DNA from: Escherichia phage vB_EcoM_ESCO10
Sequence record: OM386655.1
Direction: 5' to 3' (one strand)
DNA: 64,000 nucleotides
Part shown: piece by piece, positions 1-64,000 of the stretch
Position numbering within the stretch: the stretch's first letter is position 1
Layout of the letters: the number at the start of each line of letters is the position of its first letter
The notes under the pieces: model-generated
What the model was told of the DNA's origin: nothing
Databases searched by the model: none
Seen by the model: only the letters and a program-made list of their open reading frames with translations
Position numbers and translations under genes: made by a program

Positions 1-1
1 A

Positions 2-958
2 TTTAACGAAAAGTTTAAAGAGTGGGGACCTGTACTTGAAGGATTAATGACTTGGGCCAAGAATGCTGAAGCCATGTTTAGTGAAGGAAATTGGCTAGGC
101 CTAGCTGAAGCTATTATTCGTGGTATGGTTAATCTTACTAAAAATATGGCACAACTTTTAATGCTTGGTATTTCTAAGTTGATTTCATCTATTTTAAGTA
201 AAATACCTGGTATGGGTGATTTAGCTGAAAATGTAGAGGCGTCCGCTTTAATGTCGTATCAACAAAATACAGGAGCCACTTTAGATGACGAAGACCAAAC
301 TAAAGTAGCCAAGTACCATGATAGACGTTCAGCAGAGGCTTTAGAAACAGCCGAGAAAATGAATAAGAAGTATAAAGATAAACCTGAGCTTATAAACCAG
401 GCAGAGAAATACGGTAATCTTACCAAAGAACAAGCTGACCAGTTACGTGCAGGTGGAATTGACACAAGCTTCCGCGACCTCCCTGAAGAAGAACGTTTGG
501 ACTATTTCAAGAAACGTGATAAAGCCCAGGCTGATATTATTCGTTTAACCCAAACCGCTGATAATATAATGAAGCCTGATTCTAAAGATATCGAAAACGC
601 TAAGGCATTTAAAGCGGATATCGAGAAACAATTAGCCGACCCTATTATGGCTAAAGGTGGAGCACCCAAAGACCTTAATATTCAGCAATTACTTGATAAG
701 ATGGATAAATCTTTAGAGAAATTTAATGATGCTGAAAAGCCTAAACCAGCTTCTGTAGCTGAAGCCCCTGAAACAGCTCAAGCTAAAAAGGTTGACGAGC
801 AAATGAGAGCAAAGGAAAATGCTAAATATAGTCAGCAAGCTCCAACTCAAATAAATCAGCAAACGAATATCAAGAAAACGAGTAAGACTAGTTATAATTT
901 ACCACCACAGTCTTCTACTCCTGCCCCTGGTATGCGTCAAGCTACTAAAGTTAATTAG
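2..958 (+). CDS. 29: 3' portion of baseplate hub / tail-length determinator gene (gp29-like), truncated by window start
   Basis: Reading frame open from nt 2 with no stop before the track Met at 47; lies immediately upstream of gp48/gp54 as in T4 order 29-48-54; Lys/Glu/Ala-rich C-terminus. Confidence 0.45.
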   Translation, partial: FNEKFKEWGPVLEGLMTWAKNAEAMFSEGNWLGLAEAIIRGMVNLTKNMAQLLMLGISKLISSILSKIPGMGDLAENVEASALMSYQQNTGATLDDEDQTKVAKYHDRRSAEALETAEKMNKKYKDKPELINQAEKYGNLTKEQADQLRAGGIDTSFRDLPEEERLDYFKKRDKAQADIIRLTQTADNIMKPDSKDIENAKAFKADIEKQLADPIMAKGGAPKDLNIQQLLDKMDKSLEKFNDAEKPKPASVAEAPETAQAKKVDEQMRAKENAKYSQQAPTQINQQTNIKKTSKTSYNLPPQSSTPAPGMRQATKVN

Positions 959-966
959 GATTGATA

Positions 967-2055
967 ATGAAAGTAAAAGAACTCGACTTTGATGTAGCCT
1001 CCTTATTTAAAGGAGGTTCAAAAACCTCCGCAGGTCAATCTAAAGCTAAACCGGCCCAAACTACGGTAACAGCCCAGTATCCAGCAGAGAGGGCTTCCGG
1101 TAATGATACTTCTACAGATATGGTACTAAACGATTTATATAAAAATGGTTTACTTTTTACAGCATATAATTTTAGCTCTCGTGTATCGCCCGATTTGCGT
1201 AATGACCGTTCGAGCCAAATGACTAAAAAGTTTTCAAAAGCCGCTAATAAACTTACCGGTAATACTGGTGGGTTCAGTGCAGTTAAAAACCTGTTTAGTA
1301 GCAACTCTAAAGGAGTAAAATTTGATAGCCAGGCTTTAGCCAACATTTTACTCCCACGTTCCAAGTCTGATGTTGATTCAGTCACCCATAAATTTAATGA
1401 TGTAGGCGAATCATTAATTACTAAAGGCGGTGGTACTGCTACAGGTATTTTGAGTAACGTTGCTAGTACTGCGGTATTTGGTGCATTGGAATCTGTAACT
1501 AATGGGGTAATGGCTGATTCAGGAGAACAGATATATACCACCGCTCGTAGTATGTACGCAGGACCTGATAACCGTACTAAAGTATTTACTTGGGAAATGA
1601 CCCCTAGAAATGCTCAGGACCTTATCCAGATTATCAAAATATACGAAATCTTTAATTATTATTCTTATGGCGAAACAGGCAACTCTGCCTTCGCGGGTGA
1701 ATTAAAAGAGAAGATTGACACATGGTACAGGTCTACATTTAAAAAAGAAGCTATTGATAACTTTGATGGTAAGCTATTAGGAGAAGGTATTACAAGTTTC
1801 CTTTCCAATGTTATTGTAGTAAGTAACCCGACCATTTGGTATATTCGAAACTTTGGCGATACAAGTTCATATGACGGGCGCGAAGATATTTTTGGACCGT
1901 GTCAAATCCAGAGTATACGATTTGACAAAACTCCTGATGGGCATTTTAATGGTTTGGCTATTGCTCCTAACTTACCATCTACATTTAGTTTAGAAGTTAC
2001 TTTCCGTGAAATCATTACTTTGAACCGTGGCTCACTTTATACGGAAGGATTCTAA
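967..2055 (+). CDS. 48: baseplate tail-tube junction protein gp48
   Basis: Track ORF 961..2055 begins with TTG; ATG at 967 gives MKVKELDFD.. ; size and position match T4 gp48 (364 aa); followed by gp54 with TAATG overlap. Confidence 0.75.
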   Translation: MKVKELDFDVASLFKGGSKTSAGQSKAKPAQTTVTAQYPAERASGNDTSTDMVLNDLYKNGLLFTAYNFSSRVSPDLRNDRSSQMTKKFSKAANKLTGNTGGFSAVKNLFSSNSKGVKFDSQALANILLPRSKSDVDSVTHKFNDVGESLITKGGGTATGILSNVASTAVFGALESVTNGVMADSGEQIYTTARSMYAGPDNRTKVFTWEMTPRNAQDLIQIIKIYEIFNYYSYGETGNSAFAGELKEKIDTWYRSTFKKEAIDNFDGKLLGEGITSFLSNVIVVSNPTIWYIRNFGDTSSYDGREDIFGPCQIQSIRFDKTPDGHFNGLAIAPNLPSTFSLEVTFREIITLNRGSLYTEGF

Positions 2056-3008
2056 TGTATACTTTACAAGAATTTCAGAATCAGGCAATTAATATTGACC
2101 TACAAAGGAATAACCTGTTTAGCGTAGTATTTGCTACAGTTCCTTCTTCTAAATCCCAAGCGCTCCTCGACCAGTTCGGTGGAGCTTTATTTAACAACAT
2201 CCCTTTAAATACAGATTTGCTGGGTATTACACAAGGAGAGTTGACTCAAGGTGTTACGACATTAGTGACAGCGGGCACTCAGAAGTTGATTCGTAAGTCA
2301 GGCATAAGTAAATATCTGATTGGTGCTATGTCATCCAGGGTTGTGCAGAGTTTACTAGGTGAGTTTGAAGTCGGGACTTATCTTATGGATTTTTTCAATA
2401 TGGCTTATCCCACTGCGGGACTTTTAGTCCATGCAGTTAAAATCCCGGATAACACGTTGAATTATGAAATGGACCTTAACCATAACTCTCCTAATATAAA
2501 AATCACTGGAAGAGAATATTCCCCATTAGTATTAAGCTTCCGTATGGATTCTGAAGCTGCTAACTACCGTGCTTTTAATGATTGGGTCAATAGTGTCCAA
2601 GACCCTATTACGCAGCTAAGAGCATTACCTGAAGATGTTGAAGCTGACATCCAAGTCAACCTTCATTCTCGTAACGGATTGCCACATACGGTAGTAATGC
2701 TTAACGGTTGCGTTCCCGTTAGTGTTTCATCACCGGAATTATCCTACGACGGTGATAACCAAATTGCTTCGTTTGATGTTACATTTGCTTATAGAAGTAT
2801 ACAGACAGGTGCAGTTGGTAAACAAGCTGCTTACGAATGGTTGGAAGATAAAGTCCTTAAAGGTGTAGCGGGTCTAAGTGAGAGTAACTCATTAAGTTCT
2901 TCTGTAGCTAAATTGAGTAGACTTTCAGGAGCAGCAAGTGGATTGACTGGATTGGTTAATACGTTTGGTGGACGTGCTATTAATAATGGAATATCAAGGT
3001 TGTTATAA
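2055..3008 (+). CDS. 54: baseplate tail-tube initiator gp54
   Basis: 317 aa, start overlaps gp48 stop (TAATG); size and synteny with T4 gp54; terminator hairpin follows. Confidence 0.7.
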   Translation: MYTLQEFQNQAINIDLQRNNLFSVVFATVPSSKSQALLDQFGGALFNNIPLNTDLLGITQGELTQGVTTLVTAGTQKLIRKSGISKYLIGAMSSRVVQSLLGEFEVGTYLMDFFNMAYPTAGLLVHAVKIPDNTLNYEMDLNHNSPNIKITGREYSPLVLSFRMDSEAANYRAFNDWVNSVQDPITQLRALPEDVEADIQVNLHSRNGLPHTVVMLNGCVPVSVSSPELSYDGDNQIASFDVTFAYRSIQTGAVGKQAAYEWLEDKVLKGVAGLSESNSLSSSVAKLSRLSGAASGLTGLVNTFGGRAINNGISRLL

Positions 3009-3015
3009 TAAAAAA

Positions 3016-3033
3016 GGAGAGCCTTGGCTCTCC
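3016..3033. terminator. stem-loop GGAGAGC-cttg-GCTCTCC between convergent gp54 (+) and minus-strand early genes; likely bidirectional terminator
   Basis: 7-bp perfect stem with tetraloop, followed by TTTA; sits 8 nt after gp54 stop and 9 nt before the stop of minus ORF 3042..3332. Confidence 0.5.
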
Positions 3034-3041
3034 TTTAGGGG

Positions 3042-3332
3042 TTACTTACGGAACGAGATAAAACCTGCTGCAGTCATTAAGGGTTGCTTTTTAACAAATA
3101 CAGTAACTGAAATAGGAGCTTCAGATTCAAGCTGACCTGTCACTACACCATTAAAGATGTTTTCGGTTTGCTCAGGTTGTGAAAAATTTTCAACCGGGCG
3201 TAAGTCGAACTGCTTGTCTTCACCGAAAACGCGACGTAATTCATTACCTACTGCACTGTCGAACTCTTCAGAAGCTGGGATAACGTTTTCAACTACCAGT
3301 TCTTGACCATTAAAACGGAATGTAGATTTCAT
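3042..3332 (-). CDS. hypothetical protein (96 aa)
   Basis: Track ORF; RBS GAGG 9 nt upstream of ATG; own early promoter at 3361..3390. Confidence 0.5.
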   Translation of the reverse strand: MKSTFRFNGQELVVENVIPASEEFDSAVGNELRRVFGEDKQFDLRPVENFSQPEQTENIFNGVVTGQLESEAPISVTVFVKKQPLMTAAGFISFRK

Positions 3333-3360
3333 ATTGTTCTCCTCATGTTTGTGTAAGGTA

Positions 3361-3390
3361 ATAGTACCACATCCTTGTGGTGTTGTAAAC
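3361..3390 (-). promoter_or_regulatory. early promoter (sigma70-type, -35 GTTTAC / -10 TACTAT)
   Basis: minus strand GTTTAC-N18-TACTAT upstream of ORF 3042..3332; overlaps stop of alt paralog. Confidence 0.5.
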
Positions 3391-5513
3391 TACATTTTGA
3401 ATTTAGTTGGTAAAGCGGAGATGTTCAAAGATGCTGCAAGGATTTCCATAGCTTCGTTGCTTTCAGAAATAGATTCACTAATCAAGAATTGGCTGAATCC
3501 ATCCATCAGGCGAACTTCGCCGGTTTCCATCAAATGGTCACCATCGTAAACAGATTCGCTGAGCTCTGAAGGAGGTGTTACGGTAGCTTCCATAAGGTAT
3601 TTGTGAGACACTCTATCATTCATGGCAAAAGCCGCTACTTTATCAACCTTCAACAATAATCCGCGCGGAAGGATAATTTCTGCTTCTTCGGCATATTCTG
3701 TAAGGTCGCCGGGAGCGATAACTTTAACTGCTTCAGCACCTCGAATAACCATACCAATTTCAGCAATTCTATCCGCAGGGCCTTCAGGTGCAATTGGATT
3801 ACCAAACTCGTCTTCTTCCCATTCTACCTCTTCGTCATCGACTTCACCCACATCAGATGAACTACCACTAGCCAATTTAAACAACTCATCAGCGGAGGAT
3901 AAAGAACCTTCACCACCAACAAAAACGGCTTGGTTGTCGAGGGCCATATAATTTTTACCGAATTCACCAAAGATGTTAGGCTTTAATGAGGCTGACACAA
4001 AGTTCTTAAAGTAAAATGTTTTGTTATCGATATTATGGCGCAGAATTTTGTATGGCAAATCCTGACCACGATACAAAATAGTACCCTTAGGAAGTTTAAT
4101 ACCCTTAGTAAATGCTGAGTCTAAATCCTTAATCAATTTAATAGCCGTTGTATTGTTTTCGGATTCAGGTTTACCTAAAAGGAATAAGTTCATAGGAGCA
4201 TATTCAGCTGCGCAATATTCAATAATAGCGTTGCTTTCGTCTTTGGTTAGGTCCTTAGGTTTAATGAGCTCACCTGAATAAGCATATGCATCACTAATAG
4301 AATCGTTAATTAGTTTATAAACGGCTTCCATAGCGAAAGCAATTCGAGAGGCCTTTTCTGAAGGGGAGCCTTTAAAACGAGCGCTCAAGTTATTAACAAT
4401 TTTCTTAATAATATCCAGACTATTGGTGGTATTGATTTGCGAAAGGCCGCTTAAAAGTCTATCGACTTCTGTATTAAAAAATGCCATATTTTTAGAGTAA
4501 ATTTCAAACCCTTGTTTATCTCTATTAGCATAATTTAGTTTAAATTTACTATCAGTCATTAAAGCGTGCGTGAGAGCAATGGTGTATCTAAAGTTGGCAA
4601 GGTCCTCGCTCTTAGATTTAAACTGAGAAGCCTGGCGCATTTTGGTAATAGCACCTTTTTTAAAGTTCTGGCTAATCTGTTCAATACCTTCATTCTCAGG
4701 GCCTTCGGCAGTGTGAACCGGTACAGAAGCTTCAAATTCGTTATATACCTGCAATTCTTTAGGGGACAAAGTTTCAGGCTCAGCAGTAGAATACTGTGCG
4801 GCTGCTGCCATACGACGGGAAATCTTAGTACGGGTAATGACAGCCTTATCAGTACGTTTCTCTTCAACCTTAGCGATACTTGCCGCCATAGCTTCGACCT
4901 TACTTACGGCTTGACCTGTTTTCTTAGAAACATAAACTTCACCAACTTTAGACTCGACCTTAGTATAAAGATCGGCATCAATTTCAGGCATACCTTTGAT
5001 ATCTTCGATATTAGAACCACGACGTACTAAAAGAACGTAGGTATGTTTTCCACTGAATTGGAACATATCATCAACAACTTTAAACTTACCACCAGTACGA
5101 GCCATTACTAAACGAGCCAATACACGTTGTACAGTAGGGCCCTTACCTTTCATTTTCTTAGTAGGGAAACGGAACAGAACTGCGTCCATTTTAAGTTTGT
5201 TTACTTGTTCATATACTGTATCGAAAATAGTATTCAATGCACCAAGTGGGTCAGAACCAAGTCCACCTTTGAGTTCAGCCGGGGCTCCTTTGCTTGACAA
5301 ACTCATTAGAATAACATGAACATATTTGTCACCCGGCTTAACCATTTTAACTGCGTCTCCTTGAGACGCATAAGATACCATACGAGCAACAAGGTTATCA
5401 TTACCTGGAGCTTGAATAGAGAAAATCTGTGGGATACCGGAACCTGGTTTAAGATTTGTTACTGGATAGTTTTTAGCGGAATCACTATCAAAAACTTCGT
5501 TTAAATTTTCCAT
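3390..5513 (-). CDS. alt: Alt-like ADP-ribosyltransferase, paralog 1 (707 aa)
   Basis: Size and position match T4 alt (between 54 and 30); R-S-E ADP-ribosyltransferase motifs (LYRGQ ... FVSASL ... EAEIILPRG); N-terminal ~230 aa closely similar to the adjacent paralog. Confidence 0.7.
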   Translation of the reverse strand: MENLNEVFDSDSAKNYPVTNLKPGSGIPQIFSIQAPGNDNLVARMVSYASQGDAVKMVKPGDKYVHVILMSLSSKGAPAELKGGLGSDPLGALNTIFDTVYEQVNKLKMDAVLFRFPTKKMKGKGPTVQRVLARLVMARTGGKFKVVDDMFQFSGKHTYVLLVRRGSNIEDIKGMPEIDADLYTKVESKVGEVYVSKKTGQAVSKVEAMAASIAKVEEKRTDKAVITRTKISRRMAAAAQYSTAEPETLSPKELQVYNEFEASVPVHTAEGPENEGIEQISQNFKKGAITKMRQASQFKSKSEDLANFRYTIALTHALMTDSKFKLNYANRDKQGFEIYSKNMAFFNTEVDRLLSGLSQINTTNSLDIIKKIVNNLSARFKGSPSEKASRIAFAMEAVYKLINDSISDAYAYSGELIKPKDLTKDESNAIIEYCAAEYAPMNLFLLGKPESENNTTAIKLIKDLDSAFTKGIKLPKGTILYRGQDLPYKILRHNIDNKTFYFKNFVSASLKPNIFGEFGKNYMALDNQAVFVGGEGSLSSADELFKLASGSSSDVGEVDDEEVEWEEDEFGNPIAPEGPADRIAEIGMVIRGAEAVKVIAPGDLTEYAEEAEIILPRGLLLKVDKVAAFAMNDRVSHKYLMEATVTPPSELSESVYDGDHLMETGEVRLMDGFSQFLISESISESNEAMEILAASLNISALPTKFKM

Positions 5514-5516
5514 TAT

Positions 5517-7601
5517 TTACCCTTGGATGAATTTTTCTGGGATGTCGTCAAAATCAATACATGAAGCCAAAAGAGGCAACACATCAAAACGTGTGGATTT
5601 TACAAATGAGTCAAAGGACACAGGACTTTCGGAAGTATCAAAATCATCTTGGTATACAGCCAATTCACCGGTTTCCATTAATACGTCACCATCATACACT
5701 ACAGATTCTTGAAGCTCATCTGTTGTCATAACTTCAGCTTGAATGAGCTTTGTATTACTAGATGTTGTCCCGTCATTATTAGAAGCATCAGTTATTTTAT
5801 TAACTTTGACCATCAATCCGCGCGGTAGAATAACTTCAGCTTCTGTTGCTATACCTAATTGGCCTGGATAAACAACATTAACTTTATGAGCACCGTCAAT
5901 AGCCCATCCTATTTGAACTTTAACGTATTCAGGATTTTCTCTATATGCTCTTATTTCGCTTGGGTTAATAGTTATTCCTTCTTCATTTTTATCAACTGTT
6001 AGTTCATTGCGAGCTTCTGGTTCTAAAAGACCCACGCCAGCGTGAGTAACACCAAAACGACCAAAAATAATAGGAGTCAGTGAAGTAGATACAAAATTTC
6101 TAAAATAGAACACTTTATTTTTAACTAGTGCTTCGTATATAGGAGCAGTCATACTTTGGGCACGATAAACTGTAATGCCTTCTGGTATACGGTCTCCATT
6201 TTCAAAAGCTGAATCCAGATTATTAACGGCAGATTCGATATCTTTTTCGCCCATAACCTCATAGTTCTGAGGATTATAACGTCCTAAAAGAAGGTTATTG
6301 ATATCACCATATCCGGAACCACAATATTCACGAATACCACGTTTTTGAGAAGGGGTATATTTATCTGCACTATGACCCAAAGTAATATCAACCATAATAC
6401 CGCCGCCCACACCAGCAAAACTATACACACGTTTTTTAATGAACTTGGTCTTGGCTGCTTTCCACTTGGACTCAGTCAATTCATTCCAGAGGTCATCAGG
6501 TTGCCCTTTACGGGTTTTGTTGTGCGTGGCCACCCACTCGCCTTTATATTCTTCGAAGACACTGTTAATAACCGAAGCATATTTTTCCAGAGCTTTAACA
6601 GATGTTAAAGGTTCATTTTTGATAGCCGTAAGGATTCTCTCTTTAATTTTCTCTTGGATTTCACCAATAGCATGAAGTGGGAACATTTTATATTCGTAAT
6701 GCAACTCTTCAGCAGTACCTTCAGCCACTATATTAACAACCTTATTTTTAGCCGCTGGAGAATTATTATTCGTAACCATTTCCTGCGCGTCAGGGATTAA
6801 TGGAGCTGTAGCCGGTTTATTAAAATCTGCTGAAGTAGCTTCATACTTCTTAAACAGTTCGCTTTCATTACGATAAGATTCTAACGATTGGCTTGCTGCA
6901 ATCGCTCGCCGCGAAATCTTAGTTTTGGTTATAACCATTTTATCAGTGCGACGTTCTTCAACTTTAGCAATACTGCCGGCAATAGCAGTTTCTTTAGTAA
7001 CCTGCACGCCTTCTTTTTTAGAAATATAAACTTCACCAACATCAGAATCTACCTTAGTATACAGTTCAGCATTAATTCCTGGCATACCTTTGATATCTTC
7101 GATATCAGCTTGTTTACGAACTACTAGGATATACGTGTGTTTACCTGTAAATTGGTACATGGCCGGAACTACTTTGAAGCGTCCGCCTGTTTTTTGAGTT
7201 ACTAAACGTTGGATAATTCTCTGGACAACAGGACCTTGACCTTTCATTTTCTTGGTAGGAAAACGGAACATAACAGCATCCATACGAAGCTTTTTAACTT
7301 GTTCGAATACTACGTCGAAAATGGTATTAATAGCATCAATAGGAGTAGGGCCTAAGCCGCCTTTAAGTTCAGCTGGTGAACCTTTAGCTGAAAGGCTCAT
7401 AAGGATGATGTGGGCGTATTTATCACCTAATTTAACCTGTTTAATAGCATCGCCTTCAGAGGCATAAGATACCATACGAGCAACCAATTGGGATTCGGCA
7501 TTACCGATCTTCCAAATCTGGGGCACTTTAAGTTTTGGGTTTAAGTTTACAGTAGGCAGGGTGCCTTCAGACTCAAACACTTCATTTAATTGTTCGGTCA
7601 T
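5517..7601 (-). CDS. alt: Alt-like ADP-ribosyltransferase, paralog 2 (694 aa)
   Basis: Same architecture as paralog 1 (VYRAQ ... FVSTSL ... EAEVILPRG); RBS GAGGAA 6 nt upstream of ATG; only 3 nt separate it from paralog 1. Confidence 0.7.
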   Translation of the reverse strand: MTEQLNEVFESEGTLPTVNLNPKLKVPQIWKIGNAESQLVARMVSYASEGDAIKQVKLGDKYAHIILMSLSAKGSPAELKGGLGPTPIDAINTIFDVVFEQVKKLRMDAVMFRFPTKKMKGQGPVVQRIIQRLVTQKTGGRFKVVPAMYQFTGKHTYILVVRKQADIEDIKGMPGINAELYTKVDSDVGEVYISKKEGVQVTKETAIAGSIAKVEERRTDKMVITKTKISRRAIAASQSLESYRNESELFKKYEATSADFNKPATAPLIPDAQEMVTNNNSPAAKNKVVNIVAEGTAEELHYEYKMFPLHAIGEIQEKIKERILTAIKNEPLTSVKALEKYASVINSVFEEYKGEWVATHNKTRKGQPDDLWNELTESKWKAAKTKFIKKRVYSFAGVGGGIMVDITLGHSADKYTPSQKRGIREYCGSGYGDINNLLLGRYNPQNYEVMGEKDIESAVNNLDSAFENGDRIPEGITVYRAQSMTAPIYEALVKNKVFYFRNFVSTSLTPIIFGRFGVTHAGVGLLEPEARNELTVDKNEEGITINPSEIRAYRENPEYVKVQIGWAIDGAHKVNVVYPGQLGIATEAEVILPRGLMVKVNKITDASNNDGTTSSNTKLIQAEVMTTDELQESVVYDGDVLMETGELAVYQDDFDTSESPVSFDSFVKSTRFDVLPLLASCIDFDDIPEKFIQG

Positions 7602-7636
7602 AATAATTCCTCTTTAATAACCGTATTTATGCCATT

Positions 7637-7654
7637 AAAGGCCCGAAGGCCTTT
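7637..7654 (-). terminator. UUCG-tetraloop hairpin AAAGGCC-uucg-GGCCUUU (minus-strand transcript)
   Basis: Perfect 7-bp stem; located between stop of ORF 7656..7838 and alt paralog 2 start. Confidence 0.4.
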
Positions 7655-7655
7655 A

Positions 7656-7838
7656 TTAAAGTACTAATAGCGTACGGTATACTTCAAACTTAGGGCCCTT
7701 TTCATACCGGTCAAAAGTATCTTTGAAATCAGCAAAAGTGATTTCATTATCAAATTCAAGGATAATTTGTGAACATGAAGTAGAAACATCTCCACCTTCT
7801 TTATATCCAATAACCACGGTTTCTAAATAAGCTTTCAT
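7656..7838 (-). CDS. hypothetical small protein (60 aa)
   Basis: Track ORF 7656..7904 trimmed to internal Met (MKAYLETV..) whose ATG lies 1 nt after ligase stop (TAATATG coupling); longer version would overlap ligase by 65 nt. Confidence 0.35.
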   Translation of the reverse strand: MKAYLETVVIGYKEGGDVSTSCSQIILEFDNEITFADFKDTFDRYEKGPKFEVYRTLLVL

Positions 7839-7839
7839 A

Positions 7840-9363
7840 TTATAACCCTGTCTGAGACCAATCACCAAATACGTCTTCAAACGTATCAGCTTCTGTTTTA
7901 TCAAATCGCCAACCTTTAATAATTGGGAGGAAAATACCTACAGTATCAGTACGTCCTTTAGAATGAACCCAACCATTGCATTCACAATCAGCAATACGTC
8001 CAATCAACTTACCTTCACGTGCTTGTTTCATAAGAAGTTCACGGTCTAAATCAGGACGATCTTCCAATGGAATCGACACCTTTTTACCTGATTTATCTTT
8101 CTTATGGGTGGTATCTTTAAAGCCAGAACCGCAGTCACTTGTAATTCGACGACAACGTGATACTAACTCGACACCACCAAGTTTGTTAGGGTCTTTAGAG
8201 TGTTCATAATAACCTACTACTTCTAAAGCGATATCGATTACTTCTTTGAACTTGATAAGATTCTTAGAACGGCGGTTTTCCCAGTAGGAGTCCATGTTCT
8301 TAAGGATAATACCTTCCAGACCTTGGTCGACGTATTTTTTATAAACGACTTTAGCTTCAGCCAAATTGTTAACCCATTGGTTTTCAATAGCTTCAACACG
8401 TGTTGTACCATGCAATACGACATTATGAGCAACCATAAGTTCTAAGGCAGTAAAGCGTAAATCATACTTATCGCCTTTAATTTTACCTTCGGAATACACT
8501 ACATCTAACGGAACGTAATCCCACGCCTGTAATACCATGCCAGCAGCTTCAGTAGCAGAAATAGTTCCTTGAAGAGCTTTGTTAGCCAAGCCGTTTGATG
8601 TAGAACGATCGGCGACGGTTTGGAATTCCTTTGCCTTACTTAATTCAGGGACTTCTTCATCAAACATGCTAAACAGGTCATTGGATGTTTTGGGTTCAAC
8701 CTTAGGGGTATGGTAAACTAATTCACCGTCAATCATAACACCATTAGGATGACGTTTACGAGCTTCTTCAGTCATCACCATTAATTCGGCTGCCAAAAGA
8801 TTAAGTCCTTGGTATTCATTACCACCACGGGTAAGGAATGTAACACCCGAATCACGTACTTCAGCAAAGCAACGAGCCCCATCAGCTTTTAATTGAGCAA
8901 ATGCAGGCCATTTAATATTTTTCTTAATCAGAGCTTCATCATAAGAACTAGCCAACATCTGAGGTTGTTCAGGGATTAAACCTTTCCAAACCTTGTTGGC
9001 AATAGAAATAGATGCACCACATTCAAGGTCACGCATCATTACACGACGTAATACCTCAACATCTTGTCCTTTGGCATCGGCAATAATTTGGGCAAGTTCT
9101 TCAATGGCCGCATTACCTGTAATCTTACGGGTGGCTAATGTGAACTCAGCGAAATCAAGAAGGTCTTCAAGTGTAATCATACCAAAGGATTGAGACGTAA
9201 ATCCAGGTTCTGGCCACTTTTTAATACCGTAGTTTAATCGGCGCGTATAAGCCATACGATAAACACGTTTAAGAAGCTCGTTGTCCTTTTCACGAGCAAT
9301 AATAGCTTCTTTAGCTTTGGTAGAATCGATAGCAGCAATTTCGTTCAAGATATCTAAAATCAT
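7840..9363 (-). CDS. 30: ATP-dependent DNA ligase (gp30)
   Basis: Adenylation motif KADGARCF; strong end-to-end similarity to recalled T4 ligase starting at MILDILNEIA (track Met at 9402 is upstream of the middle-promoter -10); RBS GAGGTGATT-ATG. Confidence 0.85.
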   Translation of the reverse strand: MILDILNEIAAIDSTKAKEAIIAREKDNELLKRVYRMAYTRRLNYGIKKWPEPGFTSQSFGMITLEDLLDFAEFTLATRKITGNAAIEELAQIIADAKGQDVEVLRRVMMRDLECGASISIANKVWKGLIPEQPQMLASSYDEALIKKNIKWPAFAQLKADGARCFAEVRDSGVTFLTRGGNEYQGLNLLAAELMVMTEEARKRHPNGVMIDGELVYHTPKVEPKTSNDLFSMFDEEVPELSKAKEFQTVADRSTSNGLANKALQGTISATEAAGMVLQAWDYVPLDVVYSEGKIKGDKYDLRFTALELMVAHNVVLHGTTRVEAIENQWVNNLAEAKVVYKKYVDQGLEGIILKNMDSYWENRRSKNLIKFKEVIDIALEVVGYYEHSKDPNKLGGVELVSRCRRITSDCGSGFKDTTHKKDKSGKKVSIPLEDRPDLDRELLMKQAREGKLIGRIADCECNGWVHSKGRTDTVGIFLPIIKGWRFDKTEADTFEDVFGDWSQTGL

Positions 9364-9373
9364 AATCACCTCA

Positions 9374-9652
9374 TTAGTCATGGATTCTATTATAAGCCAC
9401 ATCAGCCAAAAGCAAGTCTAATCTCTTATGATAAGAGAACACAAATCTCATTTGACCGTTGGATTTCATTTTAGACATAAAGTGGACATAGATAAATCCT
9501 TGCTCAACGCATTCACGCCAGACCGGATGGTCTTTAGCAGGGTTTACATCAAAAGAATAATCATGATTCACATGTCGAATAAACTGGTTTACATGACCGT
9601 AATCCATTGTAGTGGTAGGGCCACGGTCTGAAATTGTATGAACTACAAACAT
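9374..9652 (-). CDS. hypothetical protein (~92 aa)
   Basis: Track ORF 9374..9676 trimmed to Met 9 (MFVVH..), which follows the upstream stop by 1 nt (TAATATG). Confidence 0.4.
   Translation of the reverse strand: MFVVHTISDRGPTTTMDYGHVNQFIRHVNHDYSFDVNPAKDHPVWRECVEQGFIYVHFMSKMKSNGQMRFVFSYHKRLDLLLADVAYNRIHD
9388..9417 (-). promoter_or_regulatory. MotA-dependent middle promoter for gene 30
   Basis: minus strand cTTGCTTTt - 12 nt - TTATAAT, about 20 nt upstream of ligase ATG at 9363. Confidence 0.5.
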
Positions 9653-9653
9653 A

Positions 9654-10292
9654 TTAACCTCGAGCAACCCATTCAACGGCTGTATTATTACGAAGAGATT
9701 CGATAGCTGCTATATCGTCCCACGAATTAACCTTTACTGCTAAATTAGGTTTAAAGTCACGTTCACCACGGGCCAACCAATAAACTTGGATATCCATGAG
9801 AACATTAGATGCAGCATCACAGTGGTGAGCCAAATCATCAACATAAAACTTAATACGCTTACCATAAGTATTTTTAGCTCTTACGAACAGGTCTTCTTTT
9901 GATTCTGAATGGCCACACATCAGAATCTCCTTGAATGCGCCAGGGAACAAAGCATTCAAATTGAATTGTCTATTCAGCAGGGCATCAATTGAGTCGCCTA
10001 GCGCAGTCACGGCTACAAAATCGAAGTCTTTTTTGAGCTTGTTGATATGTTTTAGTGCGTCCATATAAGGAGACAGATAACGAATGAAATCTGACTGATT
10101 GTATTTCTCGATTAAACGAGCGCCTAATTCGTTGTCACAATTAAACAACTCACCTGGAGATAAGAAACGTTCGTCCTGAATCATATTCAAAATATGTTCT
10201 AAAGGCAGATTATATTTCTGTGCAAAATAAGGCAAGCCAGACTGCCAACTTAAACATACTCCATCGATATCTGTTAAGATAACTGGTTTCAT
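9654..10292 (-). CDS. HAD-superfamily phosphatase-like protein (212 aa)
   Basis: N-terminal DxDGV motif (ILTDIDGVCL) typical of HAD motif I; 4-nt overlap with upstream gene. Confidence 0.5.
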   Translation of the reverse strand: MKPVILTDIDGVCLSWQSGLPYFAQKYNLPLEHILNMIQDERFLSPGELFNCDNELGARLIEKYNQSDFIRYLSPYMDALKHINKLKKDFDFVAVTALGDSIDALLNRQFNLNALFPGAFKEILMCGHSESKEDLFVRAKNTYGKRIKFYVDDLAHHCDAASNVLMDIQVYWLARGERDFKPNLAVKVNSWDDIAAIESLRNNTAVEWVARG

Positions 10293-10756
10293 AATAAATC
10301 TCTCAATTTGTTTAGGATGTCGATAAACTCTTTTTCAGTTAGTATTGTATCACATTCTGTAAGGTGGCTTGCCATCGAATGCTTTAAAACTTTGCCTTTT
10401 GTAGCTTGTAATGCGTCGCGGAATCCTTTGTTTTGGAGCGCCGCTTCAAAATACGCATTTTCATACAACTCTTTCCATGCTGCAGAGTATCTTGAAAACG
10501 GAACTCCAAGCCAGAACAACGTGCCACGGTCCGCAGCTCTTGCATAAGCTCTTCCAGTTTGTTGGGCTGCAAGCCCGGACATCCTAAATATACGTCTTTG
10601 TTGTTCAACATTTTTCACCTTACACCCTTGGAGGAATCCTTCGAGTCCACCAAATTGGATACCGTCCATAACAAAAGGCCACTTAGCAAAGTTACTTAAT
10701 GCACATGATGGCCATGGGAAATTACTTCTAATTTCTAACTCAGACATCTTTAACAC
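10289..10756 (-). CDS. NADAR / YbiA-like N-glycosidase family protein (155 aa)
   Basis: Motif LSNFAKWPFVMDGIQF resembles the YbiA/NADAR signature FSNFAAWP..DG; track start is GTG, alternative ATG (MSELEIR) 9 nt downstream. Confidence 0.5.
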   Translation of the reverse strand: MLKMSELEIRSNFPWPSCALSNFAKWPFVMDGIQFGGLEGFLQGCKVKNVEQQRRIFRMSGLAAQQTGRAYARAADRGTLFWLGVPFSRYSAAWKELYENAYFEAALQNKGFRDALQATKGKVLKHSMASHLTECDTILTEKEFIDILNKLRDLL

Positions 10757-10952
10757 TTATAATATCGATATCACACCAATGGCCATAACCCGGTAGACGG
10801 TCTTCAACAGATAAACCGCTGACATATTTGAGCATCGTTGTTTTCATTATAACAGGTTCAATATCTTGACCGCCTGGGCGAACGTCTGTTACGCGATAAG
10901 TCACTTCGACCATTTCAGTACCTAACAATTTCTGAATCAGTTTCTTAAACAT
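10740..10952 (-). CDS. hypothetical protein (70 aa)
   Basis: Track ORF in compact minus-strand early block. Confidence 0.45.
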   Translation of the reverse strand: MFKKLIQKLLGTEMVEVTYRVTDVRPGGQDIEPVIMKTTMLKYVSGLSVEDRLPGYGHWCDIDIISVKDV

Positions 10953-10953
10953 A

Positions 10954-11148
10954 TTATCCTCGCTTTAAACATTTGATTACAGACAATTCTTGTCCCATGC
11001 GTACGTCTTCAGTTCCGTCAACCCACAGGACTGAATAGGCTTCTTTAATTACTTTACCGTTAATTTTAAAAGCAGGTAAAACCTTTGAAATCATTCCAGG
11101 AATACCTATGCCTTTTAACTGGACTGTTTGTGATAAAAATAGTTGCAT
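10954..11148 (-). CDS. hypothetical protein (64 aa)
   Basis: Track ORF, 1-nt spacing to neighbours. Confidence 0.4.
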   Translation of the reverse strand: MQLFLSQTVQLKGIGIPGMISKVLPAFKINGKVIKEAYSVLWVDGTEDVRMGQELSVIKCLKRG

Positions 11149-11435
11149 TAGAACCTCATCTGAAATCCGTGTGATTTAACATTACCACCATAGACATCAG
11201 AGGTATTGACTTCACGTGCAGCGCTAGGGTCAATGTTAATATCATGGTTGAGCTTAGTGATTGCTAGGGTATCACGACCATTGACGGTACGGAATTCTAC
11301 AGGGCATACCACATCAGCATAGGCCTTAATAGATTCACGAGTAGGCTGTTTGTCAGCAGGAACACCTTTACCGGCTTTAGAGAAAACAACTTCACAGAAA
11401 TTTTTACGAGTATCGAAATAAGTGGTCATAAACAT
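11148..11435 (-). CDS. hypothetical protein (95 aa)
   Basis: Track ORF; RBS GAGGA 6 nt upstream; UUCG hairpin just upstream of the RBS. Confidence 0.5.
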   Translation of the reverse strand: MFMTTYFDTRKNFCEVVFSKAGKGVPADKQPTRESIKAYADVVCPVEFRTVNGRDTLAITKLNHDINIDPSAAREVNTSDVYGGNVKSHGFQMRF

Positions 11436-11449
11436 AATATTTTCCTCAA

Positions 11450-11465
11450 GGAGGCCGAAGCCTCC
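11450..11465 (-). promoter_or_regulatory. UUCG-tetraloop hairpin GGAGGC-uucg-GCCUCC directly 5' of the RBS
   Basis: Perfect 6-bp stem; the same 21-mer aggaggccgaagcctccattta recurs at 49376. Confidence 0.45.
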
Positions 11466-11473
11466 ATTTAAGA

Positions 11474-11839
11474 TTAGATATCAAACTCGTTAAGAACTAC
11501 ATCAAAGATTGCTTCAAGATGTTCAGGTTTAGCTCGGTTACTCAGAATATGACGAATCCAAGTTTTAACTAAGAGTTTACGATTATCACCGTTCCAACAA
11601 GGATGAGTGCCTAAATCGCGTTCACGGAAATCATCATCTAGAGCGATTTTAAAGTTGGAACCTTCCTTAGTTATTGAAAGAGTGATACCGTTTTCAAATC
11701 GCATATAAACGTAGTTAGGAGTCATGCACTGCTCGATTTCACATACTGAACCGTTTTCATGTTTCCACAGGCAAATAACTTCAGAAGAACCAGCGATACC
11801 GTTAGAAACATATTTACGTTCGAAGTTGATGTAGTTCAT
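11474..11839 (-). CDS. hypothetical protein (121 aa)
   Basis: Track ORF; RBS AGGA upstream; promoter-like element with inverted repeat at 11873..11913. Confidence 0.5.
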   Translation of the reverse strand: MNYINFERKYVSNGIAGSSEVICLWKHENGSVCEIEQCMTPNYVYMRFENGITLSITKEGSNFKIALDDDFRERDLGTHPCWNGDNRKLLVKTWIRHILSNRAKPEHLEAIFDVVLNEFDI

Positions 11840-11872
11840 TTTATTATCCTTTGGTTTGATTTCGTATTATTT

Positions 11873-11913
11873 GGTACAGGTCTATAATAACACAACCTGT
11901 ACCAAAGTAAAAC
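11873..11913 (-). promoter_or_regulatory. early-type promoter (TTTTAC-N16-TATTAT) with -10 inside a 9-bp inverted repeat
   Basis: GGTACAGGT ... ACCTGTACC flanks the -10 element; upstream of ORF 11474..11839. Confidence 0.35.
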
Positions 11914-11915
11914 AT

Positions 11916-12248
11916 TTATTTCACAACATTCCAATTTTTCATATCAAGTTTACCAACTTTTTTCATCTGAGCAATCAGACGTTCGGCACGCTCACGAGCA
12001 GTAACATAATAGAATTCACCGATTTTGTTTTCTTCAATACGACCTGTAATTACAGTTTTCAGTTCATAAATCCAACCTGTAAAGAAGTTGTGAAGCTCGA
12101 TAGTAAAGGTGAAATCAGTACCCATACCTTCAGTGGTTTCAACTTCAATAATATCACCTTCAACCGCTGTCAGGACCCACATGGTTTCTTGATATTCACC
12201 GTTGAAACATTTAGCTTTAACAGATGCATTCAGGTTTACAGTTTTCAT
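11916..12248 (-). CDS. hypothetical protein (110 aa)
   Basis: Track ORF; RBS GGAG upstream; early promoter at 12290..12318. Confidence 0.5.
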   Translation of the reverse strand: MKTVNLNASVKAKCFNGEYQETMWVLTAVEGDIIEVETTEGMGTDFTFTIELHNFFTGWIYELKTVITGRIEENKIGEFYYVTARERAERLIAQMKKVGKLDMKNWNVVK

Positions 12249-12289
12249 TTTATTCTCCAGTTTGTTTTCGTATTTGTTGGTACAAGTCT

Positions 12290-12318
12290 ATAGTATCATG
12301 CCTACTGGAGAAGTAAAC
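12290..12318 (-). promoter_or_regulatory. early promoter GTTTAC-N17-TACTAT
   Basis: Consensus match on minus strand upstream of ORF 11916..12248. Confidence 0.5.
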
Positions 12319-12369
12319 ACTTTTTTAAAGATACAGAAACAAAAATGGGACTCCGAAGAGTCCCATAAC

Positions 12370-12531
12370 TTATGCCCGAGGCTTACCAAAACGAGAAGCA
12401 TCGTCGCGGATAACAGCACGAGCCCGACGCATAATCTTCTCAACTGTCTGATTGATACGTGAGTTAGACGCACGCTTGTAACCAGCGCGTTTAGAGGTTC
12501 CGTCAACTACTTTAACTTCTTTCTTAGCCAT
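12370..12531 (-). CDS. small basic protein (53 aa), not in ORF track
   Basis: ATG..TAA ORF MAKKEVKVVDGTSKRAGYKRASNSRINQTVEKIMRRARAVIRDDASRFGKPRA; more protein-like than the overlapping TTG-initiated track ORF 12288..12506. Confidence 0.35.
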   Translation of the reverse strand: MAKKEVKVVDGTSKRAGYKRASNSRINQTVEKIMRRARAVIRDDASRFGKPRA

Positions 12532-12826
12532 TATAAAATCTCTTTAAATGAAAATGCAGGACTTATTGGCATTGCCTGCGCAAGCCCTCGAAGGGAACAT
12601 AGGTTTTGGATATTTAACGACAGGATAACCATAAACCTCGTCATCATACCAACCACGACTTAGACAGATAACCTTTTTCTGACGCGTGATAGTACAAAAT
12701 ACATTCAAGAGGTACACCGTAAAACTGTCGGGGTCTTAAAACTATAATGATTCGCAAATCATTAATAAGACAGTTCGACGGCTCCTCGATTTTCTAGCCG
12801 CACTAAGGTAGCGAATCACCTAAAAC

Positions 12827-13075
12827 TTATTTAAGGGTAATAACAAAATGACGTACTGCTTTACGAGCTGCCGAAGCCAAAGGCTTAGCATATTTCAGTT
12901 CATCTTTTGCTTCCAGTTCAGAAGCCAAAGCTGCCTGGACCGGGTTCAGATGTTTGAAATAACGCAGGATTTCCAGTGCTTCGGCTTCAACATCAATAGA
13001 TGCGCCATAGTTTTCGTGACCGTTGTTCCAAGCGTTGCGTTGCAGTTCAAGAGCGTGATTCAGATGTTTGTTCAT
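12827..13075 (-). CDS. hypothetical protein (82 aa)
   Basis: Track ORF; the overlapping plus-strand ORF 12848..13249 is low-complexity and judged spurious. Confidence 0.45.
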   Translation of the reverse strand: MNKHLNHALELQRNAWNNGHENYGASIDVEAEALEILRYFKHLNPVQAALASELEAKDELKYAKPLASAARKAVRHFVITLK

Positions 13076-13218
13076 TTTAGTTTCTCAATTCGAGATAAAG
13101 ATTGGTGGACACGTTCTTCTGAATTTCACTTCCTTTCAGCAAGTCTCTCAGTTGTAGTCCACTGCTTAGAAGGTTGGTCATGTCCCTTTGGAGGTAGTTC
13201 TCCAACTCTTCATATTAT

Positions 13219-13226
13219 TATTTATA
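13219..13226 (-). promoter_or_regulatory. late-promoter-like TATAAATA box (minus strand)
   Basis: Exact T4 late -10 consensus on minus strand just downstream of gene 31; about 140 nt upstream of ORF 12827..13075. Confidence 0.3.
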
Positions 13227-13550
13227 TCACTTATAAAGACACGGAATAGCTTTATAATGACAAGTAACGAATTTCTGTTTAATTTCTTTAGGCTGTTTAA
13301 TACCTAATGCAACTAACGGATGAGGCACGTTAGCAATCTTACCGACAGGAAGTGGGGTCAAATCACCTACTTCACAAAAATCTTCAGGGACATCAGGTCC
13401 TACAGAATAAACTTCACAGAGTTCAGGGATTTCACCTTGATGAAGTTTGCCAATAACGATACCTGATGCAGTAGTTTCTTCATCACCAGCTTGTTTTGGT
13501 TCGGAAACGAGAATAATATATTCTCCGACCGCTTTAATAGGAAGTTCCAT
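13227..13550 (-). CDS. 31: co-chaperonin GroES analogue gp31
   Basis: 107 aa; near-complete match to recalled T4 gp31 (..AVGEYxILVSEP.QAGDEE ... [23 protein letters not shown]). Confidence 0.85.
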
Positions 13551-13581
13551 ATTTAATCCATGTTGTTTTGTTGATAAGATA

Positions 13582-13610
13582 ATAGTACCACATTATTCTT
13601 AAAGCATATT
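13582..13610 (-). promoter_or_regulatory. MotA-dependent middle promoter for gene 31
   Basis: minus strand ataTGCTTTAag - 12 nt - TACTAT, about 30 nt upstream of gp31 ATG. Confidence 0.5.
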
Positions 13611-13908
13611 ACATGACAAGCAGAGTTTCAGTCTGGAGCCCATTAACAGAAACCAGTTTATCGAAACGGAACGAGCGCCATTCGTTGAGCTTGGTATCAA
13701 ATACCCTGATATAGCTAACAGGTTCTTTACTAGCTTCTGGCCTAGGGGCCTGGATTTCTTTATAAGGGAGCAGGTCCAGGTCGCGAGTACAAGTCATATG
13801 ACGGACACTGCCATCTGTTTTTTCAAACAGAACTTCATGAAAGCCGACAGACAAGATAGTCTTGACTTTTTCACGAAGACGGATAGTTTCTTGTTCAGTT
13901 AAAATCAT
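13609..13908 (-). CDS. hypothetical protein (99 aa)
   Basis: Track ORF downstream of cd operon. Confidence 0.45.
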   Translation of the reverse strand: MILTEQETIRLREKVKTILSVGFHEVLFEKTDGSVRHMTCTRDLDLLPYKEIQAPRPEASKEPVSYIRVFDTKLNEWRSFRFDKLVSVNGLQTETLLVM

Positions 13909-13910
13909 AA

Positions 13911-14144
13911 TTATTCCAAGACAGTTTTAATAGTGGTTGCATTACGCTCTTTTAGAGCACTTAATAGGTTATTACAATTCTCAAGAATAGGCGCCGTTTT
14001 GTATTTAGAATAAACATCAACCCAATCTGATTTGTAATATGACTTCCATCGAGAGAAAAAGTACTTTTTGTATTCTACTGAAAAGGCTACTAAGCTTTCA
14101 CCTTTTGAGTTCAGACCTGATATTTTAACAAGACGAAATTTCAT
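13911..14144 (-). CDS. hypothetical protein (77 aa)
   Basis: Track ORF; start abuts cd stop. Confidence 0.45.
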   Translation of the reverse strand: MKFRLVKISGLNSKGESLVAFSVEYKKYFFSRWKSYYKSDWVDVYSKYKTAPILENCNNLLSALKERNATTIKTVLE

Positions 14145-14689
14145 TATTCACCACAATAGTTTTGAATTGATTCCCAGTTCAGAGAACGGAGGCCTGTACG
14201 GTTATACTGGATAACTTCAATCCCTGATTCACGGAGGATATCGTCCCATCCTTCAGGATTTCGGTCATAGAGTTCAGCATAAACCAATGTTTTAATTCCG
14301 GACTGCGCAATAGACTTAGCACAATCTGCACACGGAGATAATGTCACGTACATAGTAGCTCCGTCAATAGAACTTCCGGTACGAGCCGCAAACAAAATGG
14401 CGTTCAGTTCGGCGTGGATTTCATTTTTAGATGACCATGCGGCATGAGCCATACGATGTTCTTTAAGAAGAATTGATTTATGCGACATTCGTGCAGTGTC
14501 ATACACAACCCGAGTCCAGTCTTGTTCAACTGCATGGTCACAACAGTTCACACCACCGGAAGGCGAACCATTATATCCTGTAGAAATAATGCGGCCATTC
14601 TTTTCGATAACTGCACCCACTTTCCATGAACAACATTTTGATTCTTGAGAAATCAGATATGCAATCTGAAGGTATGTGCTTGCTCTCAT
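14144..14689 (-). CDS. cd: dCMP deaminase
   Basis: Zinc-binding deaminase motifs HAELNAI and PCADCAK; strong similarity to recalled T4 Cd (SQESKCCSWKVGAVIEKNGRIISTGYNG). Confidence 0.85.
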   Translation of the reverse strand: MRASTYLQIAYLISQESKCCSWKVGAVIEKNGRIISTGYNGSPSGGVNCCDHAVEQDWTRVVYDTARMSHKSILLKEHRMAHAAWSSKNEIHAELNAILFAARTGSSIDGATMYVTLSPCADCAKSIAQSGIKTLVYAELYDRNPEGWDDILRESGIEVIQYNRTGLRSLNWESIQNYCGE

Positions 14690-15057
14690 TACATCACCAC
14701 TAGATAAGCTGTGTTATTGGTTTCGACACGATATAAATCGGTACGAAGTTTAGTGATAGATTTCACACGTGAGGTTAATATACCATAACCGTCTGGGAAG
14801 CGTTTTTGTTTATCGAAAAATACTGCCGCTGGTATTCTATCACCAATTTCAACAGGAAGAACGGTAGCCAGAACAGCATCGTAAGTCGAAATATGAATAC
14901 TTTGGAAATCTTCACTCAGCTTAAAAAGGTCTTTGATATACTGAGCAGCATTTTCAGAGAGACCTCGATGGTCTCCGTCTTCATCAGATTGTAAGGCGGC
15001 ATTAACCGCTGATTTCAAATTAAACATTATAAACTCGCTGCGCTTCGACCAAACCAT
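14689..15057 (-). CDS. hypothetical protein (122 aa)
   Basis: Track ORF, 1-nt overlap with cd. Confidence 0.45.
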   Translation of the reverse strand: MVWSKRSEFIMFNLKSAVNAALQSDEDGDHRGLSENAAQYIKDLFKLSEDFQSIHISTYDAVLATVLPVEIGDRIPAAVFFDKQKRFPDGYGILTSRVKSITKLRTDLYRVETNNTAYLVVM

Positions 15058-15253
15058 CAGAACCGAGTTTCAACTGGGTAATTTGGTCGCCATCTTTAGG
15101 ATTAACGATAACTAATACCGTACGTGGAGATTCCTGGATTACACGCAGAGTGGCATCAGGAAAACGTACGGAAACCTTATTAATCAGGGCCTGAGCAAAT
15201 TCTTTAACTTTAACATGGAACTGCTCTACAGTAATAGGTTGTTCGCTCAGCAT
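15020..15253 (-). CDS. hypothetical protein (77 aa)
   Basis: Track ORF; overlaps downstream ORF by 38 nt so true start may be internal. Confidence 0.35.
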   Translation of the reverse strand: MLSEQPITVEQFHVKVKEFAQALINKVSVRFPDATLRVIQESPRTVLVIVNPKDGDQITQLKLGSDGLVEAQRVYNV

Positions 15254-15807
15254 CAGATAGTCTCCAACTTAAGTTGTCTTGTAGTGGTAGCTTGGGTAAC
15301 GTCGCCTTTAACGATATAACACACTTGTTGGAATGAATTAATCAAAAGCTCCTCGGCTTGTCGATCAGCTTGTTCCTTTGTGTTATGGCGAGAATGGACT
15401 TCAATCTTACCATTTTTAACTACAAGCACTTTCCAGTCGGCAGTAGTTTTTACAGGTTTAGGCTCATCGTTTTCAGGAATACTTACTGATGCCAATGGAC
15501 GTACCACTTCAATAAAGCATTCGAATTCATGGCCAAAAAAGCCTTCTGAATTAAAAAGAACACTATTTGAATCATCAGGATTACCTGTGATTTTACTCAG
15601 GTCAACAAACATCATCTCGTCATATACACGAATTCGGCTTACACGTTCGCGCCCATTATGATAATCAATTTCAACTTCAAACGGATTCATACCTACATAC
15701 TTGGCAAAAGCAGTATTAAGCCTGTAAGCACCGTTATTAGTGAATTTATTTTTATAATGCTCGCTTATAAATTTGTAAAACTTACGCTCTTCAAAGAACT
15801 TACCCAT
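15253..15807 (-). CDS. hypothetical protein (184 aa)
   Basis: Track ORF; RBS GAGG upstream; early promoter at 15827..15865. Confidence 0.5.
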   Translation of the reverse strand: MGKFFEERKFYKFISEHYKNKFTNNGAYRLNTAFAKYVGMNPFEVEIDYHNGRERVSRIRVYDEMMFVDLSKITGNPDDSNSVLFNSEGFFGHEFECFIEVVRPLASVSIPENDEPKPVKTTADWKVLVVKNGKIEVHSRHNTKEQADRQAEELLINSFQQVCYIVKGDVTQATTTRQLKLETI

Positions 15808-15826
15808 TTCGATTTCCTCATGTGTT

Positions 15827-15865
15827 GGTAGGACTACTATACCACAGTCCTACCATGGTGTAAAC
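15827..15865 (-). promoter_or_regulatory. early promoter GTTTAC-N18-TATAGT with -10 inside a 9-bp inverted repeat
   Basis: GGTAGGACT ... AGTCCTACC flanks the -10; upstream of ORF 15253..15807. Confidence 0.45.
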
Positions 15866-15867
15866 AC

Positions 15868-16146
15868 TTAAATTGCTTCGACAACTACCGTTTGTTTCTG
15901 GAAGTCCATTTTGCATGAAATAGCCAAAATATGGTCATCAATTTTAAATGGAACAATTGCAAATGCTGCGCCTGGCGTGAGTTGAACAGTGATTGCATCA
16001 ACTGCATCCGGGAACATGATTTCCAGAATAGCAGACAAACGACCATGCACTTTTAGTTCAGTCGACACGTCGACGCTTTCGTATAGATAATCGGATACGA
16101 TCTGACTAAAAACTACTTTAACAATTTCAGAATAGGTAGGAAACAT
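15868..16146 (-). CDS. hypothetical protein (92 aa)
   Basis: Track ORF; middle promoter at 16193..16222. Confidence 0.45.
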   Translation of the reverse strand: MFPTYSEIVKVVFSQIVSDYLYESVDVSTELKVHGRLSAILEIMFPDAVDAITVQLTPGAAFAIVPFKIDDHILAISCKMDFQKQTVVVEAI

Positions 16147-16192
16147 TTCTTTTCTCGCTCAGTTATTGGGGTTATTCAAAGGACCTAGACCC

Positions 16193-16222
16193 ATTATAAC
16201 ATAAAATTTTTTAAAGCATTAA
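16193..16222 (-). promoter_or_regulatory. MotA-dependent middle promoter
   Basis: minus strand taaTGCTTTAa - 13 nt - TATAAT upstream of ORF 15868..16146. Confidence 0.45.
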
Positions 16223-16434
16223 TGAACGGTATGCACCTTGACATTAACGATAAATCGGTCGACGACTTCAGTCAGCGGAACGAACTCAACGTAGTACTCG
16301 CCTTTGTAACGTTCGTTCAAATCGTTACGCAGTGCGGCCAGGTTATTGATAAGAGCAGGAGACATATTCTGCCCTACCAGTTTCTGAAGCTCTTTATAAG
16401 CTTCTTCTTCGATTTCATGGTGTTTGTTATACAT
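16219..16434 (-). CDS. hypothetical protein (~71 aa)
   Basis: Track ORF 16219..16509 trimmed to Met 26 (MYNKHHEIEEE..) which overlaps the upstream stop (ATGTATAA). Confidence 0.4.
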   Translation of the reverse strand: MYNKHHEIEEEAYKELQKLVGQNMSPALINNLAALRNDLNERYKGEYYVEFVPLTEVVDRFIVNVKVHTVH

Positions 16435-16623
16435 AATGTTCTTCCAAGAAGGCAAGGAGTTCCGGTGCGGATTTAAAAATACCACCATCCACCTTGTCTT
16501 CATTATCATAGTCCATTACATCCAGGCCAATACGTCCATCAGTTAAAGGCCATACGCCGAAGTAAAAGCATTTACGTTTTTCAATCTCTTCGATTGTACG
16601 AAAAATCTTTTCGATGTTATTCA

Positions 16624-16624
<1 letters not shown>
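16427..16624 (-). CDS. hypothetical protein (~65 aa)
   Basis: Track ORF 16427..16654 trimmed to Met 11 (MNNIEKIF..) which overlaps pseT stop (TAATG). Confidence 0.4.
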
Positions 16625-17824
<1,200 letters not shown>

Positions 17825-17828
<4 letters not shown>

Positions 17829-18307
17829 ACACCAAGCTCCTTATAAAGTTCTTCGCGACAGGTTTTAAGGATTTTACCAGTTTCATAAGCTGTGCTTTCA
17901 GAAACATCACCAAGTGCAGCGGCAGCTTGCATTTGACCATGGCGTTTAGCAGCATATTCAAAACTTTTTACTAGCTCACGAATACGTTCTTTTTCATTGT
18001 ATTCTCCAATAAATTCTGGATATTCCCAAACCGGGCGCATCATACGATACCACTGTTGGATGGTAATATAATTACTTCCATTCAAATTAATAATCTGTGA
18101 AGGCTCAATAGACCCTGGAGCATAAAAAGTTACCTGTCTTACTACATCAATACCGTCTACAATAGCCCAAGCAAAATCGAAAGTTGCCTTCTTTTCAATC
18201 GGCGTGCTTGCACAGGACCCTAGTTTAAGGAGCTTTTGTAATACAGGAGATTTAATACTTGAAATGTATTCAGGCTTAGCCACAAAACTGTTATCACGTA
18301 ATGTCAT
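17825..18307 (-). CDS. hypothetical protein (160 aa)
   Basis: Track ORF; RBS GAGGA upstream; early promoter at 18335..18369. Confidence 0.5.
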
Positions 18308-18334
18308 AATAATTTCCTCAATTTATAATCCGTA

Positions 18335-18369
18335 GGAGCATTATACTCTGCTCCCAAGAGTTTGTAAAC
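18335..18369 (-). promoter_or_regulatory. early promoter GTTTAC-N18-TATAAT with -10 inside inverted repeat
   Basis: GGAGCA ... TGCTCC flanks the -10; upstream of ORF 17825..18307. Confidence 0.45.
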
Positions 18370-18476
18370 TACTTTCCAAAAAGACCATGCATACACATGC
18401 TGAACACAATCCCAAAACAAAAGAATGCAGCGCCAAATCTAACAGCATCCCAACCACAAACACATGTCTCGATCAT
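18369..18476 (-). CDS. small Cys-rich hydrophobic peptide (35 aa), not in ORF track
   Basis: MIETCVCGWDAVRFGAAFFCFGIVFSMCMHGLFGK; ATG overlaps the o-spanin stop (ATGA). Confidence 0.3.
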   Translation of the reverse strand: MIETCVCGWDAVRFGAAFFCFGIVFSMCMHGLFGK

Positions 18477-18763
18477 TTACACTTCTCCTCTTTTAACCCA
18501 GAACGATAATAACATAACATAGATTTCTGGTCTTGTACATATCTTTTTACATCGTTTAACCAAATACGATGTTCTTGGGAGTCTTCGAACGGCATTCCAA
18601 CCCAAGCCTTACCATCGATTACCTTGACCTGCCACTTAACATTATGTTCGGCAATAGGTTGTGGCCATGAAGGGTGCAGTTGTTGCTTAGGCGCCACAGG
18701 AACATCCTGAGCACACCCGACTAACAAGCCAATAGATAACATTACCACAGCTGATTTAATCAT
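18473..18763 (-). CDS. outer-membrane spanin lipoprotein (o-spanin, Rz1-like)
   Basis: Signal peptide with lipobox LLVGC; 4-nt overlap with upstream i-spanin; located next to pseT where T4 encodes its spanins. Confidence 0.6.
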   Translation of the reverse strand: MIKSAVVMLSIGLLVGCAQDVPVAPKQQLHPSWPQPIAEHNVKWQVKVIDGKAWVGMPFEDSQEHRIWLNDVKRYVQDQKSMLCYYRSGLKEEKCK

Positions 18764-19113
18764 TCTGTGGTGCTCCTGAAGTCTTTGGCAAAGGAATCGA
18801 AGGAGTTGTTGATTTGTTTTTCGACCAGTCCTGGCTTACTTGCCACCACGTGCGCCTTCTTCGAATCTTTACGGAGCTTTTCATTTTCTACCTTAATTTT
18901 ATCCATTCGGGCGTTCATTTCAGTAGTACGGAATTCAATATCAGCGTATTGGCCGTGAAGGTCTTCTAAAGCTTCAGCGTTCTGTTTAGCTGTTTGCTGG
19001 ATTGTTTTCAGTTCTTCAGTTAGCGTATCAATACGGCTTGATTGATACGAAATAAGACTGTAAGCACCTACTACAATGGCTCCAGCTAAAAGGTAAATAC
19101 TTAATTTAGACAT
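18760..19113 (-). CDS. inner-membrane spanin (i-spanin, Rz-like)
   Basis: N-terminal transmembrane helix (LSIYLLAGAIVVGAYSLISY) followed by a predicted coiled-coil; paired with the lipoprotein. Confidence 0.6.
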   Translation of the reverse strand: MSKLSIYLLAGAIVVGAYSLISYQSSRIDTLTEELKTIQQTAKQNAEALEDLHGQYADIEFRTTEMNARMDKIKVENEKLRKDSKKAHVVASKPGLVEKQINNSFDSFAKDFRSTTE

Positions 19114-19601
19114 TTGTTAATAATCTCAATGATGTCATCACGTGACAGGGAGTTAATAAGAACAGTTTTAGGATTTTCACACTGGATTTTGTATGTTTCA
19201 AACATCACACACAATTCTTCAGAGGTATGGTAAGGACTTGAAATACCGAGGCGATTAGTTTTATCACCTAGTGGGTCGCAAATCAAATAGAAAGTGATGC
19301 CAGCGATTTTAACATTAGGTTGACTGATATTAATGAACACGTGGGCATCATATTTGGAAAGGTTATTCTGAAGGAATTCGACCATTGCATTAACAGCTTC
19401 AGGCATGGCCTCACGTTTCTCTTCAGTATAACGAGTAGAATATTCTTTTTGTTTAATTTTCTTTTTAGCATTACGAGCCATCGTAACACGAAGGTCGGTG
19501 AGGTAACCAACTGCACGAGAACCTTTGAAAACTTGGATACCGTCAGTTGAGTCACCATAAGCCTTAACAATCATTTCGTTAGTGATAAGTTGCATGTTCA
19601 T
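19101..19601 (-). CDS. hypothetical protein (166 aa); possibly Alc by position and size
   Basis: Occupies the slot between rnlA and the spanins where T4 has alc (167 aa); sequence not independently recognised. Confidence 0.4.
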   Translation of the reverse strand: MNMQLITNEMIVKAYGDSTDGIQVFKGSRAVGYLTDLRVTMARNAKKKIKQKEYSTRYTEEKREAMPEAVNAMVEFLQNNLSKYDAHVFINISQPNVKIAGITFYLICDPLGDKTNRLGISSPYHTSEELCVMFETYKIQCENPKTVLINSLSRDDIIEIINKCLN

Positions 19602-19629
19602 TTTGTTTTCTCCTCATTAGTTGATAGGC

Positions 19630-19660
19630 TTATACTAACACATCATGAGGAGATGTAAAC
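19630..19660 (-). promoter_or_regulatory. early promoter GTTTAC-N17-TAGTAT
   Basis: Upstream of ORF 19101..19601; -35 overlaps rnlA stop. Confidence 0.4.
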
Positions 19661-20808
19661 TACTCTATCACAATTTCTTTCAAATATTTTTCAGGGATTT
19701 GGGCCTTATGATTTTTCAAGAACACAGAGTTAATCTGGTCTACGACAGTGTCATAATTAATACCGCCTGCGTACGCCTGCATAAGAATAGAGAACAAGCC
19801 AGGGAAGTCTTTGAGGATTAACTGTCCGGTAACGGCATAGTCCTTACGGTCACGCCCCTTGAGCTGAGAATATGCCGCTTCTAACAAGGCTAAAGATTGT
19901 TCTAAGTAGTCTAAATGGATACGTTCAAACGCATTGATTTTCTCGATGGCAAATGAATCCGTACTGAACAAACCTCGGAGGTCATCAGTTCCACCAGCCA
20001 CTACAACTTCAAACAACCGTTCGTTATTGTTAATGGAATCCTTAGTATGATGCAGTGCGCTATACCAAGCAGTTTTGAGTTTAAAGAACGTGCCATCTTT
20101 AAGTACAAAGATAAAGCCTTCAATACCCTCTTGTTTACGGATATCGCCAACAAAATCGCCTTCAGAGAGTTCGTAGCTTTTAACCAAATGCTTACGCAGA
20201 GCGCCATCTTTAAACAGTTCAGCGTAAGGGATATACTCGCCTGTTTCGTTATTACGAACGTTCAGTAAGATAAGGTTTGTTTCTTGGTAAGCCAACACAA
20301 TACGGTTAGTAGGGGCGACGTACTCAAGGTTGCATGTATATCCTGCTTTAGTAATTTCTTCTAAACGGGCAGCGAAGGCCTCGTTTTCAGGGAGACGAAG
20401 GAAACGTAAAGAATCATGCACCATTGATGAATGGATAGAGCCTTTAGATTTAACAGAAAGATACTGCCGGTCCATGAAGGTAGAAATCAAGGAACCATCT
20501 TCCTTAGCCATAACCAAGTCAATATTTTCCGGCGATAAATCCAGACCAATGGTCATAGGGTTTTCATCTAGATTAAAGAACTTTTGCATAGGACGAGCCG
20601 CAATACGTACGGGACCACTCTCGTCCATTTCAAACATAATGCCTCGGCACTCTAGTGCGCCGTCTTCCAACCAATCACTGTACGATGCATAGTTATAACT
20701 AAAGATGCGATAGTTGACTCCTAGCGCACTCTGGAAGTCTTTAAAGAAGAACTTAGATTTAGTCGAGTTTTTAACCAGGGCCATTAAGTTATCATATAAT
20801 TCAATCAT
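19660..20808 (-). CDS. rnlA: RNA ligase 1
   Basis: 382 aa; strong similarity to recalled T4 gp63 (RIFSYNYASYSDWL ... ALECRGIMFEMD ... FVAPTNRIVLAYQE). Confidence 0.8.
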   Translation of the reverse strand: MIELYDNLMALVKNSTKSKFFFKDFQSALGVNYRIFSYNYASYSDWLEDGALECRGIMFEMDESGPVRIAARPMQKFFNLDENPMTIGLDLSPENIDLVMAKEDGSLISTFMDRQYLSVKSKGSIHSSMVHDSLRFLRLPENEAFAARLEEITKAGYTCNLEYVAPTNRIVLAYQETNLILLNVRNNETGEYIPYAELFKDGALRKHLVKSYELSEGDFVGDIRKQEGIEGFIFVLKDGTFFKLKTAWYSALHHTKDSINNNERLFEVVVAGGTDDLRGLFSTDSFAIEKINAFERIHLDYLEQSLALLEAAYSQLKGRDRKDYAVTGQLILKDFPGLFSILMQAYAGGINYDTVVDQINSVFLKNHKAQIPEKYLKEIVIE

Positions 20809-21218
20809 TGCTTTATCCTATGTTGGGTATTCCAAGGTGGATTAAATTTCTTTATGAACATTGGCTCTTCAAGAGACATGGTCTCAACTGACATAGTTCC
20901 AAGTTCGTTAGTCATTGACAGATTAAAGCACTGCCGTGCATAGAACTCTACCTTTTTACCTGCCATTAATGCTTCATGAATCAGAATGGACTTAGTCGAA
21001 TCTGACGTTTGGTCCTTACGATTAATAGCGGTTCGGTAGTAGTTGATGCGCTTACGAAGATTTTTAGTCTTCCCGACGTAGACTAGTATATCATCAACCG
21101 CTATAGCATATATGACATTTTGTTTATTTGGTACTGTGAGTGGAGCTATGGTGGCGTCATCTTGGAGTTCTAGGGTGACGTACTTGATAAAGCTAAATTC
21201 GTCTGCGATTTCTTTCAT
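20805..21218 (-). CDS. denA: endonuclease II (GIY-YIG family)
   Basis: Internal Met MKEIADEFSFIKY.. matches recalled T4 DenA (VIYAIA..YVGKTKNLRKRINYYR); the track N-terminal extension reads through the hairpin at 21227..21240. Confidence 0.8.
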   Translation of the reverse strand: MKEIADEFSFIKYVTLELQDDATIAPLTVPNKQNVIYAIAVDDILVYVGKTKNLRKRINYYRTAINRKDQTSDSTKSILIHEALMAGKKVEFYARQCFNLSMTNELGTMSVETMSLEEPMFIKKFNPPWNTQHRIKQ

Positions 21219-21226
21219 AGCAATAA

Positions 21227-21240
21227 GGGGCCGAAGCCCC
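21227..21240 (-). promoter_or_regulatory. UUCG-tetraloop hairpin GGGGC-uucg-GCCCC between nrdB and denA
   Basis: Perfect 5-bp GC stem in the 27-nt intergenic gap. Confidence 0.4.
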
Positions 21241-21245
21241 ATTCC

Positions 21246-22424
21246 TTAAAAATATTTCTTGTATGATGCCATTACTTTTTCATCGACATCATTATCAATT
21301 TGTGCTACTAAGTAAGAACTGATTTCCACTTCCTGAGGAGCTGCCTGTACTGCATCAGAGTTCAGGTATTCGCGAATCCAAGGGTAAGGATGTCGAGTAG
21401 GGGCATCAGTAATTGGACACGGTAATCCACACTGCTTCATACGCGAAACAGTCAAGTAATCGACAAAAGCACCCATGTTCTGGGTATTTAATCCTGGGCA
21501 GGTACCATCTTTGAATAGGTGAGCGGCCCATTCTTTTTCTTGTCGGTTAACTTCCATGAAAATATCAACTGCTTCTTGTTCACATTCTTGAGCAATTTTA
21601 ACCCATTCATCGCCATCTGTACCAAGTTGAAGTTGACGAATAATGTACTGAGTACCTTTAAGGTGGAGCTGCTCATCGCGTGCAATGAACTTCATAATCT
21701 TGGCATTACCTTCCATGATTTCCATGTTCTTATGGAAGTTAAAGGTGCATGCGAAAGATACGTAAAAACGAATAGCTTCCAAGGCGTTGATTACGTGCAG
21801 GCAGAGGTAAAGAGAACGCATTAGTTCACGTTTCCAATACATCTCATGCTCTATGGCATCTTCATTATCATCTTCGTCTGCGTTAATTTCTTTTTGGTAC
21901 TCAATATCAGCTTTAGCATTCTGCCAATATCTAGTTTTCTTTAAAACATCGTCATAATAACGACCAATAGATTCAGCACGTTTCATGATGGCGTCATCTA
22001 ACAGAATTTCATCAAATACCTTAGATGGGTCTGTATAGAGGTTACGCATGATATGGGTATACGAACGGGAGTGAATAGTTTCACTAAAGGTCCATGTTGC
22101 CACCCAAGTATCAAGGCTAGGGTCTGAAATCAAGGCCTGAAGTGCTGCAGAAGGAGCACGTCCCTGGATACTATCCAGAAGTGATTGATACTTCAGGTTA
22201 TTGGTAAAAATATTTTGCTGGAATTGTGGAAGCTTATTAAATTGAGCAGCATCCATCATCAAGTTAACTTCTTCTGGGCGCCAGAAAAAACTCAACTGCT
22301 TTTCACAAAGCTCTTCGAATACTTTATGACGTTGGATATCATAACGAGCAATACCCAATCCTGAACCAAAGAACATCGGTTCGACTAAAACATCAACTGG
22401 GGTGGTATTAAAAACTGTAGACAT
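21246..22424 (-). CDS. nrdB: ribonucleotide reductase small subunit, uninterrupted
   Basis: Strong similarity to recalled T4 NrdB starting at MSTVFNT; track start at 22454 adds 10 residues; no intron. Confidence 0.85.
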   Translation of the reverse strand: MSTVFNTTPVDVLVEPMFFGSGLGIARYDIQRHKVFEELCEKQLSFFWRPEEVNLMMDAAQFNKLPQFQQNIFTNNLKYQSLLDSIQGRAPSAALQALISDPSLDTWVATWTFSETIHSRSYTHIMRNLYTDPSKVFDEILLDDAIMKRAESIGRYYDDVLKKTRYWQNAKADIEYQKEINADEDDNEDAIEHEMYWKRELMRSLYLCLHVINALEAIRFYVSFACTFNFHKNMEIMEGNAKIMKFIARDEQLHLKGTQYIIRQLQLGTDGDEWVKIAQECEQEAVDIFMEVNRQEKEWAAHLFKDGTCPGLNTQNMGAFVDYLTVSRMKQCGLPCPITDAPTRHPYPWIREYLNSDAVQAAPQEVEISSYLVAQIDNDVDEKVMASYKKYF

Positions 22425-22461
22425 ATTATTCTCATTTGTTGGTGACTCATCCATGAGTCAA

Positions 22462-22487
22462 TTATAATCAGATTTTCTTAAAGCTTA
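22462..22487 (-). promoter_or_regulatory. possible middle promoter for nrdB (TATAAT with degenerate MotA box AGCTTTA)
   Basis: TATAAT about 35 nt upstream of nrdB ATG; MotA-box-like element 12 nt further upstream inside the nrdA 3' end. Confidence 0.3.
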
Positions 22488-24733
22488 CAAGCTGCACAAT
22501 CATCGGCTTTAGGAGTTTCGATTTCGTAATCGTCAGTACCAGAGCCATCACGGGTATTATGATAATAGAGATTTTTTCCGCCATAATACCAGAAGTACAT
22601 CAAGTCGTCAAGCATTACTGACATAGGAACTTTTCCTTTTGGAAAAATCTGTGGGTCGTAATATGTATTAGCTGACGCAGATTGGCATACCCATTTCAAC
22701 ATAATCGCTACCTGAGTCAGATAAGGTTTATTACCTTTCTTAGCCAGGGTCCAAGCGTAATCATACAATCCTTGGTTATGTTCTACATTAGGAACTACCT
22801 GACGGAAGTTACCTTCTTTAGATTCTTTAATACTTACTGGGCCGCGCGGAGGTTCGATACCGTTGGTAGAGTTTGAAACCTGGCTGCTTGACTCACATGG
22901 CATGAGTGCTGATAATGTGCTATTACGGATGCCATGTGCAGATAAGTCTTCCCGCAACTGCGACCAGTCACAAACGTATTTTGGAGCTGCGATTTGGTCA
23001 ATCTTTTTATTGTACCAGTCGATAGGAAGCTCGCCTCGAGACCATTTAGTGTCTGAATAATACTCGCAAGGTCCTTTTTCTTTGGCGAGCTTGATTGATG
23101 CTCGGATAAGGCCATACTGTAATCTCTCAAATAATTCATGGGTTAAATCATTAGCATCTTCATAAGAAGCAAAGTTGCTTGCCAACCAAGCGGCATAGTT
23201 CGTAACACCGACACCCAGGTTACGGCGCTTCTTAGCCTTCAGAGCTTCAGGAACAGGATAGCTTTGATAATCTAATAGGTTATCCAGCGCTCGCACTTGT
23301 ACTTCAGCGAGTTCGTTAATCTTGTCTTGGTCTTGCCACTCAAAGTTATCCAATACGAATGCAGACAGAGTACATAACCCAATTTCAGCTTCAGGGCTAT
23401 TTACGTCATTAGTCGGGATCGCAATTTCACAACACAAGTTGCTCTGACGGATAGGAGCACGTTCACGAATAAATGGGGTGAAGTTGTTAGTGTTATCTAC
23501 GAACTGAGGATAAATTCGAGCTGTGCCTGAACGTTCAGTCATGAACAATTCGAAGAGGTCGCGTGCTTTAATACGTTTCTTACGAATACTAGGGTCTTTT
23601 TCAGCCGCTTCATACAATTCGCGGAAACGGTCTTGGTCTTCAAAATAAGAATAATAAAGCTCACCACTCATTTCGTGAGGACTAAACAGTGTGATGTAAT
23701 CATTTTTACCGAAACGTTCCATCATAAGGTCGTTCAACTGGATTCCGTAGTCCATATGACGAATACGGTTCTCATCAACGCCTTTGTTGTTTTTCAGAAC
23801 GAGCAGATTTTCAACTTCCAAATGCCAAATAGGATAATAAGCAGTAGCAGCGCCGCCACGGATTCCACCTTGTGAACATGATTTAACTGCAGTCTGGAAA
23901 TGCTTCCAGAATGGAATAACACCGGTATGTTTGACTTCACCCATACCAATACGAGAACCTTCAGCACGAATCATACCAACGTTGATACCAATACCTGCAC
24001 GTTTAGAAATATATTCGATTATTGAGTTAGCAGTTTTATTAATTGATTTCAGCGAGTCACCGGCTTCAATAACAACGCAAGAACTAAACTGTCGGGTCGG
24101 AGTACGAGCACCTGCCATAATAGGAGTAGGCAATGAAATCTGACGGGTGCTAACAGCATCATAAAAACGAATAATATGCGCTAAACGATTACCCGGTTCT
24201 TCTTGGTGAAGAGCCATACCAATACACATGATAGCGAACTGAGGAGTTTCGTAGATTTTACCTGTGGTCTTATCTTTAACCAAGTATTTCTCTTTCAGCT
24301 GCATCGCTCCAGCATAGGTCAATTCGAAATCACGCTCATGCTTAATATGCGATTCTAAAAAAGTAATCTCTTCTGCAGAATATCGAGACAACAATTCAGG
24401 GTCATATTTGCCTTCGTTAACACAGTAGGAAATATGGTCAATAAAACTACGAGGTTCAAACTGACCGTAAACTTCTTTACGCAGAGCAAACATCAATTCC
24501 TTTGCAGCTACATACTGGTAATCAGGTTCTTCAACCGAAATAAGGTTGGCTGCAACTTTAACAGTCAGATTCTGTATATCTTTGGTGGTCATACCATCAC
24601 GAAGATGTAGTTTAATTTCTTCGTATAATTCGTAGGGATCGATTTGGGTTCCTTCACAACCCCAAGTCAAAACTTTAATAATTTTTTGTGAGTCAAAATC
24701 TTGGGATACACCACTACTCTTTTGTACTTGCAT
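22478..24733 (-). CDS. nrdA: ribonucleotide reductase large subunit
   Basis: 751 aa; N-terminal ATP-cone region and class I RNR active-site segments; T4 NrdA is 754 aa. Confidence 0.85.
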   Translation of the reverse strand: MQVQKSSGVSQDFDSQKIIKVLTWGCEGTQIDPYELYEEIKLHLRDGMTTKDIQNLTVKVAANLISVEEPDYQYVAAKELMFALRKEVYGQFEPRSFIDHISYCVNEGKYDPELLSRYSAEEITFLESHIKHERDFELTYAGAMQLKEKYLVKDKTTGKIYETPQFAIMCIGMALHQEEPGNRLAHIIRFYDAVSTRQISLPTPIMAGARTPTRQFSSCVVIEAGDSLKSINKTANSIIEYISKRAGIGINVGMIRAEGSRIGMGEVKHTGVIPFWKHFQTAVKSCSQGGIRGGAATAYYPIWHLEVENLLVLKNNKGVDENRIRHMDYGIQLNDLMMERFGKNDYITLFSPHEMSGELYYSYFEDQDRFRELYEAAEKDPSIRKKRIKARDLFELFMTERSGTARIYPQFVDNTNNFTPFIRERAPIRQSNLCCEIAIPTNDVNSPEAEIGLCTLSAFVLDNFEWQDQDKINELAEVQVRALDNLLDYQSYPVPEALKAKKRRNLGVGVTNYAAWLASNFASYEDANDLTHELFERLQYGLIRASIKLAKEKGPCEYYSDTKWSRGELPIDWYNKKIDQIAAPKYVCDWSQLREDLSAHGIRNSTLSALMPCESSSQVSNSTNGIEPPRGPVSIKESKEGNFRQVVPNVEHNQGLYDYAWTLAKKGNKPYLTQVAIMLKWVCQSASANTYYDPQIFPKGKVPMSVMLDDLMYFWYYGGKNLYYHNTRDGSGTDDYEIETPKADDCAACKL

Positions 24734-24751
24734 AATTTCCTCAATATGTTA

Positions 24752-24792
24752 GGTTCTATATCTATAATAACATAGAACCTGTTAAGCATGGA
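24752..24792 (-). promoter_or_regulatory. MotA-dependent middle promoter for nrdA, -10 inside 8-bp inverted repeat
   Basis: minus strand caTGCTTAAc - 12 nt - TATTAT; GGTTCTAT ... ATAGAACC flanks the -10. Confidence 0.45.
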
Positions 24793-25154
24793 CTGATATT
24801 TATAGGTCTTCTAATGAGAACGTATCTTTGAAAAGTTTGTTAACAACCAAGGCTATCACATCACCGTGGCAATCCTTAGGTTTGCAGGTACATGCTATTC
24901 GCATACCTCTAAGGGTTTCGAGGTGTTCTCTTTTAATTTCACCTGATTTTATTTTAGCAATAAAGTATTCTTTAAAATTTCTGATGTTTTCCTCGCGGGT
25001 ACCATCTTTAAATGGATTACCCCACATGGTTCCACGCTGGATGTTGACATCAAAATCTTCTTTATACTTGTTAACAACTCTACAGACTCTCATTATAGCA
25101 CCAAATTCAGTCCAACCATAATAATCAAAAATAAGATACCTACGATTTGAATTT

Positions 25155-26832
<1,678 letters not shown>

Positions 26833-26841
26833 TATATTTCC

Positions 26842-27084
26842 TCAAACAGACTTTTTCACAATTTTCCAATCGGCTTTGAACTGGTCAACATCAGAGTGGT
26901 GAATCCAGAAACCAGATGAGCTACCATCTTCATAAAGAGGACAACCATCACACTCATCTTTCCAACCCATTGCACACAAAGTTTCTTCTGCTTTTTCCAG
27001 AGCTTCTGGATTATTACCTTGGATTGTGAAGTACCATTTGCCTTTAACTTCTGAATCTTTGATTGATTCACGTTTTAATTTCAT
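26842..27084 (-). CDS. hypothetical protein (80 aa)
   Basis: Track ORF; RBS GAGGAG upstream; promoter at 27107..27140. Confidence 0.5.
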   Translation of the reverse strand: MKLKRESIKDSEVKGKWYFTIQGNNPEALEKAEETLCAMGWKDECDGCPLYEDGSSSGFWIHHSDVDQFKADWKIVKKSV

Positions 27085-27106
27085 TTTATTCTCCTCAAGT
27101 TGATAA

Positions 27107-27140
27107 GGCTATAGTATCACTACCATAGCCTGTTGTAAAC
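27107..27140 (-). promoter_or_regulatory. early promoter GTTTAC-N18-TACTAT, -10 inside inverted repeat
   Basis: AGGCTAT ... ATAGCCT flanks the -10; upstream of ORF 26842..27084. Confidence 0.45.
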
Positions 27141-27142
27141 AT

Positions 27143-27370
27143 TTATTTTTGAATTAAGCCCATATAAAATTCAGCATCTTCAGCATGCATACCATCACAA
27201 TACTCGTCAGCCATAAAACGAGTCAGGTCTTCAAGAGGACCTTGGATTTCAATTTGGATACTAAAGAATTGAGTATCTTTGATGTAAGCCATACTCAAAG
27301 AAGGATAACGATTACGGATAACTTCGTAAGTGTATTCAAAATCGACGATATCAATATTAACTTTAGCCAT
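27143..27370 (-). CDS. hypothetical protein (75 aa)
   Basis: Track ORF 27143..27460 trimmed to MAKVNIDIV.. with RBS GAGGAAAA; the N-terminal 30 residues of the track ORF are translation of the promoter. Confidence 0.5.
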
Positions 27371-27398
27371 TTTATTTTCCTCATGTTTTGATATGTCT

Positions 27399-27427
27399 AT
27401 AGTATCATGTTTAAAGGGGTTGTAAAC
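27399..27427 (-). promoter_or_regulatory. early promoter GTTTAC-N17-TACTAT
   Basis: Upstream of ORF 27143..27370. Confidence 0.5.
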
Positions 27428-27431
27428 TACT

Positions 27432-27701
27432 TTATGAAATTTTATCAAGCCATTTGCCAAGTTTAATCATTTCTTTGGTGGCCTTTTCCATACTTCTGAA
27501 CTTAACTAATAAAGGATAAGTATCTACACCCATAACTAAAGTGGTTACAAGACTATGCTCACCTACAAGCCATAGAGAATACGTTTGAATATCAAGTCCG
27601 TAATTTCGGTCTTTATGGACACGTACACCCATCACTTCAAACTGTTCGCTGGCTTTTTCTACTGCATCCAGGAAATCATCTTTAGTCATATTAAATTCCA
27701 A
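27432..27701 (-). CDS. hypothetical protein (89 aa)
   Basis: Track ORF. Confidence 0.45.
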
Positions 27702-28056
27702 AGGTAGCTTTAATCAGGGCAATGACTTCAGCAGCATTTTTGTGATTAACCTGCACATGAATGGTTTGGGTGTCAACAACAGGAGCATCTTCATCAACTT
27801 CTAGGAAGTGTCGGAATTCACCTTCAGCGAGTTCAAAGTACTCATCAGCATCATCCATACTATCCAAGATGGTACCATCTTTCATTTCAACTTTTTCGAC
27901 AAAATAATTGCCATCAATAAAGCACATATCCAGGACTTTGAAGGAACTGCCATGCTGTTCCATCAGCTTGACCATGCGCGAATTATCATCCGGACAGTCG
28001 GCGATGAAACGTTTTTTAGCAGCAGGGTCTAATACGTAAGTTTTACCAGTTTCCAT
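27691..28056 (-). CDS. hypothetical protein (121 aa)
   Basis: Track ORF; RBS GAGGAAAT upstream; promoter at 28085..28113. Confidence 0.5.
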   Translation of the reverse strand: METGKTYVLDPAAKKRFIADCPDDNSRMVKLMEQHGSSFKVLDMCFIDGNYFVEKVEMKDGTILDSMDDADEYFELAEGEFRHFLEVDEDAPVVDTQTIHVQVNHKNAAEVIALIKATFGI

Positions 28057-28084
28057 TTTTATTTCCTCATGTTTTGATATGTCT

Positions 28085-28113
28085 ATAGTATCATGTTCCT
28101 AGAGGATGTAAAC
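28085..28113 (-). promoter_or_regulatory. early promoter GTTTAC-N17-TACTAT
   Basis: Upstream of ORF 27691..28056. Confidence 0.5.
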
Positions 28114-28165
28114 CATTAAATGCCAAAAAGGGAAGACCGAAGTCTTCCCATTATAAATCAATAAC

Positions 28166-29077
28166 TTATAGACCAGCTAACAGGTCGTCCAGACCATCGT
28201 CATCAGAAGGACTTACTGACGGCTCAGGAGTAGTGGAACGAGTTGGTGTAGATGGTTTGGAGTCATATGCATCAAGGTCTGCACTGAATGCGTCCAGGTC
28301 ATCACCAATCTTATCAGCGGCTGCAGAAGCTTTAGCGGCAGCACCACCAAGAGCAGCTGTACCAACAACTTTCTTAAACTTGGCTTCGTTAGTTTCAAAG
28401 GATTTGAATTCGAGCAGTTTAGAAAGGTCGTGCATTTCTTCCATCAATTTAGCTTGATAAGCTTCGTCATTGATGTTAGGAATTTCGGACTGGTTCATGA
28501 ACTTGGAATCGTCATAGTTCTTGAAGTCGCCAACTTTCTTAGATTTCAGTACGAAGTTCGCACCATCAAACGGACAAGTGGCATCAATTGGTGTTTCACC
28601 AATATCAGTGTCAACTTCAACCATCTGGTTGATTTTATCCATGATTTTCTGACCGAAACGGAATTTAAACACTTTACCTTCATTAGCAGGCACTGCACTA
28701 TCCTTAATAACAAGGATGTTAGCCCAGAAGGAAGTTTTACGTTTCATCAGTTTGTATTCAGCGTTATTAGTATTAAAGCTGTCGTTCTGGTTCATGTATT
28801 TACATACAGGACATGAATCGAAATCACCGTGAGTAGACGTACAGTTCTCAATGTACCATTGACCATTTTTCTTGAAGCCGTGGTTAACGAGCTTAACGAA
28901 TGGAGATGGGTTTTCTTCGTTTTTCGAAGGAAGGAAACGAATTACCGCAGTACCAACGCCGTTGTCATCTTTCAATTTCCATTCAGCTTTATCGTCGGAA
29001 GAGAAAGAAGAGCCACCTTTCATAGCGGACAGTTGAGCAGCCAGTTGGGCAGGGTCTTTACGTTTAAACATTGACAT
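28166..29077 (-). CDS. 32: single-stranded DNA-binding protein gp32
   Basis: Strong similarity to recalled T4 gp32 from MFKRK onward (Zn-binding CPVCKY, acidic C-terminus); two in-frame ATGs at 29077 and 29071; track start 29119 lies in the untranslated leader. Confidence 0.85.
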
Positions 29078-29135
29078 ATTATTTACCTTAGCAGATTTTA
29101 GCAGTTGTATTTTATACACAGTTTTTAACAGATTG
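29078..29135 (-). promoter_or_regulatory. gene 32 mRNA leader (candidate autoregulatory translational operator)
   Basis: AU-rich unstructured leader with repeated CTGCTAA(A) elements upstream of SD AAGG; T4 gp32 represses its own translation via its leader. Confidence 0.4.
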
Positions 29136-29139
29136 AGTT

Positions 29140-29171
29140 AGTATATTAACACATTTAATATGAAGCATTAA
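29140..29171 (-). promoter_or_regulatory. MotA-dependent middle promoter for gene 32
   Basis: minus strand taaTGCTTCAt - 12 nt - TAATAT; overlaps gp59 stop. Confidence 0.45.
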
Positions 29172-29821
29172 AACTTACAGGATTTGATAGTTTCAATGAA
29201 CAATTTACGAGCTTCTAAATTATCGATTATAAGAATTTTCTTATAAGCATTTAATTTAGTTGAATACTTAGACCAAACCAGGTCGTTGGTCTGTTCATCA
29301 TGTTTATTTATTATGTCCATAAATGAATCAAGCAAAATAAACGTTTCGAACGAAATAACATTCGATTGAAGGAGCTTAAAAATATAGCTCGAGTTAACTT
29401 TTTTATTATAATCAAAAATTTCAGAAAGCGCTTGAACTTCCACTTTCTTACTGAAATAATAGATGTTTTTGATATCATCCTCAAAAACTTGTTTTATTCT
29501 TTTAAGCCTACCGATATATTCTCGGTAAAAGACTAAGGCGTCAGCATCACTGATGTCACCAATCCATGCGTCTTGGTTAGCCACCAAGTTACTCATGAAG
29601 ATAAGAGCAAGCTCTTTCAAAGTGTATTTATCACTCAATTTCTCAAAGAAATATTTGTCACGACGTTTTTGGTAAGCCGTATCAGAGATTCGCATGACCC
29701 AGTTATATTTTATAACGTCGTATTTGGCATTGAAGTGATGTTTGAGCATTAAGTATAATGAATATACGCTCTTACCATTCACCATACGATTATTGTTTGG
29801 TGGCATGCGAATCTTAATCAT
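29168..29821 (-). CDS. 59: helicase loader gp59
   Basis: 217 aa; strong similarity to recalled T4 gp59 (GKSVY.LYLM.K ... YDVIKYNW.MR.SD.AYQKRRDKYFF). Confidence 0.85.
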   Translation of the reverse strand: MIKIRMPPNNNRMVNGKSVYSLYLMLKHHFNAKYDVIKYNWVMRISDTAYQKRRDKYFFEKLSDKYTLKELALIFMSNLVANQDAWIGDISDADALVFYREYIGRLKRIKQVFEDDIKNIYYFSKKVEVQALSEIFDYNKKVNSSYIFKLLQSNVISFETFILLDSFMDIINKHDEQTNDLVWSKYSTKLNAYKKILIIDNLEARKLFIETIKSCKF

Positions 29822-30120
29822 AACAAGAAATCCAGGGTATTAGTTTTTTGCGTTCGGGCCATTGAAGGACGAAGCAAGTTATCATCAATGGCTTCGTTCA
29901 TAATTTTATCAATAATTCCTGCAGGCAAATATCGAGCAAAGTTACCTTCAGGGATGCTGTTCTCTTCCAACCATGCAGTAGCCGCTTCGAGATAGCTACA
30001 TCCTTCAGCCTCAACAAAGGCCTCAATATCGAGACCATTTTGTTGCTTGTTCACCAATACATGGACTGGTTCGGAAGCGGTATTAACCGCTCCATCAAAA
30101 TCATTCAAAGATTGTGTCAT
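29818..30120 (-). CDS. 33: late-transcription co-activator gp33
   Basis: 100 aa; C-terminus ..NLLRPS...TLDFLL resembles T4 gp33; position between 59 and dsbA. Confidence 0.65.
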   Translation of the reverse strand: MTQSLNDFDGAVNTASEPVHVLVNKQQNGLDIEAFVEAEGCSYLEAATAWLEENSIPEGNFARYLPAGIIDKIMNEAIDDNLLRPSMARTQKTNTLDFLL

Positions 30121-30370
30121 ACAGTTCTACCACTTCAGTTTTCTCATCTTCGAAACGTTCACGAGTACCTTTATGATACAGGGAGAACAGTTGATTAAAC
30201 ATTTTACCGTCGACACCAAGTTCGGTCTTAGCACGGTCTTTGATATCTTTAATTTCGTCACCGTATGCTTCCATTTTTAATTTAGTATCGGAAGCAGTTT
30301 TAATCAACTGGGCCAGGGTATTACCATGTTCTTCTTGATTGAATTCAACTTTCACTTTTTCTTTAGCCAT
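30101..30370 (-). CDS. dsbA: dsDNA-binding protein DsbA (89 aa)
   Basis: Track ORF starts with GTG; ATG at 30370 (MAKEKVKVEF..) gives 89 aa equal to T4 DsbA; SD GGTGA upstream; position between rnh and 33. Confidence 0.6.
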   Translation of the reverse strand: MAKEKVKVEFNQEEHGNTLAQLIKTASDTKLKMEAYGDEIKDIKDRAKTELGVDGKMFNQLFSLYHKGTRERFEDEKTEVVELYDTIFE

Positions 30371-30380
30371 TATATTCACC

Positions 30381-31328
30381 TTAATAGAAATCAGCTACTG
30401 TAGCGGTTAGTTTAGACAAACCTGATTTAACGAAATAAGGATAAACTTTAGATTTCGAAGGTTTGATGTAGTTATTATATCTTTCAGTAATTAAAGCAAC
30501 AATATCATCTGGGATAAAGTCCATATCAATTAAGATTTGGTTTTCACAGAAACGTTCATATTGTTCTTCAGTAAGAAGTGTTTTAATTATATCATGGTCG
30601 TAATAATTCAGAGCAATTGCTTCAAGTTCTTTAGCACGAGTACTTGGAGTACGTTCGCCTTCAACCATGGTCAACCAATAATCACCGCGAACTTTAATAC
30701 TTGCGACGTTATCCTTGCGGTCGCCTTTAACAACTTTAGTTACACAATCAAGCAACGAGTCACCGGATTTTGTTTTGACGAATTTTTTCTGCATTGGGGA
30801 CCATTGTTTTACCCCAGGGAATTTATGAAGTTGGGTAAAGTCACCGTCAGAAGAACCAATCATTATAGGGTGGCCTAAAGCAGTGAGGATTCGAGTCAAA
30901 ACAGCAATATGGTCATCAGCCTCGATTGTATCGATATTCATAACAATATAAGGCATGTTTTGTTCTAGTTCATCCACAATAATATGCATTGCAGTAAATA
31001 GACCTTCCCAATCAAATGGCGATTCATCACGTGCCTTAGCACGGTTTTTCTTATAATAAGAAGAATAACGACGTCGCCAATACCCTGATTTAGAGTTATC
31101 AACGCAAACGATTAATTGGTTGTAACCTTGTTTTTTAAAGTCTTTAATATTTTTCTTAATTGAGTTCAGCACGAGGTGCCGAAGCATTGCTGTGGTTACT
31201 TTAGGAAATCCAGCGTTTTCACCGAATTCTTGGAAGGCCGCAGCCATAATGATTTGGCTAAAGTCTAACAATAAAAATCCGTCTTTTTGTCGTTCTTCTT
31301 CAGGAAGTAAAAAATCTAAATCGTTCAT
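30381..31328 (-). CDS. rnh: RNase H / 5'-3' exonuclease (FEN-1 family)
   Basis: Strong similarity to recalled T4 RNase H (GYWRR.YS.YYKKNR.KAR ... EADDHIAVL ... SSDGDFTQLHK); start taken as MNDLDF.. since the track first ATG lies inside the promoter -10. Confidence 0.85.
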   Translation of the reverse strand: MNDLDFLLPEEERQKDGFLLLDFSQIIMAAAFQEFGENAGFPKVTTAMLRHLVLNSIKKNIKDFKKQGYNQLIVCVDNSKSGYWRRRYSSYYKKNRAKARDESPFDWEGLFTAMHIIVDELEQNMPYIVMNIDTIEADDHIAVLTRILTALGHPIMIGSSDGDFTQLHKFPGVKQWSPMQKKFVKTKSGDSLLDCVTKVVKGDRKDNVASIKVRGDYWLTMVEGERTPSTRAKELEAIALNYYDHDIIKTLLTEEQYERFCENQILIDMDFIPDDIVALITERYNNYIKPSKSKVYPYFVKSGLSKLTATVADFY

Positions 31329-31358
31329 ATGAACCTCTGTCCAATTAGTGTAGGAGTT

Positions 31359-31388
31359 CATTATATCATGGCCCTAGAAGAAGTAAAC
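31359..31388 (-). promoter_or_regulatory. early promoter GTTTAC-N18-TATAAT for rnh
   Basis: Consensus elements on minus strand immediately upstream of rnh; back-to-back with the gp34 late promoter. Confidence 0.5.
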
Positions 31389-31395
31389 ACTTTGC

Positions 31396-31403
31396 TATAA
31401 ATA
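31396..31403 (+). promoter_or_regulatory. late promoter TATAAATA for gene 34
   Basis: Exact T4 late -10 consensus 33 nt upstream of gp34 ATG. Confidence 0.6.
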
Positions 31404-31435
31404 GTTCTATACCCTGAAAACGAAAAGGAAATAAA

Positions 31436-34400
31436 ATGGCTGATATTTTAAAACCTGCATTCCGTGCTACATCCGGACTCGATGCTGCGGGCGAGAAAGT
31501 TATCAATGTTGCCAAAGCCGATTACAATGTACTAGATGATGGCGTCAACGTTGAATTCTTTATAGATGAGAACACCATCCAAGCGTACGACGAGACGCGC
31601 GGATATAAGAAAGGGTTTGCAGTAATCCATGACCAACGTATTTGGGTTGCTCAACGTGATATTGATGCCCCTGCTGGAACTTTTGTACCTGGTTATTGGA
31701 CTGCCACTCGTACCGACCCTAAATGGATTACTGTGGCATCTCCTACACGCCAGTTGGCTTCCGGTGAATATATTGCAGTAGATTCAGCTGCAAGCTTTAC
31801 TACATTTACGTTACCTCCGAATCCTACAGACGGGGATACCGTTGTAATTAAGGATATCGGCGGGCGAGTAGGTTATAATGAAATAAAGGTCCAATCTAGT
31901 TCTGCTCCGGGCGGTGGTAATCAGAAAATTGTACGTTTCGGTAACCAGTTCACTGAAACTCTGATTACTAAACCTTTTTCTTATAACATGATTATCTTTG
32001 CCAACCGTTTATGGCATTTCTGGGAAGCCGGTAACGAAGAACGCGGTGTTCGTGTAGAACCTAACACGGCCCAGTTCCAGGCCCAAGCAGGTGATAATGT
32101 TTTACGTCGTTATACTTCAGGCGCAGTAATTAAATTTACTCTTCCTAAGTATGCTAACCAAGGTGATATGATTAAAACCGTTGATATCGATGGCCTTGGA
32201 AGTAAGTTCCATTTAATCGTTGAAACATTCGATGCTTCGTCTGCTTTAGGTAAACAAGGTCAGCATAGTATGGAATTCCGTACCTCTGGTGATGGATTCT
32301 TCGTTTATAACTCTACAGAAAAATTATGGTATGTTTGGGATGGTGACCGTCAAACTCGACTGCGTGTTATTCGTGATGACGTAGAACTATTGGCTAACGA
32401 AAGTATTATTGTTTTTGGTCCTAATAACACGACTCCTCAGACAATTAATATTACATTACCTACCGGTGTTGCCCAAGGTGATACGGTTAAAATTGCTCTG
32501 AACTATCTTCGTAAAGCGCAGACGGTAAATATTAAAGCTGCTGTAGGAGATAAGATTGCTTCTTCTGTTCAATTGCTTCAGTTCCCTAAACGTTCAGAAT
32601 ATCCGCCTGATACTGAATGGGTGTTAAATGATGTACTAACCTTCAATGGTAATTTGAGCTATACCCCGGTTATTGAACTGAGTTATATAGAAGACAACAC
32701 TACAGGTGGAAAATATTGGGTTGTTGCTCAGAACGTTCCTACTGTAGAGCGTGTAGATTCTAAGGACGATTTAACTCGTGCTCGTCTTGGTGTTATTGCT
32801 CTGGCAAGCCAGACTCAAGCTAACGTTGACCATGAAAATAACCCTGAAAAAGAATTGGCTATTACTCCGCAGACTTTGGCTAACCGTGTAGCGACTGAAT
32901 CACGTCGTGGTATTGCTCGTATTGCTACAACTGCTCAAGTAAATCAGAACACCGGATTTGCATTCCAGGATGATTTGATTATTTCTCCTAAGAAATTAAA
33001 CGAACGTACTGCTACTGAAACTCGTCGTGGTGTCGCTGAAATTGCTACGCAACAGGAAACTGATGCTGGTGTTGATGATACAACCATTATCACTCCTAAG
33101 AAGCTACAGACGCGCCAGGGAACTGAAGACCTCTCAGGTATAGTAAAATATGTATCTACTGTAGGAACCACTCCTGCCGATACTAGAGAAAACGTAGGTA
33201 CTAACGTTTATAATAAGAACACAACTACGTTGGTTATTTCTCCTAAAGCTTTAGACCAATATAAAGCTGACCAAAATAACCAAGGTGCCGTATATCTTGC
33301 TACGCAAGCGGAAACCGATGCAGGTGCTACTAATCCGGGATTTAGTAACTCAGTTGTTACTCCTGAAACATTAGGTGCTCGTCGTTCTACTGATACTAAT
33401 CATGGTTTGATTGAAATTGCTACGCAAGTTGAAGTCAACGCCGGAACTGATTATACACGTGCGGTAACGCCTAAGACGTTAAATGATAGGAAAGCTACTG
33501 AAGCTTTAAGTGGTATAGCAGAGATTGCTACTCAGGTAGAATTTGATGCTGGTACTGATGATACTCGTATTTCAACTCCGTTGAAAATTAAAACAAGATT
33601 TAATAATACTGCTAGAACTTCTGTCTCAGCAGCCAGTGGTTTGATTGAATCAGGAACCTTATGGAACCATTATACACTAGATATCAGTGAAGCAAGTAAT
33701 ACCCAACGTGGTACAGCTCGTCTGGCTACACAAACCGAAGTTAACGTTGGTACTGATGACAAAACCATCATTACTCCTCTTAAACTTCAAGCTAAAAAGG
33801 CTACTGAATCCTCTGAAGGTATCGTTAAAATCGCTACGCGAGCAGAGACTATTACCGGAACGAGTATTATTACTGCTGTATCTCCAGGTAGTTTAAAATG
33901 GATTGTACAGTCTGAGCCGACTTGGGCAGCAACCACGACGACCCGCGGCTTTGCTAAGATGTCTGAAGGCGCAATTACTTTTGTTGGTAATGCAACTGCA
34001 GGTTCTACTCAGGCTCTTGACTTGTACGAGAAAAATAGCTATGCTATCTCTCCGTATGAGTTAAACAAAACCCTTGGTAACTTCCTGCCACGTCTGGCTA
34101 AAGCGGTAGACTCTGATAAACTGGACAACCTGGATAGCACGCAGTTTATTCGTCGTGACGTAGCCCAGGATATTAACGCTGCTATGACATTTAAACAGCC
34201 TGTAAGAATTGAAAGTACTTTAACCGTTACAGGTGTGGTTAATTTGAGTGGTTCTATTACTTCAAATAATACTACATTAACCGGTTCTACTACAATCAAT
34301 AGCAATTCTACAGTAGGTGCTCTGAATTACATTGAGTTTACTTCAGAATCTCAAGGTTCCGGTACTTGGAACTCCCAACATGATAGTAATGTTAAAGCTC

Positions 34401-35311
34401 CTGTATTTTTAAATATAACTACTCCGGCAGGCTCATCTAGATATGTTCCTTTAATTAAGCAACGTTATAAAGATGGGACATTTACCTTTGGTACATTGAT
34501 AAATGAACCCACCTCAAATGATGAAGGTGCTTTTATTCTTCACTATATAGATGCGATAAAAACCCAGCGCAAATGGACCTTTAGACGGAATGGTGATTTA
34601 GAAATAACTACAGGTAATTTCGTTCTTGGTGATGGGTCTGCTATAATTAACGGCGGTCTTAGTGTTACTAAAGCTTCAGGTATCACAACCACTGGGCTAG
34701 TTGCTAATAGTGAATCCAGATTCGAAGGCGCTGTTACTATTAACAACTTCCTTACGGTAAGCAACAAAACCACACTTAACAACGGCTTAGCTGTTCAGAA
34801 ATATGCAAGGGTTGCAGGAGATAAGACTTCTGATATCTATAGTAGAAAACCTACAATGGATACCGCAGGTTTTTGGTCTGTTGACATTAATGATTCAACC
34901 ACATATAACCAATTCCCAGGTTATTTCAAAATGGTTGAAAAGACCAACGAAGTAACAGGTTTGCCTTATCTGGTTCGTGGTGAAGAAGTTAAGTCTCCAG
35001 GTACTTTGACTCAGTTTGGTAACACTCTGAACTCACTTTACCAGGATTGGATTACCTATCCAAACACTGCAGACGGAAGCACCACTCGTTGGACCCGTAC
35101 CTGGCAGCAAAATAAAAATGCTTGGTCTGGATTTGTTCAGGTATTTGATGGCGGTAACCCACCTCAACCATCTGATATCGGTGCATTGCCTTCTGATAAC
35201 GCATCGATGAGTAACTTGACTATTCGTGACTGGTTAAGAATCGGAAACGTTCGTATAGTTCCAGACCCAGTAACTCGTTCAGTTAAATTTGAATGGATCG
35301 ATACACCATAA
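31436..35311 (+). CDS. 34: long tail fibre proximal subunit gp34
   Basis: 1291 aa (T4 gp34 is 1289 aa); repetitive Thr/Gly/Asn/Val-rich beta-structure; first gene of the 34-35-36-37-38 block. Confidence 0.8.
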   Translation: MADILKPAFRATSGLDAAGEKVINVAKADYNVLDDGVNVEFFIDENTIQAYDETRGYKKGFAVIHDQRIWVAQRDIDAPAGTFVPGYWTATRTDPKWITVASPTRQLASGEYIAVDSAASFTTFTLPPNPTDGDTVVIKDIGGRVGYNEIKVQSSSAPGGGNQKIVRFGNQFTETLITKPFSYNMIIFANRLWHFWEAGNEERGVRVEPNTAQFQAQAGDNVLRRYTSGAVIKFTLPKYANQGDMIKTVDIDGLGSKFHLIVETFDASSALGKQGQHSMEFRTSGDGFFVYNSTEKLWYVWDGDRQTRLRVIRDDVELLANESIIVFGPNNTTPQTINITLPTGVAQGDTVKIALNYLRKAQTVNIKAAVGDKIASSVQLLQFPKRSEYPPDTEWVLNDVLTFNGNLSYTPVIELSYIEDNTTGGKYWVVAQNVPTVERVDSKDDLTRARLGVIALASQTQANVDHENNPEKELAITPQTLANRVATESRRGIARIATTAQVNQNTGFAFQDDLIISPKKLNERTATETRRGVAEIATQQETDAGVDDTTIITPKKLQTRQGTEDLSGIVKYVSTVGTTPADTRENVGTNVYNKNTTTLVISPKALDQYKADQNNQGAVYLATQAETDAGATNPGFSNSVVTPETLGARRSTDTNHGLIEIATQVEVNAGTDYTRAVTPKTLNDRKATEALSGIAEIATQVEFDAGTDDTRISTPLKIKTRFNNTARTSVSAASGLIESGTLWNHYTLDISEASNTQRGTARLATQTEVNVGTDDKTIITPLKLQAKKATESSEGIVKIATRAETITGTSIITAVSPGSLKWIVQSEPTWAATTTTRGFAKMSEGAITFVGNATAGSTQALDLYEKNSYAISPYELNKTLGNFLPRLAKAVDSDKLDNLDSTQFIRRDVAQDINAAMTFKQPVRIESTLTVTGVVNLSGSITSNNTTLTGSTTINSNSTVGALNYIEFTSESQGSGTWNSQHDSNVKAPVFLNITTPAGSSRYVPLIKQRYKDGTFTFGTLINEPTSNDEGAFILHYIDAIKTQRKWTFRRNGDLEITTGNFVLGDGSAIINGGLSVTKASGITTTGLVANSESRFEGAVTINNFLTVSNKTTLNNGLAVQKYARVAGDKTSDIYSRKPTMDTAGFWSVDINDSTTYNQFPGYFKMVEKTNEVTGLPYLVRGEEVKSPGTLTQFGNTLNSLYQDWITYPNTADGSTTRWTRTWQQNKNAWSGFVQVFDGGNPPQPSDIGALPSDNASMSNLTIRDWLRIGNVRIVPDPVTRSVKFEWIDTP

Positions 35312-35319
35312 GAGGTAAT

Positions 35320-36447
35320 ATGGAAAGATTTATGGCTGAATTTGGACAAAACTATGTTCAAATTCCTGTATTATCTGAAAATAACGCCGTTCGATATAAA
35401 CTTAGTATAGCAGGGAGCTGTACTAAGTCTACCGTAAAGGCTTATGTTAAATTTCAAGATGAGGTCTTCGGACCTCAAAACTTTTTACCAGGGCTTAATC
35501 TTGTTGAAATAGACCCTGTAACTAACACAATAACGGCCTCTAAGAATTACCAGCTTACAAGTTCCCATGATACTATATCTCAAGCCTTTATAACATATGT
35601 GAACTCTATTCCGGCCAACAGAATAGTTTGCTTAATTTCCTCCGGAAGGCTATTTGCTTCACAGACATTAATAGATTGGTTTAAGGCTGCTGGAAGTACG
35701 GTATTTCCGGATAAATGGCTTATTGATAAAGTAGAACCAAGTTATTCGGCTTTTTATGTTTCGGGTCGAAATGCTATAGTAAAAGAGCATGTGCTTTATA
35801 ACGATGGCATTTTGGTTGAAGATGTATCAACCCCTTTAGAAATGGTTTATGACACTATTAATGATGTAGGAGCCACAGGATTCCCACTTCGTATTATAGA
35901 AGATGAAACCGAATACTTTAGTAGCGGAAGCCAAGAAATTAAACGTTTCCCTACTTCAGAGACCATAACTCCTATGGCAAATTATAATATGAAACCTGGT
36001 GATTGGTTTTATATTAAATTCCAAAGTAATTATGATGCTGCATTGAAGGCTGAAGGAACAACCCAAGTTTCAGTTAGGTTCTTTAATGGGCTTTCATTAA
36101 TCCAGTCCACTGATATGGATATTCCTGTGGGCGCCGGTTCTCCTCCAGCAGGAGCATGGATGAGTTTTGAGCGTTATATTCAAGCCCCAGCAAATTCTGA
36201 CGGATTCACAGTTTATGCTCGTAAAACGGTAAATGTGGGTATTGGCGGTCTTAGAAATATATCATTCGGTGAAATATCCTCGCAAGAACCTCAACCTAAA
36301 GATGCTGAAATCGGTGTGAATGGTATGCGTATGAACTTTGGTACAGAAACACTTAACTTGGCTCCTGATTTGATTTCTCAGTTGAATGATAAAGCTAGTG
36401 GTTATGCAGGCAAGGTATTTGCTGCAGAGTTTAAAGAAAAATATTAG
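35320..36447 (+). CDS. 35: long tail fibre hinge protein gp35
   Basis: Track ORF 35293..36447 overlaps gp34 3' end; ATG at 35320 follows RBS AAGAGG and gives MERFMAEF.. (375 aa; T4 gp35 is 372 aa). Confidence 0.65.
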   Translation: MERFMAEFGQNYVQIPVLSENNAVRYKLSIAGSCTKSTVKAYVKFQDEVFGPQNFLPGLNLVEIDPVTNTITASKNYQLTSSHDTISQAFITYVNSIPANRIVCLISSGRLFASQTLIDWFKAAGSTVFPDKWLIDKVEPSYSAFYVSGRNAIVKEHVLYNDGILVEDVSTPLEMVYDTINDVGATGFPLRIIEDETEYFSSGSQEIKRFPTSETITPMANYNMKPGDWFYIKFQSNYDAALKAEGTTQVSVRFFNGLSLIQSTDMDIPVGAGSPPAGAWMSFERYIQAPANSDGFTVYARKTVNVGIGGLRNISFGEISSQEPQPKDAEIGVNGMRMNFGTETLNLAPDLISQLNDKASGYAGKVFAAEFKEKY

Positions 36448-36462
36448 GAACCTTCGGGTTCC
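36447..36462 (+). terminator. intrinsic terminator GGAACC-ttcg-GGTTCC plus T-run after gene 35
   Basis: Perfect 6-bp stem, UUCG loop, followed by TTTTTCGTTTC; overlaps gp35 stop. Confidence 0.6.
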
Positions 36463-36474
36463 TTTTTCGTTTCT

Positions 36475-36482
36475 ATAAATAC
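36475..36482 (+). promoter_or_regulatory. late promoter TATAAATA for genes 36-37-38
   Basis: Exact late consensus 23 nt upstream of gp36 ATG; no separate late box found before 37 or 38. Confidence 0.6.
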
Positions 36483-36504
36483 TCTTATTAATAAGGGGAA
36501 CACT

Positions 36505-37164
36505 ATGGCTGATTTAAAATTAGGCTCTACAGCAGGTGGTTCAGTTCTTTGGCACCAAGGTAACTTTCCATTAACTCCTGTAAGCAACGACGTTTATTAT
36601 AAAACGTATAAGATTTATTCTGAATTCAATAAACCTAAAGCCGCGGATAATGATTTCGTTTCTAAAGCTAGCGGTGGTAATTATTTAAGCGTTGTTGGAT
36701 TTGATAAAGATTTACAGTTTAAAGACACCGATGGGTATTGGGTTAAATTAGGACGTAAAGTAAACAACTCTCCGATGTCGGCTGCATATTCTTTCTCTTT
36801 TAGAATGAGTAAAGGAATGGGTCTTGAGACATCTGATGGTACTCCATTTGTTATTTTCGACCCCAGTACAGTGGTCGGCGCAAACCGTCTTACTGTTATG
36901 GGCGATATTTTAGGTCGTCATCTTAAAGATGAATCTGGGAGAGTATTTTCACCGGGTAATACCCCTACTAAAGCTCAGGTAGGTTTAAGTGACGTAGACA
37001 ACGCAAAACAGGTTCAAATAAATAATACTAGCTTACAGACAATGGCTGGTGTTTTGTCTGCACCAAATTTTATATCTAGGAACCCAGGTACATTGAACGA
37101 ACACGTTCCTCGTATTGACCAGGTTGTTCTTAGAGGCACATACGAAGATTTTGGATATTATTAA
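36505..37164 (+). CDS. 36: long tail fibre distal connector gp36
   Basis: 219 aa (T4 gp36 is 221 aa); synteny. Confidence 0.7.
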   Translation: MADLKLGSTAGGSVLWHQGNFPLTPVSNDVYYKTYKIYSEFNKPKAADNDFVSKASGGNYLSVVGFDKDLQFKDTDGYWVKLGRKVNNSPMSAAYSFSFRMSKGMGLETSDGTPFVIFDPSTVVGANRLTVMGDILGRHLKDESGRVFSPGNTPTKAQVGLSDVDNAKQVQINNTSLQTMAGVLSAPNFISRNPGTLNEHVPRIDQVVLRGTYEDFGYY

Positions 37165-37172
37165 GAGGCAAT

Positions 37173-40100
37173 ATGGCTACTTTAAAAGCGATACAATTTA
37201 AAAGAAGTAAGACAGCTGGTGCCAAGCCTACTGTAGACCAGTTGGTTGAAGGTGAACTGGCTATTAACTTACGCGACCGTACGATTTATACAAAAACCGA
37301 CCAGAATCAGATTATTGACCTTGGCTTTGCTAAAGGTGGACAGGTTGATGGTGATATTCTCCAGAACGGCACATTTAACCTCAATGGTAATATGTTCGTT
37401 TACGCTGGTAAGTATATTGAATTCCTGCCTAAAACTGCGGGTAATGGCGCCTGGGCAAACCAACATTTAACTAAAGCTCCTATCTTTGCAGATTTAAGTT
37501 CAACTGCCTCAGTATCAGAATATCATCCTCTGATTAAGCAACGTTATAAAGACGGTACTTTTTCTGCTGGTACATTAGTAAGCGAAGGCTCATTTAGAGT
37601 TCATTATATTGATTCTACAGCTCCAGACAATTCTAAACACTGGGTCTTTAATCGAAATGGTAATTTCATCGTAGATTCTGGTAGTATTGAAGTTCGTACC
37701 GGTAATATTTCTGCTTCAGGCAATATTAACTCTGCTAATGGTATTATCACTGGTCCTGAAATTGTTACTAAAAATATTAATTTCAGTACAAAACCATTTA
37801 TAGCTAATGCCAACATTGGATATGATTGGGTTTCTTTACCTACTTGGGTTTATAACCCACCGGCTGATGGTTCTGATAATACTACTAACGGTTTAAACTA
37901 TTTGCGTAAATTGCGTGCATCAAGTGCATCAAGTATTTTCCATGAAATTGCTGATTGTCGAAAAGGCAAGCCACAAGAAATTTCCTGGTGGACCGGTGTA
38001 GGTCCGGCATCTTTCCAATGGGCGTTTGATACCTCTGGGCGTATTACCGCAGGTAAATCTATTTCAGTAGGTCTTCCTGATAACGGGGCAAATGGGCGTT
38101 ATCCTTTAGATTCAGCTATTTCTATTGGTATTGCCATCGGTGATAACGATACAGGTATTAAATGGGTCCGTGACGGTGTTTACGACCTGATGGCCAATGG
38201 TATTTCATCTGCTACTATTTTGAATAACGGTATTAATAGTACTAAAAAATTGATGGTTGGTTATAGCCGAGATTCAGGTTCTACTTGGGATTTCCCGAAT
38301 AATAACCAAGCAATGTTTACTGCGCGTACTGATGTTGATGGCAATAATAACGGCGATGGTCAGACTCATATCGGTTATAGCAGCAATGCTAAAATGTATC
38401 ACTATTTCCGTGGCGCGGGTCGTATGTCCGTTAGTATGGCCGAAGGGCTTATTGTTGAACCAGGAATTTTAGATATTAAAACCGGTTCCAATAGCGTTGC
38501 TATTAGAGCGGACGGAACAATTAACTCCACCCAGCGTATTTCTATGCGTACGGGCTTGTTTTTAAATGGTGATGATAATACTAATGCTTTATCGTTTAAA
38601 GCGCCTTCTGGTGTTGATGGTACTAAAACTATCAATTGGGACGCGGGTATTCGTAACGGTCAAAACAAAAACACTGTAACACTTAAAGCTTGGGGTAATT
38701 CATTTAATGCAGGCGGCGGTAACAGAGAAACTGTATTTGAAGTATCGGATTCACAAGGTTATTATTTTTATGCCCAGCGTACCAATCCGGCCGTTGCCGG
38801 AGGTATAGGACCTGTCAACTTTAAGTTTAACGGAACTATTGAAACAGGTCATATCATAGGCCTTGGTGATATTACTGCTTCCGGTACAGGTTCTTTTGGT
38901 GGCAATGTTACCATGACTAATGGCCTGTTTGTCCAAGGTGGTTCTTCTATTACCGGCCAAGTTAAAATCGGTGGAACAGCTGATGCATTAAGAATTTGGA
39001 ATGCTGAATATGGCGCTATTTTCCGTCGTTCCGAAGATAAGCTTTATATTATTCCAACTCCGCAGAATGCTGGAGAATCAGGTGGTATTTCTAATTTACG
39101 TCCGTTCTACATTACATTAAGTACTGGTCAAGTTTCTATGGACCATGTAGTAGATATCGGCGGTGGTAGATTTAAAGTAGATACAACTGGTACTACGGCT
39201 GGCCAACGTATTACAGTTAATGCAGCAAGCGATGCTGTTGTATTAAATGCCCCTAATCAAGAATCATCCAACTTTATCCAGGGTCGTAAAGCCAATGTTA
39301 CTAAATGGTATCTTGGTATTGGCGATGGTGGTAACGTTGTTCGTATGCACAACTATACATATGCGCACGGTATTGCGTTGAATGCTGATACTGTTGATAT
39401 AACCAAGGCGCTTAAAATTGGTTCCGATATTCGTATTGGTCTTGATGGCAATATTACAGGCAGCACTGCATTAGAAAACTTTAAAAACCTGAACACCACT
39501 TTAAACCGTAAAGTTAATGTCGGAACTTGGTCGGGTGGTGCGGCTGCGGGTTGGTATAAATTTGCTACTGTAACTATGCCTCAAAGTGTGGCTACTGCCC
39601 AATTTAAAATTACTGGCGGTAACGGATATAATGTCAATTCATCGGAACAAGCCACAATTACTGAAATAGTTCTTAGAACTGGTAATAACAACCCTAAGGG
39701 TATTAATGCCACCTTATGGGCGCGCACAGGTAATGGATTTACTAATATAGCAACAATTAATACCTCCGGCGATGACTATGATGTTTACCTATACGTTGGA
39801 ACTTACGCGGACAAACTTATAGTCGAATATGATTATACAGCAAACACCCGTTATATTTCGGTAGTCGGTCTTAATGATGTGAATCAAACCCCAGTCGCGG
39901 AATTACCTACTGGTCACCAGCGCGGACAAGTGTATATGATGTATTCTGATGCTCAGATACCTTATCCGGTGGGTGCTCCGATTCCATGGCCGAGCGATTC
40001 AGTTCCAGCCGGATTTGCTTTAATGGAAGGTCAAACCTTTGATACCGGAGCTTATCCTAAACTAGCTGCAGCTTATCCGTCGGGTACTATTCCGGATATG

Positions 40101-40721
40101 CGTGGACAGACTATTAAAGGTAAACCAAGTGGTCGTGCAGTGTTGAGTGCAGAAGCTGATGGTATTAAGTCTCACAACCATGGCGGCTCTGTTGCGAGTA
40201 CTGATTTAGGTACTAAAAACACCTCATCATTTGATTATGGTACTAAAAACACCTCATCATTTGATTATGGTACTAAAACCAGCAACACAACAGGTAACCA
40301 TAACCATAGCGTTAGTGGCAATACTGGCGCAGCAGGTAATCATCAGCACTCACAGACAGGTCCAAGAGGTCCTAATAATCAACCAACAGGAATATTTCCT
40401 AATGGAGCTACTCAAATTAGTGGAACCCAGGTTGTTTCTTTTGGCATAAGCAACGGTGTTGTGCCTGGTGTAAACCAATATATTGCAAAGTCATCGACAG
40501 AAGGTAACCATACACACTCTTGGTCTGGAACTACAAATACCACCGGTAACCATGCCCACACCGTTGGTATCGGTGCTCATAGTCATTCGGTCGGTATTGG
40601 TGCTCATAGTCATTCGGTTGCAATCGGGTCCCACGGTCATGGTCTTACCATAAATAGTACAGGTAATACAGAAAACACGGTTAAAAACATTGCTTTTAAC
40701 TATATCGTTCGCTTAGCATAA
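37173..40721 (+). CDS. 37: long tail fibre distal subunit gp37 (receptor-binding tip)
   Basis: 1182 aa; Gly/Thr/Asn-rich beta-structure; C-terminal His-x-His repeats (GNHNHS, GNHQHS, GAHSHS) as in the T4 gp37 needle domain; RBS AGAGG. Confidence 0.8.
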   Translation: MATLKAIQFKRSKTAGAKPTVDQLVEGELAINLRDRTIYTKTDQNQIIDLGFAKGGQVDGDILQNGTFNLNGNMFVYAGKYIEFLPKTAGNGAWANQHLTKAPIFADLSSTASVSEYHPLIKQRYKDGTFSAGTLVSEGSFRVHYIDSTAPDNSKHWVFNRNGNFIVDSGSIEVRTGNISASGNINSANGIITGPEIVTKNINFSTKPFIANANIGYDWVSLPTWVYNPPADGSDNTTNGLNYLRKLRASSASSIFHEIADCRKGKPQEISWWTGVGPASFQWAFDTSGRITAGKSISVGLPDNGANGRYPLDSAISIGIAIGDNDTGIKWVRDGVYDLMANGISSATILNNGINSTKKLMVGYSRDSGSTWDFPNNNQAMFTARTDVDGNNNGDGQTHIGYSSNAKMYHYFRGAGRMSVSMAEGLIVEPGILDIKTGSNSVAIRADGTINSTQRISMRTGLFLNGDDNTNALSFKAPSGVDGTKTINWDAGIRNGQNKNTVTLKAWGNSFNAGGGNRETVFEVSDSQGYYFYAQRTNPAVAGGIGPVNFKFNGTIETGHIIGLGDITASGTGSFGGNVTMTNGLFVQGGSSITGQVKIGGTADALRIWNAEYGAIFRRSEDKLYIIPTPQNAGESGGISNLRPFYITLSTGQVSMDHVVDIGGGRFKVDTTGTTAGQRITVNAASDAVVLNAPNQESSNFIQGRKANVTKWYLGIGDGGNVVRMHNYTYAHGIALNADTVDITKALKIGSDIRIGLDGNITGSTALENFKNLNTTLNRKVNVGTWSGGAAAGWYKFATVTMPQSVATAQFKITGGNGYNVNSSEQATITEIVLRTGNNNPKGINATLWARTGNGFTNIATINTSGDDYDVYLYVGTYADKLIVEYDYTANTRYISVVGLNDVNQTPVAELPTGHQRGQVYMMYSDAQIPYPVGAPIPWPSDSVPAGFALMEGQTFDTGAYPKLAAAYPSGTIPDMRGQTIKGKPSGRAVLSAEADGIKSHNHGGSVASTDLGTKNTSSFDYGTKNTSSFDYGTKTSNTTGNHNHSVSGNTGAAGNHQHSQTGPRGPNNQPTGIFPNGATQISGTQVVSFGISNGVVPGVNQYIAKSSTEGNHTHSWSGTTNTTGNHAHTVGIGAHSHSVGIGAHSHSVAIGSHGHGLTINSTGNTENTVKNIAFNYIVRLA
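40209..40279 (+). repeat. 30-nt perfect tandem direct repeat (2.4 copies) inside gp37 C-terminal region
   Basis: ggtactaaaaacacctcatcatttgattat x2 then a partial copy; encodes GTKNTSSFDY GTKNTSSFDY GTK. Confidence 0.8.
40553..40633 (+). repeat. three degenerate 27-nt tandem repeats encoding V/AGIGxHxHx units in gp37 tip
   Basis: gttggtatcggtgctcatagtcattcg / gtcggtattggtgctcatagtcattcg / gttgcaatcgggtcccacggtcatggt. Confidence 0.75.
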
Positions 40722-40751
40722 GGAGAGGGGCTTCGGCCCCTTCTAAATATG
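40722..40751 (+). promoter_or_regulatory. gene 38 translation-initiation region: SD GGAG separated from AUG by a UUCG hairpin (split RBS)
   Basis: GGAG at 40722, hairpin GGGGC-ttcg-GCCCC at 40727..40740, ATG at 40749; linear SD-AUG spacing about 23 nt. Confidence 0.55.
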
Positions 40752-41291
40752 AAAATCTATCATTTTTATTTCGATACAAAAGAATTTTACAAAGAAGAAA
40801 ATTACAAACCGGTTAAAGGTCTTGGTCTTCCTGCTCATTCAACAATTAAAAAACCTTTAGAACCTAAAGAAGGATACGCAGTTGTATTTGATGAACGTAC
40901 CCAAGACTGGATTTATGAAGAAGACCATCGAGGCAAACGTGCATGGACTTTTAATAAAGAAGAAATTTTTATAAGTGACATTGGAAGTCCGGTTGGTATA
41001 ACTTTTGATGAGCCGGGCGAATTTGATATATGGACAGATGATGGCTGGAAAGAAGATGAAACATATAAACGAGTAATGATTCGCAATCAAAAAATCGAGG
41101 GGTTTTATAAAGAATTCCAGGTATTAAGTAATATGGTTGAAGCCTCAGTCGCCGATAAGAAAGAAAAATTCTATCACCAGAATCTTAAACGTTTCTTTGC
41201 TCTTTTAGAAAAACATGAACACTTGGGTGGTGAATTCCCGGCTTGGCCAGAAAAAGATAAAAAGCCTTGGTATAAGTGCTTTTTCAAATAA
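40749..41291 (+). CDS. 38: tail-fibre assembly chaperone gp38 (T4-type)
   Basis: 180 aa; very high similarity to recalled T4 gp38 (MKIYH.YFDTKEFYKEENYKPVKGLGLPAHSTIKKPLEPKEGYAVVFDERTQDWIYEEDHRGKRAWTFNKEEIF...). Confidence 0.9.
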   Translation: MKIYHFYFDTKEFYKEENYKPVKGLGLPAHSTIKKPLEPKEGYAVVFDERTQDWIYEEDHRGKRAWTFNKEEIFISDIGSPVGITFDEPGEFDIWTDDGWKEDETYKRVMIRNQKIEGFYKEFQVLSNMVEASVADKKEKFYHQNLKRFFALLEKHEHLGGEFPAWPEKDKKPWYKCFFK

Positions 41292-41303
41292 TACTTCTAT
41301 ATT

Positions 41304-41311
41304 ATAAATAT
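41304..41311 (+). promoter_or_regulatory. late promoter TATAAATA for holin gene t
   Basis: Exact late consensus 18 nt upstream of t ATG. Confidence 0.6.
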
Positions 41312-41328
41312 CTTTAAAGGAGAAAAGT

Positions 41329-41982
41329 ATGGAACCAAAAGTAGGATTTTCATTAACAGACCTACTTTTTGGACTTCTTGATAGAATTTTTAAAGATACT
41401 ACTTCCGGGAAAGTAGTTTTTTCCCGGGTCCTAGTCGTAATATTATTGTTCTTTATGACATTGATTTGGTATAAAGGCGAGTATATTCTAAACTTTTACA
41501 AAGAGACAACTTATGCCTCTTATACTGAAATGATTAGACAAGACCAGGACAATAGATTTAAAATTGCGGCTATCGAGCAGCTCCGAATAGTGCATTCTTC
41601 TTCAGGCGCAGACTTCACAGCAATATATTCTTTTAGGCCGACCAACATGAATTATTTTGTGGATATGGTAGCTTATGAGGGTAAATTACCAGAAACGGTA
41701 GACGCAAAAAATACGGGAGGGTTTCCGATTGACAAAACGTCAGTAGAGTATATGGCGGGAGTTAACGGGAACTATTTTGAATCATCTACTGAATCAGTGT
41801 TTCTCCCTACAAAAGAGAAAACTTATTTCACTTATATGTTTTCGTGCCCGTTTTTTAATTTGGATAACATCTATGCCGGTTCGATATCATTATACTGGTA
41901 TGACATCAAACCGGATTTAGGATTTCCTAGACTTTCGTCTATGTGTGGTCAGGCCGGGAGGACATTAGGTCGAACTCGTTAA
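41329..41982 (+). CDS. t: holin T
   Basis: 217 aa; similarity to recalled T4 holin (..DLLFG.LDR.FKD...GKV..SRV.VVILLF.M...WY ... YSCP.FNLDNIYAG); single N-terminal TM segment. Confidence 0.85.
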   Translation: MEPKVGFSLTDLLFGLLDRIFKDTTSGKVVFSRVLVVILLFFMTLIWYKGEYILNFYKETTYASYTEMIRQDQDNRFKIAAIEQLRIVHSSSGADFTAIYSFRPTNMNYFVDMVAYEGKLPETVDAKNTGGFPIDKTSVEYMAGVNGNYFESSTESVFLPTKEKTYFTYMFSCPFFNLDNIYAGSISLYWYDIKPDLGFPRLSSMCGQAGRTLGRTR

Positions 41983-42254
41983 AAATTGGAGGTATACATC
42001 ATTAGATAACGGTGTATATCTTCATACCCTTCATTAAATTGCTCAATAAGAGTATCACGTTCATCTTCAGTTAAAGACTTAAAGAGTTTATTAAAAGATA
42101 GACCATTAAGTTCCTTTCCTTGTTCATTACGAATACCTAGCTCGTTCAAAAAGGCAATAAACTCATCACGACGTTGCATGATGTCTTCACAATCCGTTTT
42201 AATTAAAATAGAAACAATAGTAGCAATTTCAGAAACGATTTCAATTTTAGTCAT
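41979..42254 (-). CDS. asiA: anti-sigma70 factor AsiA
   Basis: 91 aa; similarity to recalled T4 AsiA (..IVSEIATIVSILIK...FIAFLNE ... EQFNEGYE..HRYLMMYT); converges on t. Confidence 0.8.
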   Translation of the reverse strand: MTKIEIVSEIATIVSILIKTDCEDIMQRRDEFIAFLNELGIRNEQGKELNGLSFNKLFKSLTEDERDTLIEQFNEGYEDIHRYLMMYTSNF

Positions 42255-42312
42255 TTTAATTTACTCAAGTATTCAATAGGACGTTCATTTATTCAGTAAG
42301 AATATTGTAACA

Positions 42313-42477
42313 CTATTCTTCTAGGTTGTACACATGATTTTTCATCCGTACAACATATTCCTGATATATCTCTTCTACTGGTTCCTGGAACTTAAAATCA
42401 GCTCCCAGGAATTCCTCAAAGCACTCCTGCTCACGTGTACGTTGACCTGATACAGTGTTCTCTAAGTTATGACTCAT
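42313..42477 (-). CDS. small acidic protein (54 aa)
   Basis: Track ORF 42313..42564 trimmed to internal Met MSHNLENTVSGQ..; upstream part is better explained by the overlapping basic-peptide ORF. Confidence 0.3.
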   Translation of the reverse strand: MSHNLENTVSGQRTREQECFEEFLGADFKFQEPVEEIYQEYVVRMKNHVYNLEE

Positions 42478-42586
42478 AGCCTTTACCCTTATGTTTCTGT
42501 TTACGAGTTGACTCTTTAAAGTTTTTCTTCTTGTCCTTATGGACAGAAGCCTTATTGAAATCATGCTTAGCTACTAGATTATTCAT
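42467..42586 (-). CDS. small Lys-rich basic peptide (39 aa), not in ORF track
   Basis: MNNLVAKHDFNKASVHKDKKKNFKESTRKQKHKGKGYES; ATG 2 nt after upstream stop; stop overlaps next start. Confidence 0.25.
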   Translation of the reverse strand: MNNLVAKHDFNKASVHKDKKKNFKESTRKQKHKGKGYES

Positions 42587-42776
42587 AATGTGCAATTACC
42601 TCTCTTAAACATCCACCTGTAAGACTGAAACGCTTGGCTACCCCACACTCAATGATATGTTCTGAAAGCATATTCACATCAGTATAACCCAGCTCGACGA
42701 TGAAGTATTTTATAGTTTCCTTATCACGAGAATTTAAACTACTGAAATACTCTGATTTTGAATTAAGAGTCTTCAT
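42579..42776 (-). CDS. hypothetical protein (65 aa)
   Basis: Track ORF in asiA-motA interval (T4 has arn and motA.1 here). Confidence 0.4.
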   Translation of the reverse strand: MKTLNSKSEYFSSLNSRDKETIKYFIVELGYTDVNMLSEHIIECGVAKRFSLTGGCLREVIAHYE

Positions 42777-43038
42777 GTAATTTCCTTAATTGATATTCTA
42801 AAGAGCTAATAATTTCTTTATTAGTTGCGATATACATATCACGTAGGAATGGCTTAAGGCCTTCCATATTCCCATGAATGGTCTTAGAACTAATATTCTT
42901 TATATATTCATGGTCTAAAGCGTCCCATGCCGGTTGGTTGACATAAGTACCCCAGTTATCTTCCATCATAGCATTCAGACGCTTGATATGATTAATGTGG
43001 GCTTCAATAGCATCAATCTGGATTTGTTTAAGGTTCAT
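42763..43038 (-). CDS. hypothetical protein (91 aa)
   Basis: Track ORF. Confidence 0.4.
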   Translation of the reverse strand: MNLKQIQIDAIEAHINHIKRLNAMMEDNWGTYVNQPAWDALDHEYIKNISSKTIHGNMEGLKPFLRDMYIATNKEIISSLEYQLRKLHEDS

Positions 43039-43508
43039 TAGTAAAGGTCCTCTGAATAAAGTTCGTCTTCGCGCCCGCCACGTTCAATACGTACCTGGCC
43101 TGCATAAGTAGCAATAATCATGGCTTCTTTACGGGTCCAATAATTGCTGTATTGGTCGATAAATCCTTGGTCATCACCACATACCTGACATGAAACAACT
43201 CTGTCTTCAACTGCATCTAATACAGCAGCCATGTCTTTAGAATAATGACGAGCACCCGGAATAATGAGTGTTCCACCTTCCTTTAATTTAAAACGGTTCG
43301 CTGCTGAAACAATACGTCGTTGGAATTTCTGGTCATTACACCAGTACCCAAGTTCCCAACAGATTTCAGGAACTTCATCCAGGACATCTTGTTCTGTATA
43401 TTCACCACCATAAGAAGCTAATTTAGCAGCCAGACTTTCAGGAGTCTCGCGTGACAGAGCTTTATCTAACAGAGCCAAACGTTCTTCAAATGTTTTCATT
43501 TGAACCAT
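43038..43508 (-). CDS. hypothetical protein (156 aa)
   Basis: Track ORF; 1-nt overlap with downstream gene. Confidence 0.45.
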
Positions 43509-43825
43509 CCTTTAACACGTTGCCAGAGGCTTTTCTGTTGAGCTTTATTAGCACCAATTGAGCGGATAACCGGTTGTGATTCCTGGTATTCTTTGTAGTC
43601 TGCCTGATACACTTCATAAGCAATAGGAACAAAGGAGCTGATGGCAGCCATAAAGTTCTTACGAATTCCCATAGAAGCTTCAGAACCACCACGGATGATT
43701 AAGTATTTACCCGCTTTAATCTTAACAATAGTGCCGAGATAAGCGCCATGGTACCAAATGTCCCAACCTTCTTGAGTAGGTTCTGCACAACGACGAAGTT
43801 CATTAACAATATTCAGCTTGTTCAT
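43496..43825 (-). CDS. hypothetical protein (109 aa)
   Basis: Track ORF. Confidence 0.45.
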
Positions 43826-43843
43826 AATAATTTCCTCAGTCAG

Positions 43844-44476
43844 TTAAATTGCATTAGTTACGGTTTTGATAACTTCAGATGATACGTTTTGGAAGTCAAT
43901 ATAAGTATTCTTACCACCAGTCTTAATCTTAACATCAAGGTTCAAGGAAGTAAACACTTGTTTTTCTTTATCAGACATATTATAACCGAAGATGCGCATC
44001 ATTCCATCACGACGAACTTCGATTTGACGAATACCTGCAGTACGTTTTGCGAATCGAACTTCAAGATTACTACGGTTTTCAGCGATTTCACGAATCTCAA
44101 TACGTTCTTCTAACAAAGCTTTGACTTCATCAGCCAGAGTAATCATTTCTGGAGTAACACCACGTGAACTACGTGTTTTACGTTTTTCCAGCATCTCTGG
44201 AGCATTTTCAGAAGCGAACAAATCGGCAGCTTTTTGAACTAGGTCCATTGCTTCACCTGTAGCCACTAAACCGTCACCAGATTTTTCGATAAAACCTTTC
44301 TTAATCAATACACCAATGTTAGAGTTAACTACCGCGGCACTAAATTGCTCACTCAGGGCTTCACGGACTTCGCCTGAAGTGATGAAGTTGTGCTTGATGA
44401 TATGTACTAAGATCGAAGCAGTTTTTTCATTCAGGACGTCTTCAGAAGCTTTGATGATATAAGTAATTTTAGACAT
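43844..44476 (-). CDS. motA: middle-transcription activator MotA
   Basis: Internal Met MSKITYIIKASEDVLNEKTA.. matches recalled T4 MotA (211 aa); RBS GGAG; the track N-terminal 32 residues are promoter read-through. Confidence 0.85.
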   Translation of the reverse strand: MSKITYIIKASEDVLNEKTASILVHIIKHNFITSGEVREALSEQFSAAVVNSNIGVLIKKGFIEKSGDGLVATGEAMDLVQKAADLFASENAPEMLEKRKTRSSRGVTPEMITLADEVKALLEERIEIREIAENRSNLEVRFAKRTAGIRQIEVRRDGMMRIFGYNMSDKEKQVFTSLNLDVKIKTGGKNTYIDFQNVSSEVIKTVTNAI

Positions 44477-44510
44477 TTTAATCTCCGATAACCATTTATT
44501 TGATAGGTCT

Positions 44511-44539
44511 ATAGTATCATGTTTAAAGCATAAGTAAAC
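44511..44539 (-). promoter_or_regulatory. early promoter GTTTAC-N17-TACTAT for motA with an embedded MotA box (TGCTTTA) in the spacer
   Basis: minus strand GTTTACttaTGCTTTAaacatgaTACTAT. Confidence 0.5.
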
Positions 44540-44562
44540 ACTTTTTTGCACTAAACCCAAAA

Positions 44563-44580
44563 AGGAACCCAAAGGTTCCT
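44563..44580 (-). terminator. intrinsic terminator AGGAACC-uuug-GGUUCCU plus U-run
   Basis: Perfect 7-bp stem followed on minus strand by TTTTTGGGTTT; directly after the stop of small ORF 44580..44684. Confidence 0.55.
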
Positions 44581-44684
44581 TAGTTTTTGAAGTGGGCTGC
44601 TATTAAACCTATAGCTAGACCTGTCGCTAGGCCTAGAATAACGGCAAAGATGCAGAGTAACAAGAACTCTACTCCGAAGCTCAT
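44580..44684 (-). CDS. small membrane peptide (34 aa), not in ORF track
   Basis: MSFGVEFLLLCIFAVILGLATGLAIGLIAAHFKN; ATG overlaps gp52 stop (ATGA); followed by terminator. Confidence 0.4.
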   Translation of the reverse strand: MSFGVEFLLLCIFAVILGLATGLAIGLIAAHFKN

Positions 44685-46060
44685 AGAGCCTCCAAATCTT
44701 TAACGTACTCGGTCACTACATCAGTAGTTTTCCAGTATTGGTGCTCTTCTTTCTTAGCCTTGGCTTCCAAAGCCAGTTTCTTAGCTTCGTCAGATGTGAT
44801 GTGGAAAATATTCATTGCTACGAGTTTATCAGCGTATTCACCGTAGACTTTATTACTAGCCAATTCCTCAGTTAAAACTTTGCGAGTTTTACCTTGGATA
44901 ACTACTACACCATCAATAACATCTTTAATGAATGTGGCTTTAGCCAGTGCCAGTTTAAATGCTTGTTCGGTTTCGACGATTTTACCGTCAATACGTTTTT
45001 GAACAAAGGTCTTACGGACCTCAACGAAATCACGAATCAGTTCAACAGCATCTTCGTAAACCTTGAGCTTACCTTTCTCATTAATAACTGTCAAGTTTTG
45101 TGAACGACGTTCGATTAACCCGAAGTCCTTCATAATTTTTTCGTGCTTCTTATTTTCTTCAGTAGGTAATTCATATTCTTTACGAATTTTTACCTTGAAG
45201 CCGAAACCATTCTCATCGCAGTCGTCATCATACGTGATATACCCTTTGTCTTCCAGAGGGTCCAGTACTTTGGCCACGTATGTTTCACGGTCGTATTTGT
45301 ATGGGATTTCTGTGATATGCATTTGGGTTCGGGATGTGAACTTATACGTACCACGTAGTTCATAACTTCCAGGTTCAATCTCAATCACGTCTCCGCGGAA
45401 TTCCGGGTAAGCCACTTTAGGCTTAGTTACTCGTTTTTCTTGGAGAACCTGCAATACAGCTTTCTTAACAGAATCAAAACTATGAGGAAGAATATTAGTT
45501 GCATAACCAGTTGCAATACCGGAAATACCATTAAGAAGAACAGTAGGAATAATAGGCAGATAAAAAGCCGGTGGCTTATGTTCGACGTCCGCATGAACCG
45601 GTGCATATTCTGTATCCTTATAAACCTTTGCGAAATTAGTTCCAATACGAGCAAAAATATAACGAGAGGCAGCCGCTTTTTGAACTAAACGAGAGCCGAA
45701 GTTACCTTGTCCATCTAACAAAGGGAAGTTATTGTTCCACGTGTTGGCCATCAAAGCCCCGGCTTCCTGGGCAGAGCCTTCACCGTGGTGGTATCCAAGA
45801 TCAGCTACACCACCCGCAATAGAAGCAAGTTTGTGGAATTTTTCTTTATTACCACGAGCCATATCAAGACAACGAGCAACTACAAATCGTTGTACAGGTT
45901 TAAAGCCGTCAATCATATTTGGAATGGCCCGGTTTTCGACAGTATACATTGCATAAGCCAACGCTTCATTGTCGATAATGCTTTTTAAGTCACGTCGAGT
46001 AAAAGCATCGTCGTAAACATCTAAAGCTTGTTTAAAAAGAGTATCAATTACATCAGCCAT
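44681..46060 (-). CDS. 52: DNA topoisomerase II medium subunit gp52
   Basis: 459 aa; type IIA topoisomerase A-subunit-like N-terminal region with catalytic-Tyr neighbourhood; T4 gp52 is 442 aa. Confidence 0.8.
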   Translation of the reverse strand: MADVIDTLFKQALDVYDDAFTRRDLKSIIDNEALAYAMYTVENRAIPNMIDGFKPVQRFVVARCLDMARGNKEKFHKLASIAGGVADLGYHHGEGSAQEAGALMANTWNNNFPLLDGQGNFGSRLVQKAAASRYIFARIGTNFAKVYKDTEYAPVHADVEHKPPAFYLPIIPTVLLNGISGIATGYATNILPHSFDSVKKAVLQVLQEKRVTKPKVAYPEFRGDVIEIEPGSYELRGTYKFTSRTQMHITEIPYKYDRETYVAKVLDPLEDKGYITYDDDCDENGFGFKVKIRKEYELPTEENKKHEKIMKDFGLIERRSQNLTVINEKGKLKVYEDAVELIRDFVEVRKTFVQKRIDGKIVETEQAFKLALAKATFIKDVIDGVVVIQGKTRKVLTEELASNKVYGEYADKLVAMNIFHITSDEAKKLALEAKAKKEEHQYWKTTDVVTEYVKDLEAL

Positions 46061-46064
46061 AATT

Positions 46065-46205
46065 TTACCATACTAGTGAATGAATAGCCATAATAACATC
46101 GGAAATAAAAAGCACAACTTGGATAAGTCCGAACATTACTCCATAATACAGTGCTACTAACAAAGCAGCAAGGGCTAACGAGTAGCCCAAGATTTGTTTA
46201 ATCAT
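46065..46205 (-). CDS. small hydrophobic membrane peptide (46 aa), not in ORF track
   Basis: MIKQILGYSLALAALLVALYYGVMFGLIQVVLFISDVIMAIHSLVW; ends 5 nt before gp52 ATG; ATGA overlap with upstream peptide gene. Confidence 0.4.
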   Translation of the reverse strand: MIKQILGYSLALAALLVALYYGVMFGLIQVVLFISDVIMAIHSLVW

Positions 46206-46366
46206 TTATTAACCACTGATTCTAGAAATTTGACTAAGGCATCCAGTACAAACCATGTGCAAATAAATCCTGTAAAAAAATCACCCGGGACCCATACACC
46301 TGTAGCAAAAAGAGTCACAGCAACGATAACAGCTACGAGCCAGATAAAAGTAAAAACTGTTTGCAT
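46202..46366 (-). CDS. small hydrophobic membrane peptide (54 aa), not in ORF track
   Basis: MQTVFTFIWLVAVIVAVTLFATGVWVPGDFFTGFICTWFVLDALVKFLESVVNK; RBS GAGGA upstream. Confidence 0.4.
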   Translation of the reverse strand: MQTVFTFIWLVAVIVAVTLFATGVWVPGDFFTGFICTWFVLDALVKFLESVVNK

Positions 46367-46378
46367 ATTTTCCTCACA

Positions 46379-46394
46379 GGCGTCCGAAGACGCC
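46379..46394 (-). promoter_or_regulatory. UUCG-tetraloop hairpin GGCGUC-uucg-GACGCC just 5' of an RBS
   Basis: Perfect 6-bp stem upstream of RBS of ORF 46202..46366. Confidence 0.4.
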
Positions 46395-46446
46395 GGTAAT
46401 TTTAAGATTATTACGATGCCATTGCATCACATGTTCGTTATAGAAA

Positions 46447-46620
46447 TTACTCATATATACCACACATTTTGCATAAACGTTCAAAACATATATATCCGCC
46501 ACCAAAACACATCGCGACAGCGACTTTATCATTAAATGGCGCACCAAAGGCCATAAAGGCTCCAGCCATTGTGAATAAAGCTAAAACAAATATATAACCT
46601 GTTACAAGTAGATGTTTCAT
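46447..46620 (-). CDS. small membrane protein with Cys-rich C-terminus (57 aa), not in ORF track
   Basis: [57 protein letters not shown]; ATG overlaps ndd stop (TAATG). Confidence 0.4.
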
Positions 46621-47069
46621 TAGTATGCCTGCAGAATGAATTTAAAGTTATCAGCCAGGATTCGGTTCATTTCTTCCAGGGTCTGGAGGTCTGAACTATG
46701 ATTACGAGTGAAAGCCATTGCAATTTGGCCTTTACCAAAACCTGTAGTCAGAGGTTTCATTTTAGAAGCAGGTACATAAAGAACTTCATACAGGACACTG
46801 TTAGTTTTCATGGTACGGTTGGCTTGAGAACGAGCTGAACGAATATTCTTAAGAACACCATCCAGACCTTGTCCTGAGCGCTGGTTACCTACATAGAAGC
46901 GAGCAGCTACGATACGGTTTTCACCAACACCTTTAACAAAGAAATAGAAGCCTGGTTGGGCTGCTGTTTCTTTAGAAGGCCTGCCAATTTTGTATTCGCC
47001 GTTCATAACGTAAGCAACGGTAGTAGCACCAGCAGTCAGAACATTTTTGCGAGTCATATAAGTAGTCAT
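46620..47069 (-). CDS. ndd: nucleoid disruption protein Ndd
   Basis: 149 aa; strong similarity to recalled T4 Ndd ([10 protein letters not shown] ... [24 protein letters not shown] ... [19 protein letters not shown]). Confidence 0.85.
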
Positions 47070-47113
47070 ATCAATTTCCTCAGTAAATGATTTATTATCC
47101 AGTCAACGAGAAC

Positions 47114-47143
47114 CATTATAACATGATTCTCGAGGTTGTAAAC
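47114..47143 (-). promoter_or_regulatory. early promoter GTTTAC-N16-TATAAT for ndd
   Basis: Upstream of ndd RBS GAGGA. Confidence 0.5.
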
Positions 47144-47484
47144 TATTTTTGTAGCTGTTCTAAAATAAATCCAGACGTATAAAATGAAGCATTATAAACC
47201 TTATTAAGAGGGTTCAAAGCACGTCCGTAGGTATCACGCAATTCTTTGATAACATTTTCATAGCTTACATAGTAAGCATTGCGATAGTCTGGGTCCAGGC
47301 TCATACGGAATTTAATGAATCGATAGAAGCCTGTTTCAGGGTCTTGAATGAAAACAAAATCAGAACTCATCACAGGTTTTAGTTGTAACCCTGGAATCTG
47401 CCCTTGATTACATAACGATGCGTCTTGAAGGCTGAGTTGTTTAAAGAACATCACCTTAGAGTTACCAAAAAAGACTTTAGACAT
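47143..47484 (-). CDS. hypothetical protein (113 aa)
   Basis: Track ORF. Confidence 0.45.
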   Translation of the reverse strand: MSKVFFGNSKVMFFKQLSLQDASLCNQGQIPGLQLKPVMSSDFVFIQDPETGFYRFIKFRMSLDPDYRNAYYVSYENVIKELRDTYGRALNPLNKVYNASFYTSGFILEQLQK

Positions 47485-47498
47485 GATATTTTCCTCAA

Positions 47499-47744
47499 TT
47501 ATTCAGGGTCTACAGCGCCATCCCATGGGTCAACTTCTTCAGATGATTCCATAAGTTCATCGACTGTAAAGCACTCGGTATTATTTTCAATAGCAAAACG
47601 TTTTTGATAAAAAGGATAATCCAAACAATTTTCAGTACGTACAGGACGTTCACTAGAATCCATCAGAGGAGAAATACGAATCAGCTGCTGACCGTTACTA
47701 AGAACAAATTTCTCACCAACTTCAACGTCTTTAAAAAGTTTCAT
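47499..47744 (-). CDS. hypothetical protein (81 aa)
   Basis: Track ORF 47499..47792 trimmed to MKLFKDVEVGEK.. with RBS GAGG; the longer form would overlap the upstream peptide gene. Confidence 0.45.
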   Translation of the reverse strand: MKLFKDVEVGEKFVLSNGQQLIRISPLMDSSERPVRTENCLDYPFYQKRFAIENNTECFTVDELMESSEEVDPWDGAVDPE

Positions 47745-47754
47745 AATGTTATCC

Positions 47755-47871
47755 TCAGAAGAAATAGTTAAAATATACACGTACATGGTCAATCATAAAA
47801 GCGATTGGGAAAATGCATAATACCATAAACAGAATAAACATGTTCCAAATTGCTTTAAGTAACTTTTTCAT
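47755..47871 (-). CDS. small membrane peptide (38 aa), not in ORF track
   Basis: MKKLLKAIWNMFILFMVLCIFPIAFMIDHVRVYFNYFF; RBS GGAG 7 nt upstream; promoter at 47898..47926. Confidence 0.4.
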   Translation of the reverse strand: MKKLLKAIWNMFILFMVLCIFPIAFMIDHVRVYFNYFF

Positions 47872-47897
47872 AATCATCTCCATTAGTTGATAGGTCT

Positions 47898-47926
47898 ATA
47901 GTATCATGTCTAATAGAGATGTAAAC
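47898..47926 (-). promoter_or_regulatory. early promoter GTTTAC-N17-TACTAT
   Basis: Upstream of ORF 47755..47871. Confidence 0.5.
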
Positions 47927-48016
47927 TATTTTATGCAAGTTTTAACAACAATAAACTGAAGCATACACAAATAATTGGAATACACAACATCCAGATAAGG
48001 CACCACATTTTGCTAC

Positions 48017-48283
48017 TCAAAATATCACCTCTTTGATTTCAATCAATCCATCAGACAATGCAGTGCGGAGGTCATAAAGAATATCTATACCATCAATATT
48101 GTCCAGCTTACCATCAATAAGCTTTTTTAAATCACGCTTTGAGGCAACTAGTGGGCGAAGAAATTTACAATCAGAAAGAGATAACTCTGTAGTAACATCA
48201 TCACCATCACCTGACGCATCATACATAGCGGCAACAACCATACCTGTAACTTTGTGTTTGGCGTAGTATAATTTAATATCCAT
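48017..48283 (-). CDS. hypothetical protein (88 aa)
   Basis: Track ORF 48017..48322 trimmed to MDIKLYYAKHKV.. with RBS GAGGA; the track N-terminus is promoter read-through. Confidence 0.45.
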   Translation of the reverse strand: MDIKLYYAKHKVTGMVVAAMYDASGDGDDVTTELSLSDCKFLRPLVASKRDLKKLIDGKLDNIDGIDILYDLRTALSDGLIEIKEVIF

Positions 48284-48312
48284 TTTGTTTTCCTCTCGTA
48301 GTTGATAGGAAG

Positions 48313-48342
48313 ATAGTAACACCGTCCTTGGTGTATGTAAAC
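48313..48342 (-). promoter_or_regulatory. early promoter GTTTAC-N18-TACTAT
   Basis: Upstream of ORF 48017..48283. Confidence 0.45.
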
Positions 48343-48357
48343 TGATTTATGAAAAAA

Positions 48358-48978
48358 TTATAAGGCGAGATACCAGCCATTGTAATTGCTCTTACGGACT
48401 AGCTTTTTGATGGATTCTCTGTCACCAGAGAACTTAGGAGTGAACAGGACATCGCCTGTCTCATTTACTGAAGTGTCGAATATGATTATACAATCCGCAA
48501 CTTTATGATTCAAGAGCGGTCCCAGGTTAATCCCTGTTCCATAAGGGAAGTCACCGGAGTATCCTGTAGTACAGGAAATCCACTTAGAATCAGATTGGTG
48601 GGTCTTAACCTCTACACGTAGTCCACAATACATAGGATGGGCTAAAACATCCCAGGCATAGGTGTAAGGGTCATCATGGTCTTCCAGGCCACTGTTGACG
48701 TATCCATTCAACCAATCAGCAACCATGTACTCGGCGTACGTTGCGATGACACACCGAGTCAATACCTCTTTCTTATCTTGGGACGGGTCTTGACTTAAGG
48801 AATACAATACTGTATCCTTAATCTTAACCTTCATTTCGCCTGTCAAATCAGATGTCTTCAGGGTAAATGTCGGCATCTTCGACAGTCGAACTAGTCCCGG
48901 ATTTGACGGATTCATAATCACCACCAATATACAATTCTTCGACGTGAACATTACCAAAATAGATACGAGAGTTTTCAC
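48358..48978 (-). CDS. hypothetical protein (track 206 aa; true start probably internal, about 158-172 aa); possible denB by position
   Basis: Track ORF overlaps upstream ORF by 131 nt; internal Mets at 48876 or 48834 remove most of the overlap; lies in the ndd-rIIB interval where T4 has denB. Confidence 0.35.
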   Translation of the reverse strand: MKTLVSILVMFTSKNCILVVIMNPSNPGLVRLSKMPTFTLKTSDLTGEMKVKIKDTVLYSLSQDPSQDKKEVLTRCVIATYAEYMVADWLNGYVNSGLEDHDDPYTYAWDVLAHPMYCGLRVEVKTHQSDSKWISCTTGYSGDFPYGTGINLGPLLNHKVADCIIIFDTSVNETGDVLFTPKFSGDRESIKKLVRKSNYNGWYLAL

Positions 48979-49165
48979 TCAATTTACTGTGGTCTAATTT
49001 TTTAAGGTTTTCAACTGAATCGAAAATCACATCTGTTGCAAAAAGATGGCCTGTAGCTTTATCAGATGTGATTACATCTACGCAATAAACCTTATCGACC
49101 ACATGATTACCTTGGAGATAACTATCTTTGATATCTTCGTCGCCGACGTTCATGTAATTAATCAT
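48848..49165 (-). CDS. hypothetical protein (105 aa)
   Basis: Track ORF 48848..49177 starts at GTG; ATG at 49165 (MINYMNVGDED..) has SD GGTGAG and follows the upstream stop by 1 nt. Confidence 0.4.
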   Translation of the reverse strand: MINYMNVGDEDIKDSYLQGNHVVDKVYCVDVITSDKATGHLFATDVIFDSVENLKKLDHSKLSENSRIYFGNVHVEELYIGGDYESVKSGTSSTVEDADIYPEDI

Positions 49166-49166
49166 T

Positions 49167-49364
49167 TTACTCACCAAAATAAGAAATACGAACCTCTAAA
49201 CAATGAGCGTATGCACCCATCGCATCCAGTTGTGCAATCAGTAACCCTTGTTGACGGATATCAAGAGTTTCAAAAACACCACCTTTAATAAACTCTTCAA
49301 GAGCATTAATTTTCAGGGCCAATTGGTCATATTCTTCGATTACACGTGCTTGAAAACCTAACAT
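49167..49364 (-). CDS. hypothetical protein (65 aa)
   Basis: Track ORF; RBS GAGGAA; UUCG hairpin just upstream. Confidence 0.45.
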   Translation of the reverse strand: MLGFQARVIEEYDQLALKINALEEFIKGGVFETLDIRQQGLLIAQLDAMGAYAHCLEVRISYFGE

Positions 49365-49376
49365 AATTCCTCATTA

Positions 49377-49392
49377 GGAGGCCGAAGCCTCC
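49377..49392 (-). promoter_or_regulatory. UUCG-tetraloop hairpin GGAGGC-uucg-GCCUCC directly 5' of the RBS (second copy)
   Basis: Identical 21-mer to the element at 11449; sits between rIIB stop and ORF 49167..49364. Confidence 0.45.
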
Positions 49393-49402
49393 ATTTATTG
49401 AT

Positions 49403-50437
49403 TTAGTATTTGTATTCGTTTGCGAACTGTTCAGTGACGTCTTCCAGAACTTCATAATAACATACACGCATTTTAGCATCACCGTAATCAACTGGGATAC
49501 TAACGACATCACGTGGGTTAACTTTACACGAAACTACTTTACAGCTTGAGCTACCAAAGTGGCCGATATAACTACGAGAGCAAACGTGTAGACCACTTGA
49601 ACAAGTTACTTCGTCGTCATCATTAACACGCGAACGAGGCATTTTAACTGGCTTACCTGGTGAGTTATCAAACGTACCAGTGCGACAGTCGGTGTAATCA
49701 GCGTTAACAACTTTCCATGTGATAAATTGGCCGTCTTCAGTGATTTTGATATCGTTCGCTACAAGGAAGTCGAACAGACGTTGCACAGCTTTTTCACTCG
49801 GGTTTTCTAACAGGTTCTCAAGGAACGGCAGGTAGAATTCGAAGTCTTCGCCGTTTTCCATTGAAGCAATAATACGGTCAATAAGACCGGAACGGAGTTC
49901 GATACCTTGATAGACTAGGCGACCGCCTTCAATACGAACGTTACCTTTAACGAAAGCCTTAACAGCTTCTTTAATAGAAATCAGTTTAATCGCATCATCG
50001 AAACGGGATTCTTTAAGAGCCTGTACAATGGTATCAAAATGTTTGTTCTTATTAGTGGTATTCCATACTGTACGTCCTTCAGTGATGGATACGAATTTAG
50101 TGCTTGCATTCCAAATAATTTCAGGACGCGAGCCACCAATGGTAACTTCAACCGGAACTACACGAGGCTCATTAGGAACTGTTACGGTAATATTTCCGGT
50201 AATAACCACTTTTGATGGTTCATTTAAAGGTACAGTAGGCGCTTTTTTAAGAGACTCTGCCATAGAATTAGCTACTTTAGAAAGATTAAATTCTTTATCG
50301 TTTTTAATGACCCTACGAATGGTATCAACCGAAACACTATACCACTCAGCCAGTTCTTGTTGAGTATAATTACCTGAAGCATACAGAGAAACAATTTGTT
50401 TTTGTTCGTATTCAGAGACACATTTAATATTATACAT
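49403..50437 (-). CDS. rIIB: rIIB membrane-associated rapid-lysis protein
   Basis: 344 aa immediately downstream of rIIA as in T4; T4 rIIB is 312 aa. Confidence 0.7.
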   Translation of the reverse strand: MYNIKCVSEYEQKQIVSLYASGNYTQQELAEWYSVSVDTIRRVIKNDKEFNLSKVANSMAESLKKAPTVPLNEPSKVVITGNITVTVPNEPRVVPVEVTIGGSRPEIIWNASTKFVSITEGRTVWNTTNKNKHFDTIVQALKESRFDDAIKLISIKEAVKAFVKGNVRIEGGRLVYQGIELRSGLIDRIIASMENGEDFEFYLPFLENLLENPSEKAVQRLFDFLVANDIKITEDGQFITWKVVNADYTDCRTGTFDNSPGKPVKMPRSRVNDDDEVTCSSGLHVCSRSYIGHFGSSSCKVVSCKVNPRDVVSIPVDYGDAKMRVCYYEVLEDVTEQFANEYKY

Positions 50438-50450
50438 AATATTTCCTAAG

Positions 50451-52661
50451 TTAAGCCGCTTCCACGGCTTTCATGAATTTAACGATTTGAGCTACAGAAG
50501 CCTCGGTAATGGATGTTCCACGACGATACATATAGTCTGAAACTAAATGGTAATCAGATTCAAACTGTACAGTCATTTTATCATTGTTGTTTGAAGCATT
50601 ATTGGTTAACGTATTGAACGTATTGTTACAGATTCTTTTGATAATAGAAAGTTTGTCATCAGTGATATACCCATGGAAATTCATATAACGGAATATATCA
50701 TAGAAATTACTCAGACGAGTATACGCTTCAGACACCGGCTTATCGCTGAAATACTTAGTCATAAACCCAAGCTCAGGGAACTTAGCAATTATTTCAAGAT
50801 AATACCGGGCGCGGGTATTGCTACCGATATAATCATCAATATCTACAGCATCTAATGCTTCAGCATAAGCTTCTAATGTGGCTTCCATTAGGCATTCGCA
50901 CTGGCCTAACTTTTTAATCTTTTTGGCAATCTGAGGACGAATGATATGGAATTCGGTAATACCTAACAAATTAGCCATACGAGTCATTGTAGTGGTGTTG
51001 ATATCAAAGTTACCATAAGCTTCATCCATTCCTAGGATATCAGAACGTCTACCGAACAACACATAACCTGAAATCTCTTCAGCTTCAGCCGCAGTCAAAT
51101 ACATTGTTTCTTGTTGCCAGCGACCGTCTTTAATGAACCAACGATATGCACTTGGTGTTTTAGGACGAGGTTCAGATGAACGAACTGTAACCGGAATCCA
51201 CGGCTTAACAATCTTATTCAGTTCCGAGACTTTATAAAAATGAATTGTGTCACCCTTAAAAAGAGCTTTAACTTTTTCAAGTTGCTGCATTTGCAGCATT
51301 GAATTCGGGTCAACAAAAATAAGGTCCGTTCCGTATTTAGGAATATTGTGCTCTTTAACAATTTTCTTGGCTTTGACAGAATTATCCATTGCTAGCGCCC
51401 ATAGACCTCGAACCAGAGGCACACGTCCCTTTTCGTCATCATAAACAACATGGATTTCTTTATTATTAATGCCTAATAAGCCGCTAAGTCCTGCCACGGA
51501 AGAAGTATTACCACTCGACTTAATTCGTTTCAAACGAGGGTCCGAAATAACTTCGTAAACTACACCTAAATTAACAAGGTCGTTTTGAAGCGTATAACGT
51601 TGGTACAATTTCTCGTATGTTAATTTTTCAGTTGTGAACTGTTTAGTAACACCTCTTTTAGAAAGGTATTCACGAGCACTATAACCGAGGTTAGCAAGGT
51701 CGCGATAAACATGACGCGGATTATCAGATTCCACCCATTCTTTTGTATCATTTTTAAAGACTACTGCATCTAGGGCTTCAATGCGGGTTGCAATATTTTC
51801 CATAGTACGCTTATCAAGCGACAACGCTTCACGAGATGGAGCAATATCTAATGAACCCATAGGGAACTTAATATAAACTACATCATGACGGGTACGCATC
51901 CATGTGCCTTTAATATAGGCAGAATCTAATGGATAAACAATACCGCCATAAACAGCATAAAGTCCTGAACGTTCAAAATCACCGTAGCCTGTATCAGTTA
52001 CTGAATGGTAGTCTTCGAACTCAGGGAAATAATTAACTTCGACACCATCGACATCACCTAGTCCAATGAAAGGACGCATGATATAACGAATTTCAGTTTC
52101 AAACTTACGGAAATCTTCTTCGTCAACAGGAACAGTGATTTCAATACCTGTTTTATCGCCAGGTTGCATCGGTTCGACAAAAGTAGGTTTAATCTGTGGG
52201 CCATCACCATCCATATAAGCTACATAACCACGAACTTCACCATTATGCCATGATGTAATGTTAAACGTTTCTGTATAACTAAATGGAGATTTCGAACCAA
52301 GTCCAAAGCCGCCAATAAAATCGTTAGAAGCCGTTTTGGATGAAGCGAAATAAGAGTTATACAAACCTGTTTCATTTTCATCACCACGAATCTGGAAATC
52401 ACTCATGCCTGGGCCGAAGTCTCGACATACGAAACGTGGGTCAAGCTTACCAGGAACCTGTACTTTCCAACGTTCTTTATTACCATTCAGAATATGGGCA
52501 TCAATCATGTTGGTGATTAGTTCACGAACTACAGCACGTACCTTATTACTATAAAGGTCTGATGACAAAATTTTAAAGACCTTAGGAGAAGCCTGGATAG
52601 TAAAGCCTGTAGACTTAGAGCCGTTACCGATGATTTGTTCTTTTTCAGTTTCAATAATCAT
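50451..52661 (-). CDS. rIIA: rIIA protein
   Basis: 736 aa; N-terminus closely matches recalled T4 rIIA (MII.TEKE.I.GNGSKS..F.I.ASPKVFKILSSDLY.NK.RAVVRELITNMIDAH). Confidence 0.85.
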   Translation of the reverse strand: MIIETEKEQIIGNGSKSTGFTIQASPKVFKILSSDLYSNKVRAVVRELITNMIDAHILNGNKERWKVQVPGKLDPRFVCRDFGPGMSDFQIRGDENETGLYNSYFASSKTASNDFIGGFGLGSKSPFSYTETFNITSWHNGEVRGYVAYMDGDGPQIKPTFVEPMQPGDKTGIEITVPVDEEDFRKFETEIRYIMRPFIGLGDVDGVEVNYFPEFEDYHSVTDTGYGDFERSGLYAVYGGIVYPLDSAYIKGTWMRTRHDVVYIKFPMGSLDIAPSREALSLDKRTMENIATRIEALDAVVFKNDTKEWVESDNPRHVYRDLANLGYSAREYLSKRGVTKQFTTEKLTYEKLYQRYTLQNDLVNLGVVYEVISDPRLKRIKSSGNTSSVAGLSGLLGINNKEIHVVYDDEKGRVPLVRGLWALAMDNSVKAKKIVKEHNIPKYGTDLIFVDPNSMLQMQQLEKVKALFKGDTIHFYKVSELNKIVKPWIPVTVRSSEPRPKTPSAYRWFIKDGRWQQETMYLTAAEAEEISGYVLFGRRSDILGMDEAYGNFDINTTTMTRMANLLGITEFHIIRPQIAKKIKKLGQCECLMEATLEAYAEALDAVDIDDYIGSNTRARYYLEIIAKFPELGFMTKYFSDKPVSEAYTRLSNFYDIFRYMNFHGYITDDKLSIIKRICNNTFNTLTNNASNNNDKMTVQFESDYHLVSDYMYRRGTSITEASVAQIVKFMKAVEAA

Positions 52662-52668
52662 ATTTTTC

Positions 52669-52872
52669 TCAATTCAGGTTACGTTTAAAAATATCTGCTA
52701 CTTCAAGGAGCTCATCCTTAGTAGCGATGTCGTTGAGTATTTTATACCGTATTTCCTTAAAGCGTTCTTTAAAATCTTCAGCCGCATTGATATCAAAAAA
52801 TCTCTGAATTAGCCGGAATTCTTTGTGGACCGCTTTATCAAACAAATCAATATTGACTTTAAAGTTTGTCAT
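52669..52872 (-). CDS. hypothetical protein (67 aa)
   Basis: Track ORF directly upstream of rIIA. Confidence 0.45.
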   Translation of the reverse strand: MTNFKVNIDLFDKAVHKEFRLIQRFFDINAAEDFKERFKEIRYKILNDIATKDELLEVADIFKRNLN

Positions 52873-53182
52873 TTTTAACTACCTCATGTTGAACATATTC
52901 TCTGGTAGAACCTAGTTCAGCCAGAATTCTTCTCATAGAACCCATTGTGCTTTTGTGCTCTCTATGGCGATACATTATCTCTAAAACCTTTTCCTGGACA
53001 ACACGAGAGAGCGCCTGGTTATCTTTAATCTTTAAGGCAATAGATTTTACAGCCTTGAGATATTCGAGTCCCTTGCCGCTTGTAATCACTATTCCTTCAT
53101 CTCTACAATTGCTAATTGCAGTCTCCATAAAAGACAAGGCCAAGTTGTCGGTATTCACTATACTATTATCTTGCATAATCAT
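52859..53182 (-). CDS. hypothetical protein (107 aa)
   Basis: Track ORF; RBS GAGG; promoter at 53201..53230. Confidence 0.45.
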   Translation of the reverse strand: MIMQDNSIVNTDNLALSFMETAISNCRDEGIVITSGKGLEYLKAVKSIALKIKDNQALSRVVQEKVLEIMYRHREHKSTMGSMRRILAELGSTREYVQHEVVKNDKL

Positions 53183-53200
53183 ATTATCACCTCTTAGAGA

Positions 53201-53230
53201 ATCATATCACACTTTTAATCTGGTGTAAAC
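53201..53230 (-). promoter_or_regulatory. early promoter GTTTAC-N18-TATGAT
   Basis: Upstream of ORF 52859..53182; -35 overlaps the U-run of the preceding terminator. Confidence 0.4.
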
Positions 53231-53237
53231 CCTAAAA

Positions 53238-53253
53238 AGGGCCTTGCGGCCCT
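53238..53253 (-). terminator. GNRA-tetraloop terminator AGGGCC-gcaa-GGCCCU plus U-run
   Basis: Perfect 6-bp stem followed on minus strand by TTTTTAGGGTTT; directly after stop of ORF 53257..53409. Confidence 0.5.
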
Positions 53254-53256
53254 TGC

Positions 53257-53409
53257 TTATTCGATTTTGTAGACTTGTCCGTAAACTTGATAAAATTCGC
53301 CTTCCCAGGTTTCTACCATAATGGTCACATACTCTGCGAACAAAGGTCTCTTCTCGGCCCAGAGGTATCCAAATTCACCGGTGGCTAATGTTATCCAGTA
53401 CTTTCTCAT
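53257..53409 (-). CDS. small protein (50 aa), not in ORF track
   Basis: MRKYWITLATGEFGYLWAEKRPLFAEYVTIMVETWEGEFYQVYGQVYKIE; strong SD AGGAG 5 nt upstream; downstream of gp39. Confidence 0.45.
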   Translation of the reverse strand: MRKYWITLATGEFGYLWAEKRPLFAEYVTIMVETWEGEFYQVYGQVYKIE

Positions 53410-53451
53410 AAAGTCTCCTTTTATACGGTACTCATGTACCGTACGTATTTA

Positions 53452-55269
53452 TTACGACATCCAAGCCTTACGAAGCTGTGGGTCATTTCCAAGGAGCATT
53501 TCGAACTGGTCTTTCCAATCTTCAGGTAATTGGACCACATCAAATTTAGGGTCTTGAATCATTCGGCGGTATTCAGCCTTCTCAAGAGAACCGAGACCTT
53601 TGATATAACGAATAGAATGTTTAGGCAACTTATCCTTAGCTTCATTATAAGACGGAACATCATAGAACCATTCCTGTTCTTTACCAACCTGTGCAATAAT
53701 TACCGGAGTTTTACAGAAACGAATTCGTCCCTGTTCAAACAATTCAGGCCATTGACTAAAGAAGGCTAATAACGAAGGATAAATCGAACCTGTACCATCC
53801 ACATCGGCGTCAGTCATGATAGCGATATTACGATAGTTGGTTTTATTTGCAGGTTCGCCAATAATTAATCCTGTGATTGCACAGATATCAAATAGTTCCT
53901 TGTTCTTCATGATATCAGCAGCAGTCATACCCCAGGTATTCATAACCTTACCGCGTAACGGATAACCGCCTTGGAGGTCTTTATTACGAACCTCAATGAA
54001 AGGGCCCATTGCAGAATCACCTTCGGTTAAGAACAGAGTCGTATCAGCATCTTTGCTGTACATATTGGCTTTAATATGCTTATGGACCTTAGCTTTCGAA
54101 GCTTTCTTAGCAGCTTTAGTTTCGGCTGCCTTTTCAGCTGCTAATTTACGTGCTAAAGCAGCTTCGATAATAGGCATAATCAGCCCATCAACTTTAAGAA
54201 TAGCTTGAGCAATTTTCTTAGCATCAATTTGGATATGATTACGAATCTCTCCAAATGGAGAGGTCAAACGTTCTTTAGTCTGTGAATCAAAACGCATATT
54301 GCTCATATCACGAATGAACATAACCATAGTAAGGCATTCTTTAACACGGGCCTTGGTTACTTCGATTCCACGATATTTCTTTTTAATACCTGGCAGAAGG
54401 TGCTCACAAATATCATCGAATACACATTCAACATGGTGGCCGCCATTCTTGGTATGAATATTGTTTACATACGTCAATTGACGGAACCCGTCCGGAGAAG
54501 GAGTAAATGCCATCGAAACATTATCAGTTTCCTGGATTACAAAGTCTTCACCAAATTGCTTAGCATACTTTTTAAAGTTACCATCTACTTTTTTACCGTT
54601 AAAAGTAAATTGGATATCCGGATAAATTACGGCCAGTGTTTGAAGTCGGTCTAATGTAATATCCAGATAAATTTGGGACAGACTATTTTCTTCAAAATGA
54701 TTAAAGTCTGGGGTGAATATAACTGAAGTACCTTTACCTTTAGATTTCTTGGTAGACCAACCTTTGTTTTCCATTCCATTGGAACAGTTAACTGTAATCT
54801 CATTCTCGCCATCAGAGGTGATGCCTGTGAACAAAACAGAGAAGATATTAGTTAAACTACTACCGACGCCATTCATGCCACCTGTCTTACGCTCTGCGTC
54901 ATCTCCAAAGTTACCACCTGCCTTTGGAATAGTCCATGCAGCTACAGGGCCCGGAATTTGTTCACCGTTTTGATCGGTAACCATTGCTTGCGGAATACCA
55001 CGGCCATTATCAGAAACTGAAACCTGGTTATTCTTAATTTGGACATCAATTTTATTTGCGAATTTAAAATTGGTACGAATAGCTTCATCCACAGAGTTAT
55101 CGATGATTTCGTCAATCAGTTTTACCAGGCCAGGAACATAGTTCACCTGCGTAAAATTACCGAACAGGAATCGCCCATGAGCTTCATTAGCACTTGAACC
55201 GATATACATCCCACTACGTTTTTTGATATGTTCAATGTCGGACAGTACTTTAATTTCATTCTTAATCAT
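53452..55269 (-). CDS. 39: DNA topoisomerase II large (ATPase) subunit, intact gp39 (605 aa, no gene 60 split)
   Basis: GHKL ATPase and TOPRIM-like segments in one continuous ORF; RBS GAGGAAATAAC-ATG. Confidence 0.8.
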   Translation of the reverse strand: MIKNEIKVLSDIEHIKKRSGMYIGSSANEAHGRFLFGNFTQVNYVPGLVKLIDEIIDNSVDEAIRTNFKFANKIDVQIKNNQVSVSDNGRGIPQAMVTDQNGEQIPGPVAAWTIPKAGGNFGDDAERKTGGMNGVGSSLTNIFSVLFTGITSDGENEITVNCSNGMENKGWSTKKSKGKGTSVIFTPDFNHFEENSLSQIYLDITLDRLQTLAVIYPDIQFTFNGKKVDGNFKKYAKQFGEDFVIQETDNVSMAFTPSPDGFRQLTYVNNIHTKNGGHHVECVFDDICEHLLPGIKKKYRGIEVTKARVKECLTMVMFIRDMSNMRFDSQTKERLTSPFGEIRNHIQIDAKKIAQAILKVDGLIMPIIEAALARKLAAEKAAETKAAKKASKAKVHKHIKANMYSKDADTTLFLTEGDSAMGPFIEVRNKDLQGGYPLRGKVMNTWGMTAADIMKNKELFDICAITGLIIGEPANKTNYRNIAIMTDADVDGTGSIYPSLLAFFSQWPELFEQGRIRFCKTPVIIAQVGKEQEWFYDVPSYNEAKDKLPKHSIRYIKGLGSLEKAEYRRMIQDPKFDVVQLPEDWKDQFEMLLGNDPQLRKAWMS

Positions 55270-55293
55270 GTTATTTCCTCATGTAGTAGGAGA

Positions 55294-55322
55294 ATATTAT
55301 CCCATTTAAATTAAAGCATAAA
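55294..55322 (-). promoter_or_regulatory. MotA-dependent middle promoter for gene 39
   Basis: minus strand taTGCTTTAa - 12 nt - TAATAT about 25 nt upstream of gp39 ATG. Confidence 0.45.
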
Positions 55323-55337
55323 AGGGCCGAAGCCCTT
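55322..55337 (-). promoter_or_regulatory. UUCG-tetraloop hairpin AAGGGC-uucg-GCCCUU
   Basis: Perfect 6-bp stem at the stop of the lipoprotein gene, upstream of the gp39 promoter. Confidence 0.4.
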
Positions 55338-55596
55338 ATTCAAATCGAATGGTGGAGTTTTTGAACAGCAAACCAGAACAAACAGTACCTTTAACAGTTT
55401 TACCGGTAGGTCCGACAGCTTTAAAGCCTGTACGTTGGAAATCATCTTCAGAACATCCAAACAAGCTATAACCAGTGATTTGAACTTGTTCAAAACCATT
55501 GGCATTCAAAACCTTAGTAGCATTATCGGCGTCAGTGCACCCGACCAGCGAAACAGCAAGAACCAGTGCAGCAATAGTACGATTTACGTATTTCAT
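55336..55596 (-). CDS. predicted lipoprotein (86 aa)
   Basis: Signal peptide with lipobox LVGC (MKYVNRTIAALVLAVSLVGCTD); two further Cys in the mature part. Confidence 0.55.
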   Translation of the reverse strand: MKYVNRTIAALVLAVSLVGCTDADNATKVLNANGFEQVQITGYSLFGCSEDDFQRTGFKAVGPTGKTVKGTVCSGLLFKNSTIRFE

Positions 55597-55602
55597 ATTT
55601 TC

Positions 55603-55776
55603 TCACTTAAGCAGGTCATAGAACCCGCCGTTAACATGTTTAGGAGCCGAGACTAACCGAACAGCCAGCCGATGGCAATCAGGACAAACATCAGTATCTC
55701 TTTCAGAGATTTTCTTGATTTTCTCGTATTCTTTCGCACAGTCTTCAGATTGGCATTTGTAATCATAAAGTGGCAT
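55603..55776 (-). CDS. zinc-ribbon protein, FmdB-like (57 aa), not in ORF track
   Basis: MPLYDYKCQSEDCAKEYEKIKKISERDTDVCPDCHRLAV.. with CxxxC ... CxxC spacing; SD AAGGA upstream; stop 6 nt before lipoprotein ATG. Confidence 0.45.
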   Translation of the reverse strand: MPLYDYKCQSEDCAKEYEKIKKISERDTDVCPDCHRLAVRLVSAPKHVNGGFYDLLK

Positions 55777-55782
55777 TCTAAA

Positions 55783-56172
55783 TTATTCCTTAAAGTGAGC
55801 TTTCAACATCTGGAAAACTGACCAGGCTTCTTCATTATTACTAATGGTGATTTTAGTCAACGGGAATGCAGTGATTTCTGGAGCTTCAGTTTCTTCATCG
55901 TCAGGTACACCGTCTTCATCAATAGCATATTCGGTAAAGAATTTTCTCTCTGTTGGATGAATGAACAAATCTCTAGTTTCGCAGTCCCATAATAAGGCTT
56001 GGCAGACTATGCCTTTATTAATAGATGCAGCTCTAAAAGCCCCAGCCTCATCAATCCATTTAGCCACCATAGCATAATAAACGGGTTTCATAGAAGAAAA
56101 TTCATTCATAGAAGCCTGGTCTTTAAACTGGTACCATTTACCAAATTCAAATTTAGATTCTTTATTAAGCAT
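55783..56172 (-). CDS. hypothetical protein (129 aa)
   Basis: Track ORF 55783..56265 trimmed to MLNKESKFEF.. with perfect SD GGAGG; overlaps upstream stop (ATGCTTAA). Confidence 0.45.
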   Translation of the reverse strand: MLNKESKFEFGKWYQFKDQASMNEFSSMKPVYYAMVAKWIDEAGAFRAASINKGIVCQALLWDCETRDLFIHPTERKFFTEYAIDEDGVPDDEETEAPEITAFPLTKITISNNEEAWSVFQMLKAHFKE

Positions 56173-56383
56173 TATAGGTCTCCTTCCAGAAGTCGGTGCC
56201 TTCAGCAGTGATTTCACGGAACACACCGTAAATAGGATTTTTATCATCTTGATTTTCGTATACATAAATCGATGATAAGTGAGAAAAAGTATCAGAGTGT
56301 TCCTTTTGGACCACGATTAAATCAGGGTTGAACAGAACGTCTTCAAATTCTTCACGGGTCAAGTTCACGGTAACTTTAGCCAT
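56165..56383 (-). CDS. hypothetical protein (72 aa)
   Basis: Track ORF 56165..56431 trimmed to MAKVTVNLTREEF.. with RBS GAGGA; track N-terminus is promoter read-through. Confidence 0.45.
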   Translation of the reverse strand: MAKVTVNLTREEFEDVLFNPDLIVVQKEHSDTFSHLSSIYVYENQDDKNPIYGVFREITAEGTDFWKETYNA

Positions 56384-56412
56384 TTTATTTTCCTCATCTA
56401 CACTTGTTTTTT

Positions 56413-56451
56413 GATAGGGTAATCTTATCACTACCCTATATTGTTGTACAC
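56413..56451 (-). promoter_or_regulatory. early-type promoter (GTGTAC-N18-TAAGAT) with -10 inside inverted repeat
   Basis: AGGGTA ... TACCCT flanks the -10; upstream of ORF 56165..56383. Confidence 0.3.
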
Positions 56452-56464
56452 TACTTTTTAAACT

Positions 56465-57031
56465 TTATGCACGATGAATATTGGCATACTCGACGATAAA
56501 GCTTTCAGGAACCACCTTAAAGGTTCCTATGAATACGATGTTATAGAGCTTAACACCTTCTTCAACCCACTGGTCAGTGATGTACCCAGACATGCTAGTG
56601 GTTTCATAAGTACCAAACTCTTCATCAATATATTCAAATGGTTTAGGTGAAACGAAAAAGACGCCTTGACCTAATTTCCATTTAAAATCAACACCAACAT
56701 GAGACTGGTCAATGGTTTCAACTTCTTGAGCCGGCACGCCACGGATATCATTGCTTTCGCACACATATCCATCATGAGATTCAACTTCTTCAACTACAGG
56801 AGCGACATATCCGGTAAATTCAGTTGATTCCAGGAATTTAGCACGCACATAAGCGAATTGGGTTTCCGTCTGGCCATTTTTAGGAATGATGCGTACTTTT
56901 ACTTCAGAGTTTTCAGGGCAGACACCTTCTTTAAGTTGAATACTAACAACTTCAACTAAACGGCCTGCAGCTTTTGAACGAGATTGTTTGGATACGCGAA
57001 CGATACCACCGATATTGGAAATAGAAATCAT
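56465..57031 (-). CDS. hypothetical protein (188 aa), paralog family member
   Basis: C-terminal block GYITDQWVEEGVKLYNIVFIGTFKVVPESFIV shared with the adjacent 247-aa protein. Confidence 0.5.
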   Translation of the reverse strand: MISISNIGGIVRVSKQSRSKAAGRLVEVVSIQLKEGVCPENSEVKVRIIPKNGQTETQFAYVRAKFLESTEFTGYVAPVVEEVESHDGYVCESNDIRGVPAQEVETIDQSHVGVDFKWKLGQGVFFVSPKPFEYIDEEFGTYETTSMSGYITDQWVEEGVKLYNIVFIGTFKVVPESFIVEYANIHRA

Positions 57032-57067
57032 AATTTTTCTCTCTTGGTTAAAGGTTTATTCTCCATG

Positions 57068-57102
57068 AGAGCCATTATAACATGGCTCTCGATAAAGTAA
57101 AC
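57068..57102 (-). promoter_or_regulatory. early promoter GTTTAC-N17-TATAAT, -10 inside inverted repeat
   Basis: GAGCCAT ... ATGGCTC flanks the -10; upstream of ORF 56465..57031. Confidence 0.5.
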
Positions 57103-57104
57103 TA

Positions 57105-57848
57105 TTAGTTCAAAACATTCACAACTGCACTACGAGGTACTACACTAAAATCACCAGCATGGACAACATTCAGAAGCTCAACGCCATCTTCAATCCATTG
57201 GTCTGTTACCCACCCACAGATAGGATTATCAAAAGGACGACGGACGCTTACTGGCTTACACAACAAATCGGACGGGTCTTGTTCGACTTCGACTTCACGG
57301 AAAAGGCCGAATTCAGCTTCATAGATAACAATTTTCTCTACTTTGTTATTATCTAACCGGCGACCGTAGATGACGTAAGATTTAGCAAACCAGTCGCTTT
57401 TGGTAAATTTTTCAACAACAAATGCACCTTCGCCGAAAACCTCGGACAAGGTTTTATAGCCAGAAACCAAGGCCTTAGTTTTAACTGCAGGTTCGACTAA
57501 TTGATAGGTTTTGTTAGTTTCGATAGTCATAATAGGTTCCTTAATTTCCAGTGGTTTAACAGGGCCTACATAAGTGCTTACAACATCAAAATCGATAAGC
57601 TGATTAGGAACTAAACGAATAAAGGCAGCCATTTCTCGTTGCGACAATCGAATAGTATGGATTTCGGGTCCGCCACATTCTTGAACTGTTACAGATTTAA
57701 TATTATCAAGCTCATCAGGCCCAATAGAAAGAATACGAAATTCATTGCCTTTAGTCATCTTTTTAAGGATATCATAAGCTTGGTTGTAGAGCTTAAGTTC
57801 AGCGTACGGGGTAACGATGTATTTGGCATTCGGATCGAAAGTGTTCAT
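57105..57848 (-). CDS. hypothetical protein (247 aa), paralog family member
   Basis: C-terminal block CGWVTDQWIEDGVELLNVVHAGDFSVVPRSAVV shared with the adjacent 188-aa protein. Confidence 0.5.
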   Translation of the reverse strand: MNTFDPNAKYIVTPYAELKLYNQAYDILKKMTKGNEFRILSIGPDELDNIKSVTVQECGGPEIHTIRLSQREMAAFIRLVPNQLIDFDVVSTYVGPVKPLEIKEPIMTIETNKTYQLVEPAVKTKALVSGYKTLSEVFGEGAFVVEKFTKSDWFAKSYVIYGRRLDNNKVEKIVIYEAEFGLFREVEVEQDPSDLLCKPVSVRRPFDNPICGWVTDQWIEDGVELLNVVHAGDFSVVPRSAVVNVLN

Positions 57849-58354
57849 AATTTTCTCATTTCAATAAAATCTACGAGTTCAGCATGGGATTTGCGGAACA
57901 TTACTTGGTGGTCACCAATGACAACCTCATCTTCAGGAATTTCGTAAACAGCAAGATAGAATCCTTTAGAAGATAATTCTTCGCGTTCTTCACGAGTGAA
58001 CCACCGCATCATATCATACTCGCTGGCAAAAGCAAAATGGTAGAGGTTAACAAACCAGCTAGGGATATAGTTATCTACATCTTTATAATCTTCATGTTTG
58101 AATTTGGTTTTAATTACTGCGTTAGAATTTCTAACCAACAGCTCGTCTTGACTAGGTAGCGGAATGTTTTTATTATTAGTATGATGGTGTCTAAAATTAG
58201 GTCTGTCGAACCCCACTTCTAATAACCATCCTTCACTCCATTCATCAAATGAGCCTCTATACGGTGTTAATTGGCGACATTGTTGGCGGGTGATTGCGAT
58301 AACATCGCCGTTATCTAAGATACTGAACGATGACTCGACTCGATAAATTTTCAT
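57845..58354 (-). CDS. hypothetical protein (169 aa)
   Basis: Track ORF; ATGA overlap with downstream gene; RBS GAGGAG; promoter at 58381..58409. Confidence 0.5.
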   Translation of the reverse strand: MKIYRVESSFSILDNGDVIAITRQQCRQLTPYRGSFDEWSEGWLLEVGFDRPNFRHHHTNNKNIPLPSQDELLVRNSNAVIKTKFKHEDYKDVDNYIPSWFVNLYHFAFASEYDMMRWFTREEREELSSKGFYLAVYEIPEDEVVIGDHQVMFRKSHAELVDFIEMRKL

Positions 58355-58380
58355 TTTGTTCTCCTCATGTTGATAGGGCT

Positions 58381-58409
58381 ATAGTATCATATCATGAGGA
58401 GAAGTAAAC
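58381..58409 (-). promoter_or_regulatory. early promoter GTTTAC-N17-TACTAT
   Basis: Upstream of ORF 57845..58354. Confidence 0.5.
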
Positions 58410-58413
58410 ACTT

Positions 58414-59088
58414 TTATCGATTTTTTACACTCAAAGGGTCTGGATTCTCAGGGACATCTTCCAGGCTTAAAGCGTATCGTTGGGCGTATTTAAGCATCAA
58501 GATATCCTTAGCACAGTCATGGATAGAGTCGTGAGCTACGAATCCTTTCAATGTCCCAAACGGCAGCGGACACATGCTTAATCCACGAGTCAACGAATAC
58601 GCTTCAATAGCAGTACGGATATCGCGTTGGTTCCAGAATTTAACAGGTTCTAACTTAGAGGTATCGATTTCATTCTCAGGAACACCTTCAGAACGGTATG
58701 CATCACGGATTAAGTCGACCAAGATTGGAAAATCAAAGGACATTCCACGACACCACATCTGGGATTTCCATTGGTCTACTTCGTTTTTGCGACAGTATTC
58801 TAAGAAGTTACCAAGCCCAATAGAAGTAGACACATCAATTTCAGACGGGGCTAGGTTTTTACGTGCTTCAGGCCCTTGCTCTTTCCACCATTGGAGGGTG
58901 CTTTTAGAGAACAGACGTTTATCGCGCTGAGAAGCAAGGTCAAATTTAATACGAAGGCCACGTTGAGTAAGCTCTTCAAATGATTCTACTATTTCCGGAT
59001 TAGGGTCATAAGCAATTACAGCTAGGTCAATAACAGCTGCATTCTGGGTAGTGGCAAAGGTTTCAAAGTCAATAATTATATCTTTCAT
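58414..59088 (-). CDS. dexA: exonuclease A (DnaQ-like 3'-5' exonuclease)
   Basis: 224 aa; N-terminal IIIDFETF exo-I-like motif; position between dda and gene 39 as in T4. Confidence 0.6.
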   Translation of the reverse strand: MKDIIIDFETFATTQNAAVIDLAVIAYDPNPEIVESFEELTQRGLRIKFDLASQRDKRLFSKSTLQWWKEQGPEARKNLAPSEIDVSTSIGLGNFLEYCRKNEVDQWKSQMWCRGMSFDFPILVDLIRDAYRSEGVPENEIDTSKLEPVKFWNQRDIRTAIEAYSLTRGLSMCPLPFGTLKGFVAHDSIHDCAKDILMLKYAQRYALSLEDVPENPDPLSVKNR

Positions 59089-59324
59089 TTAATGTACCTC
59101 ATAAGGTCCCGGATTTGGCCAACGGTGTAGTCTTCAATATAAACCGAAGAGATATTGTCGTCCATCAGATTTTGCACTGCAATAAAATCACTTTCAATCT
59201 CTTTAAGTGAATGCAAGACCTTATGAGCCTTACCACGGATATTTGTATCGTCCGGGTTGACCTTAATGATATATTCTGTTTCAAATTTCAACTTATAAAA
59301 CTGGTCTTTAGTTACTTTAATCAT
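59085..59324 (-). CDS. hypothetical protein (~79 aa)
   Basis: Track ORF 59085..59375 trimmed to MIKVTKDQ.. just after dda stop; ATGA overlap with dexA. Confidence 0.4.
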   Translation of the reverse strand: MIKVTKDQFYKLKFETEYIIKVNPDDTNIRGKAHKVLHSLKEIESDFIAVQNLMDDNISSVYIEDYTVGQIRDLMRYIK

Positions 59325-59331
59325 ATTTTCC

Positions 59332-60663
59332 TCAAACGTAATAGGCATCAGTACGAGCACGAGTAATACTAACATAAGCTAGCTGTGAAGCTAAATTAGC
59401 ATCAGCCATGTGCATACATGGGGTATAGATGAAACTATTCTGGACTGTGAGCCCCTGTGATTTATGAACAGTGCTCACCGGAAGAGCTCGAACCTTAGTA
59501 AACATTCTCTTGGCTTTCCAGAAATCAGCCCACTTAGGTTTCTTACCGGACCCACGCATAGCCTTATACTCAGTAGCAACCTTGGCCAAGAAATAATGGA
59601 ACTTCTCAACTGAAGCCTCATCAATAACCTTGATATGCTCTACGTAATACTCGTCATCTTCATCAATAGATTCAACCTGGAGGTCCCAGTAATTAACCAT
59701 TTGGCGAGTGCCTACATCCTTAGCAGACAAGAACATTGAGGTATGGTTCACATCTAGAATACGAACCAACTGCCCGTTATTAAAAATGGTTTCAGAGAAT
59801 TTCTTACCATCGTATTCAAGTTCCTTCATAAAAGGCTCTTGCATCACAAGGATTTCGCCCTTGATATAAGGGTCTTCGGTTTCGTAAAGCTTTTTACGGA
59901 TAATGCTATTAAGCTTTTCAACCGATTTATTTGTATAAGCAAACATCCTGTTCTCAAACAGTGCATCTGCATCTTTTACGATGGAAAAATAATTCATCAT
60001 AAAATCTTTTAAAGCGGTTTGGGATTTAAAACCATGAACACCATGGCCTTCGAATATGCAATCTCTAAACCAGCCGCCATTACGGATTTCAGTAGCAACC
60101 TCAATGATAGGAGCATTACTACGCATCACTTCAGTCAGATGTAGCTGTTTAATTTTAGGATGTGTAAAGAATGGAGACAACTGAGGGCTTCCATCACTTC
60201 CGGGTTCTACAGGTTGTAACTGTGCTCGGTCACCAATTCCCAGTACAGTGCACCATGGTGGAACCGAAGCTTCAATAATCTTAAACAACTTACCGTCAAT
60301 CATTGAGCCTTCATCAACAACTAGCACATTACATTTGCTCATGTCCGGAGCTTCGCGTTGTTCGAAGATATCCTGGTCTTCGTATGTAGTCGGGTTAATC
60401 TTTAAGATTCGATGAATTGTCGATGCTTCTTGGCCTGCAAGTTTAGACAATACCTTTTTGGCTGCGTGTGTAGGTGCAGTCAAAATAACTCCGAGTTCAC
60501 CATTCTTGACCAAGTGGTCAAGAATAAATTTAGTAAGGGTTGTTTTACCTGTACCGGCAGGGCCATTCAATGTAATCCATTCGCCCTTACGTCGTTTAAT
60601 AGCTTCAATGATTTCTTTAAAGGCAGTCCGTTGTCCGATATTCAAGTCTTCAAATGTAATCAT
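59332..60663 (-). CDS. dda: Dda DNA helicase (SF1B)
   Basis: 443 aa; Walker A GPAGTGKTT; strong similarity to recalled T4 Dda across the whole length. Confidence 0.85.
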   Translation of the reverse strand: MITFEDLNIGQRTAFKEIIEAIKRRKGEWITLNGPAGTGKTTLTKFILDHLVKNGELGVILTAPTHAAKKVLSKLAGQEASTIHRILKINPTTYEDQDIFEQREAPDMSKCNVLVVDEGSMIDGKLFKIIEASVPPWCTVLGIGDRAQLQPVEPGSDGSPQLSPFFTHPKIKQLHLTEVMRSNAPIIEVATEIRNGGWFRDCIFEGHGVHGFKSQTALKDFMMNYFSIVKDADALFENRMFAYTNKSVEKLNSIIRKKLYETEDPYIKGEILVMQEPFMKELEYDGKKFSETIFNNGQLVRILDVNHTSMFLSAKDVGTRQMVNYWDLQVESIDEDDEYYVEHIKVIDEASVEKFHYFLAKVATEYKAMRGSGKKPKWADFWKAKRMFTKVRALPVSTVHKSQGLTVQNSFIYTPCMHMADANLASQLAYVSITRARTDAYYV

Positions 60664-60959
60664 GCCAATTTTACTCGCTTAACATATAAAGTGTCTAAAA
60701 TCAATTTTAATTCTCTGGCTCGTTCTTTGGTAGGAAAAACTGTTTTAGTTTCCCACTTGTCGAACCACCATTTTCTAGGCGTGCACACTGTTTCAAGGCG
60801 TCCAAGCCGAAGATATCTTTTTGTTGTGATTCCGTAAGCCTCTAGAGCGGTGTCGGCTCCTATCTTTGTTGAATACAAAGTCACTTCACCGGCTTCTTCT
60901 AATGGAATTTCATACCCGTCCTTATCTTTATGGACCAATACGTATGCATAGTACATCAC
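60660..60959 (-). CDS. hypothetical protein (99 aa)
   Basis: Track ORF; ATGA overlap with dda. Confidence 0.45.
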   Translation of the reverse strand: MMYYAYVLVHKDKDGYEIPLEEAGEVTLYSTKIGADTALEAYGITTKRYLRLGRLETVCTPRKWWFDKWETKTVFPTKERARELKLILDTLYVKRVKLA

Positions 60960-60960
60960 G

Positions 60961-61704
60961 TTAACCTCTAATCAATGAGAAAATTGAAGCATTCAATGGA
61001 AGACCTTTTTTCAACTTCAATTTGTCAATAAAAGAAAGGTGTTCTAAACGCTCCAGACCTTGAATAATTTTATCATACATATCGTAACGCGTTTCTGCTT
61101 CAGACAATTTAAACTTGGCACGCCAATCAGGCCCACCAATTAAAGATTTAAGCCCTTTTTCCATTATACCAATCGAAGCGTTAGAACCATGGATACGAGC
61201 TTTAACTGCGATAACAGAAGGAGTTTTATCGGTAGCTCCTGATTTAATAAGTTCCTTAAGACGATTTTCACGTTTCTTAAGACCTTTTTGGGTAGCTTTG
61301 ATATTTTTAATGATTTTACGAATTTTATAATAATTATCAGGAGTAACTTTAAAACTATTTGGCATTTTAGAACCGCCTGAAATACGACCTGCTAAACGGG
61401 TCTGAGCACGTTTCAATTCATCAAGAGATAAATCAGCCCGTAAGCCGTTATACTTAACTTTAACCGGGATTACATTACCCTCGACATATCCTAGGCCGTT
61501 ATTGAATCGTTCGAATGATACTTTATCCTGGGTTGAGTCCTCATCAAATCTCTCGCCGGAATAGGCACAGAATTCCTGTCTCAAAAGATTAGCGATATAC
61601 TTGCTAGTCAGATTGAAATCCTTACCTCGGCGCTTAGCAGAAGTTTTAGTGTGCTCACGGCGTTTGTAAACTTTTAACGCAAACTCTTCTTTTGATAAGT
61701 TCAT
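60961..61704 (-). CDS. hypothetical protein (247 aa); Srd-like by position
   Basis: Track ORF between the Mod genes and dda where T4 has srd; basic, Lys/Arg-rich. Confidence 0.45.
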   Translation of the reverse strand: MNLSKEEFALKVYKRREHTKTSAKRRGKDFNLTSKYIANLLRQEFCAYSGERFDEDSTQDKVSFERFNNGLGYVEGNVIPVKVKYNGLRADLSLDELKRAQTRLAGRISGGSKMPNSFKVTPDNYYKIRKIIKNIKATQKGLKKRENRLKELIKSGATDKTPSVIAVKARIHGSNASIGIMEKGLKSLIGGPDWRAKFKLSEAETRYDMYDKIIQGLERLEHLSFIDKLKLKKGLPLNASIFSLIRG

Positions 61705-61744
61705 GATATTTTTCTCATCTTACGGACGATTAGCTAATAGGTCT

Positions 61745-61773
61745 ATAGTATCACGTTACTCTATAAAGTAAAT
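61745..61773 (-). promoter_or_regulatory. early promoter ATTTAC-N17-TACTAT
   Basis: Upstream of ORF 60961..61704. Confidence 0.45.
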
Positions 61774-61780
61774 ACTTTTT

Positions 61781-61805
61781 TGCTTTAAATTTTCAATGGT
61801 ATAAT
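61781..61805 (+). promoter_or_regulatory. plus-strand MotA-box middle-promoter consensus (TGCTTTA-N12-TATAAT), antisense to the Mod gene
   Basis: Exact MotA box and exact TATAAT at canonical spacing, but on the strand opposite to all neighbouring genes; no plus-strand ORF downstream. Confidence 0.3.
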
Positions 61806-61842
61806 GAATCAAGGACTTTGCCTTTCAATTAAACCGGGTAGT

Positions 61843-62457
61843 TCAGTAAGAAAGAACGGAAAGATTCCAGATGGTGTAATTATTCCATTTAGGATTTCTC
61901 TCAATAGAGTCTACGCGCAGCGTAGTTCCCGCAGGGAACATCATCTCATCTTCATCATTTATTAATTGCAAGTTTGCTACACGGGTAGATTCAGGAAATG
62001 CGCCTGGGAACTCTTCAGGGGGCGCAGCACATAACATTTTAAAGATTTCTTCCTGATAATTGTACACAAATGGTGCATCATTAATACAAAAGATGTTAAA
62101 TGTTCCATAGAAGTTATAAGATGCAAAATTCCTTGCCACGTTGAAGTCTTTAGAGAAGCTCATCACGCGGTCGAATTCAATTACCGCACCTACACACATT
62201 GTGGACTCTAGATACTTCATAGTCTTTTTAGATATGCCGCGATAGAGCTTATCGGGCACTACAGAAGACAGGTTCTTACGAATAATTTTGTTCAGAGTTT
62301 CCTGGATACAATCCGGTTTATTTTCCATGCACTGCCAGAGTGTGCTCTGTTCTAAATCAGAATACACCTCATCAATTTCTATCTGAGTATTCTCACGGAA
62401 ATCATCGCATTTGACATTGTTGATAAATTCTGCTAATTTATGGCTTGGGTATAACAT
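61843..62457 (-). CDS. Mod-type ADP-ribosyltransferase (ModA-like by position, 204 aa)
   Basis: R-S-E ART motifs (LYRGIS ... SFSKD ... DEDEMMF); paralogous to the upstream gene; T4 ModA is 200 aa. Confidence 0.6.
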   Translation of the reverse strand: MLYPSHKLAEFINNVKCDDFRENTQIEIDEVYSDLEQSTLWQCMENKPDCIQETLNKIIRKNLSSVVPDKLYRGISKKTMKYLESTMCVGAVIEFDRVMSFSKDFNVARNFASYNFYGTFNIFCINDAPFVYNYQEEIFKMLCAAPPEEFPGAFPESTRVANLQLINDEDEMMFPAGTTLRVDSIERNPKWNNYTIWNLSVLSY

Positions 62458-62482
62458 ATTATTCTCCTCAGTTGATAGAAAG

Positions 62483-62512
62483 ATAGTAACATAAGCTTCC
62501 TTGCTTGTAAAC
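62483..62512 (-). promoter_or_regulatory. early promoter GTTTAC-N18-TACTAT
   Basis: Upstream of ORF 61843..62457; -35 overlaps upstream gene stop. Confidence 0.45.
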
Positions 62513-63084
62513 TAAAAATCTAACATTTTTAAATGGATTGTTTTGTATTCTATTTCAAGTGGGTCTCTTTTGATAGTTTCTATTTCAACAATCTCGAATC
62601 GTGATAGGCTAGAGACCATGAACTCACATTCAGTTTCGACCATATCATAGAGGTCCACACGAGTTTCGTTGATTCCATTGTCTTCTACGTTCCCTGCAAG
62701 AACCAAGTCAATAGCATGGTTGTAGTAGTCAAAAATGAATGGCGCGTTCCTGAGACTTAAAATGGTCTTGGTTCCATATTCCCAAGCGCCTGCGAACTGA
62801 CGAGCTTGCGAGTATTGTGTACTAAAAGAAGTAACACGACCAGGAGACCATTGGCACCCTACTGTAAGAAATCTTAACTGTCTGAGCTCTTCTGGGGTAA
62901 TCCCACGATACAACTCTACAGGAACAGCAGAAGTCATATGCTTACGAACCAGCTTGTCTAGGTCATAATGGAAATTAGGGTCTTCTTTAGAATTCAGACA
63001 TTTCTCTAAAAGGGCTTGTTCAGGTTTTGAGAATTTAGAATTGATTCGGTCTTGATAAAGGCACATTTCTTGTTCGATGTTCAT
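62512..63084 (-). CDS. Mod-type ADP-ribosyltransferase (ModB-like by position, 190 aa)
   Basis: R-S-E ART motifs (LYRGIT ... SFSTQ ... ECEFMV); SD GGAGG upstream. Confidence 0.6.
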   Translation of the reverse strand: MNIEQEMCLYQDRINSKFSKPEQALLEKCLNSKEDPNFHYDLDKLVRKHMTSAVPVELYRGITPEELRQLRFLTVGCQWSPGRVTSFSTQYSQARQFAGAWEYGTKTILSLRNAPFIFDYYNHAIDLVLAGNVEDNGINETRVDLYDMVETECEFMVSSLSRFEIVEIETIKRDPLEIEYKTIHLKMLDF

Positions 63085-63108
63085 ATGACCTCCAGTGATT
63101 TAGAGGTC

Positions 63109-63137
63109 ATTATAACATGAAGGGAGGAGGTGTAAAC
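63109..63137 (-). promoter_or_regulatory. early promoter GTTTAC-N17-TATAAT
   Basis: Upstream of ORF 62512..63084. Confidence 0.5.
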
Positions 63138-63382
63138 TACTTAAACACCCCAAGTGGGACGCCAAACACTGCAATGTCAGCAGCTTGGCCTATTAAGGAT
63201 TGGGTATATGAAGTATAAGAGCTTTTTGTTTGATGAGAGCTTTTTATTTCAGGCATCTTGGTCCCAATCTTAGGAGCTTTTGCCTGAATATTTTTTTGCT
63301 CGATTTCCTTACGAGCTTGTTTACGGTCGATATCCAACGCTGATGTAGGTATATTCGTTAGCCAATTCATTATTTTACCCAA
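63137..63382 (-). CDS. hypothetical protein (81 aa)
   Basis: Track ORF. Confidence 0.4.
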   Translation of the reverse strand: MGKIMNWLTNIPTSALDIDRKQARKEIEQKNIQAKAPKIGTKMPEIKSSHQTKSSYTSYTQSLIGQAADIAVFGVPLGVFK

Positions 63383-63558
63383 GGTGCCCAGGGTGGAGGG
63401 TCTTGATAGTAAGAAGCTAGGTCGCTCAGGACCTCTTTAGGCAACTTAAAGCCGTGCTTCTGTATAATCATATCAAGTTCATTAACAAGGTCAATAGGCG
63501 GCTCCTGAGTTGTTTCGGGCTCAGGGTCCGGGATGACAAACATATCAAATAAATCCAT
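63370..63558 (-). CDS. hypothetical protein (62 aa)
   Basis: Track ORF; Pro/Glu/Asp-rich; 1-nt overlap with upstream gene. Confidence 0.4.
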   Translation of the reverse strand: MDLFDMFVIPDPEPETTQEPPIDLVNELDMIIQKHGFKLPKEVLSDLASYYQDPPPWAPWVK

Positions 63559-63953
63559 TAGTAACCACCGATAGGACCATAGCCATACATACGAGCCCGT
63601 AGCTTAGCATCATGAATAGCTTCTTCAGTAGGGGTAAAGCGTAAACCTATATCAAAGTGTTTCCAAATCTGACATTCTACTTCCGTAAGGTCTTCGATGG
63701 TAGAAATTAAATACGTACGGCCTTTAAGTCGTTCATTGGACATTCTATCAGTATCTTTATAGAAAATATCCATTGTTCCTTCGGCATACGGGTCCGCCGG
63801 ATAACGATATCCTTTGATATGCAACGCTTGAGACACACTAAAAGGACACCCATCAGCAACATCAACGTTTTGGTTATGTCGCGTTTTCATCATAACATTT
63901 TCAGGAAGCTTAATATCTTTTAAGCGCGTTTCTAACTGGGTGATAGAATTCAT
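63558..63953 (-). CDS. hypothetical protein (131 aa)
   Basis: Track ORF. Confidence 0.45.
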   Translation of the reverse strand: MNSITQLETRLKDIKLPENVMMKTRHNQNVDVADGCPFSVSQALHIKGYRYPADPYAEGTMDIFYKDTDRMSNERLKGRTYLISTIEDLTEVECQIWKHFDIGLRFTPTEEAIHDAKLRARMYGYGPIGGY

Positions 63954-64000
63954 ACCGCTGTCAACAAAGATAAGACTGGCCGTAGCATCATAACGGCGTG
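63950..64000 (-). CDS. 3' end of an upstream minus-strand gene, truncated by window end
   Basis: Open frame from window end to a TGA that overlaps the next ATG (ATGA). Confidence 0.25.
   Translation of the reverse strand, partial: HAVMMLRPVLSLLTAV

Follow-up and report, generated by a model that had tools for sequence, protein, structure and literature searches.

T4 Alt (gpAlt, NP_049811) is a head-packaged NAD+--arginine ADP-ribosyltransferase. About 40 copies are packaged per capsid and injected with the DNA, and the gene is non-essential (PMC9026906). The protein is cleaved at ITE-6, as seen by mass spectrometry, and at LTE-619, giving a product of 68.2 kDa (PMC5694885); a mass of 68.2 kDa was computed for residues 7-619. 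Activity is abolished by an E-to-A change in the E-x-E motif (PMC11404850). Duplications of alt were mentioned in papers of 2006 and 2014.

The window analysed here is a stretch of 64,000 nucleotides from Escherichia phage vB_EcoM_ESCO10 (OM386655.1), a Dhakavirus. It holds two genes, altA and altB, that probably form an old tandem pair; their products would be mono-ADP-ribosyltransferases of the T4 Alt family, packaged in the virion. What the analysis shows directly is the structure of the genes, their homology and conserved motifs, their phylogeny and their mosaicism. The genes are as follows.

3042..3332, minus strand: alt.-3, 96 aa, DUF5498 (Pfam 9e-34), PHROG 1739; last gene of the predicted late unit
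3390..5513, minus strand: altB, 707 aa, second Alt paralog; identical to UPW37916.1 of ESCO10
5517..7601, minus strand: altA, 694 aa; identical to UPW37917.1 of phage vB_EcoM_ESCO10
7656..7838, minus strand: alt.1, probably 60 aa from the ATG at 7838, not the 82-aa TTG ORF

The ORFs of 694 and 707 aa lie on the minus strand at exactly the coordinates given in the preliminary description, with 3 nt between the altA stop and the altB ATG. Flanking genes were identified with Pfam and PHROG as 29, 48, 54, alt.-3, alt.1 and ligase gene 30. Gene 30/alt.1 border the locus on one side and alt.-3/gene 54 on the other, and it is read from the opposite strand to the baseplate genes. Gene order around alt is unchanged in T4, RB14, T6, JS98 and five single-copy genera, and the position of alt.-3 matches in T4, RB14, JS98 and the single-copy genera. 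The shorter alt.1 was chosen because the PHROG 1976 match starts at residue 23 of the 82-aa ORF; its ATG lies one base past the ligase stop codon. UPW37916.1 (altB) is labelled 'hypothetical protein' in the ESCO10 record. The genes are named alta and altb in the relatives JS98, JS10 and IME08, and the altB orthologues are 'altb' of IME08/JS98 and 'alt.-2' of RB14. Given the GenBank entries, these names in close relatives and the printed mention of duplication, the tandem Alt pair is not new.

altA and altB share one late-promoter-like site and one terminator. Signals around the pair are listed below.

7637..7654, minus strand: terminator-like hairpin AAAGGCCTTCGGGCCTTT, upstream of alt and right after the alt.1 stop
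7624..7631, minus strand: late-promoter-like box CATAAATA, 7/8 positions of the T4 late consensus TATAAATA
7608..7613, minus strand: Shine-Dalgarno-like AGAGGA, upstream of altA
3013..3036, minus strand: strong intrinsic-terminator-like hairpin, 10-bp stem and T run, between the convergent alt.-3 and gene 54

The AAAGGCCTTCGGGCCTTT hairpin recurs in front of alt in T4, alta in IME08 and gp196 in MX01, and a terminator upstream of alt is reported to be conserved in 5/6 T4-like genomes (PMC1524935). The altA ATG follows the CATAAATA box after ~22 nt; in T4 the homologous site behind the same hairpin reads exactly TATAAATA. The altB start has no late-promoter-like box of its own nearby: the closest upstream match with one mismatch is >600 nt away. 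Exact matches to the late consensus are not enriched in the window (5 matches vs 7.4 expected by chance). We infer late expression as one unit, which would run from the box upstream of altA through altB and alt.-3 to the terminator.

Both products match PHROG 802 (Alt-like RNA polymerase ADP-ribosyltransferase; altB residues 1-707, E 1.2e-251; altA residues 1-693, E 4.9e-261) and Pfam PF03496 ADPrib_exo_Tox, the latter above the gathering score. Structural similarity to solved ARTs was also found, in keeping with a C3/VIP2-like ART fold. By BLASTP, altA is collinear with T4 Alt along its full length (48% identity). Each product would consist of five parts: an N-propeptide, an alpha/beta N-domain, a helical centre, an ART domain and a C-propeptide. 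The parts of altA are as follows.

7581..7601, minus strand: predicted N-terminal propeptide MTEQLNE, ending in a gp21-type L-x-E site; aligns with T4 MELITE
6927..7580, minus strand: N-terminal alpha/beta domain, aa 8-225; lineage-specific
6357..6890, minus strand: central helical domain, aa 238-415; T2/T6/RB14 allele
5706..6356, minus strand: ART domain, aa 416-632; R480, S505-T-S507, E587-A-E589
5520..5705, minus strand: predicted C-terminal propeptide, aa 633-694, after LQE-632; aligns with T4 LTE-619

The altA N-domain is 97% identical to that of JS98 altA, 82% to Kanagawavirus Alt, 67% to its own altB and 46% to RB14/T4 Alt. Its centre, predicted all-helical with pLDDT >90, is 62% identical to RB14 Alt, 35% to T4 Alt, 33% to JS98 altA and 13% to altB. 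For the ART domain the values are 92% (RB14 Alt) and 63% (T4), and for the C-propeptide, which was modelled with low pLDDT, 93% (JS98 altA) and 47% (RB14). The parts of altB are listed in the same way.

5496..5513, minus strand: predicted N-terminal propeptide MENLNE, L-x-E site; aligned to T4 ITE-6
4809..5495, minus strand: N-terminal alpha/beta domain and helical linker, aa 7-235
4239..4808, minus strand: central helical domain, B-type, aa 236-425
3555..4238, minus strand: ART domain, aa 426-653; R482, S507-A-S509, E610-A-E612
3780..3860, minus strand: acidic, predicted-disordered ART insert EVDDEEVEWEEDEFGNPIAPEG, aa ~552-578
3393..3554, minus strand: predicted C-terminal propeptide, aa 654-707, after LSE-653; ends ...KFKM

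Overall, altB is 32% identical to T4 Alt (BLASTP), and its central ~180 residues gave no alignment with A-type or T4 sequences. Identity to the RB14 B copy is 45% in the N-domain and 58% in the ART domain (38% to altA). The centre, again predicted all-helical, is 47% identical to RB14/T6 B and distantly related to Proteus/Providencia-type Alt centres (hhalign 83.8%, E 8e-6). The KFKM ending is common to RB14/T6 B. The ART model is confident outside the insert, which has pLDDT <50 at 552-566 and 573-578; the insert is present in Dhakavirus B copies and absent in RB14/T6 B. Either the S-A-S of altB, in place of a near-invariant S-T-S, or the disordered acidic insert could alter or lower activity.

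The two proteins are 38% identical overall (BLASTP, E 9e-145). The N-terminal ~230 residues had been described as closely similar and the central regions as unrelated, and both statements hold, the second at sequence level because the two centres gave no BLAST hit and a profile-profile (hhalign) probability of only 3.2%. Identity is 67% across 236 aligned residues of the N-domain, 38% in the ART domain, 33% in the C-tail and 13% in the centre, where it is noise. Structure prediction returned all-helical central domains for both, despite the lack of detectable homology. BLASTP, domain identities, hhalign and motifs together bear out two Alt-type ADP-ribosyltransferase paralogs with a common N-domain and a wholly different centre.

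A long direct repeat at the 5' ends had been put forward as a substrate for recombination and copy-number change. The repeat exists, but its DNA is only 72-85% identical and the longest exact run is 25 nt. As a recombination substrate it is weak (dS 1.5, run <=25 nt), although copy number does vary in the genus, from 2 to 3 within Dhakavirus; some phages have three alt copies. The altA/altB gene junctions are identical. Between the two N-domains dN/dS is 0.20 with dS 1.54, and dS values for A against B N-domains span 1.5-1.8, near saturation; together with the 25-nt run this means that any homogenisation of the N-domains is old, or reflects shared constraint, and is not ongoing gene conversion.

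Every catalytic motif quoted in the preliminary description was located: YRAQ 479-482, STSL 505-508 and EAEVILPRG 587-595 in altA, and YRGQ 481-484, SASL 507-510 and EAEIILPRG 610-618 in altB. Careful alignment indicates that the R-S-E set is catalytically intact in both. Across 76 homologues there is no variation in the first Ser or in either Glu, and conservation of the Arg and of the second Ser is >=90%; in altB, Ala replaces the middle Thr of S-T-S. Motifs of gp21 type align, at motif level, to the T4 sites (LNE-7/LQE-632 in altA, LNE-6/LSE-653 in altB), and the Glu of both sites is invariant (altA sites, 76 homologues; altB, E6 and E653). Such motifs at both termini of both copies would fit packaging of both. 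Searchable literature yielded neither proteomics of Alt proteins from ESCO10 or JS98-type phages nor experiments on altB or any Dhakavirus Alt.

Packaging, cleavage, enzymatic activity and targets we infer by extrapolation from T4 Alt. By this analogy both products would become part of the prohead core and lose their two ends to the prohead protease gp21. An N-propeptide of 6-7 residues ending in L-N-E and a C-propeptide of 54-62 residues after an L-x-E site would be removed, with predicted mature sizes of ~69.4 kDa (A) and ~71.1 kDa (B). They would enter the cell with the phage DNA and there ADP-ribosylate host proteins, each through an ART domain of C3/VIP2 type that has the R, S-x-S and E-x-E of arginine-specific enzymes. 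altA corresponds to T4 Alt, which is known to act on the alpha subunit of RNA polymerase among other targets. altB is a separate, older lineage, and it most likely modifies another set of host proteins because its central domain and ART surface inserts are different. Host targets may plausibly differ between A and B.

Redundancy of A and B, with the same targets (RNA polymerase alpha and others) and a benefit in extra dose or in robustness to host or defence variation, is unlikely. Both have an active site of the E-x-E arginine-specific type and the same predicted delivery route, and many targets are known for T4 Alt (PMC5512222). However, the ART domains are only 38% identical, the centres have no detectable homology, and the A and B lineages are distinct across genera with each under purifying selection, which is unexpected for interchangeable copies.

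We consider it highly improbable that altB is decaying or non-enzymatic (a structural internal head protein or decoy) and heading for loss as in T4. T4 grows without altB and T4 alt is itself non-essential, so the second copy is dispensable, at least in laboratory hosts. The loss of most of B in T4 at no obvious cost would suit a decaying gene, as would the Dhakavirus S-A-S and disordered acidic insert and an ESCO10 annotation of merely hypothetical protein. Against this, the ORF is full-length with R, both Ser and both Glu intact, the model of its ART domain is confident except in the insert, and the gene is kept at full length in 445 records. Purifying selection is strong within the genus, with dN/dS of 0.02-0.05 between altB and JS98 altB in the N, central and ART domains (0.15 in the C-tail); against RB14 B, the ART domain gives 0.19.

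The pair is probably old, not a recent duplication, as judged from its distribution and phylogeny. It had been presented as a notable departure from the T4 plan, and this is not supported: T6 and RB14 have the full-length A+B pair, likewise 3 nt apart, the pair is in 402 further T2/T6-type records, and the B-type central domain is in 445 phage records. Hundreds of T2/T6-type and JS98-type phages carry altA/altB; a second intact, selectively maintained Alt paralog is present in most T2/T6-type and all JS98-type phages examined. In the trees, B-types from both genera form one clade (100% bootstrap), as do the B-type C-tails (94%). Nor does T4 have a clean single alt in this slot, since alt.-1 and alt.-2 are what is left there of a second copy. 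These ORFs cover the 5' ~350 nt of B; compared with RB14, ~1.69 kb has been deleted. T4 and the window have a conserved stop-3 nt-ATG junction sequence. T4 is unusual because most of altB was deleted there. The T6/RB14 pair, the 445 records, the cross-genus B clade and the T4 deletion speak against the proposal of lineage-specific duplication followed by divergence. The least probable reading is a recent, lineage-specific alt duplication with fast central divergence and a 5' repeat still driving recombination and copy-number change: A and B N-domains of the same genome are 67% alike vs 45-46% for orthologous N-domains between genera, Tequatrovirus A and B N-domains form a single clade (100% bootstrap), Dhakavirus copies number 2 to 3 and the junctions are identical, but for the centre, ART domain and C-tail the B copies of different genera group together, apart from all A-types (94-100% bootstrap), the N-domain dS and 25-nt run speak against recency, and the cross-genus orthology of B already contradicts it.

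The N-domain and C-terminal propeptide track the phage lineage, and the central and ART modules have been exchanged between genera; domain identities, sliding windows, incongruent trees and dS values agree on this mosaicism. For altA vs RB14 Alt, dS is 0.54 in the ART domain vs 2.55 in the N-domain, and DNA identity to RB14 is 78.5% over 6921..5664 vs ~66% in flanking genes. The lineage-tracking parts probably serve assembly into the phage's own prohead. A broader reading, which we hold as possible but fall just short of favouring, makes the T-even-type Alt locus a modular, polymorphic injected-effector system. A prohead-matched delivery part (the N-domain and two gp21-removed propeptides) would carry swapped central/ART effector modules in 1-3 tandem copies, and AltB would be a second injected ADP-ribosyltransferase with targets unlike those of T4 Alt, overlooked because the model phage T4 deleted it. 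As a weaker possibility, the conserved N-domain may be a GNAT-like ligand-binding or enzymatic domain, and more than a packaging handle.

As a genome feature the tandem pair is ordinary; it is of modest use as a caution that T4 is not typical at this locus. Interest in phage ADP-ribosylation has revived, with work on RNAylation by ModB and on Alt mutants, so AltB and the exchanged modules offer natural variants for target choice by injected ARTs. The conserved termini mark parts that a packaged cargo protein probably needs.

Among known systems, T4 Alt resembles altA in locus, in the R/S-T-S/E-x-E motifs, in both gp21 motifs and in the homologous upstream hairpin and late-promoter box. It differs in the N-domain (46% identical) and centre (35%), and the altA ART domain is nearer the T2/T6/RB14 allele (92%) than T4 (63%). 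altB is 96-97% identical to altb of JS98/JS10/IME08. The Tequatrovirus B copy (RB14 'alt.-2', T6 EcT6_00197, T2, ime09) shares its position, 3-nt spacing and KFKM, with 48% full-length identity; Dhakavirus B copies have the 22-residue acidic insert and S-A-S, whereas RB14/T6 have S-T-S and no insert. T4 alt.-1/alt.-2, equal in sequence to the RB14 B copy up to about residue 125, occupy the altB position behind a homologous stop-3 nt-ATG junction, but are frameshifted and lack roughly residues 117-680, while the window gene is intact. C3/VIP2/iota/Vis-type R-S-E toxins are only 17-25% identical to the Alt pair. They are delivered by secretion or a binary-toxin pore, Alt by ejection from the phage capsid, and Alt carries additional domains at the N-terminus and in the centre, as well as propeptides for removal by a protease. 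Polymorphic toxin systems appear similar by analogy only, in evolutionary pattern and with no claim of membership: they combine a conserved delivery part with an exchangeable toxin module, and in Alt the lineage-conserved N-domain and C-propeptide enclose central and ART modules swapped between genera, with several alleles and 2-3 tandem copies per genome. Alt differs from them in having no immunity gene, host-protein targets and an exchangeable module that is internal, not C-terminal.

The two genes, altA (the upstream paralog, collinear with T4 Alt) and altB (the downstream paralog), and their ADP-ribosyltransferase (ART) motifs were located as follows.

5517..7601, minus strand, altA, upstream gene, ORF of 694 aa
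3390..5513, minus strand, altB, ORF of 707 aa
AltA residues 479-482, YRAQ; 505-508, STSL; 587-595, EAEVILPRG
AltB residues 481-484, YRGQ; 507-510, SASL; 610-618, EAEIILPRG

The altA stop codon TAA is followed by ATA and then by the altB ATG, giving a 3-nt gap. Flanking gene order is as in T4: the plus strand carries genes 29, 48 and 54, and the minus strand then carries alt.-3, altB, altA, alt.1 and DNA ligase gene 30. The mechanical ORF for alt.1 (82 aa, TTG start, window 7656-7904) overlaps the ligase gene. Its PHROG match begins at residue 23, an ATG lies at 7838, one base past the ligase stop, and the true alt.1 is probably 60 aa (7656..7838).

AltA and AltB were 38% identical by BLASTP (E 9e-145). 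Both matched Pfam ADPrib_exo_Tox with scores over threshold, and PHROG 802 ('Alt-like RNA polymerase ADP-ribosyltransferase') end to end. Alignment of 76 homologues showed the first Ser and both Glu of the catalytic columns to be invariant, and the Arg and second Ser to be at least 90% conserved. Identities by domain were taken from a 22-sequence alignment.

Identity between AltA and AltB by domain
N-terminal domain, 236 aligned residues: 67%
Central ~180 residues: 13% (noise)
ART domain: 38%
C-terminal tail: 33%

The centres gave no BLAST match to each other, and profile-profile comparison (hhalign, 3.2% probability) found no remote homology between them. The preliminary description had the genes right. 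Its inference that both are intact Alt-type enzymes, alike at the N-terminus and differing in the centre, is borne out by these matches and identities, and all the motifs it quoted are present. The altB centre (window 4239-4808) was matched by hhalign to the centre of single-copy Alts from Proteus, Providencia and Morganella phages (83.8%, E 8e-6, 165 columns), and had no profile match to A-type (altA lineage) or Klebsiella-type centres. This distant kinship argues for module exchange and not for divergence in place.

AltA is identical to UPW37917.1 ('putative internal head protein') and AltB to UPW37916.1 ('hypothetical protein'), both from phage vB_EcoM_ESCO10. ESCO10 gives no more than these labels, and the names used in relatives are Alt-like ADP-ribosyltransferases; this is an annotation gap, not new biology. 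DNA of the alt region is ~90-92% identical to that of Dhakavirus phages (IME281, IME341, IME08, JS10, the JS98 group and others), and the pair carries the names 'alta' and 'altb' in the annotations of JS98, JS10 and IME08.

AlphaFold2 models built from 76-sequence alignments were confident for both proteins (altB, pLDDT 80.3, pTM 0.72; altA, pLDDT 83.5, pTM 0.73). The same layout was predicted in each: a disordered N-terminus, an alpha/beta N-domain (~17-195), a helical linker, an all-helical centre, the ART domain and a low-confidence C-terminal tail. Sequence searches of the N-domain returned nothing from Pfam (E<=10), NCBIfam or a PDB profile search. The precomputed Pfam entry PF26846.1 is present beside PF03496 on every Alt homologue returned, and could represent a family, defined only recently, for the N-terminal or central domain of Alt. 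The PDB held no solved Alt structure and gave only marginal iota-toxin sequence matches (E 0.008). In the models the N-domain runs as three strands followed by helix-strand-helix-strand, an order that matches the GNAT core β2-β3-β4-α3-β5-α4-β6, and an invariant LK-GLG-x-x-P loop lies ahead of a helix. GNAT hits, for which aligned residue ranges were not reported, were placed in the N-domain because this element order and loop fit. The modelled GNAT-likeness is a lead only, with no sequence-level support.

About 40 copies of T4 Alt are carried per head and injected along with the DNA (PMC9026906). The prohead protease gp21 cuts T4 Alt at ITE-6 and LTE-619, as determined by mass spectrometry, giving 68.2 kDa (PMC5694885); the mass computed for residues 7-619 is also 68.2 kDa. 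In altA, LNE-7 and LQE-632 align with these sites; in altB, LNE-6 and LSE-653 do. The Glu columns of the cleavage motifs are invariant in the 76 homologues. Predicted mature sizes are 69.4 kDa (altA) and 71.1 kDa (altB). The N-domain and the C-propeptide (the predicted piece after the C-terminal cleavage motif) probably interact with the phage's own prohead core.

Neighbour-joining trees (200 bootstraps) were incongruent between Alt domains. In the central plus ART tree, one B-type clade (the altB lineage) unites Tequatrovirus and Dhakavirus apart from all A-types (100%), while the window altA groups with T6/RB14 altA (99%), JS98 altA with Mosigvirus Alt (100%) and the MX01 middle copy with Gaprivervirus Alt (100%). 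In the N-domain tree, the A and B copies of Tequatrovirus make up a single clade (100%). Dhakavirus A falls in with the Alts of Kanagawavirus and Mosigvirus (84-89%), and this group has Dhakavirus B as its sister (86%). By sliding windows, altA changes affinity at two switch points, ~residue 226 and residues 625-630. The flanks on either side share 93-100% identity with JS98 altA and ~30-60% with RB14, and the stretch between them shares 53-100% with RB14 and 10-87% with JS98. Both switch points fall in segments conserved across all A-type Alts (KISRR..SQSLES, and the stretch preceding L-x-E-S), which are natural recombination anchors. The 3' point comes just a few residues before the C-terminal cleavage site, so the lineage-specific parts are the N-domain and the C-propeptide.

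In the ART domain, dS between altA and RB14 altA was 0.54, on a par with the 0.52 of the same altA segment against IME08, a phage of the same genus; N-domain dS between altA and RB14 altA was 2.55. DNA identity to RB14 was 78.5% over 6921..5664, compared with ~66% in ligase and genes 48/54. These values show that the ART module was exchanged between genera, on the timescale of Dhakavirus diversification.

Different alleles of altA also occur within one genus. JS98 altA (comparison locus L006, 3501-5588) and the window gene (5517-7601) are 97% identical in the N-domain and 93% in the C-tail, but 33% in the centre and 64% in the ART domain; against Mosigvirus, JS98 altA gave 69% (centre) and 80% (ART). 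The T4 Alt centre is another allele, 35% identical to that of RB14. The middle of the three Alt copies in MX01-type Dhakavirus phages (MX01 locus L002, 4718-6763) is a chimera, with an N-domain 91% like altB, a C-tail 70% like altA, and central and ART domains 85% and 76% identical to the single Gaprivervirus Alt (VR26, VR7, SP18). Both of its gene junctions have the same sequence as the window altA/altB junction.

Recent gene conversion between the altA and altB 5' ends was ruled out, because N-domains compared within the same genome gave dS of 1.5-1.8 (dN/dS ~0.2) and the longest identical DNA run was 25 nt. The likeness of the A and B N-domains within a genome reflects either old homogenisation or shared constraint. 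The same values do not uphold the proposal that the 5' repeat is an active recombination substrate, nor, with the cross-genus B clade, that the duplication is fresh.

altB is under strong purifying selection: against JS98 altB, dN/dS was 0.02-0.05 in the N, central and ART domains and 0.15 in the short C-tail, and against RB14 B it was 0.19 in the ART domain. Dhakavirus altB has S-A-S where S-T-S is near-invariant, and where its ART domain varies most it contains an acidic insert of 22 residues with predicted disorder. Different host targets for A and B would be the most economical reading, since the lineages have been kept apart and conserved, their ART domains are 38% identical and their centres are without detectable homology. 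A literature search found no experiments on the B copy of any phage. The published catalytically dead T4 mutant 'Alt E577A' (PMC11404850) does not match the 682-aa RefSeq protein (T4 locus L003, 6455-8503), in which residues 574 and 576 are the glutamates of E-x-E and Val occupies position 577. The name was read as published numbering shifted by one residue, and the alternative of a different mutated residue was set aside.

Transcription signals were found at the two ends of the gene group.

7637-7654, hairpin upstream of altA, identical to the hairpin upstream of T4 alt
3013-3036, strong terminator after alt.-3

The altA hairpin is followed by CATAAATA and then by a Shine-Dalgarno-like AGAGGA; T4 has the late consensus TATAAATA there. 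Exact TATAAATA was absent from 3000-7700, and no separate altB promoter was found, one-mismatch late boxes lying only >600 nt upstream. Scans for sigma-70 promoters and for terminators gave no more than background, apart from the terminator at 3013-3036. The hairpin and late-type box upstream of altA, the lack of a comparable box near altB and the terminator after alt.-3 suggest that altA-altB-alt.-3 is a single late transcription unit. The 3-nt spacing of the two genes hints at possible translational coupling of altB to altA.

By tblastn, the altB central domain alone was found in 445 phage records (>=80% coverage required), in which altB is full length. The B-type centre is at >=95% identity in 43 of these (Dhakavirus) and at ~46% in 402, including T2, T6, RB3, RB14, wV7 and ime09. 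In each of the Tequatrovirus phages RB14 and T6, the same slot is occupied by two full-length alt genes (697 and 685 aa, 3 nt apart). Some Dhakavirus phages have three copies (~12 records; MX01, AnYang, QL01, C6, KIT01 and others), and a single copy is present in one Klebsiella phage and in the members sampled from Mosigvirus, Kanagawavirus, Tegunavirus and Gaprivervirus. In Krischvirus Delraymugoa (locus L012, 2447-5401) this slot holds a full Alt and, after it, a short stand-alone ART of 274 aa. There, Acinetobacter phage Ac42 (locus L013, 1831-5806) has two Alt genes (702 and 603 aa) on the opposite strand relative to gene 30.

Paralogous duplications have been reported to adjoin alt in several T4-like phages, with T4 alt.-1/alt.-2 included and a full-length alt duplicate in phage 44RR (Nolan et al., 2006; PMC1524935), and an alt duplication has been reported in Ac42, JS98 and Bp7 (Jin et al., 2014; PMC4177764). 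The tandem pair, annotated in relatives and mentioned in print, is therefore already known; what remains of value is the uncharacterised B paralog and the documented pattern of module exchange.

The T4 record itself traces alt.-1 and alt.-2 to an old duplication covering the first part of alt. They are the frameshifted first ~350 nt of a second Alt gene that is intact in RB14 and T6. T4 alt.-1 matches the N-terminus of the RB14 B copy at 24 of the first 25 residues, and the stop-3 nt-ATG junction of T4 is homologous to that of the window. Comparison with RB14 DNA showed that all T4 retains of B is its first ~350 nt, with ~1.69 kb missing (RB14 locus L004, 3849-5538; T4 side L003, 6105-6113). 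Since this segment is present in RB14 and T6, and alt.-1/alt.-2 are the 5' part of altB, T4 lost altB by deletion. The window had been described as departing from the T4 plan, a view that does not survive comparison with RB14, T6 and the 445 records: possession of both altA and altB is the ancestral condition in T2/T6-type and JS98-type phages, and the common one, with T4 derived.

Follow-up and report, generated by a model that had tools for sequence, protein, structure and literature searches.

The PeSL (promoter-early stem-loop) cassettes of T4-type phages, described by Arbiol et al. 2010 (PMC2839356) and Comeau et al. 2014 (PMC4122927), are composite intergenic cassettes. In experiments, recombination of PeSLs yielded mini-circles, and transcription from upstream was terminated or attenuated (PMC2839356). 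PeSL-like sequences in JS98 received only a passing mention in the PeSL papers, near g43.

A second system is found in T4 e, soc, 49 and I-TevI, where the initiation region is masked by a promoter-containing hairpin (PMC3014915). Experiments on these genes showed that the Shine–Dalgarno sequence (SD) is paired in long transcripts, and that transcripts begun within the hairpin have no 5' arm and can be translated; the embedded late promoter (TATAAATA, gp55) delays a late gene. The nuclease RegB is also relevant. Its target is GGAG followed by AAUAAAA (PMC1702504), it is inhibited by secondary structure (PMC1702504, PMC3014915), and the T4 motB, motB.2 and modB mRNAs are among its substrates (PMC1702504).

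The window analysed here is a stretch of 64,000 nt from Escherichia phage vB_EcoM_ESCO10 (OM386655.1). On sequence grounds, the phage is a JS98/VR5-like T4-type phage (Dhakavirus); identity of the window to VR5 and JS98 is 93–97%. Its cassettes share the PeSL order of a stop in an AT-rich tract, early promoter, stem-loop, SD and ATG. As in RB49 and phi1, where most stem-loops are located between -35 and -10 or cover the -10 (PMC2839356), the stems here lie across the -10, whereas those of T4 and PST in the PeSL papers lie just upstream of the promoter. PmSLs, the MotA-box equivalents of PeSLs, have a counterpart at 24764. In the PeSL papers, the stem-loops are taken for terminators and SD pairing does not come up, whereas five stems here pair with an SD. 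Moreover, the stems of the window have neither G/C tracts nor a U-tail, unlike PeSL stem-loops.

A conserved family of minus-strand promoters

The form GTTTAC-N17/18-TAYTAT gave 10 exact matches and GTTTAC-N17/18-TATAAT gave five. The minus strand carries all 15, while ~0.1 were expected together from shuffles (0.05 and 0.07, respectively). This bears out the conserved minus-strand family of a preliminary description of this DNA; its figure of at least 21 sites holds with relaxed matching only. The weight-matrix scan that it had proposed, here with two blocks, found 22 early-type sites, every one of them on the minus strand (best plus-strand score 8.7 versus 18–52 for the early sites). A generic TTGACA/TATAAT scan was uninformative because it found 56 sites where 60 were expected.

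The -35 element of the 22 early sites is an exact GTTTAC in 17 cases and has one mismatch in five. The spacer is always 17 or 18 bp, the -10 is TAnnnT and an extended -10 (TGn) is present in 21. Directly 5' of GTTTAC lies an A-rich, UP-like tract (consensus.tt.aaaaAata). The T4 early consensus likewise has GTTTAC at -36 to -31 (PMC1524935), and T4 early promoters share the UP/-35/TGn/-10 layout (PMC2988021). Consensus, spacing, strand and downstream genes do not differ essentially from the T4 Pe promoters, although TACTAT is commoner as -10 here. Orthologous T4 promoters are found at the 30.7, 30.8, cd.3, alc, alt.-3, frd and ndd loci. A scan of T4 gave 38 matches, all on the early strand, and the Pe133295 coordinate of the T4 record lies exactly 7 nt downstream of the predicted -10.

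Judged by their motifs, the sites comprise T4-type immediate-early promoters and, in addition, at least two MotA-dependent middle promoters (24752 and the gene 31 promoter; Table 1). The label 'early', originally given to all sites, fits the 22 T4-type ones but not these. Judged by gene identity and synteny, the early set fronts hallmark immediate-early, host-takeover genes (modB, modA, srd, motB, cef, ndd, motA, asiA, alc and others). In the pooled loci, 207 of 208 sites are oriented along the gene strand. The distance from -10 to ATG is 18–49 nt and not the 20–40 nt first given. At 14 of the 23 sites, the upstream ORF has a stop codon that overlaps the -35 or is no more than 15 nt away from it. 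A second promoter-like site in tandem was seen next to the promoter of the 38-aa ORF (47928-47956).

Table 1. Predicted promoters of the window with their helices and neighbouring signals (MFE, minimum free energy; z, fold z-score).
Downstream gene	Position	Strand	Promoter and surroundings	Pairing
modB	63082..63137	-	early; -35 63137-63132, -10 63114-63109, ATG 63084	SD-masking; atgacctc (end of -10 to just before +1) with gaggtcat covering the SD; alternative, spacer acctcc with ggaggt; MFE -14.3, z -3.6
modA	62455..62512	-	early; G of -35 overlapped by stop codon of upstream ORF	no strong helix (score 4.4)
srd	61702..61773	-	early; -35 ATTTAC	no strong helix
motB.2-like	58352..58409	-	early	SD-masking; spacer ttctcctcatg with catgaggagaa, 11 bp; MFE -19.4, z -5.6; SD predicted unpaired 0% in read-through versus 58% in own-promoter RNA
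motB	57029..57102	-	early; stem followed by vestigial SD catggagaataaa	tight; gagagccat/atggctctc, 9 bp, 6-nt loop holding -10; MFE -20.4, z -6.2
cef	56381..56451	-	early; -35 GTGTAC	tight; atagggtagt/attaccctat, 10 bp including one G·U
107-aa ORF	53180..53230	-	early; canonical terminator agggccgcaaggccct + ttttagg directly upstream	no helix across -10
88-aa ORF	48281..48342	-	early	stem-loop entirely within spacer (caccaaggacggtg); weak cttcct/aggaa pairing extends to SD
38-aa ORF (Ndd.4-like by synteny)	47869..47926	-	early	SD-masking; catctctattag/ctaatggagatg, 12 bp with one U·G; MFE -17.4, z -4.8
ndd	47067..47143	-	early	tight; cgagaatcat/atggttctcg, 10 bp with one U·G; outer cctc/gagg pairing extends to SD
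motA	44474..44539	-	early; canonical terminator upstream, 44562-44581	only consensus-borne 5-bp TGATA/TATCA stem
asiA	42252..42333	-	early; -35 GTGTAC	tight; aagaata/tattctt, 7 bp
rnh	31326..31388	-	early	weak atgaac/gttcat pairing adjoining start codon
frd.2-like	28054..28113	-	early; terminator upstream	weak spacer tcctc/gagga, 5 bp
frd.3	27368..27427	-	early	only consensus TGATA/TATCA stem
frd.1	27082..27140	-	early	tight; aggctat/atagcct, 7 bp
nrdA.1-like ORF	24731..24790	-	MotA-box middle; TGCTTaa, 11 nt, TATTAT	9-12 bp stem aggttctat/atagaacct, -10 in loop; MFE -14.5, z -4.2
alc	19599..19660	-	early	SD-masking; tctcctcat/atgaggaga, 9 bp; z -4.5; SD predicted unpaired 0% in read-through versus 46% in own RNA
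160-aa ORF	18305..18369	-	early	tight; tgggagca/tgctccta, 8 bp
184-aa ORF (JS98 orf212-like)	15805..15865	-	early; positional counterpart of T4 Pe133295	tight; tggtaggact/agtcctacca, 10 bp
gene 31	13548..13609	-	MotA-box middle-type; taTGCTTta, 12 nt, TACTAT	weak, bulged stem; 9-bp stems of other sequence at the same place in relatives
30.8	12246..12318	-	early	SD-masking; ttctccagt/actggagaa, 9 bp, 42-nt loop
30.7	11837..11912	-	early; -35 TTTTAC	tight; tttggtacaggt/acctgtaccaaa, 12 bp; z -5.2; same arm has alternative partner accaaag at SD
alt.-3	3330..3390	-	early	spacer-internal stem-loop (ccacaaggatgtgg); nothing strong across -10

The promoter element had also been said to inflate many ORFs by recurrent false N-termini. 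This was overstated: only four of the 23 sites have a frame without a stop as far back as the -35 and beyond, and an in-frame upstream start is present at six. The read-through peptide of the frd.3 site and CFKHDTIDLSNKW occur once each, and the peptide given as 'MLLSSYQLREENK' is actually VLLSS..., read from GTG. At the sites checked, the program's ORF list starts at the SD-supported ATG. The problem is limited to four to six of the 23 genes.

Inverted repeats at the promoters

Helices were compared with chimeric controls, in which promoter halves were recombined between members of the same family. A helix score of ≥8 across the -10 was reached by 37.7% of 151 unique promoters and by 4.1% of the chimeras. 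The pairing energy between the halves was -11.0 kcal/mol in native promoters and -7.5 kcal/mol in chimeras (p<5e-5). Tight helices were found in 7 of 44 non-redundant clusters versus 0.7% of chimeras, and helices with the SD in 6 of 44 versus 1.5% (p≤5e-5 each). With the 5' arm anywhere upstream of +1, the latter rose to 8 of 44 clusters, versus 1.9% of chimeras.

About 13 of the 23 promoters in the window are built into an inverted repeat (score ≥6 in 13, ≥8 in nine; fold z-scores of stem-bearing sites -2.5 to -6.2), and a convincing helix is absent at nine. Two types were found: eight tight stems with the -10 in the loop, and five stems in which the downstream SD pairs with the -35/-10 spacer or the -10/+1 segment. 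All seven -10-in-loop repeats listed in the preliminary description have stems of 6–12 bp, but the one at 24752 belongs to a middle promoter. Further tight stems at 47115 and 42304, as well as the five SD-pairing stems, were absent from that list.

The non-Watson-Crick positions were distributed unevenly. G·T outnumbered A·C by 41 to 6 in the unique helices of the pooled set, which are not phylogenetically independent, and the chimeras showed 886 versus 855. Among cluster representatives, there were 14 G·T and two A·C, and the contrast at cluster level was 14 versus 5 (p=0.06). This excess of G·T argues for selection on the sense strand.

Pairing was kept while the sequence changed. Pair 19/32 of the 160-aa ORF cassette is G-C, C-G or U-G, and all variants still pair; in the motB stem, three of three variant positions turn into G·U. 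Orthologous loci can carry unrelated stems, such as a 13-bp stem at the same place in the 30.7 locus L028. At motB.2 and 30.8, the SD pairing is retained with changed flanking bases (tcctcggt/actgagga in the motB.2 orthologues L008-L012; tcctttg/caaagga at 30.8 in T4 and L020-L023). T4 itself has a helix score of ≥8 in 12 of 34 promoters versus 2.2% of chimeras, with 17 G·T and two A·C. This set includes regB, alc and alt.-3, and spacer–SD pairing is also present at the T4 alc promoter.

Read-through RNA as the probable target

We consider it fairly probable that the inverted repeats around the early promoters insulate read-through RNA, five of them by masking the SD. Start sites, read-through, folding in vivo and the translational and insulating effects are all predictions here. 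Host sigma-70 RNA polymerase would read each promoter. With +1 set 7 nt after the -10, the 5' arms of the SD type lie at -29 to -19 or -2 to +5; in general, the 5' arm is mostly in the -35/-10 spacer. As it lies upstream of the promoter's own start, only read-through RNA should be able to fold: RNA from the own promoter would have no 5' arm and stay open, and RNA from an upstream promoter would contain both arms. The idea that the hairpins act on read-through RNA was already part of the preliminary description. The position of the 5' arm and the G·T excess are consistent with it.

The five SD-masking cassettes (modB, motB.2-like, 38-aa ORF, alc and 30.8) place helices of 8–12 bp on the SD and have long loops (23–42 nt). 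In read-through RNA, the predicted probability of an unpaired SD is ~0.00 at 63109, 58381, 47898 and 19632, and 0.25 at 12290. Overall, predicted SD accessibility is 0.57 in own-start RNA and 0.33 in read-through RNA (p=7e-4). Native upstream halves were no better than borrowed ones in SD pairing probability (0.327 versus 0.339, p=0.37). Part of the masking therefore comes from the family-wide pyrimidine-rich spacer and not from site-specific matching; site specificity is visible by helix length only.

Translation of these five genes would thus be confined to transcripts from their own promoters; on read-through RNA they would stay silent, with their GGAG protected from RegB as well. Many cassettes have a conserved 3' end, GGAGAAUAAAAUG, that matches RegB/S1 targets in sequence; the RegB gene locus lies outside the window. 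The logic of T4 e, soc, 49 and I-TevI would be carried over to early promoters: the predicted pairing in long and own transcripts is the same, but the embedded promoter is early or middle instead of late, and it is read-through RNA that would be silenced. As the embedded promoters are of the early sigma-70 type, the cassettes would work in the same way without being members of that class. The subclass would be a modestly novel variant of the e/soc/49 mechanism. The eight tight cassettes probably insulate as attenuator, pause site, processing site or 3'-end stabiliser; insulation by a stem-loop has been reported for the SLS of RB49 PeSL211/210 (PMC2839356).

The cassettes could instead be PeSLs in the literal sense, with stem-loops that terminate or attenuate incoming polymerase and with gene-shuffling recombination as their main role. 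The stem-loop of RB49 PeSL211/210 lowered lacZ expression to the same degree as did the rrnB T1 terminator (PMC2839356), and the RB49 and phi1 placement of the stem-loops speaks for the same reading. PeSLs go with indels and replacements that distinguish close relatives. Cassette exchange, known from PeSLs, is visible here too, with swaps and a half-promoter scar at individual loci in relatives of the window phage. Genuine terminators lie directly upstream of five of the promoters, and helices across the -10 are weaker behind a canonical terminator (mean score 5.9 versus 7.1 without), a trend that is not significant (p=0.12). However, the tight stems are not canonical terminators because they lack a U-tract (the 8 nt behind the stem contain 1.9 T on average and 3 at most; stem GC content 0.44), and a terminator scan of 42–62 kb did not pick up any of the four tight stems in that stretch. 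Like Rho-independent terminators they are intergenic RNA stem-loops, but the -10-spanning stems are AT-rich. The termination signal suggested earlier is thus not supported in the canonical sense. The literal PeSL reading also leaves unexplained that five 3' arms are the SD, with covarying flanking bases, and we regard it as unlikely.

Translational coupling, in which a ribosome ending at the upstream stop melts the SD-masking hairpin so that the genes are translated in step, is less likely still. At 12 of the 23 sites, the upstream stop and the -35 overlap or are no more than 4 nt apart. At modB, alc and motB.2 this stop is 6–10 nt away from the 5' arm, so that the stem might be melted by a ribosome terminating there. 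When a stop codon occupies its A site, however, a ribosome unwinds only ~4–5 nt beyond the codon, and the upstream stop is 90 nt away at 47898 and 51 nt away at 12290, there with a terminator between.

An action at the DNA level (operators of dimeric regulators, cruciforms or non-template-strand hairpins that affect -10 opening) appears very improbable. Most tight stems do hold the -10 in their loop, where it could be important that the DNA is single-stranded, and G·T is the best tolerated mismatch in single-stranded DNA, so that a non-template-strand hairpin would be compatible with the data. Stem sequences, though, are wholly different between sites and orthologues, and therefore contain no common site for a sequence-specific protein. 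In a cruciform both strands must pair, yet each sense-strand G·T is an A·C on the template. Stems of 7–12 bp with loops of 6–17 nt extrude poorly as cruciforms, and the loops of the SD type are implausibly long for DNA.

Chance, or a by-product of the repeated and partly palindromic consensus, is hardly credible: the consensus does carry a 5-bp TGATA/TATCA repeat around the -10 and 22% of chimeras reach a score of ≥6, but native promoters beat same-family chimeric halves at every threshold (p≤5e-5) and the same excess is found independently in T4. A chance origin was rejected for helices scoring ≥8; it is possible for single sites scoring 6–7.

Meaning for T4-type phages

T4-type phages were already known to have the PeSL arrangement; what may be added here are hairpins predicted to bury the SD of the next gene in read-through RNA. 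For annotation, 22 early and at least two middle promoters are placed in a Dhakavirus genome, while the public records of its relatives have no promoters annotated, and the true start codons of four to six small genes are fixed. As compact self-insulating expression units, the cassettes are of potential use in phage engineering. If confirmed, read-through insulation would extend the mechanism of four T4 late-expressed genes to the early class.

A wider proposal is tentative, and we lean slightly against it: throughout the Tevenvirinae, early and middle promoters may be embedded in hairpins that are selected in the sense RNA and straddle their own start sites, often with the spacer as an anti-Shine–Dalgarno sequence, so that translation and RegB cleavage would be confined to own transcripts. 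The T4 members would be regB, alc, alt.-3, 30.8 and the promoters at 53943, 65413 and 166807. Such embedding was not found described in the literature within reach, to which Liebig & Rüger 1989 and Miller et al. 2003 did not belong; a review of T4 post-transcriptional control names only e, soc, 49 and I-TevI for such hairpins (PMC3014915).

The findings bear on two open questions in T4, the shut-off of early proteins and the escape of long 'delayed-early' transcripts from RegB and other nucleases (PMC2988021, PMC3014915). If the wider proposal is true, silent and protected read-through copies would form a general post-transcriptional insulation layer in the Tevenvirinae. This would help to explain why early-protein synthesis collapses at early-promoter shut-off despite ongoing read-through transcription.

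Early promoters across a T4-like gene order

A 5-kb sample of the window shared 97% identity with Escherichia phage vB_EcoM-VR5 and 93% with JS98, two members of the genus Dhakavirus (Tevenvirinae). Comparison with related records showed a T4-like gene order across the window (see table). Unlike in T4, no group I introns were found in td or nrdB within the window. An Rfam scan of positions 1-64000 gave no family at the gathering threshold. Promoter annotation was absent from all related records compared, and no published promoter analysis of VR5 or VR7 was found in the literature.

The preliminary description had proposed a large family of minus-strand promoters, and the motif family is real. 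Its two exact patterns had 10 and 5 matches, all on the minus strand (0.05 and 0.07 expected). A weight-matrix scan (two blocks, trained on obvious family members) identified 22 early-type sites, all on the minus strand and scoring 18–52, and the plus-strand maximum was 8.7. One further match at 18540 was rejected, since its good -10 sits 23 nt from the -35-like hexamer. A generic E. coli sigma-70 consensus scan was blind to the family (56 found vs 60 expected from shuffles).

The extended consensus was.tt.aaaaAataGTTTACat ... caTGaTActATag.CcTatcaa. Upstream of a conserved initial transcribed region, it has the T4 -35 GTTTAC and a TGn extended -10 (21 of 22 sites), preceded by an A-rich UP-like tract. 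This layout agrees with the published T4 early class (PMC1524935, PMC2988021), and the promoter class is textbook T4. The same matrix found 38 sites in the T4 early regions, all on the early strand. Among them was Pe133295 (its name in the T4 record), whose coordinate lies 7 nt past the predicted -10; from this, +1 was set 7 nt after the -10 throughout. No T4 start-site or Term-seq data set was found in the literature.

The promoters directly precede modB, modA, srd, motB.2-like, motB, cef, ndd, motA, asiA and alc (PHROG E-values 1e-35 to 1e-89) and, by synteny, rnh, frd.1/.2/.3, 30.7, 30.8 and alt.-3. Two promoter-like sites stand in tandem, 30 nt apart, at 47898-47956 (GTTTAT-N17-TAAAAT, then GTTTAC-N17-TACTAT). 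At 24764 and at 13582 (gene 31), a MotA box (TGCTT) replaces the -35, and by this sequence feature both are middle promoters. The count of middle promoters is not systematic, as a MotA-box regular expression failed to match 24764 and returned few stems. In JS98, the annotated start of nrdA.1 (L001, 24502-24897) lies upstream of the MotA-type promoter, with ~40 nt of overlap with td; the counterpart in the window (24731-24790) has an SD-supported ATG at 24733. The public annotation of JS98 nrdA.1 is probably too long.

Inflation of reading frames by translation through the promoters had been proposed for many ORFs in the window. The point is valid but minor. Four of the 23 sites (56422, 48313, 44511, 27399) have a frame that remains open through the -35, and six have an in-frame upstream start. 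At the other sites, the first-start-after-stop rule already yields an SD-supported ATG. Two of the three false N-terminal peptides quoted were found verbatim, once each, but the third begins at a GTG-encoded residue.

Hairpins around the -10 and over the Shine-Dalgarno

All seven sites at which the -10 had been placed in the loop of an inverted repeat bear such a stem, but one of them (24752, here 24764) is a middle promoter rather than an early one. As a chance control, each upstream promoter half was joined to every other promoter's downstream half, which preserves the shared consensus. Native halves paired at -11.0 kcal/mol and chimeras at -7.5 (p<5e-5). In 151 unique promoters pooled from the window, 31 related loci and T4, gapless -10-spanning helices with a score of at least 8 were found in 37.7% of natives vs 4.1% of chimeras. 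In T4 alone, the figures were 12 of 34 vs 2.2%. The excess remained in a clustered set of 44 non-redundant promoters. The inverted repeats are real; at nine sites, no convincing helix was found.

Two architectures were distinguished. In the tight type (eight early sites and the middle promoter 24764), a 7–12 bp stem closes around a 6–13 nt loop containing the -10. The second type (five sites) was missed in the preliminary description and found in the helix search. Here, the 3' arm is the Shine-Dalgarno (SD) of the downstream gene with flanking bases (e.g. ttctcctcatg/catgaggagaa), and the 5' arm is formed by the spacer immediately after the -35, except at modB, where it is the -10/+1 segment. 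Among the 44 non-redundant promoters, tight helices scoring at least 8 occurred in seven (0.7% of chimeras) and SD helices in six (1.5%), or in eight (1.9%) when the 5' arm could lie anywhere upstream of +1 (p<=5e-5 each). A minor third pattern is a stem-loop entirely within the spacer (caccAAGGAcggtg; 48313, 3361). Site-to-site differences in stem register (loops of 6–42 nt) precluded a family-wide covariance model.

Promoter hairpins by type, and gene blocks of the window
Feature	Gene or genes	Position	Strand
Tight type	motB	57074	minus
Tight type	cef	56422	minus
Tight type	ndd	47115	minus
Tight type	asiA	42304	minus
Tight type	frd.1	27111	minus
Tight type		18340	minus
Tight type		15836	minus
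Tight type	30.7	11884	minus
SD-masking type	modB	63109	minus
SD-masking type	motB.2-like	58381	minus
SD-masking type	38-aa ORF	47898	minus
SD-masking type	alc	19632	minus
SD-masking type	30.8	12290	minus
Gene block	29-48-54		plus
Gene block	alt, 30, 31, cd, pseT, alc, rnlA, denA, nrdB/A, td, frd, 32, 59, 33, dsbA, rnh		minus
Gene block	tail-fibre genes 34-38, t		plus
Gene block	asiA, arn, motA, 52, ndd, rIIB/A, 39, goF, cef, motB, dexA, dda, srd, modA/B		minus

Several T4 promoters (loci L033 and L034; -35 positions 62797, 65413, 53943 and 57990) also carry long helices: one of 15 bp between spacer and SD at regB (ttttcctcttgactg/cagttaagaggagaa), SD helices of 10 and 13 bp at 65413 and 53943, and a perfect 14-bp stem enclosing the -10 at 57990.

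Predicted pairing in read-through RNA

At every helix, the 5' arm lies upstream of the predicted start site. Therefore, the promoter's own transcript cannot form the helix, and only read-through RNA can. At 12 of 23 sites, no more than 4 nt separate an upstream stop codon from the -35. At 63137, 62512, 47143, 19660 and 3390, the last base of the upstream ORF's TAG doubles as the first base of the -35 (taGTTTAC); the site 13609, a middle promoter, has an overlapping TAA instead. As these stops share bases with the -35, coding sequence reaches right up to the promoter. With the stop adjoining the -35 at about half of the sites, the hairpins could also act in translational coupling.

We counted the mismatch types of the helices after a search that scored G·T and A·C alike. 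The 68 unique helices had 41 G·T and 6 A·C (p=2e-7), the cluster representatives 14 and 2, and T4 alone 17 and 2. The near-equal counts in chimeras (886 and 855) show that the bias is not due to composition. Since each sense-strand G·T corresponds to an A·C on the template, selection on the structure acts on the sense strand, which is what a G·U-tolerant RNA helix would lead one to expect. This bias argues against action at the DNA level through cruciforms or protein operators.

Pairing was also kept where sequences had changed. One pair of one cassette varies between G-C, C-G and U-G across phages, with all variants still paired, and in the motB cassette three of three substitutions yield G·U. 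At the 30.7 locus, one relative (L028) has an unrelated 13-bp stem. SD pairing is kept with changed flanking bases at the 30.8 locus (actggagaa vs caaagga) and the motB.2 locus (catgaggagaa vs actgagga). Orthologue-specific pair counts alone were not significant (85 of 500 shuffles, with only 4 distinct rows).

The predicted probability that the SD is unpaired fell from 0.46–0.58 in own-start RNA to ~0.00 in read-through RNA for the motB.2-like gene, the 38-aa ORF and alc, from 0.17 to 0.00 for modB and from 0.86 to 0.25 for 30.8. The means of all 23 sites were 0.57 and 0.33 (p=7e-4). Measured as pairing probability, native upstream halves masked no better than chimeric ones (p=0.37), and the specificity is visible only in helix-length measures. 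Part of the masking is due to the pyrimidine-rich spacer common to the whole family.

Experiments on T4 e, soc, 49 and I-TevI have shown that the transcript from a promoter within the hairpin can be translated and that longer ones are silent (PMC3014915). The SD-masking hairpins probably work in the same way, with long transcripts silent and own-promoter transcripts translatable. As the embedded promoter is late in the T4 genes and early in the window, the sites are likened to this class and not counted as members. The conserved 3' end of the cassette, GGAGAAUAAAAUG (e.g. 27082-27097, 12246-12260, 62455-62470), fits the RegB/S1 target (published consensus GGAG plus A-rich 11-mer), and secondary structure blocks RegB (PMC1702504). 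From this motif, early mRNAs of this phage are probably RegB substrates (regB itself is outside the window). Given the block by secondary structure, we infer that read-through RNA should be protected from RegB at internal cassette sites.

The hairpin-embedded -10 had also been suggested as a termination signal. The tight stems have no U-tract (mean of 1.9 T in the next 8 nt, maximum of 3; stem GC of 0.44), and a terminator scan covering 42–62 kb flagged none of the four tight stems there. Thus, canonical termination is unlikely. Tight stems may act in pausing, attenuation, processing or 3'-end protection; one RB49 stem-loop had terminator-like activity (PMC2839356). Canonical terminators with short loops (UUCG-type or other) and a T-run are present at 44562-44581, 53236-53251, 28120-28145 and 12345-12366. 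Terminators stand immediately upstream of five promoters (motA, 107-aa ORF, frd.2-like, 30.8, modB). Their anticorrelation with -10-spanning helices was only a trend (p=0.12).

Relation to the PeSL cassette

The combination of promoter and stem-loop is the PeSL (promoter-early stem-loop) cassette of Arbiol et al. 2010 and Comeau et al. 2014, with PmSL as its middle-promoter analogue. JS98 appears there only in passing, and neither paper mentions pairing with the Shine-Dalgarno. The T4 and PST stem-loops are drawn upstream of the promoter, which is the terminator-then-promoter layout of the five terminator-preceded promoters in the window.

A 'GTTTACaaactcttggga[g/c/t]cagagTATAAT' cassette precedes the 160-aa ORF in the window (18340-18369) and motB in four related loci (L009-L012). 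At the 15836 locus, L016 and L018 have a 48313-like cassette, and L019 has a half-promoter remnant ('gaTACTATagacctatcaac') joined upstream of a complete promoter. By their sequence, the moved cassettes and the remnant look like PeSL-type recombination scars. In the motB cassette of the window (57055-57068, minus strand), a vestigial SD ('catggagaataaa') directly follows the -10 stem, and the functional SD and ATG lie ~20 nt downstream, an arrangement suggestive of gene insertion or replacement behind an older cassette. Cassette exchange between loci, the half-promoter scar and the vestigial SD in relatives fit the PeSL recombination model.

The T4 early promoter class and the PeSL cassette are already known. 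What could be new, a tentative claim from a comparison that the older T4 literature lay outside, is selection on the sense RNA together with an anti-SD role of the promoter spacer. Both the sense-RNA signature and the anti-SD spacer hold in the T4 early regions too.

Follow-up and report, generated by a model that had tools for sequence, protein, structure and literature searches.

In the 64,000-nucleotide stretch of Escherichia phage vB_EcoM_ESCO10 DNA analysed here (OM386655.1; hereafter the window), two overlapping genes on the minus strand, 30.3 (adfN) and 30.2, span positions 9654 to 10747. We propose, with a probability of about 0.88, that ESCO10 adfN is a NADAR 'orphan antitoxin' directed against DarTG1, and that 30.2 encodes a separate nucleotidase-like phosphatase, a syntenic neighbour of adfN and not its partner. 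Alignment and predicted structure identify the product of the ORF at 10289-10747 as the orthologue of T4 gp30.3, a protein that was renamed AdfN (anti-DarT factor NADAR) in 2024 by Johannesman, Carlson and LeRoux (PMC11257639). The first-pass annotation of this DNA had suggested a NADAR enzyme acting against DarT-type toxins. This reading is correct but already published for the T4 orthologue.

The source is a T-even phage (Tevenvirinae, Dhakavirus-like), and the pair sits in the conserved early cluster that extends from gene 30.9 to gene 30. Read on the minus strand, the order is 30.4, 30.3, 30.2, 30.1 and 30. Gene 30.4 (10740-10952, minus strand) encodes 70 amino acids and matches phrog_2042 (E 1.6e-30); its final 8 nucleotides, ATGTCTGA, overlap the start of adfN, and the end of adfN in turn overlaps 30.2 (9654-10292, minus strand) by the 4 nucleotides ATGA. 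Both overlaps are arranged identically in T4, and the position of 30.4-30.3-30.2 is common to T4, Bp7 and ESCO10. Because of the ATGA overlap, adfN and 30.2 are probably translationally coupled. Gene 30.1 (DUF3045; 9374-9652, minus strand), recognised by Pfam PF11243 (E 1.7e-16) and by the T4 and Bp7 annotations, lies between 30.2 and the ligase gene, and its start is likely the ATG at 9652, one base past the 30.2 stop codon. Gene 30 itself (7840-9402, minus strand) is an ORF whose counterparts in matching phage records are labelled DNA ligase, here taken as the ATP-dependent enzyme. The pair had been placed immediately downstream of the ligase gene, which holds only in plus-strand coordinates; with the genes on the minus strand, the pair is transcriptionally upstream of ligase, with 30.1 in between. 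A scan for promoters and terminators gave fewer sites than expected from shuffled sequence (7 versus 15.4, and 3 versus 4.2), with no sign of a transcription unit specific to the pair. A minus-strand promoter-like site upstream of 30.7 (11911-11884) is a consensus match only. We discarded the overlapping ORF 30.3' (10384-10611) as part of the feature, as it is open in close relatives only and missing from distant homologues. Elsewhere in the window, two alt paralogues are found 2-7 kb from adfN and ModA/ModB-like genes at 61.8-63.1 kb. The window has no gene for the other anti-DarT1 factor, AdfA (T4 61.2).

Both ORFs are real genes, as the first-pass annotation had it, and the evidence for adfN is particularly direct. 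Its product matches Pfam PF08010 with an E-value of 8.9e-66 (220 bits, for a cut-off of 36), and aligns with T4 gp30.3 over the full length without gaps, 133 of the 152 residues being identical (88%). None of the 19 substitutions relative to T4 falls at an invariant or nearly invariant column. The residue-by-residue alignment with the 152-amino-acid T4 protein, together with the T4-like gene overlaps, indicates that adfN almost certainly starts at the ATG at 10747, which replaces the GTG at 10756 where the ORF had originally been bounded. Numbered from this ATG, residues 16 to 29 read ALSNFAKWPFVMDG. The closest GenBank relatives still carry the label 'hypothetical protein' for this product.

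The assignment to the NADAR/YbiA group also stood, through the PF08010 match, the identity with T4 gp30.3, the catalytic residues and the structural matches, but the profile evidence is divided. PF08010 is the model of the phage clade; the general NADAR profile PF08719, one of the profiles named for checking the assignment, gave no match to ESCO10 AdfN at E<=0.1, and was matched by 16 of 64 family members (best E 1.5e-7). Sequence searches against the PDB returned weak YbiA matches (E 0.39 with the single sequence, 0.022 with a profile), and the one match of AdfN among NCBIfam models, to TIGR02464 (riboflavin-intermediate N-glycosidase; E 0.064), was sub-threshold. In the absence of a PF08719 match and with such weak PDB sequence matches, the link to the NADAR superfamily rests on the fold, the catalytic residues and transitive hits.

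The catalytic residues are in place. ESCO10 AdfN contains the NADAR E-x6-K stretch, formed by E36 (codon GAA, 10640-10642, minus strand) and K43 (AAG, 10619-10621, minus strand), both of which align in E. coli YbiA with SEHYFQAQK, whose glutamate is the counterpart of E36. In T4 AdfN, E36A and K43A each abolish function (PMC11257639). In the last strand, the charged position holds a histidine in the phage gp30.3 clade, a glutamate in YbiA and an aspartate in the DarT1-linked NADARs and the BC4488 family (PMC11125620, PMC11543638); ESCO10 follows the rule of the phage clade with H123 (CAT, 10379-10381, minus strand), located in the model strand 120-122/123. These three residues are invariant in 64-65 homologues. 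The AlphaFold2 (AF2) model of AdfN, computed like that of gp30.2 from an alignment built without the T4 row, has a pLDDT of 95.1 and a pTM of 0.90, with strands at residues 3-5, 25-27, 30-32, 76-79, 82-85 and 120-122 in addition to the core helices. A helix spans residues 138-151, and the codons for residues 139-152, which make up most of it, are intact (10292-10333, minus strand). When this model was compared to the PDB with Foldseek, the top three matches were YbiA (2b3w; E 1.4e-4, TM 0.68), the P. nicotianae PnNADAR in complex with ADP-ribose (8bau) and the DarG1-type GlNADAR of G. lovleyi (8bat), with probabilities of 0.98-1.00, and the fourth match had a probability of 0.01. ESCO10 AdfN is thus predicted, on its model, to have the NADAR/YbiA fold, and the gene is best described as encoding a putative NADAR-superfamily DNA ADP-ribosylglycohydrolase of the gp30.3 clade.

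What this enzyme would do in infection is known from the T4 and T2 phages. Deletion of adfN sensitised both phages to DarTG1 by about 4 logs, RB69 was rescued by ectopic AdfN, and purified T4 AdfN alone stripped ADP-ribose from DarT1-modified DNA. T4 AdfN is both necessary and sufficient for DarTG1 resistance; a two-hybrid assay detected no interaction between AdfN and DarT1 (PMC11257639). In vitro, T4 gp30.3 hydrolysed guanosine-ADPr, whereas thymidine-ADPr was not a substrate (PMC11125620). An independent published Tn-seq study agrees: T4 30.3 insertions were lost on a DarTG1 host (log2FC -7.25, adjusted p <1e-5), and 30.4 insertions were mildly depleted (log2FC -1.79, adjusted p 0.014), which we attribute to polarity on 30.3. 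We infer the activity and the DarTG1 phenotype of ESCO10 AdfN from its 88%-identical T4 orthologue, the phenotype having been shown for T4 and T2 only; by this analogy, the removal of ADP-ribose from DarT-modified guanine that had been suggested for the ORF is borne out. The scenario would be as follows. In an infected cell that carries DarTG1, DarT1 would ADP-ribosylate guanines of the phage DNA and block replication. AdfN, produced early in infection, would cut the N-glycosidic bond between ADP-ribose and guanine by means of E36, K43 and the phage-clade residue H123, and this cleavage would free ADP-ribose and restore the guanine base, allowing replication to proceed. AdfN would act without binding DarT1, would be most effective on T-even phage DNA, with its hydroxymethyl-cytosine, and would not counter the thymine-specific DarT2.

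Comparison with known systems places ESCO10 AdfN closest to its T4 counterpart. The two proteins have the same length, occupy the same slot, flanked by 30.4 and 30.2 with identical overlaps, and both keep E36, K43, H123 and the C-terminal helix, although T4 is a Tequatrovirus and ESCO10 is Dhakavirus-like. RB69 has the same gene at the same locus, but a 1-nucleotide insertion removes the last 15 residues of gp30.3 and RB69 is sensitive to DarTG1 (PMC11257639); this frameshift takes away roughly the 139-152 segment, whereas ESCO10 adfN is full length. The NADARs linked to DarG1/DarT1 (BC4488 family; G. lovleyi 8bat, E. coli C7; PMC11543638) share the fold, and ESCO10 AdfN probably has their chemistry too, in which guanine-N-linked ADP-ribose on DNA is hydrolysed. 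Unlike them, ESCO10 AdfN has a histidine instead of an aspartate in the last strand, lacks fold extensions (152 amino acids versus 219 for 8bat) and has no DarT neighbour: the genes flanking adfN are 30.4 (phrog_2042) and 30.2 (HAD), and no DarT toxin gene lies beside it. This absence makes adfN an orphan antitoxin-like gene and not part of a toxin-antitoxin system. Moreover, T4 AdfN fails to neutralise DarT1 in uninfected E. coli, in contrast to the DarT1-linked NADAR antitoxins. E. coli YbiA (2b3w), a riboflavin-intermediate N-glycosidase, is the sole sequence-level PDB match of AdfN; its SNFA..W and E..Q..K motifs align with those of ESCO10, but the identity is 18%, the last-strand residue is a glutamate in place of the histidine, and its physiological substrate is different.

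The second gene of the pair, 30.2, encodes 212 amino acids. Its product is, as far as alignment and modelling tell, a C1-capped HAD phosphatase distantly related to NT5C. It matches phrog_420 (E 1.2e-70) and is 74% identical to T4 gp30.2 over 194 amino acids, the T4 protein having a C-terminal tail of about 85 amino acids that ESCO10 gp30.2 lacks. The N-terminus, MKPVILTDIDGVCLSW, carries HAD motif I (DxDGV, 10257-10271, minus strand), with the nucleophile D8 (codon 10269-10271) and the general acid/base D10 (codon 10263-10265); this second aspartate is what sets phosphotransferases apart from dehalogenases. All four motifs of the Rossmannoid HAD core are conserved: across 55-56 homologues, found in phages of Escherichia, Acinetobacter, Vibrio, Shewanella and Pseudomonas, there is no variation at D8, D10, G11, K132, D152 or D153 and hardly any at T96, and remote relatives likewise never depart from D8, D10 and K132. 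In the AF2 model (pLDDT 92.7), a four-helix insertion directly after motif I forms the C1 cap, and HAD folds came out on top of the fold search, other HAD IA families scoring as well as NT5C. The HAD assignment made earlier from the DIDGV motif is upheld by these motifs and folds. On the profile side, NT5C (PF06941), the best Pfam family, stays below threshold (13.3 bits, E 0.075, for a cut-off of 24.8), which is why we describe gp30.2 as NT5C-like and not as a member of NT5C. Among sampled remote relatives of gp30.2, 15 of 56 match NT5C (best E 6.1e-10), and a widened gp30.2 profile finds the putative 5'(3')-deoxyribonucleotidase 3bwv of S. epidermidis as its best PDB match (E 1.1e-4). Identity to the NT5C 5'(3')-deoxyribonucleotidases (cdN/mdN 2jao and 1q92; 3bwv) is only 14-18%. 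We predict that gp30.2 is a separate Mg-dependent enzyme, most likely removing the phosphate from a small, nucleotide-like compound. A literature search for 'gp30.2' found no paper, the NARP3 paper is silent on HAD enzymes, and Tn-seq reveals no phenotype for T4 30.2 on K-12, whether in LB, in M9 or in the presence of DarTG1.

Two other roles can be considered for gp30.3. According to the first, the protein targets soluble molecules instead of DNA, either as a YbiA-like N-glycosidase of riboflavin-pathway intermediates or as a degrader of low-molecular-weight immune signals derived from ADP-ribose. YbiA is indeed the best structural match of the gp30.3 model, the weak TIGR02464 match points the same way, and Iyer et al. 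(2022; PMC9503650) argued, before the experiments, that soluble ADPr derivatives are the preferred substrates of phage NADARs. Against this, the last-strand glutamate of the YbiA family is replaced by an invariant histidine in gp30.3, T4 gp30.3 combines a direct DNA guanine-ADPr hydrolase activity with a strong and specific DarTG1 phenotype, and T4 30.3 has no phenotype in minimal medium in the Tn-seq data; we find a soluble target scarcely probable. According to the other, gp30.3 reverses or tunes the ADP-ribosylation carried out by the phage's own Alt, ModA and ModB, and not by a host toxin. The corresponding genes are encoded in the same window, and T4-like NADARs are expressed early together with ARTs (Iyer et al., PMC9503650). 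The NADARs characterised so far, however, act specifically on ADP-ribose attached to guanine in nucleic acid, while Alt and Mod target proteins (and, for ModB, also RNA ends). As T4 30.3 mutants are neutral in the absence of DarTG1, and as the DarTG1 phenotype accounts fully for the gene, we give almost no credence to this idea.

A different question is whether 30.3 and 30.2 form a two-enzyme module for counter-defence or repair, as the first-pass annotation had suggested, in which the NADAR frees ADP-ribose and the HAD enzyme processes this product or a related intermediate, both being needed. The ATGA overlap, with the probable translational coupling and co-transcription of the two genes, speaks for such a link, as does the 30.3-then-30.2 order on one strand, kept in 33 of the 68 sampled loci centred on 30.2, distant Acinetobacter phages included. 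T4-like genomes are broadly syntenic, and adjacency alone therefore carries little weight. The counts also run the other way: 35 of these 68 loci have no 30.3 nearby, of 80 sampled 30.3 loci, just 20 have 30.2 within 6 kb and 60 do not, and the two genes are 55-60 kb apart in several T4-like genomes. In IMGVR_UViG_2974573174, for example, 30.2 adjoins 30.7 and the ligase gene, and the NADAR gene is about 60 kb away. Moreover, T4 30.2 is dispensable on DarTG1 (log2FC -0.12, adjusted p 1.0, 71 sites, against -7.25 for 30.3), and AdfN purified by itself suffices to remove ADPr from DNA. On the basis of the synteny counts and the published T4 Tn-seq tables, we rejected the module, which is largely refuted for DarTG1 in T4 and very unlikely overall; the overlap and the fixed gene order do allow some scope for a functional connection. 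A role that would make 30.2 a true gene of a 'repair neighbourhood', as a DNA or RNA end-healing 3'-phosphatase readying nicks for the neighbouring ligase, appears highly unlikely to us, and the DNA-repair neighbourhood evoked earlier is simply the conserved order of T-even early genes. It is also conceivable, if rather unlikely, that gp30.2, which is widely conserved, specific to T4-like phages and NT5C-like, has a counter-defence or pool-sanitising role of its own. In one version, it may dephosphorylate unwanted dNMPs released by host DNA breakdown, such as dCMP or Dam-methylated m6-dAMP. If true, this would weaken host systems that respond to nucleotides of this kind; the PUA-Cal-HAD defence was recently reported to be triggered by m6-dAMP (10.64898/2026.01.15.699771). 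In another version, gp30.2 may aid AdfN only against further DarT variants or under other conditions.

Taking the orphan antitoxin as the preferred reading of adfN, the proper name for the product of the ORF at 10289-10747 is AdfN, a DNA guanine ADP-ribosylglycohydrolase, in place of 'hypothetical protein'. The ESCO10 gene brings no new NADAR biology, and the one question it touches upon is what gp30.2, an early HAD phosphatase conserved among T4-like phages, does. Many natural T-even relatives, RB69 and other variants among them, carry broken adfN alleles, but the ESCO10 allele is intact. The phage is therefore predicted to plate on E. coli that carries DarTG1, a prediction that would be useful for the choice of therapeutic phages.

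The NADAR-like ORF at 10289-10747 (minus strand, 152 aa) is AdfN, the product of gene 30.3 (adfN) and an intact orthologue of an enzyme with a characterised role in counter-defence. The first-pass annotation had called this ORF NADAR/YbiA-like, and the call held. The protein matches Pfam PF08010 (bacteriophage protein GP30.3) with an E value of 8.9e-66, and is identical to T4 gp30.3 at 133 of 152 positions (88%) without a gap. Across 64-65 aligned homologues, all 19 differences lie outside the invariant and nearly invariant columns; among the invariant residues are L17, S18, N19, F20 (all four residues of the LSNF motif first noticed), E36, G37, F38, Q40, K43, H123, T134 and T137. The AlphaFold2 model (pLDDT 95.1, pTM 0.90) gave exactly three convincing matches in the PDB, with probabilities of 0.98-1.00 and a fourth at 0.01: E. 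coli YbiA (2b3w; E 1.4e-4, TM 0.68), the Phytophthora nicotianae NADAR with bound ADP-ribose (8bau) and the Geobacter lovleyi DarT1-linked NADAR (8bat). Evidence from sequence alone is weaker than that from the fold. Indeed, of the profiles searched, PF08010 was matched but the Pfam NADAR family PF08719 gave no direct match with the window protein, though 16 of 64 family members match it (best E 1.5e-7); YbiA is the top PDB sequence match, with E values of only 0.39 (single sequence) and 0.022 (profile). The catalytic residues E36 and K43, whose absence would have spoken against the assignment, are present, invariant and aligned with the YbiA SEHYFQAQK stretch.

The NADAR activity of gp30.3 is right but already published for the T4 orthologue. 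The NADAR classification is that of De Souza and Aravind, as cited by Schuller et al. The phage gp30.3 clade is recognised by a histidine in the last strand, at a position occupied by Glu in YbiA and by Asp in DarT1-linked NADARs (PMC11125620, PMC11543638); the window protein carries this histidine as the invariant H123. In vitro, T4 gp30.3 acts as a hydrolase on guanosine-ADP-ribose and not on thymidine-ADP-ribose (PMC11125620); the methods of that paper give the construct as "gp30.3; residues 1-208", which does not match the 152 aa in NC_000866. Johannesman, Carlson and LeRoux used phage crosses to trace T-even resistance to DarTG1 to gene 30.3, to which they gave the new name adfN. In their work, adfN deletion made T4 and T2 about four logs more sensitive to DarTG1, the E36A and K43A mutants were dead, and purified AdfN freed DarT1-modified DNA of ADP-ribose; AdfN neither bound DarT1 nor countered DarTG2, and it functioned in T-even infections, probably because of their hydroxymethyl-cytosine DNA, and not as an antitoxin in uninfected cells (PMC11257639). 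The sensitivity of RB69 is due to a 1-nt insertion that deletes the last 15 residues, that is the C-terminal helix, and ectopic AdfN rescued this phage (PMC11257639). An independent T4 transposon sequencing study found a log2 fold change of -7.25 for 30.3 on DarTG1 hosts (adjusted p <1e-5; 10.1101/2025.11.20.689424, supplementary Data S6). The only other gene significantly depleted there was 30.4 (log2 fold change -1.79, adjusted p 0.014; same Data S6). We read this as a polar effect on adfN, since 30.4 lies directly upstream and overlaps the adfN start (8 nt; window 10740-10747), though it could also reflect a small contribution of gp30.4 itself.

An ORF scan showed two overlapping genes in the flagged interval, both real and both on the minus strand. 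The region is similar to 520 phage records, and the best of these, with about 92% identity over 1.7 kb, are Escherichia phages LQ5, IME540, Bp7, QL01 and WG01, and Bp7 is classified as Dhakavirus, Tevenvirinae. According to ORFs, Pfam, phrog and the T4 and Bp7 annotation, the window keeps the T4 early-cluster gene order: alt (two paralogues), alt.1, 30, 30.1, 30.2, 30.3, 30.4, 30.5, 30.6, 30.7, 30.8, rIII, 31, cd, pseT, alc and rnlA, all on the minus strand. The pair had been placed immediately downstream of the DNA ligase gene (gene 30, 7840-9402, minus strand); as the whole cluster is on the minus strand, it is transcriptionally upstream of it, with 30.1 (DUF3045, minus strand) intervening. 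The start of 30.3 should likewise be the ATG at 10747 rather than the GTG at 10756 chosen at first: from the ATG, the protein aligns with T4 gp30.3 residue for residue, and the T4-type overlaps are obtained, 8 nt with the end of 30.4 (ATGTCTGA) and 4 nt (ATGA) with the start of 30.2. As consensus matches only, an extended -10 promoter-like site was seen at 11911-11884, upstream of 30.7, and a strong terminator-like hairpin at 12345-12366 (minus strand; 9-bp stem, then a T-run), which separates 30.8 from a 53-aa ORF (12370-12531), putative 30.9 because it occupies the place of that gene in T4. Within adfN, a 75-aa ORF in another frame (10384-10611, minus strand) corresponds to 30.3', which is annotated as a gene in T4. 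This ORF is unlikely to be a real gene: its identity to T4's is 63%, as against 88% for the main frame, and the frame, which stays open for 74-75 aa in most close relatives, is only 53 aa in three and absent from the distant adfN homologues compared.

The first-pass annotation also suggested that the pair could be a counter-defence or repair module, and this reading is not supported. In T4, 30.2 and 30.3 share the same ATGA overlap, yet insertions in 30.2 (71 sites) are neutral on DarTG1 (log2 fold change -0.12, p 0.61, adjusted p 1.0; Data S6) whereas those in 30.3 vanish (10.1101/2025.11.20.689424); T4 30.2 is moreover non-essential, with insertions at 72 of 72 sites, and its disruption is neutral on minimal medium in the published transposon sequencing. 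AdfN also works alone in vitro (PMC11257639). Synteny, examined by running family HMMs of both genes on fetched viral loci, argues in the same direction. A 30.2 homologue lies within 6 kb in only 20 of 80 30.3-centred loci, so that the two are unlinked in most of these; a 30.3 homologue is present in 33 of 68 30.2-centred loci, always 0-1.2 kb upstream of 30.2 and on its strand. In several T4-like genomes 30.2 and the NADAR gene are 55-60 kb apart, the latter among unrelated small ORFs next to a DUF1190 protein, and in IMGVR_UViG_2974573174_000001 (loci L072/L108) 30.2 sits between 30.7 and the ligase gene. Thus 30.2 keeps its place near the ligase gene, it is the NADAR gene that changes position, and their adjacency in the window is inherited gene order.

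The description of the neighbour, gene 30.2 (9654-10292, minus strand, 212 aa), as a HAD-like phosphatase was right at the superfamily level. Its product shares 74% identity with residues 1-191 of T4 gp30.2; its family, phrog_420 ("unknown function"), occurs in T4-like phages of Escherichia, Klebsiella, Serratia, Erwinia, Acinetobacter, Vibrio, Shewanella and Pseudomonas. The four HAD motifs are conserved (D8, D10, G11, K132, D152 and D153 invariant in the family alignment, T96 nearly so), with the second motif I Asp that marks phosphatases, not dehalogenases; in the model (pLDDT 92.7, the last ~20 residues of low confidence) a four-helix insertion directly after the motif I strand forms a C1 cap. 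The window protein lacks the ~85-residue C-terminal tail of T4 gp30.2. This tail is very variable, T4 gp30.2 having 278 aa (5475-6311 in the T4 reference locus L001) and others up to 347 aa. C1 caps in the HAD superfamily are associated with small substrates. A role as a DNA-end phosphatase is unlikely because of this cap and because the phage already encodes pseT, with a capless HAD domain. The sequence leads agree, weakly, on a nucleotidase direction. The highest-scoring Pfam family is NT5C, although its 13.3 bits fall short of the threshold of 24.8, and the sub-threshold PDB sequence matches contain a single HAD enzyme, the mouse cytosolic 5'(3')-deoxyribonucleotidase (eighth of ten, E 0.25, with the single sequence; first, E 0.11, with the family profile). 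Searching 1.84 billion representatives with a profile gave 1,247 relatives; NT5C was matched by 15 of 56 sampled remote relatives (best E 6.1e-10), and every other family by fewer. The profile widened with these relatives matched best the putative 5'(3')-deoxyribonucleotidase 3bwv (E 1.1e-4), followed by pyrimidine and xanthosine nucleotidases. We therefore name gp30.2 an NT5C-like small-molecule phosphatase, not an NT5C member, whose putative substrates are probably nucleotides.

Five genes of ADP-ribosylation biology, adfN included, lie in the window. Two are full-length Alt-type ADP-ribosyltransferase genes in tandem (PF03496; 3390-5513, 707 aa, and 5517-7601, 694 aa, both minus strand), whose products are 38% identical to each other, whereas T4 has one alt gene and, as short remnants of an old duplication, alt.-1 and alt.-2. 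The other two are ModA/ModB-like ADP-ribosyltransferase ORFs (61843-62457 and 62512-63084, both minus strand), 32-33% identical to T4 ModB. AdfA (T4 61.2) was not found within the 64-kb window.

Broken adfN alleles occur in many public T-even phages and contigs (gp30.3 relatives P0013-P0016, P0019 and P0020; viral locus L085). The SV76 and UGJNEcP4 alleles miss the N-terminus with E36 and K43, some alleles have frameshifts that enter or leave the 30.3' frame, and one is a 30.7::30.3 deletion fusion; adfN seems to be often lost, RB69 being one case. In contrast, the window gene is intact, and alignment to T4 and the AlphaFold2 model both keep the C-terminal helix (138-151) that RB69 lacks. With such an intact adfN orthologue, vB_EcoM_ESCO10 is predicted to be resistant to DarTG1.
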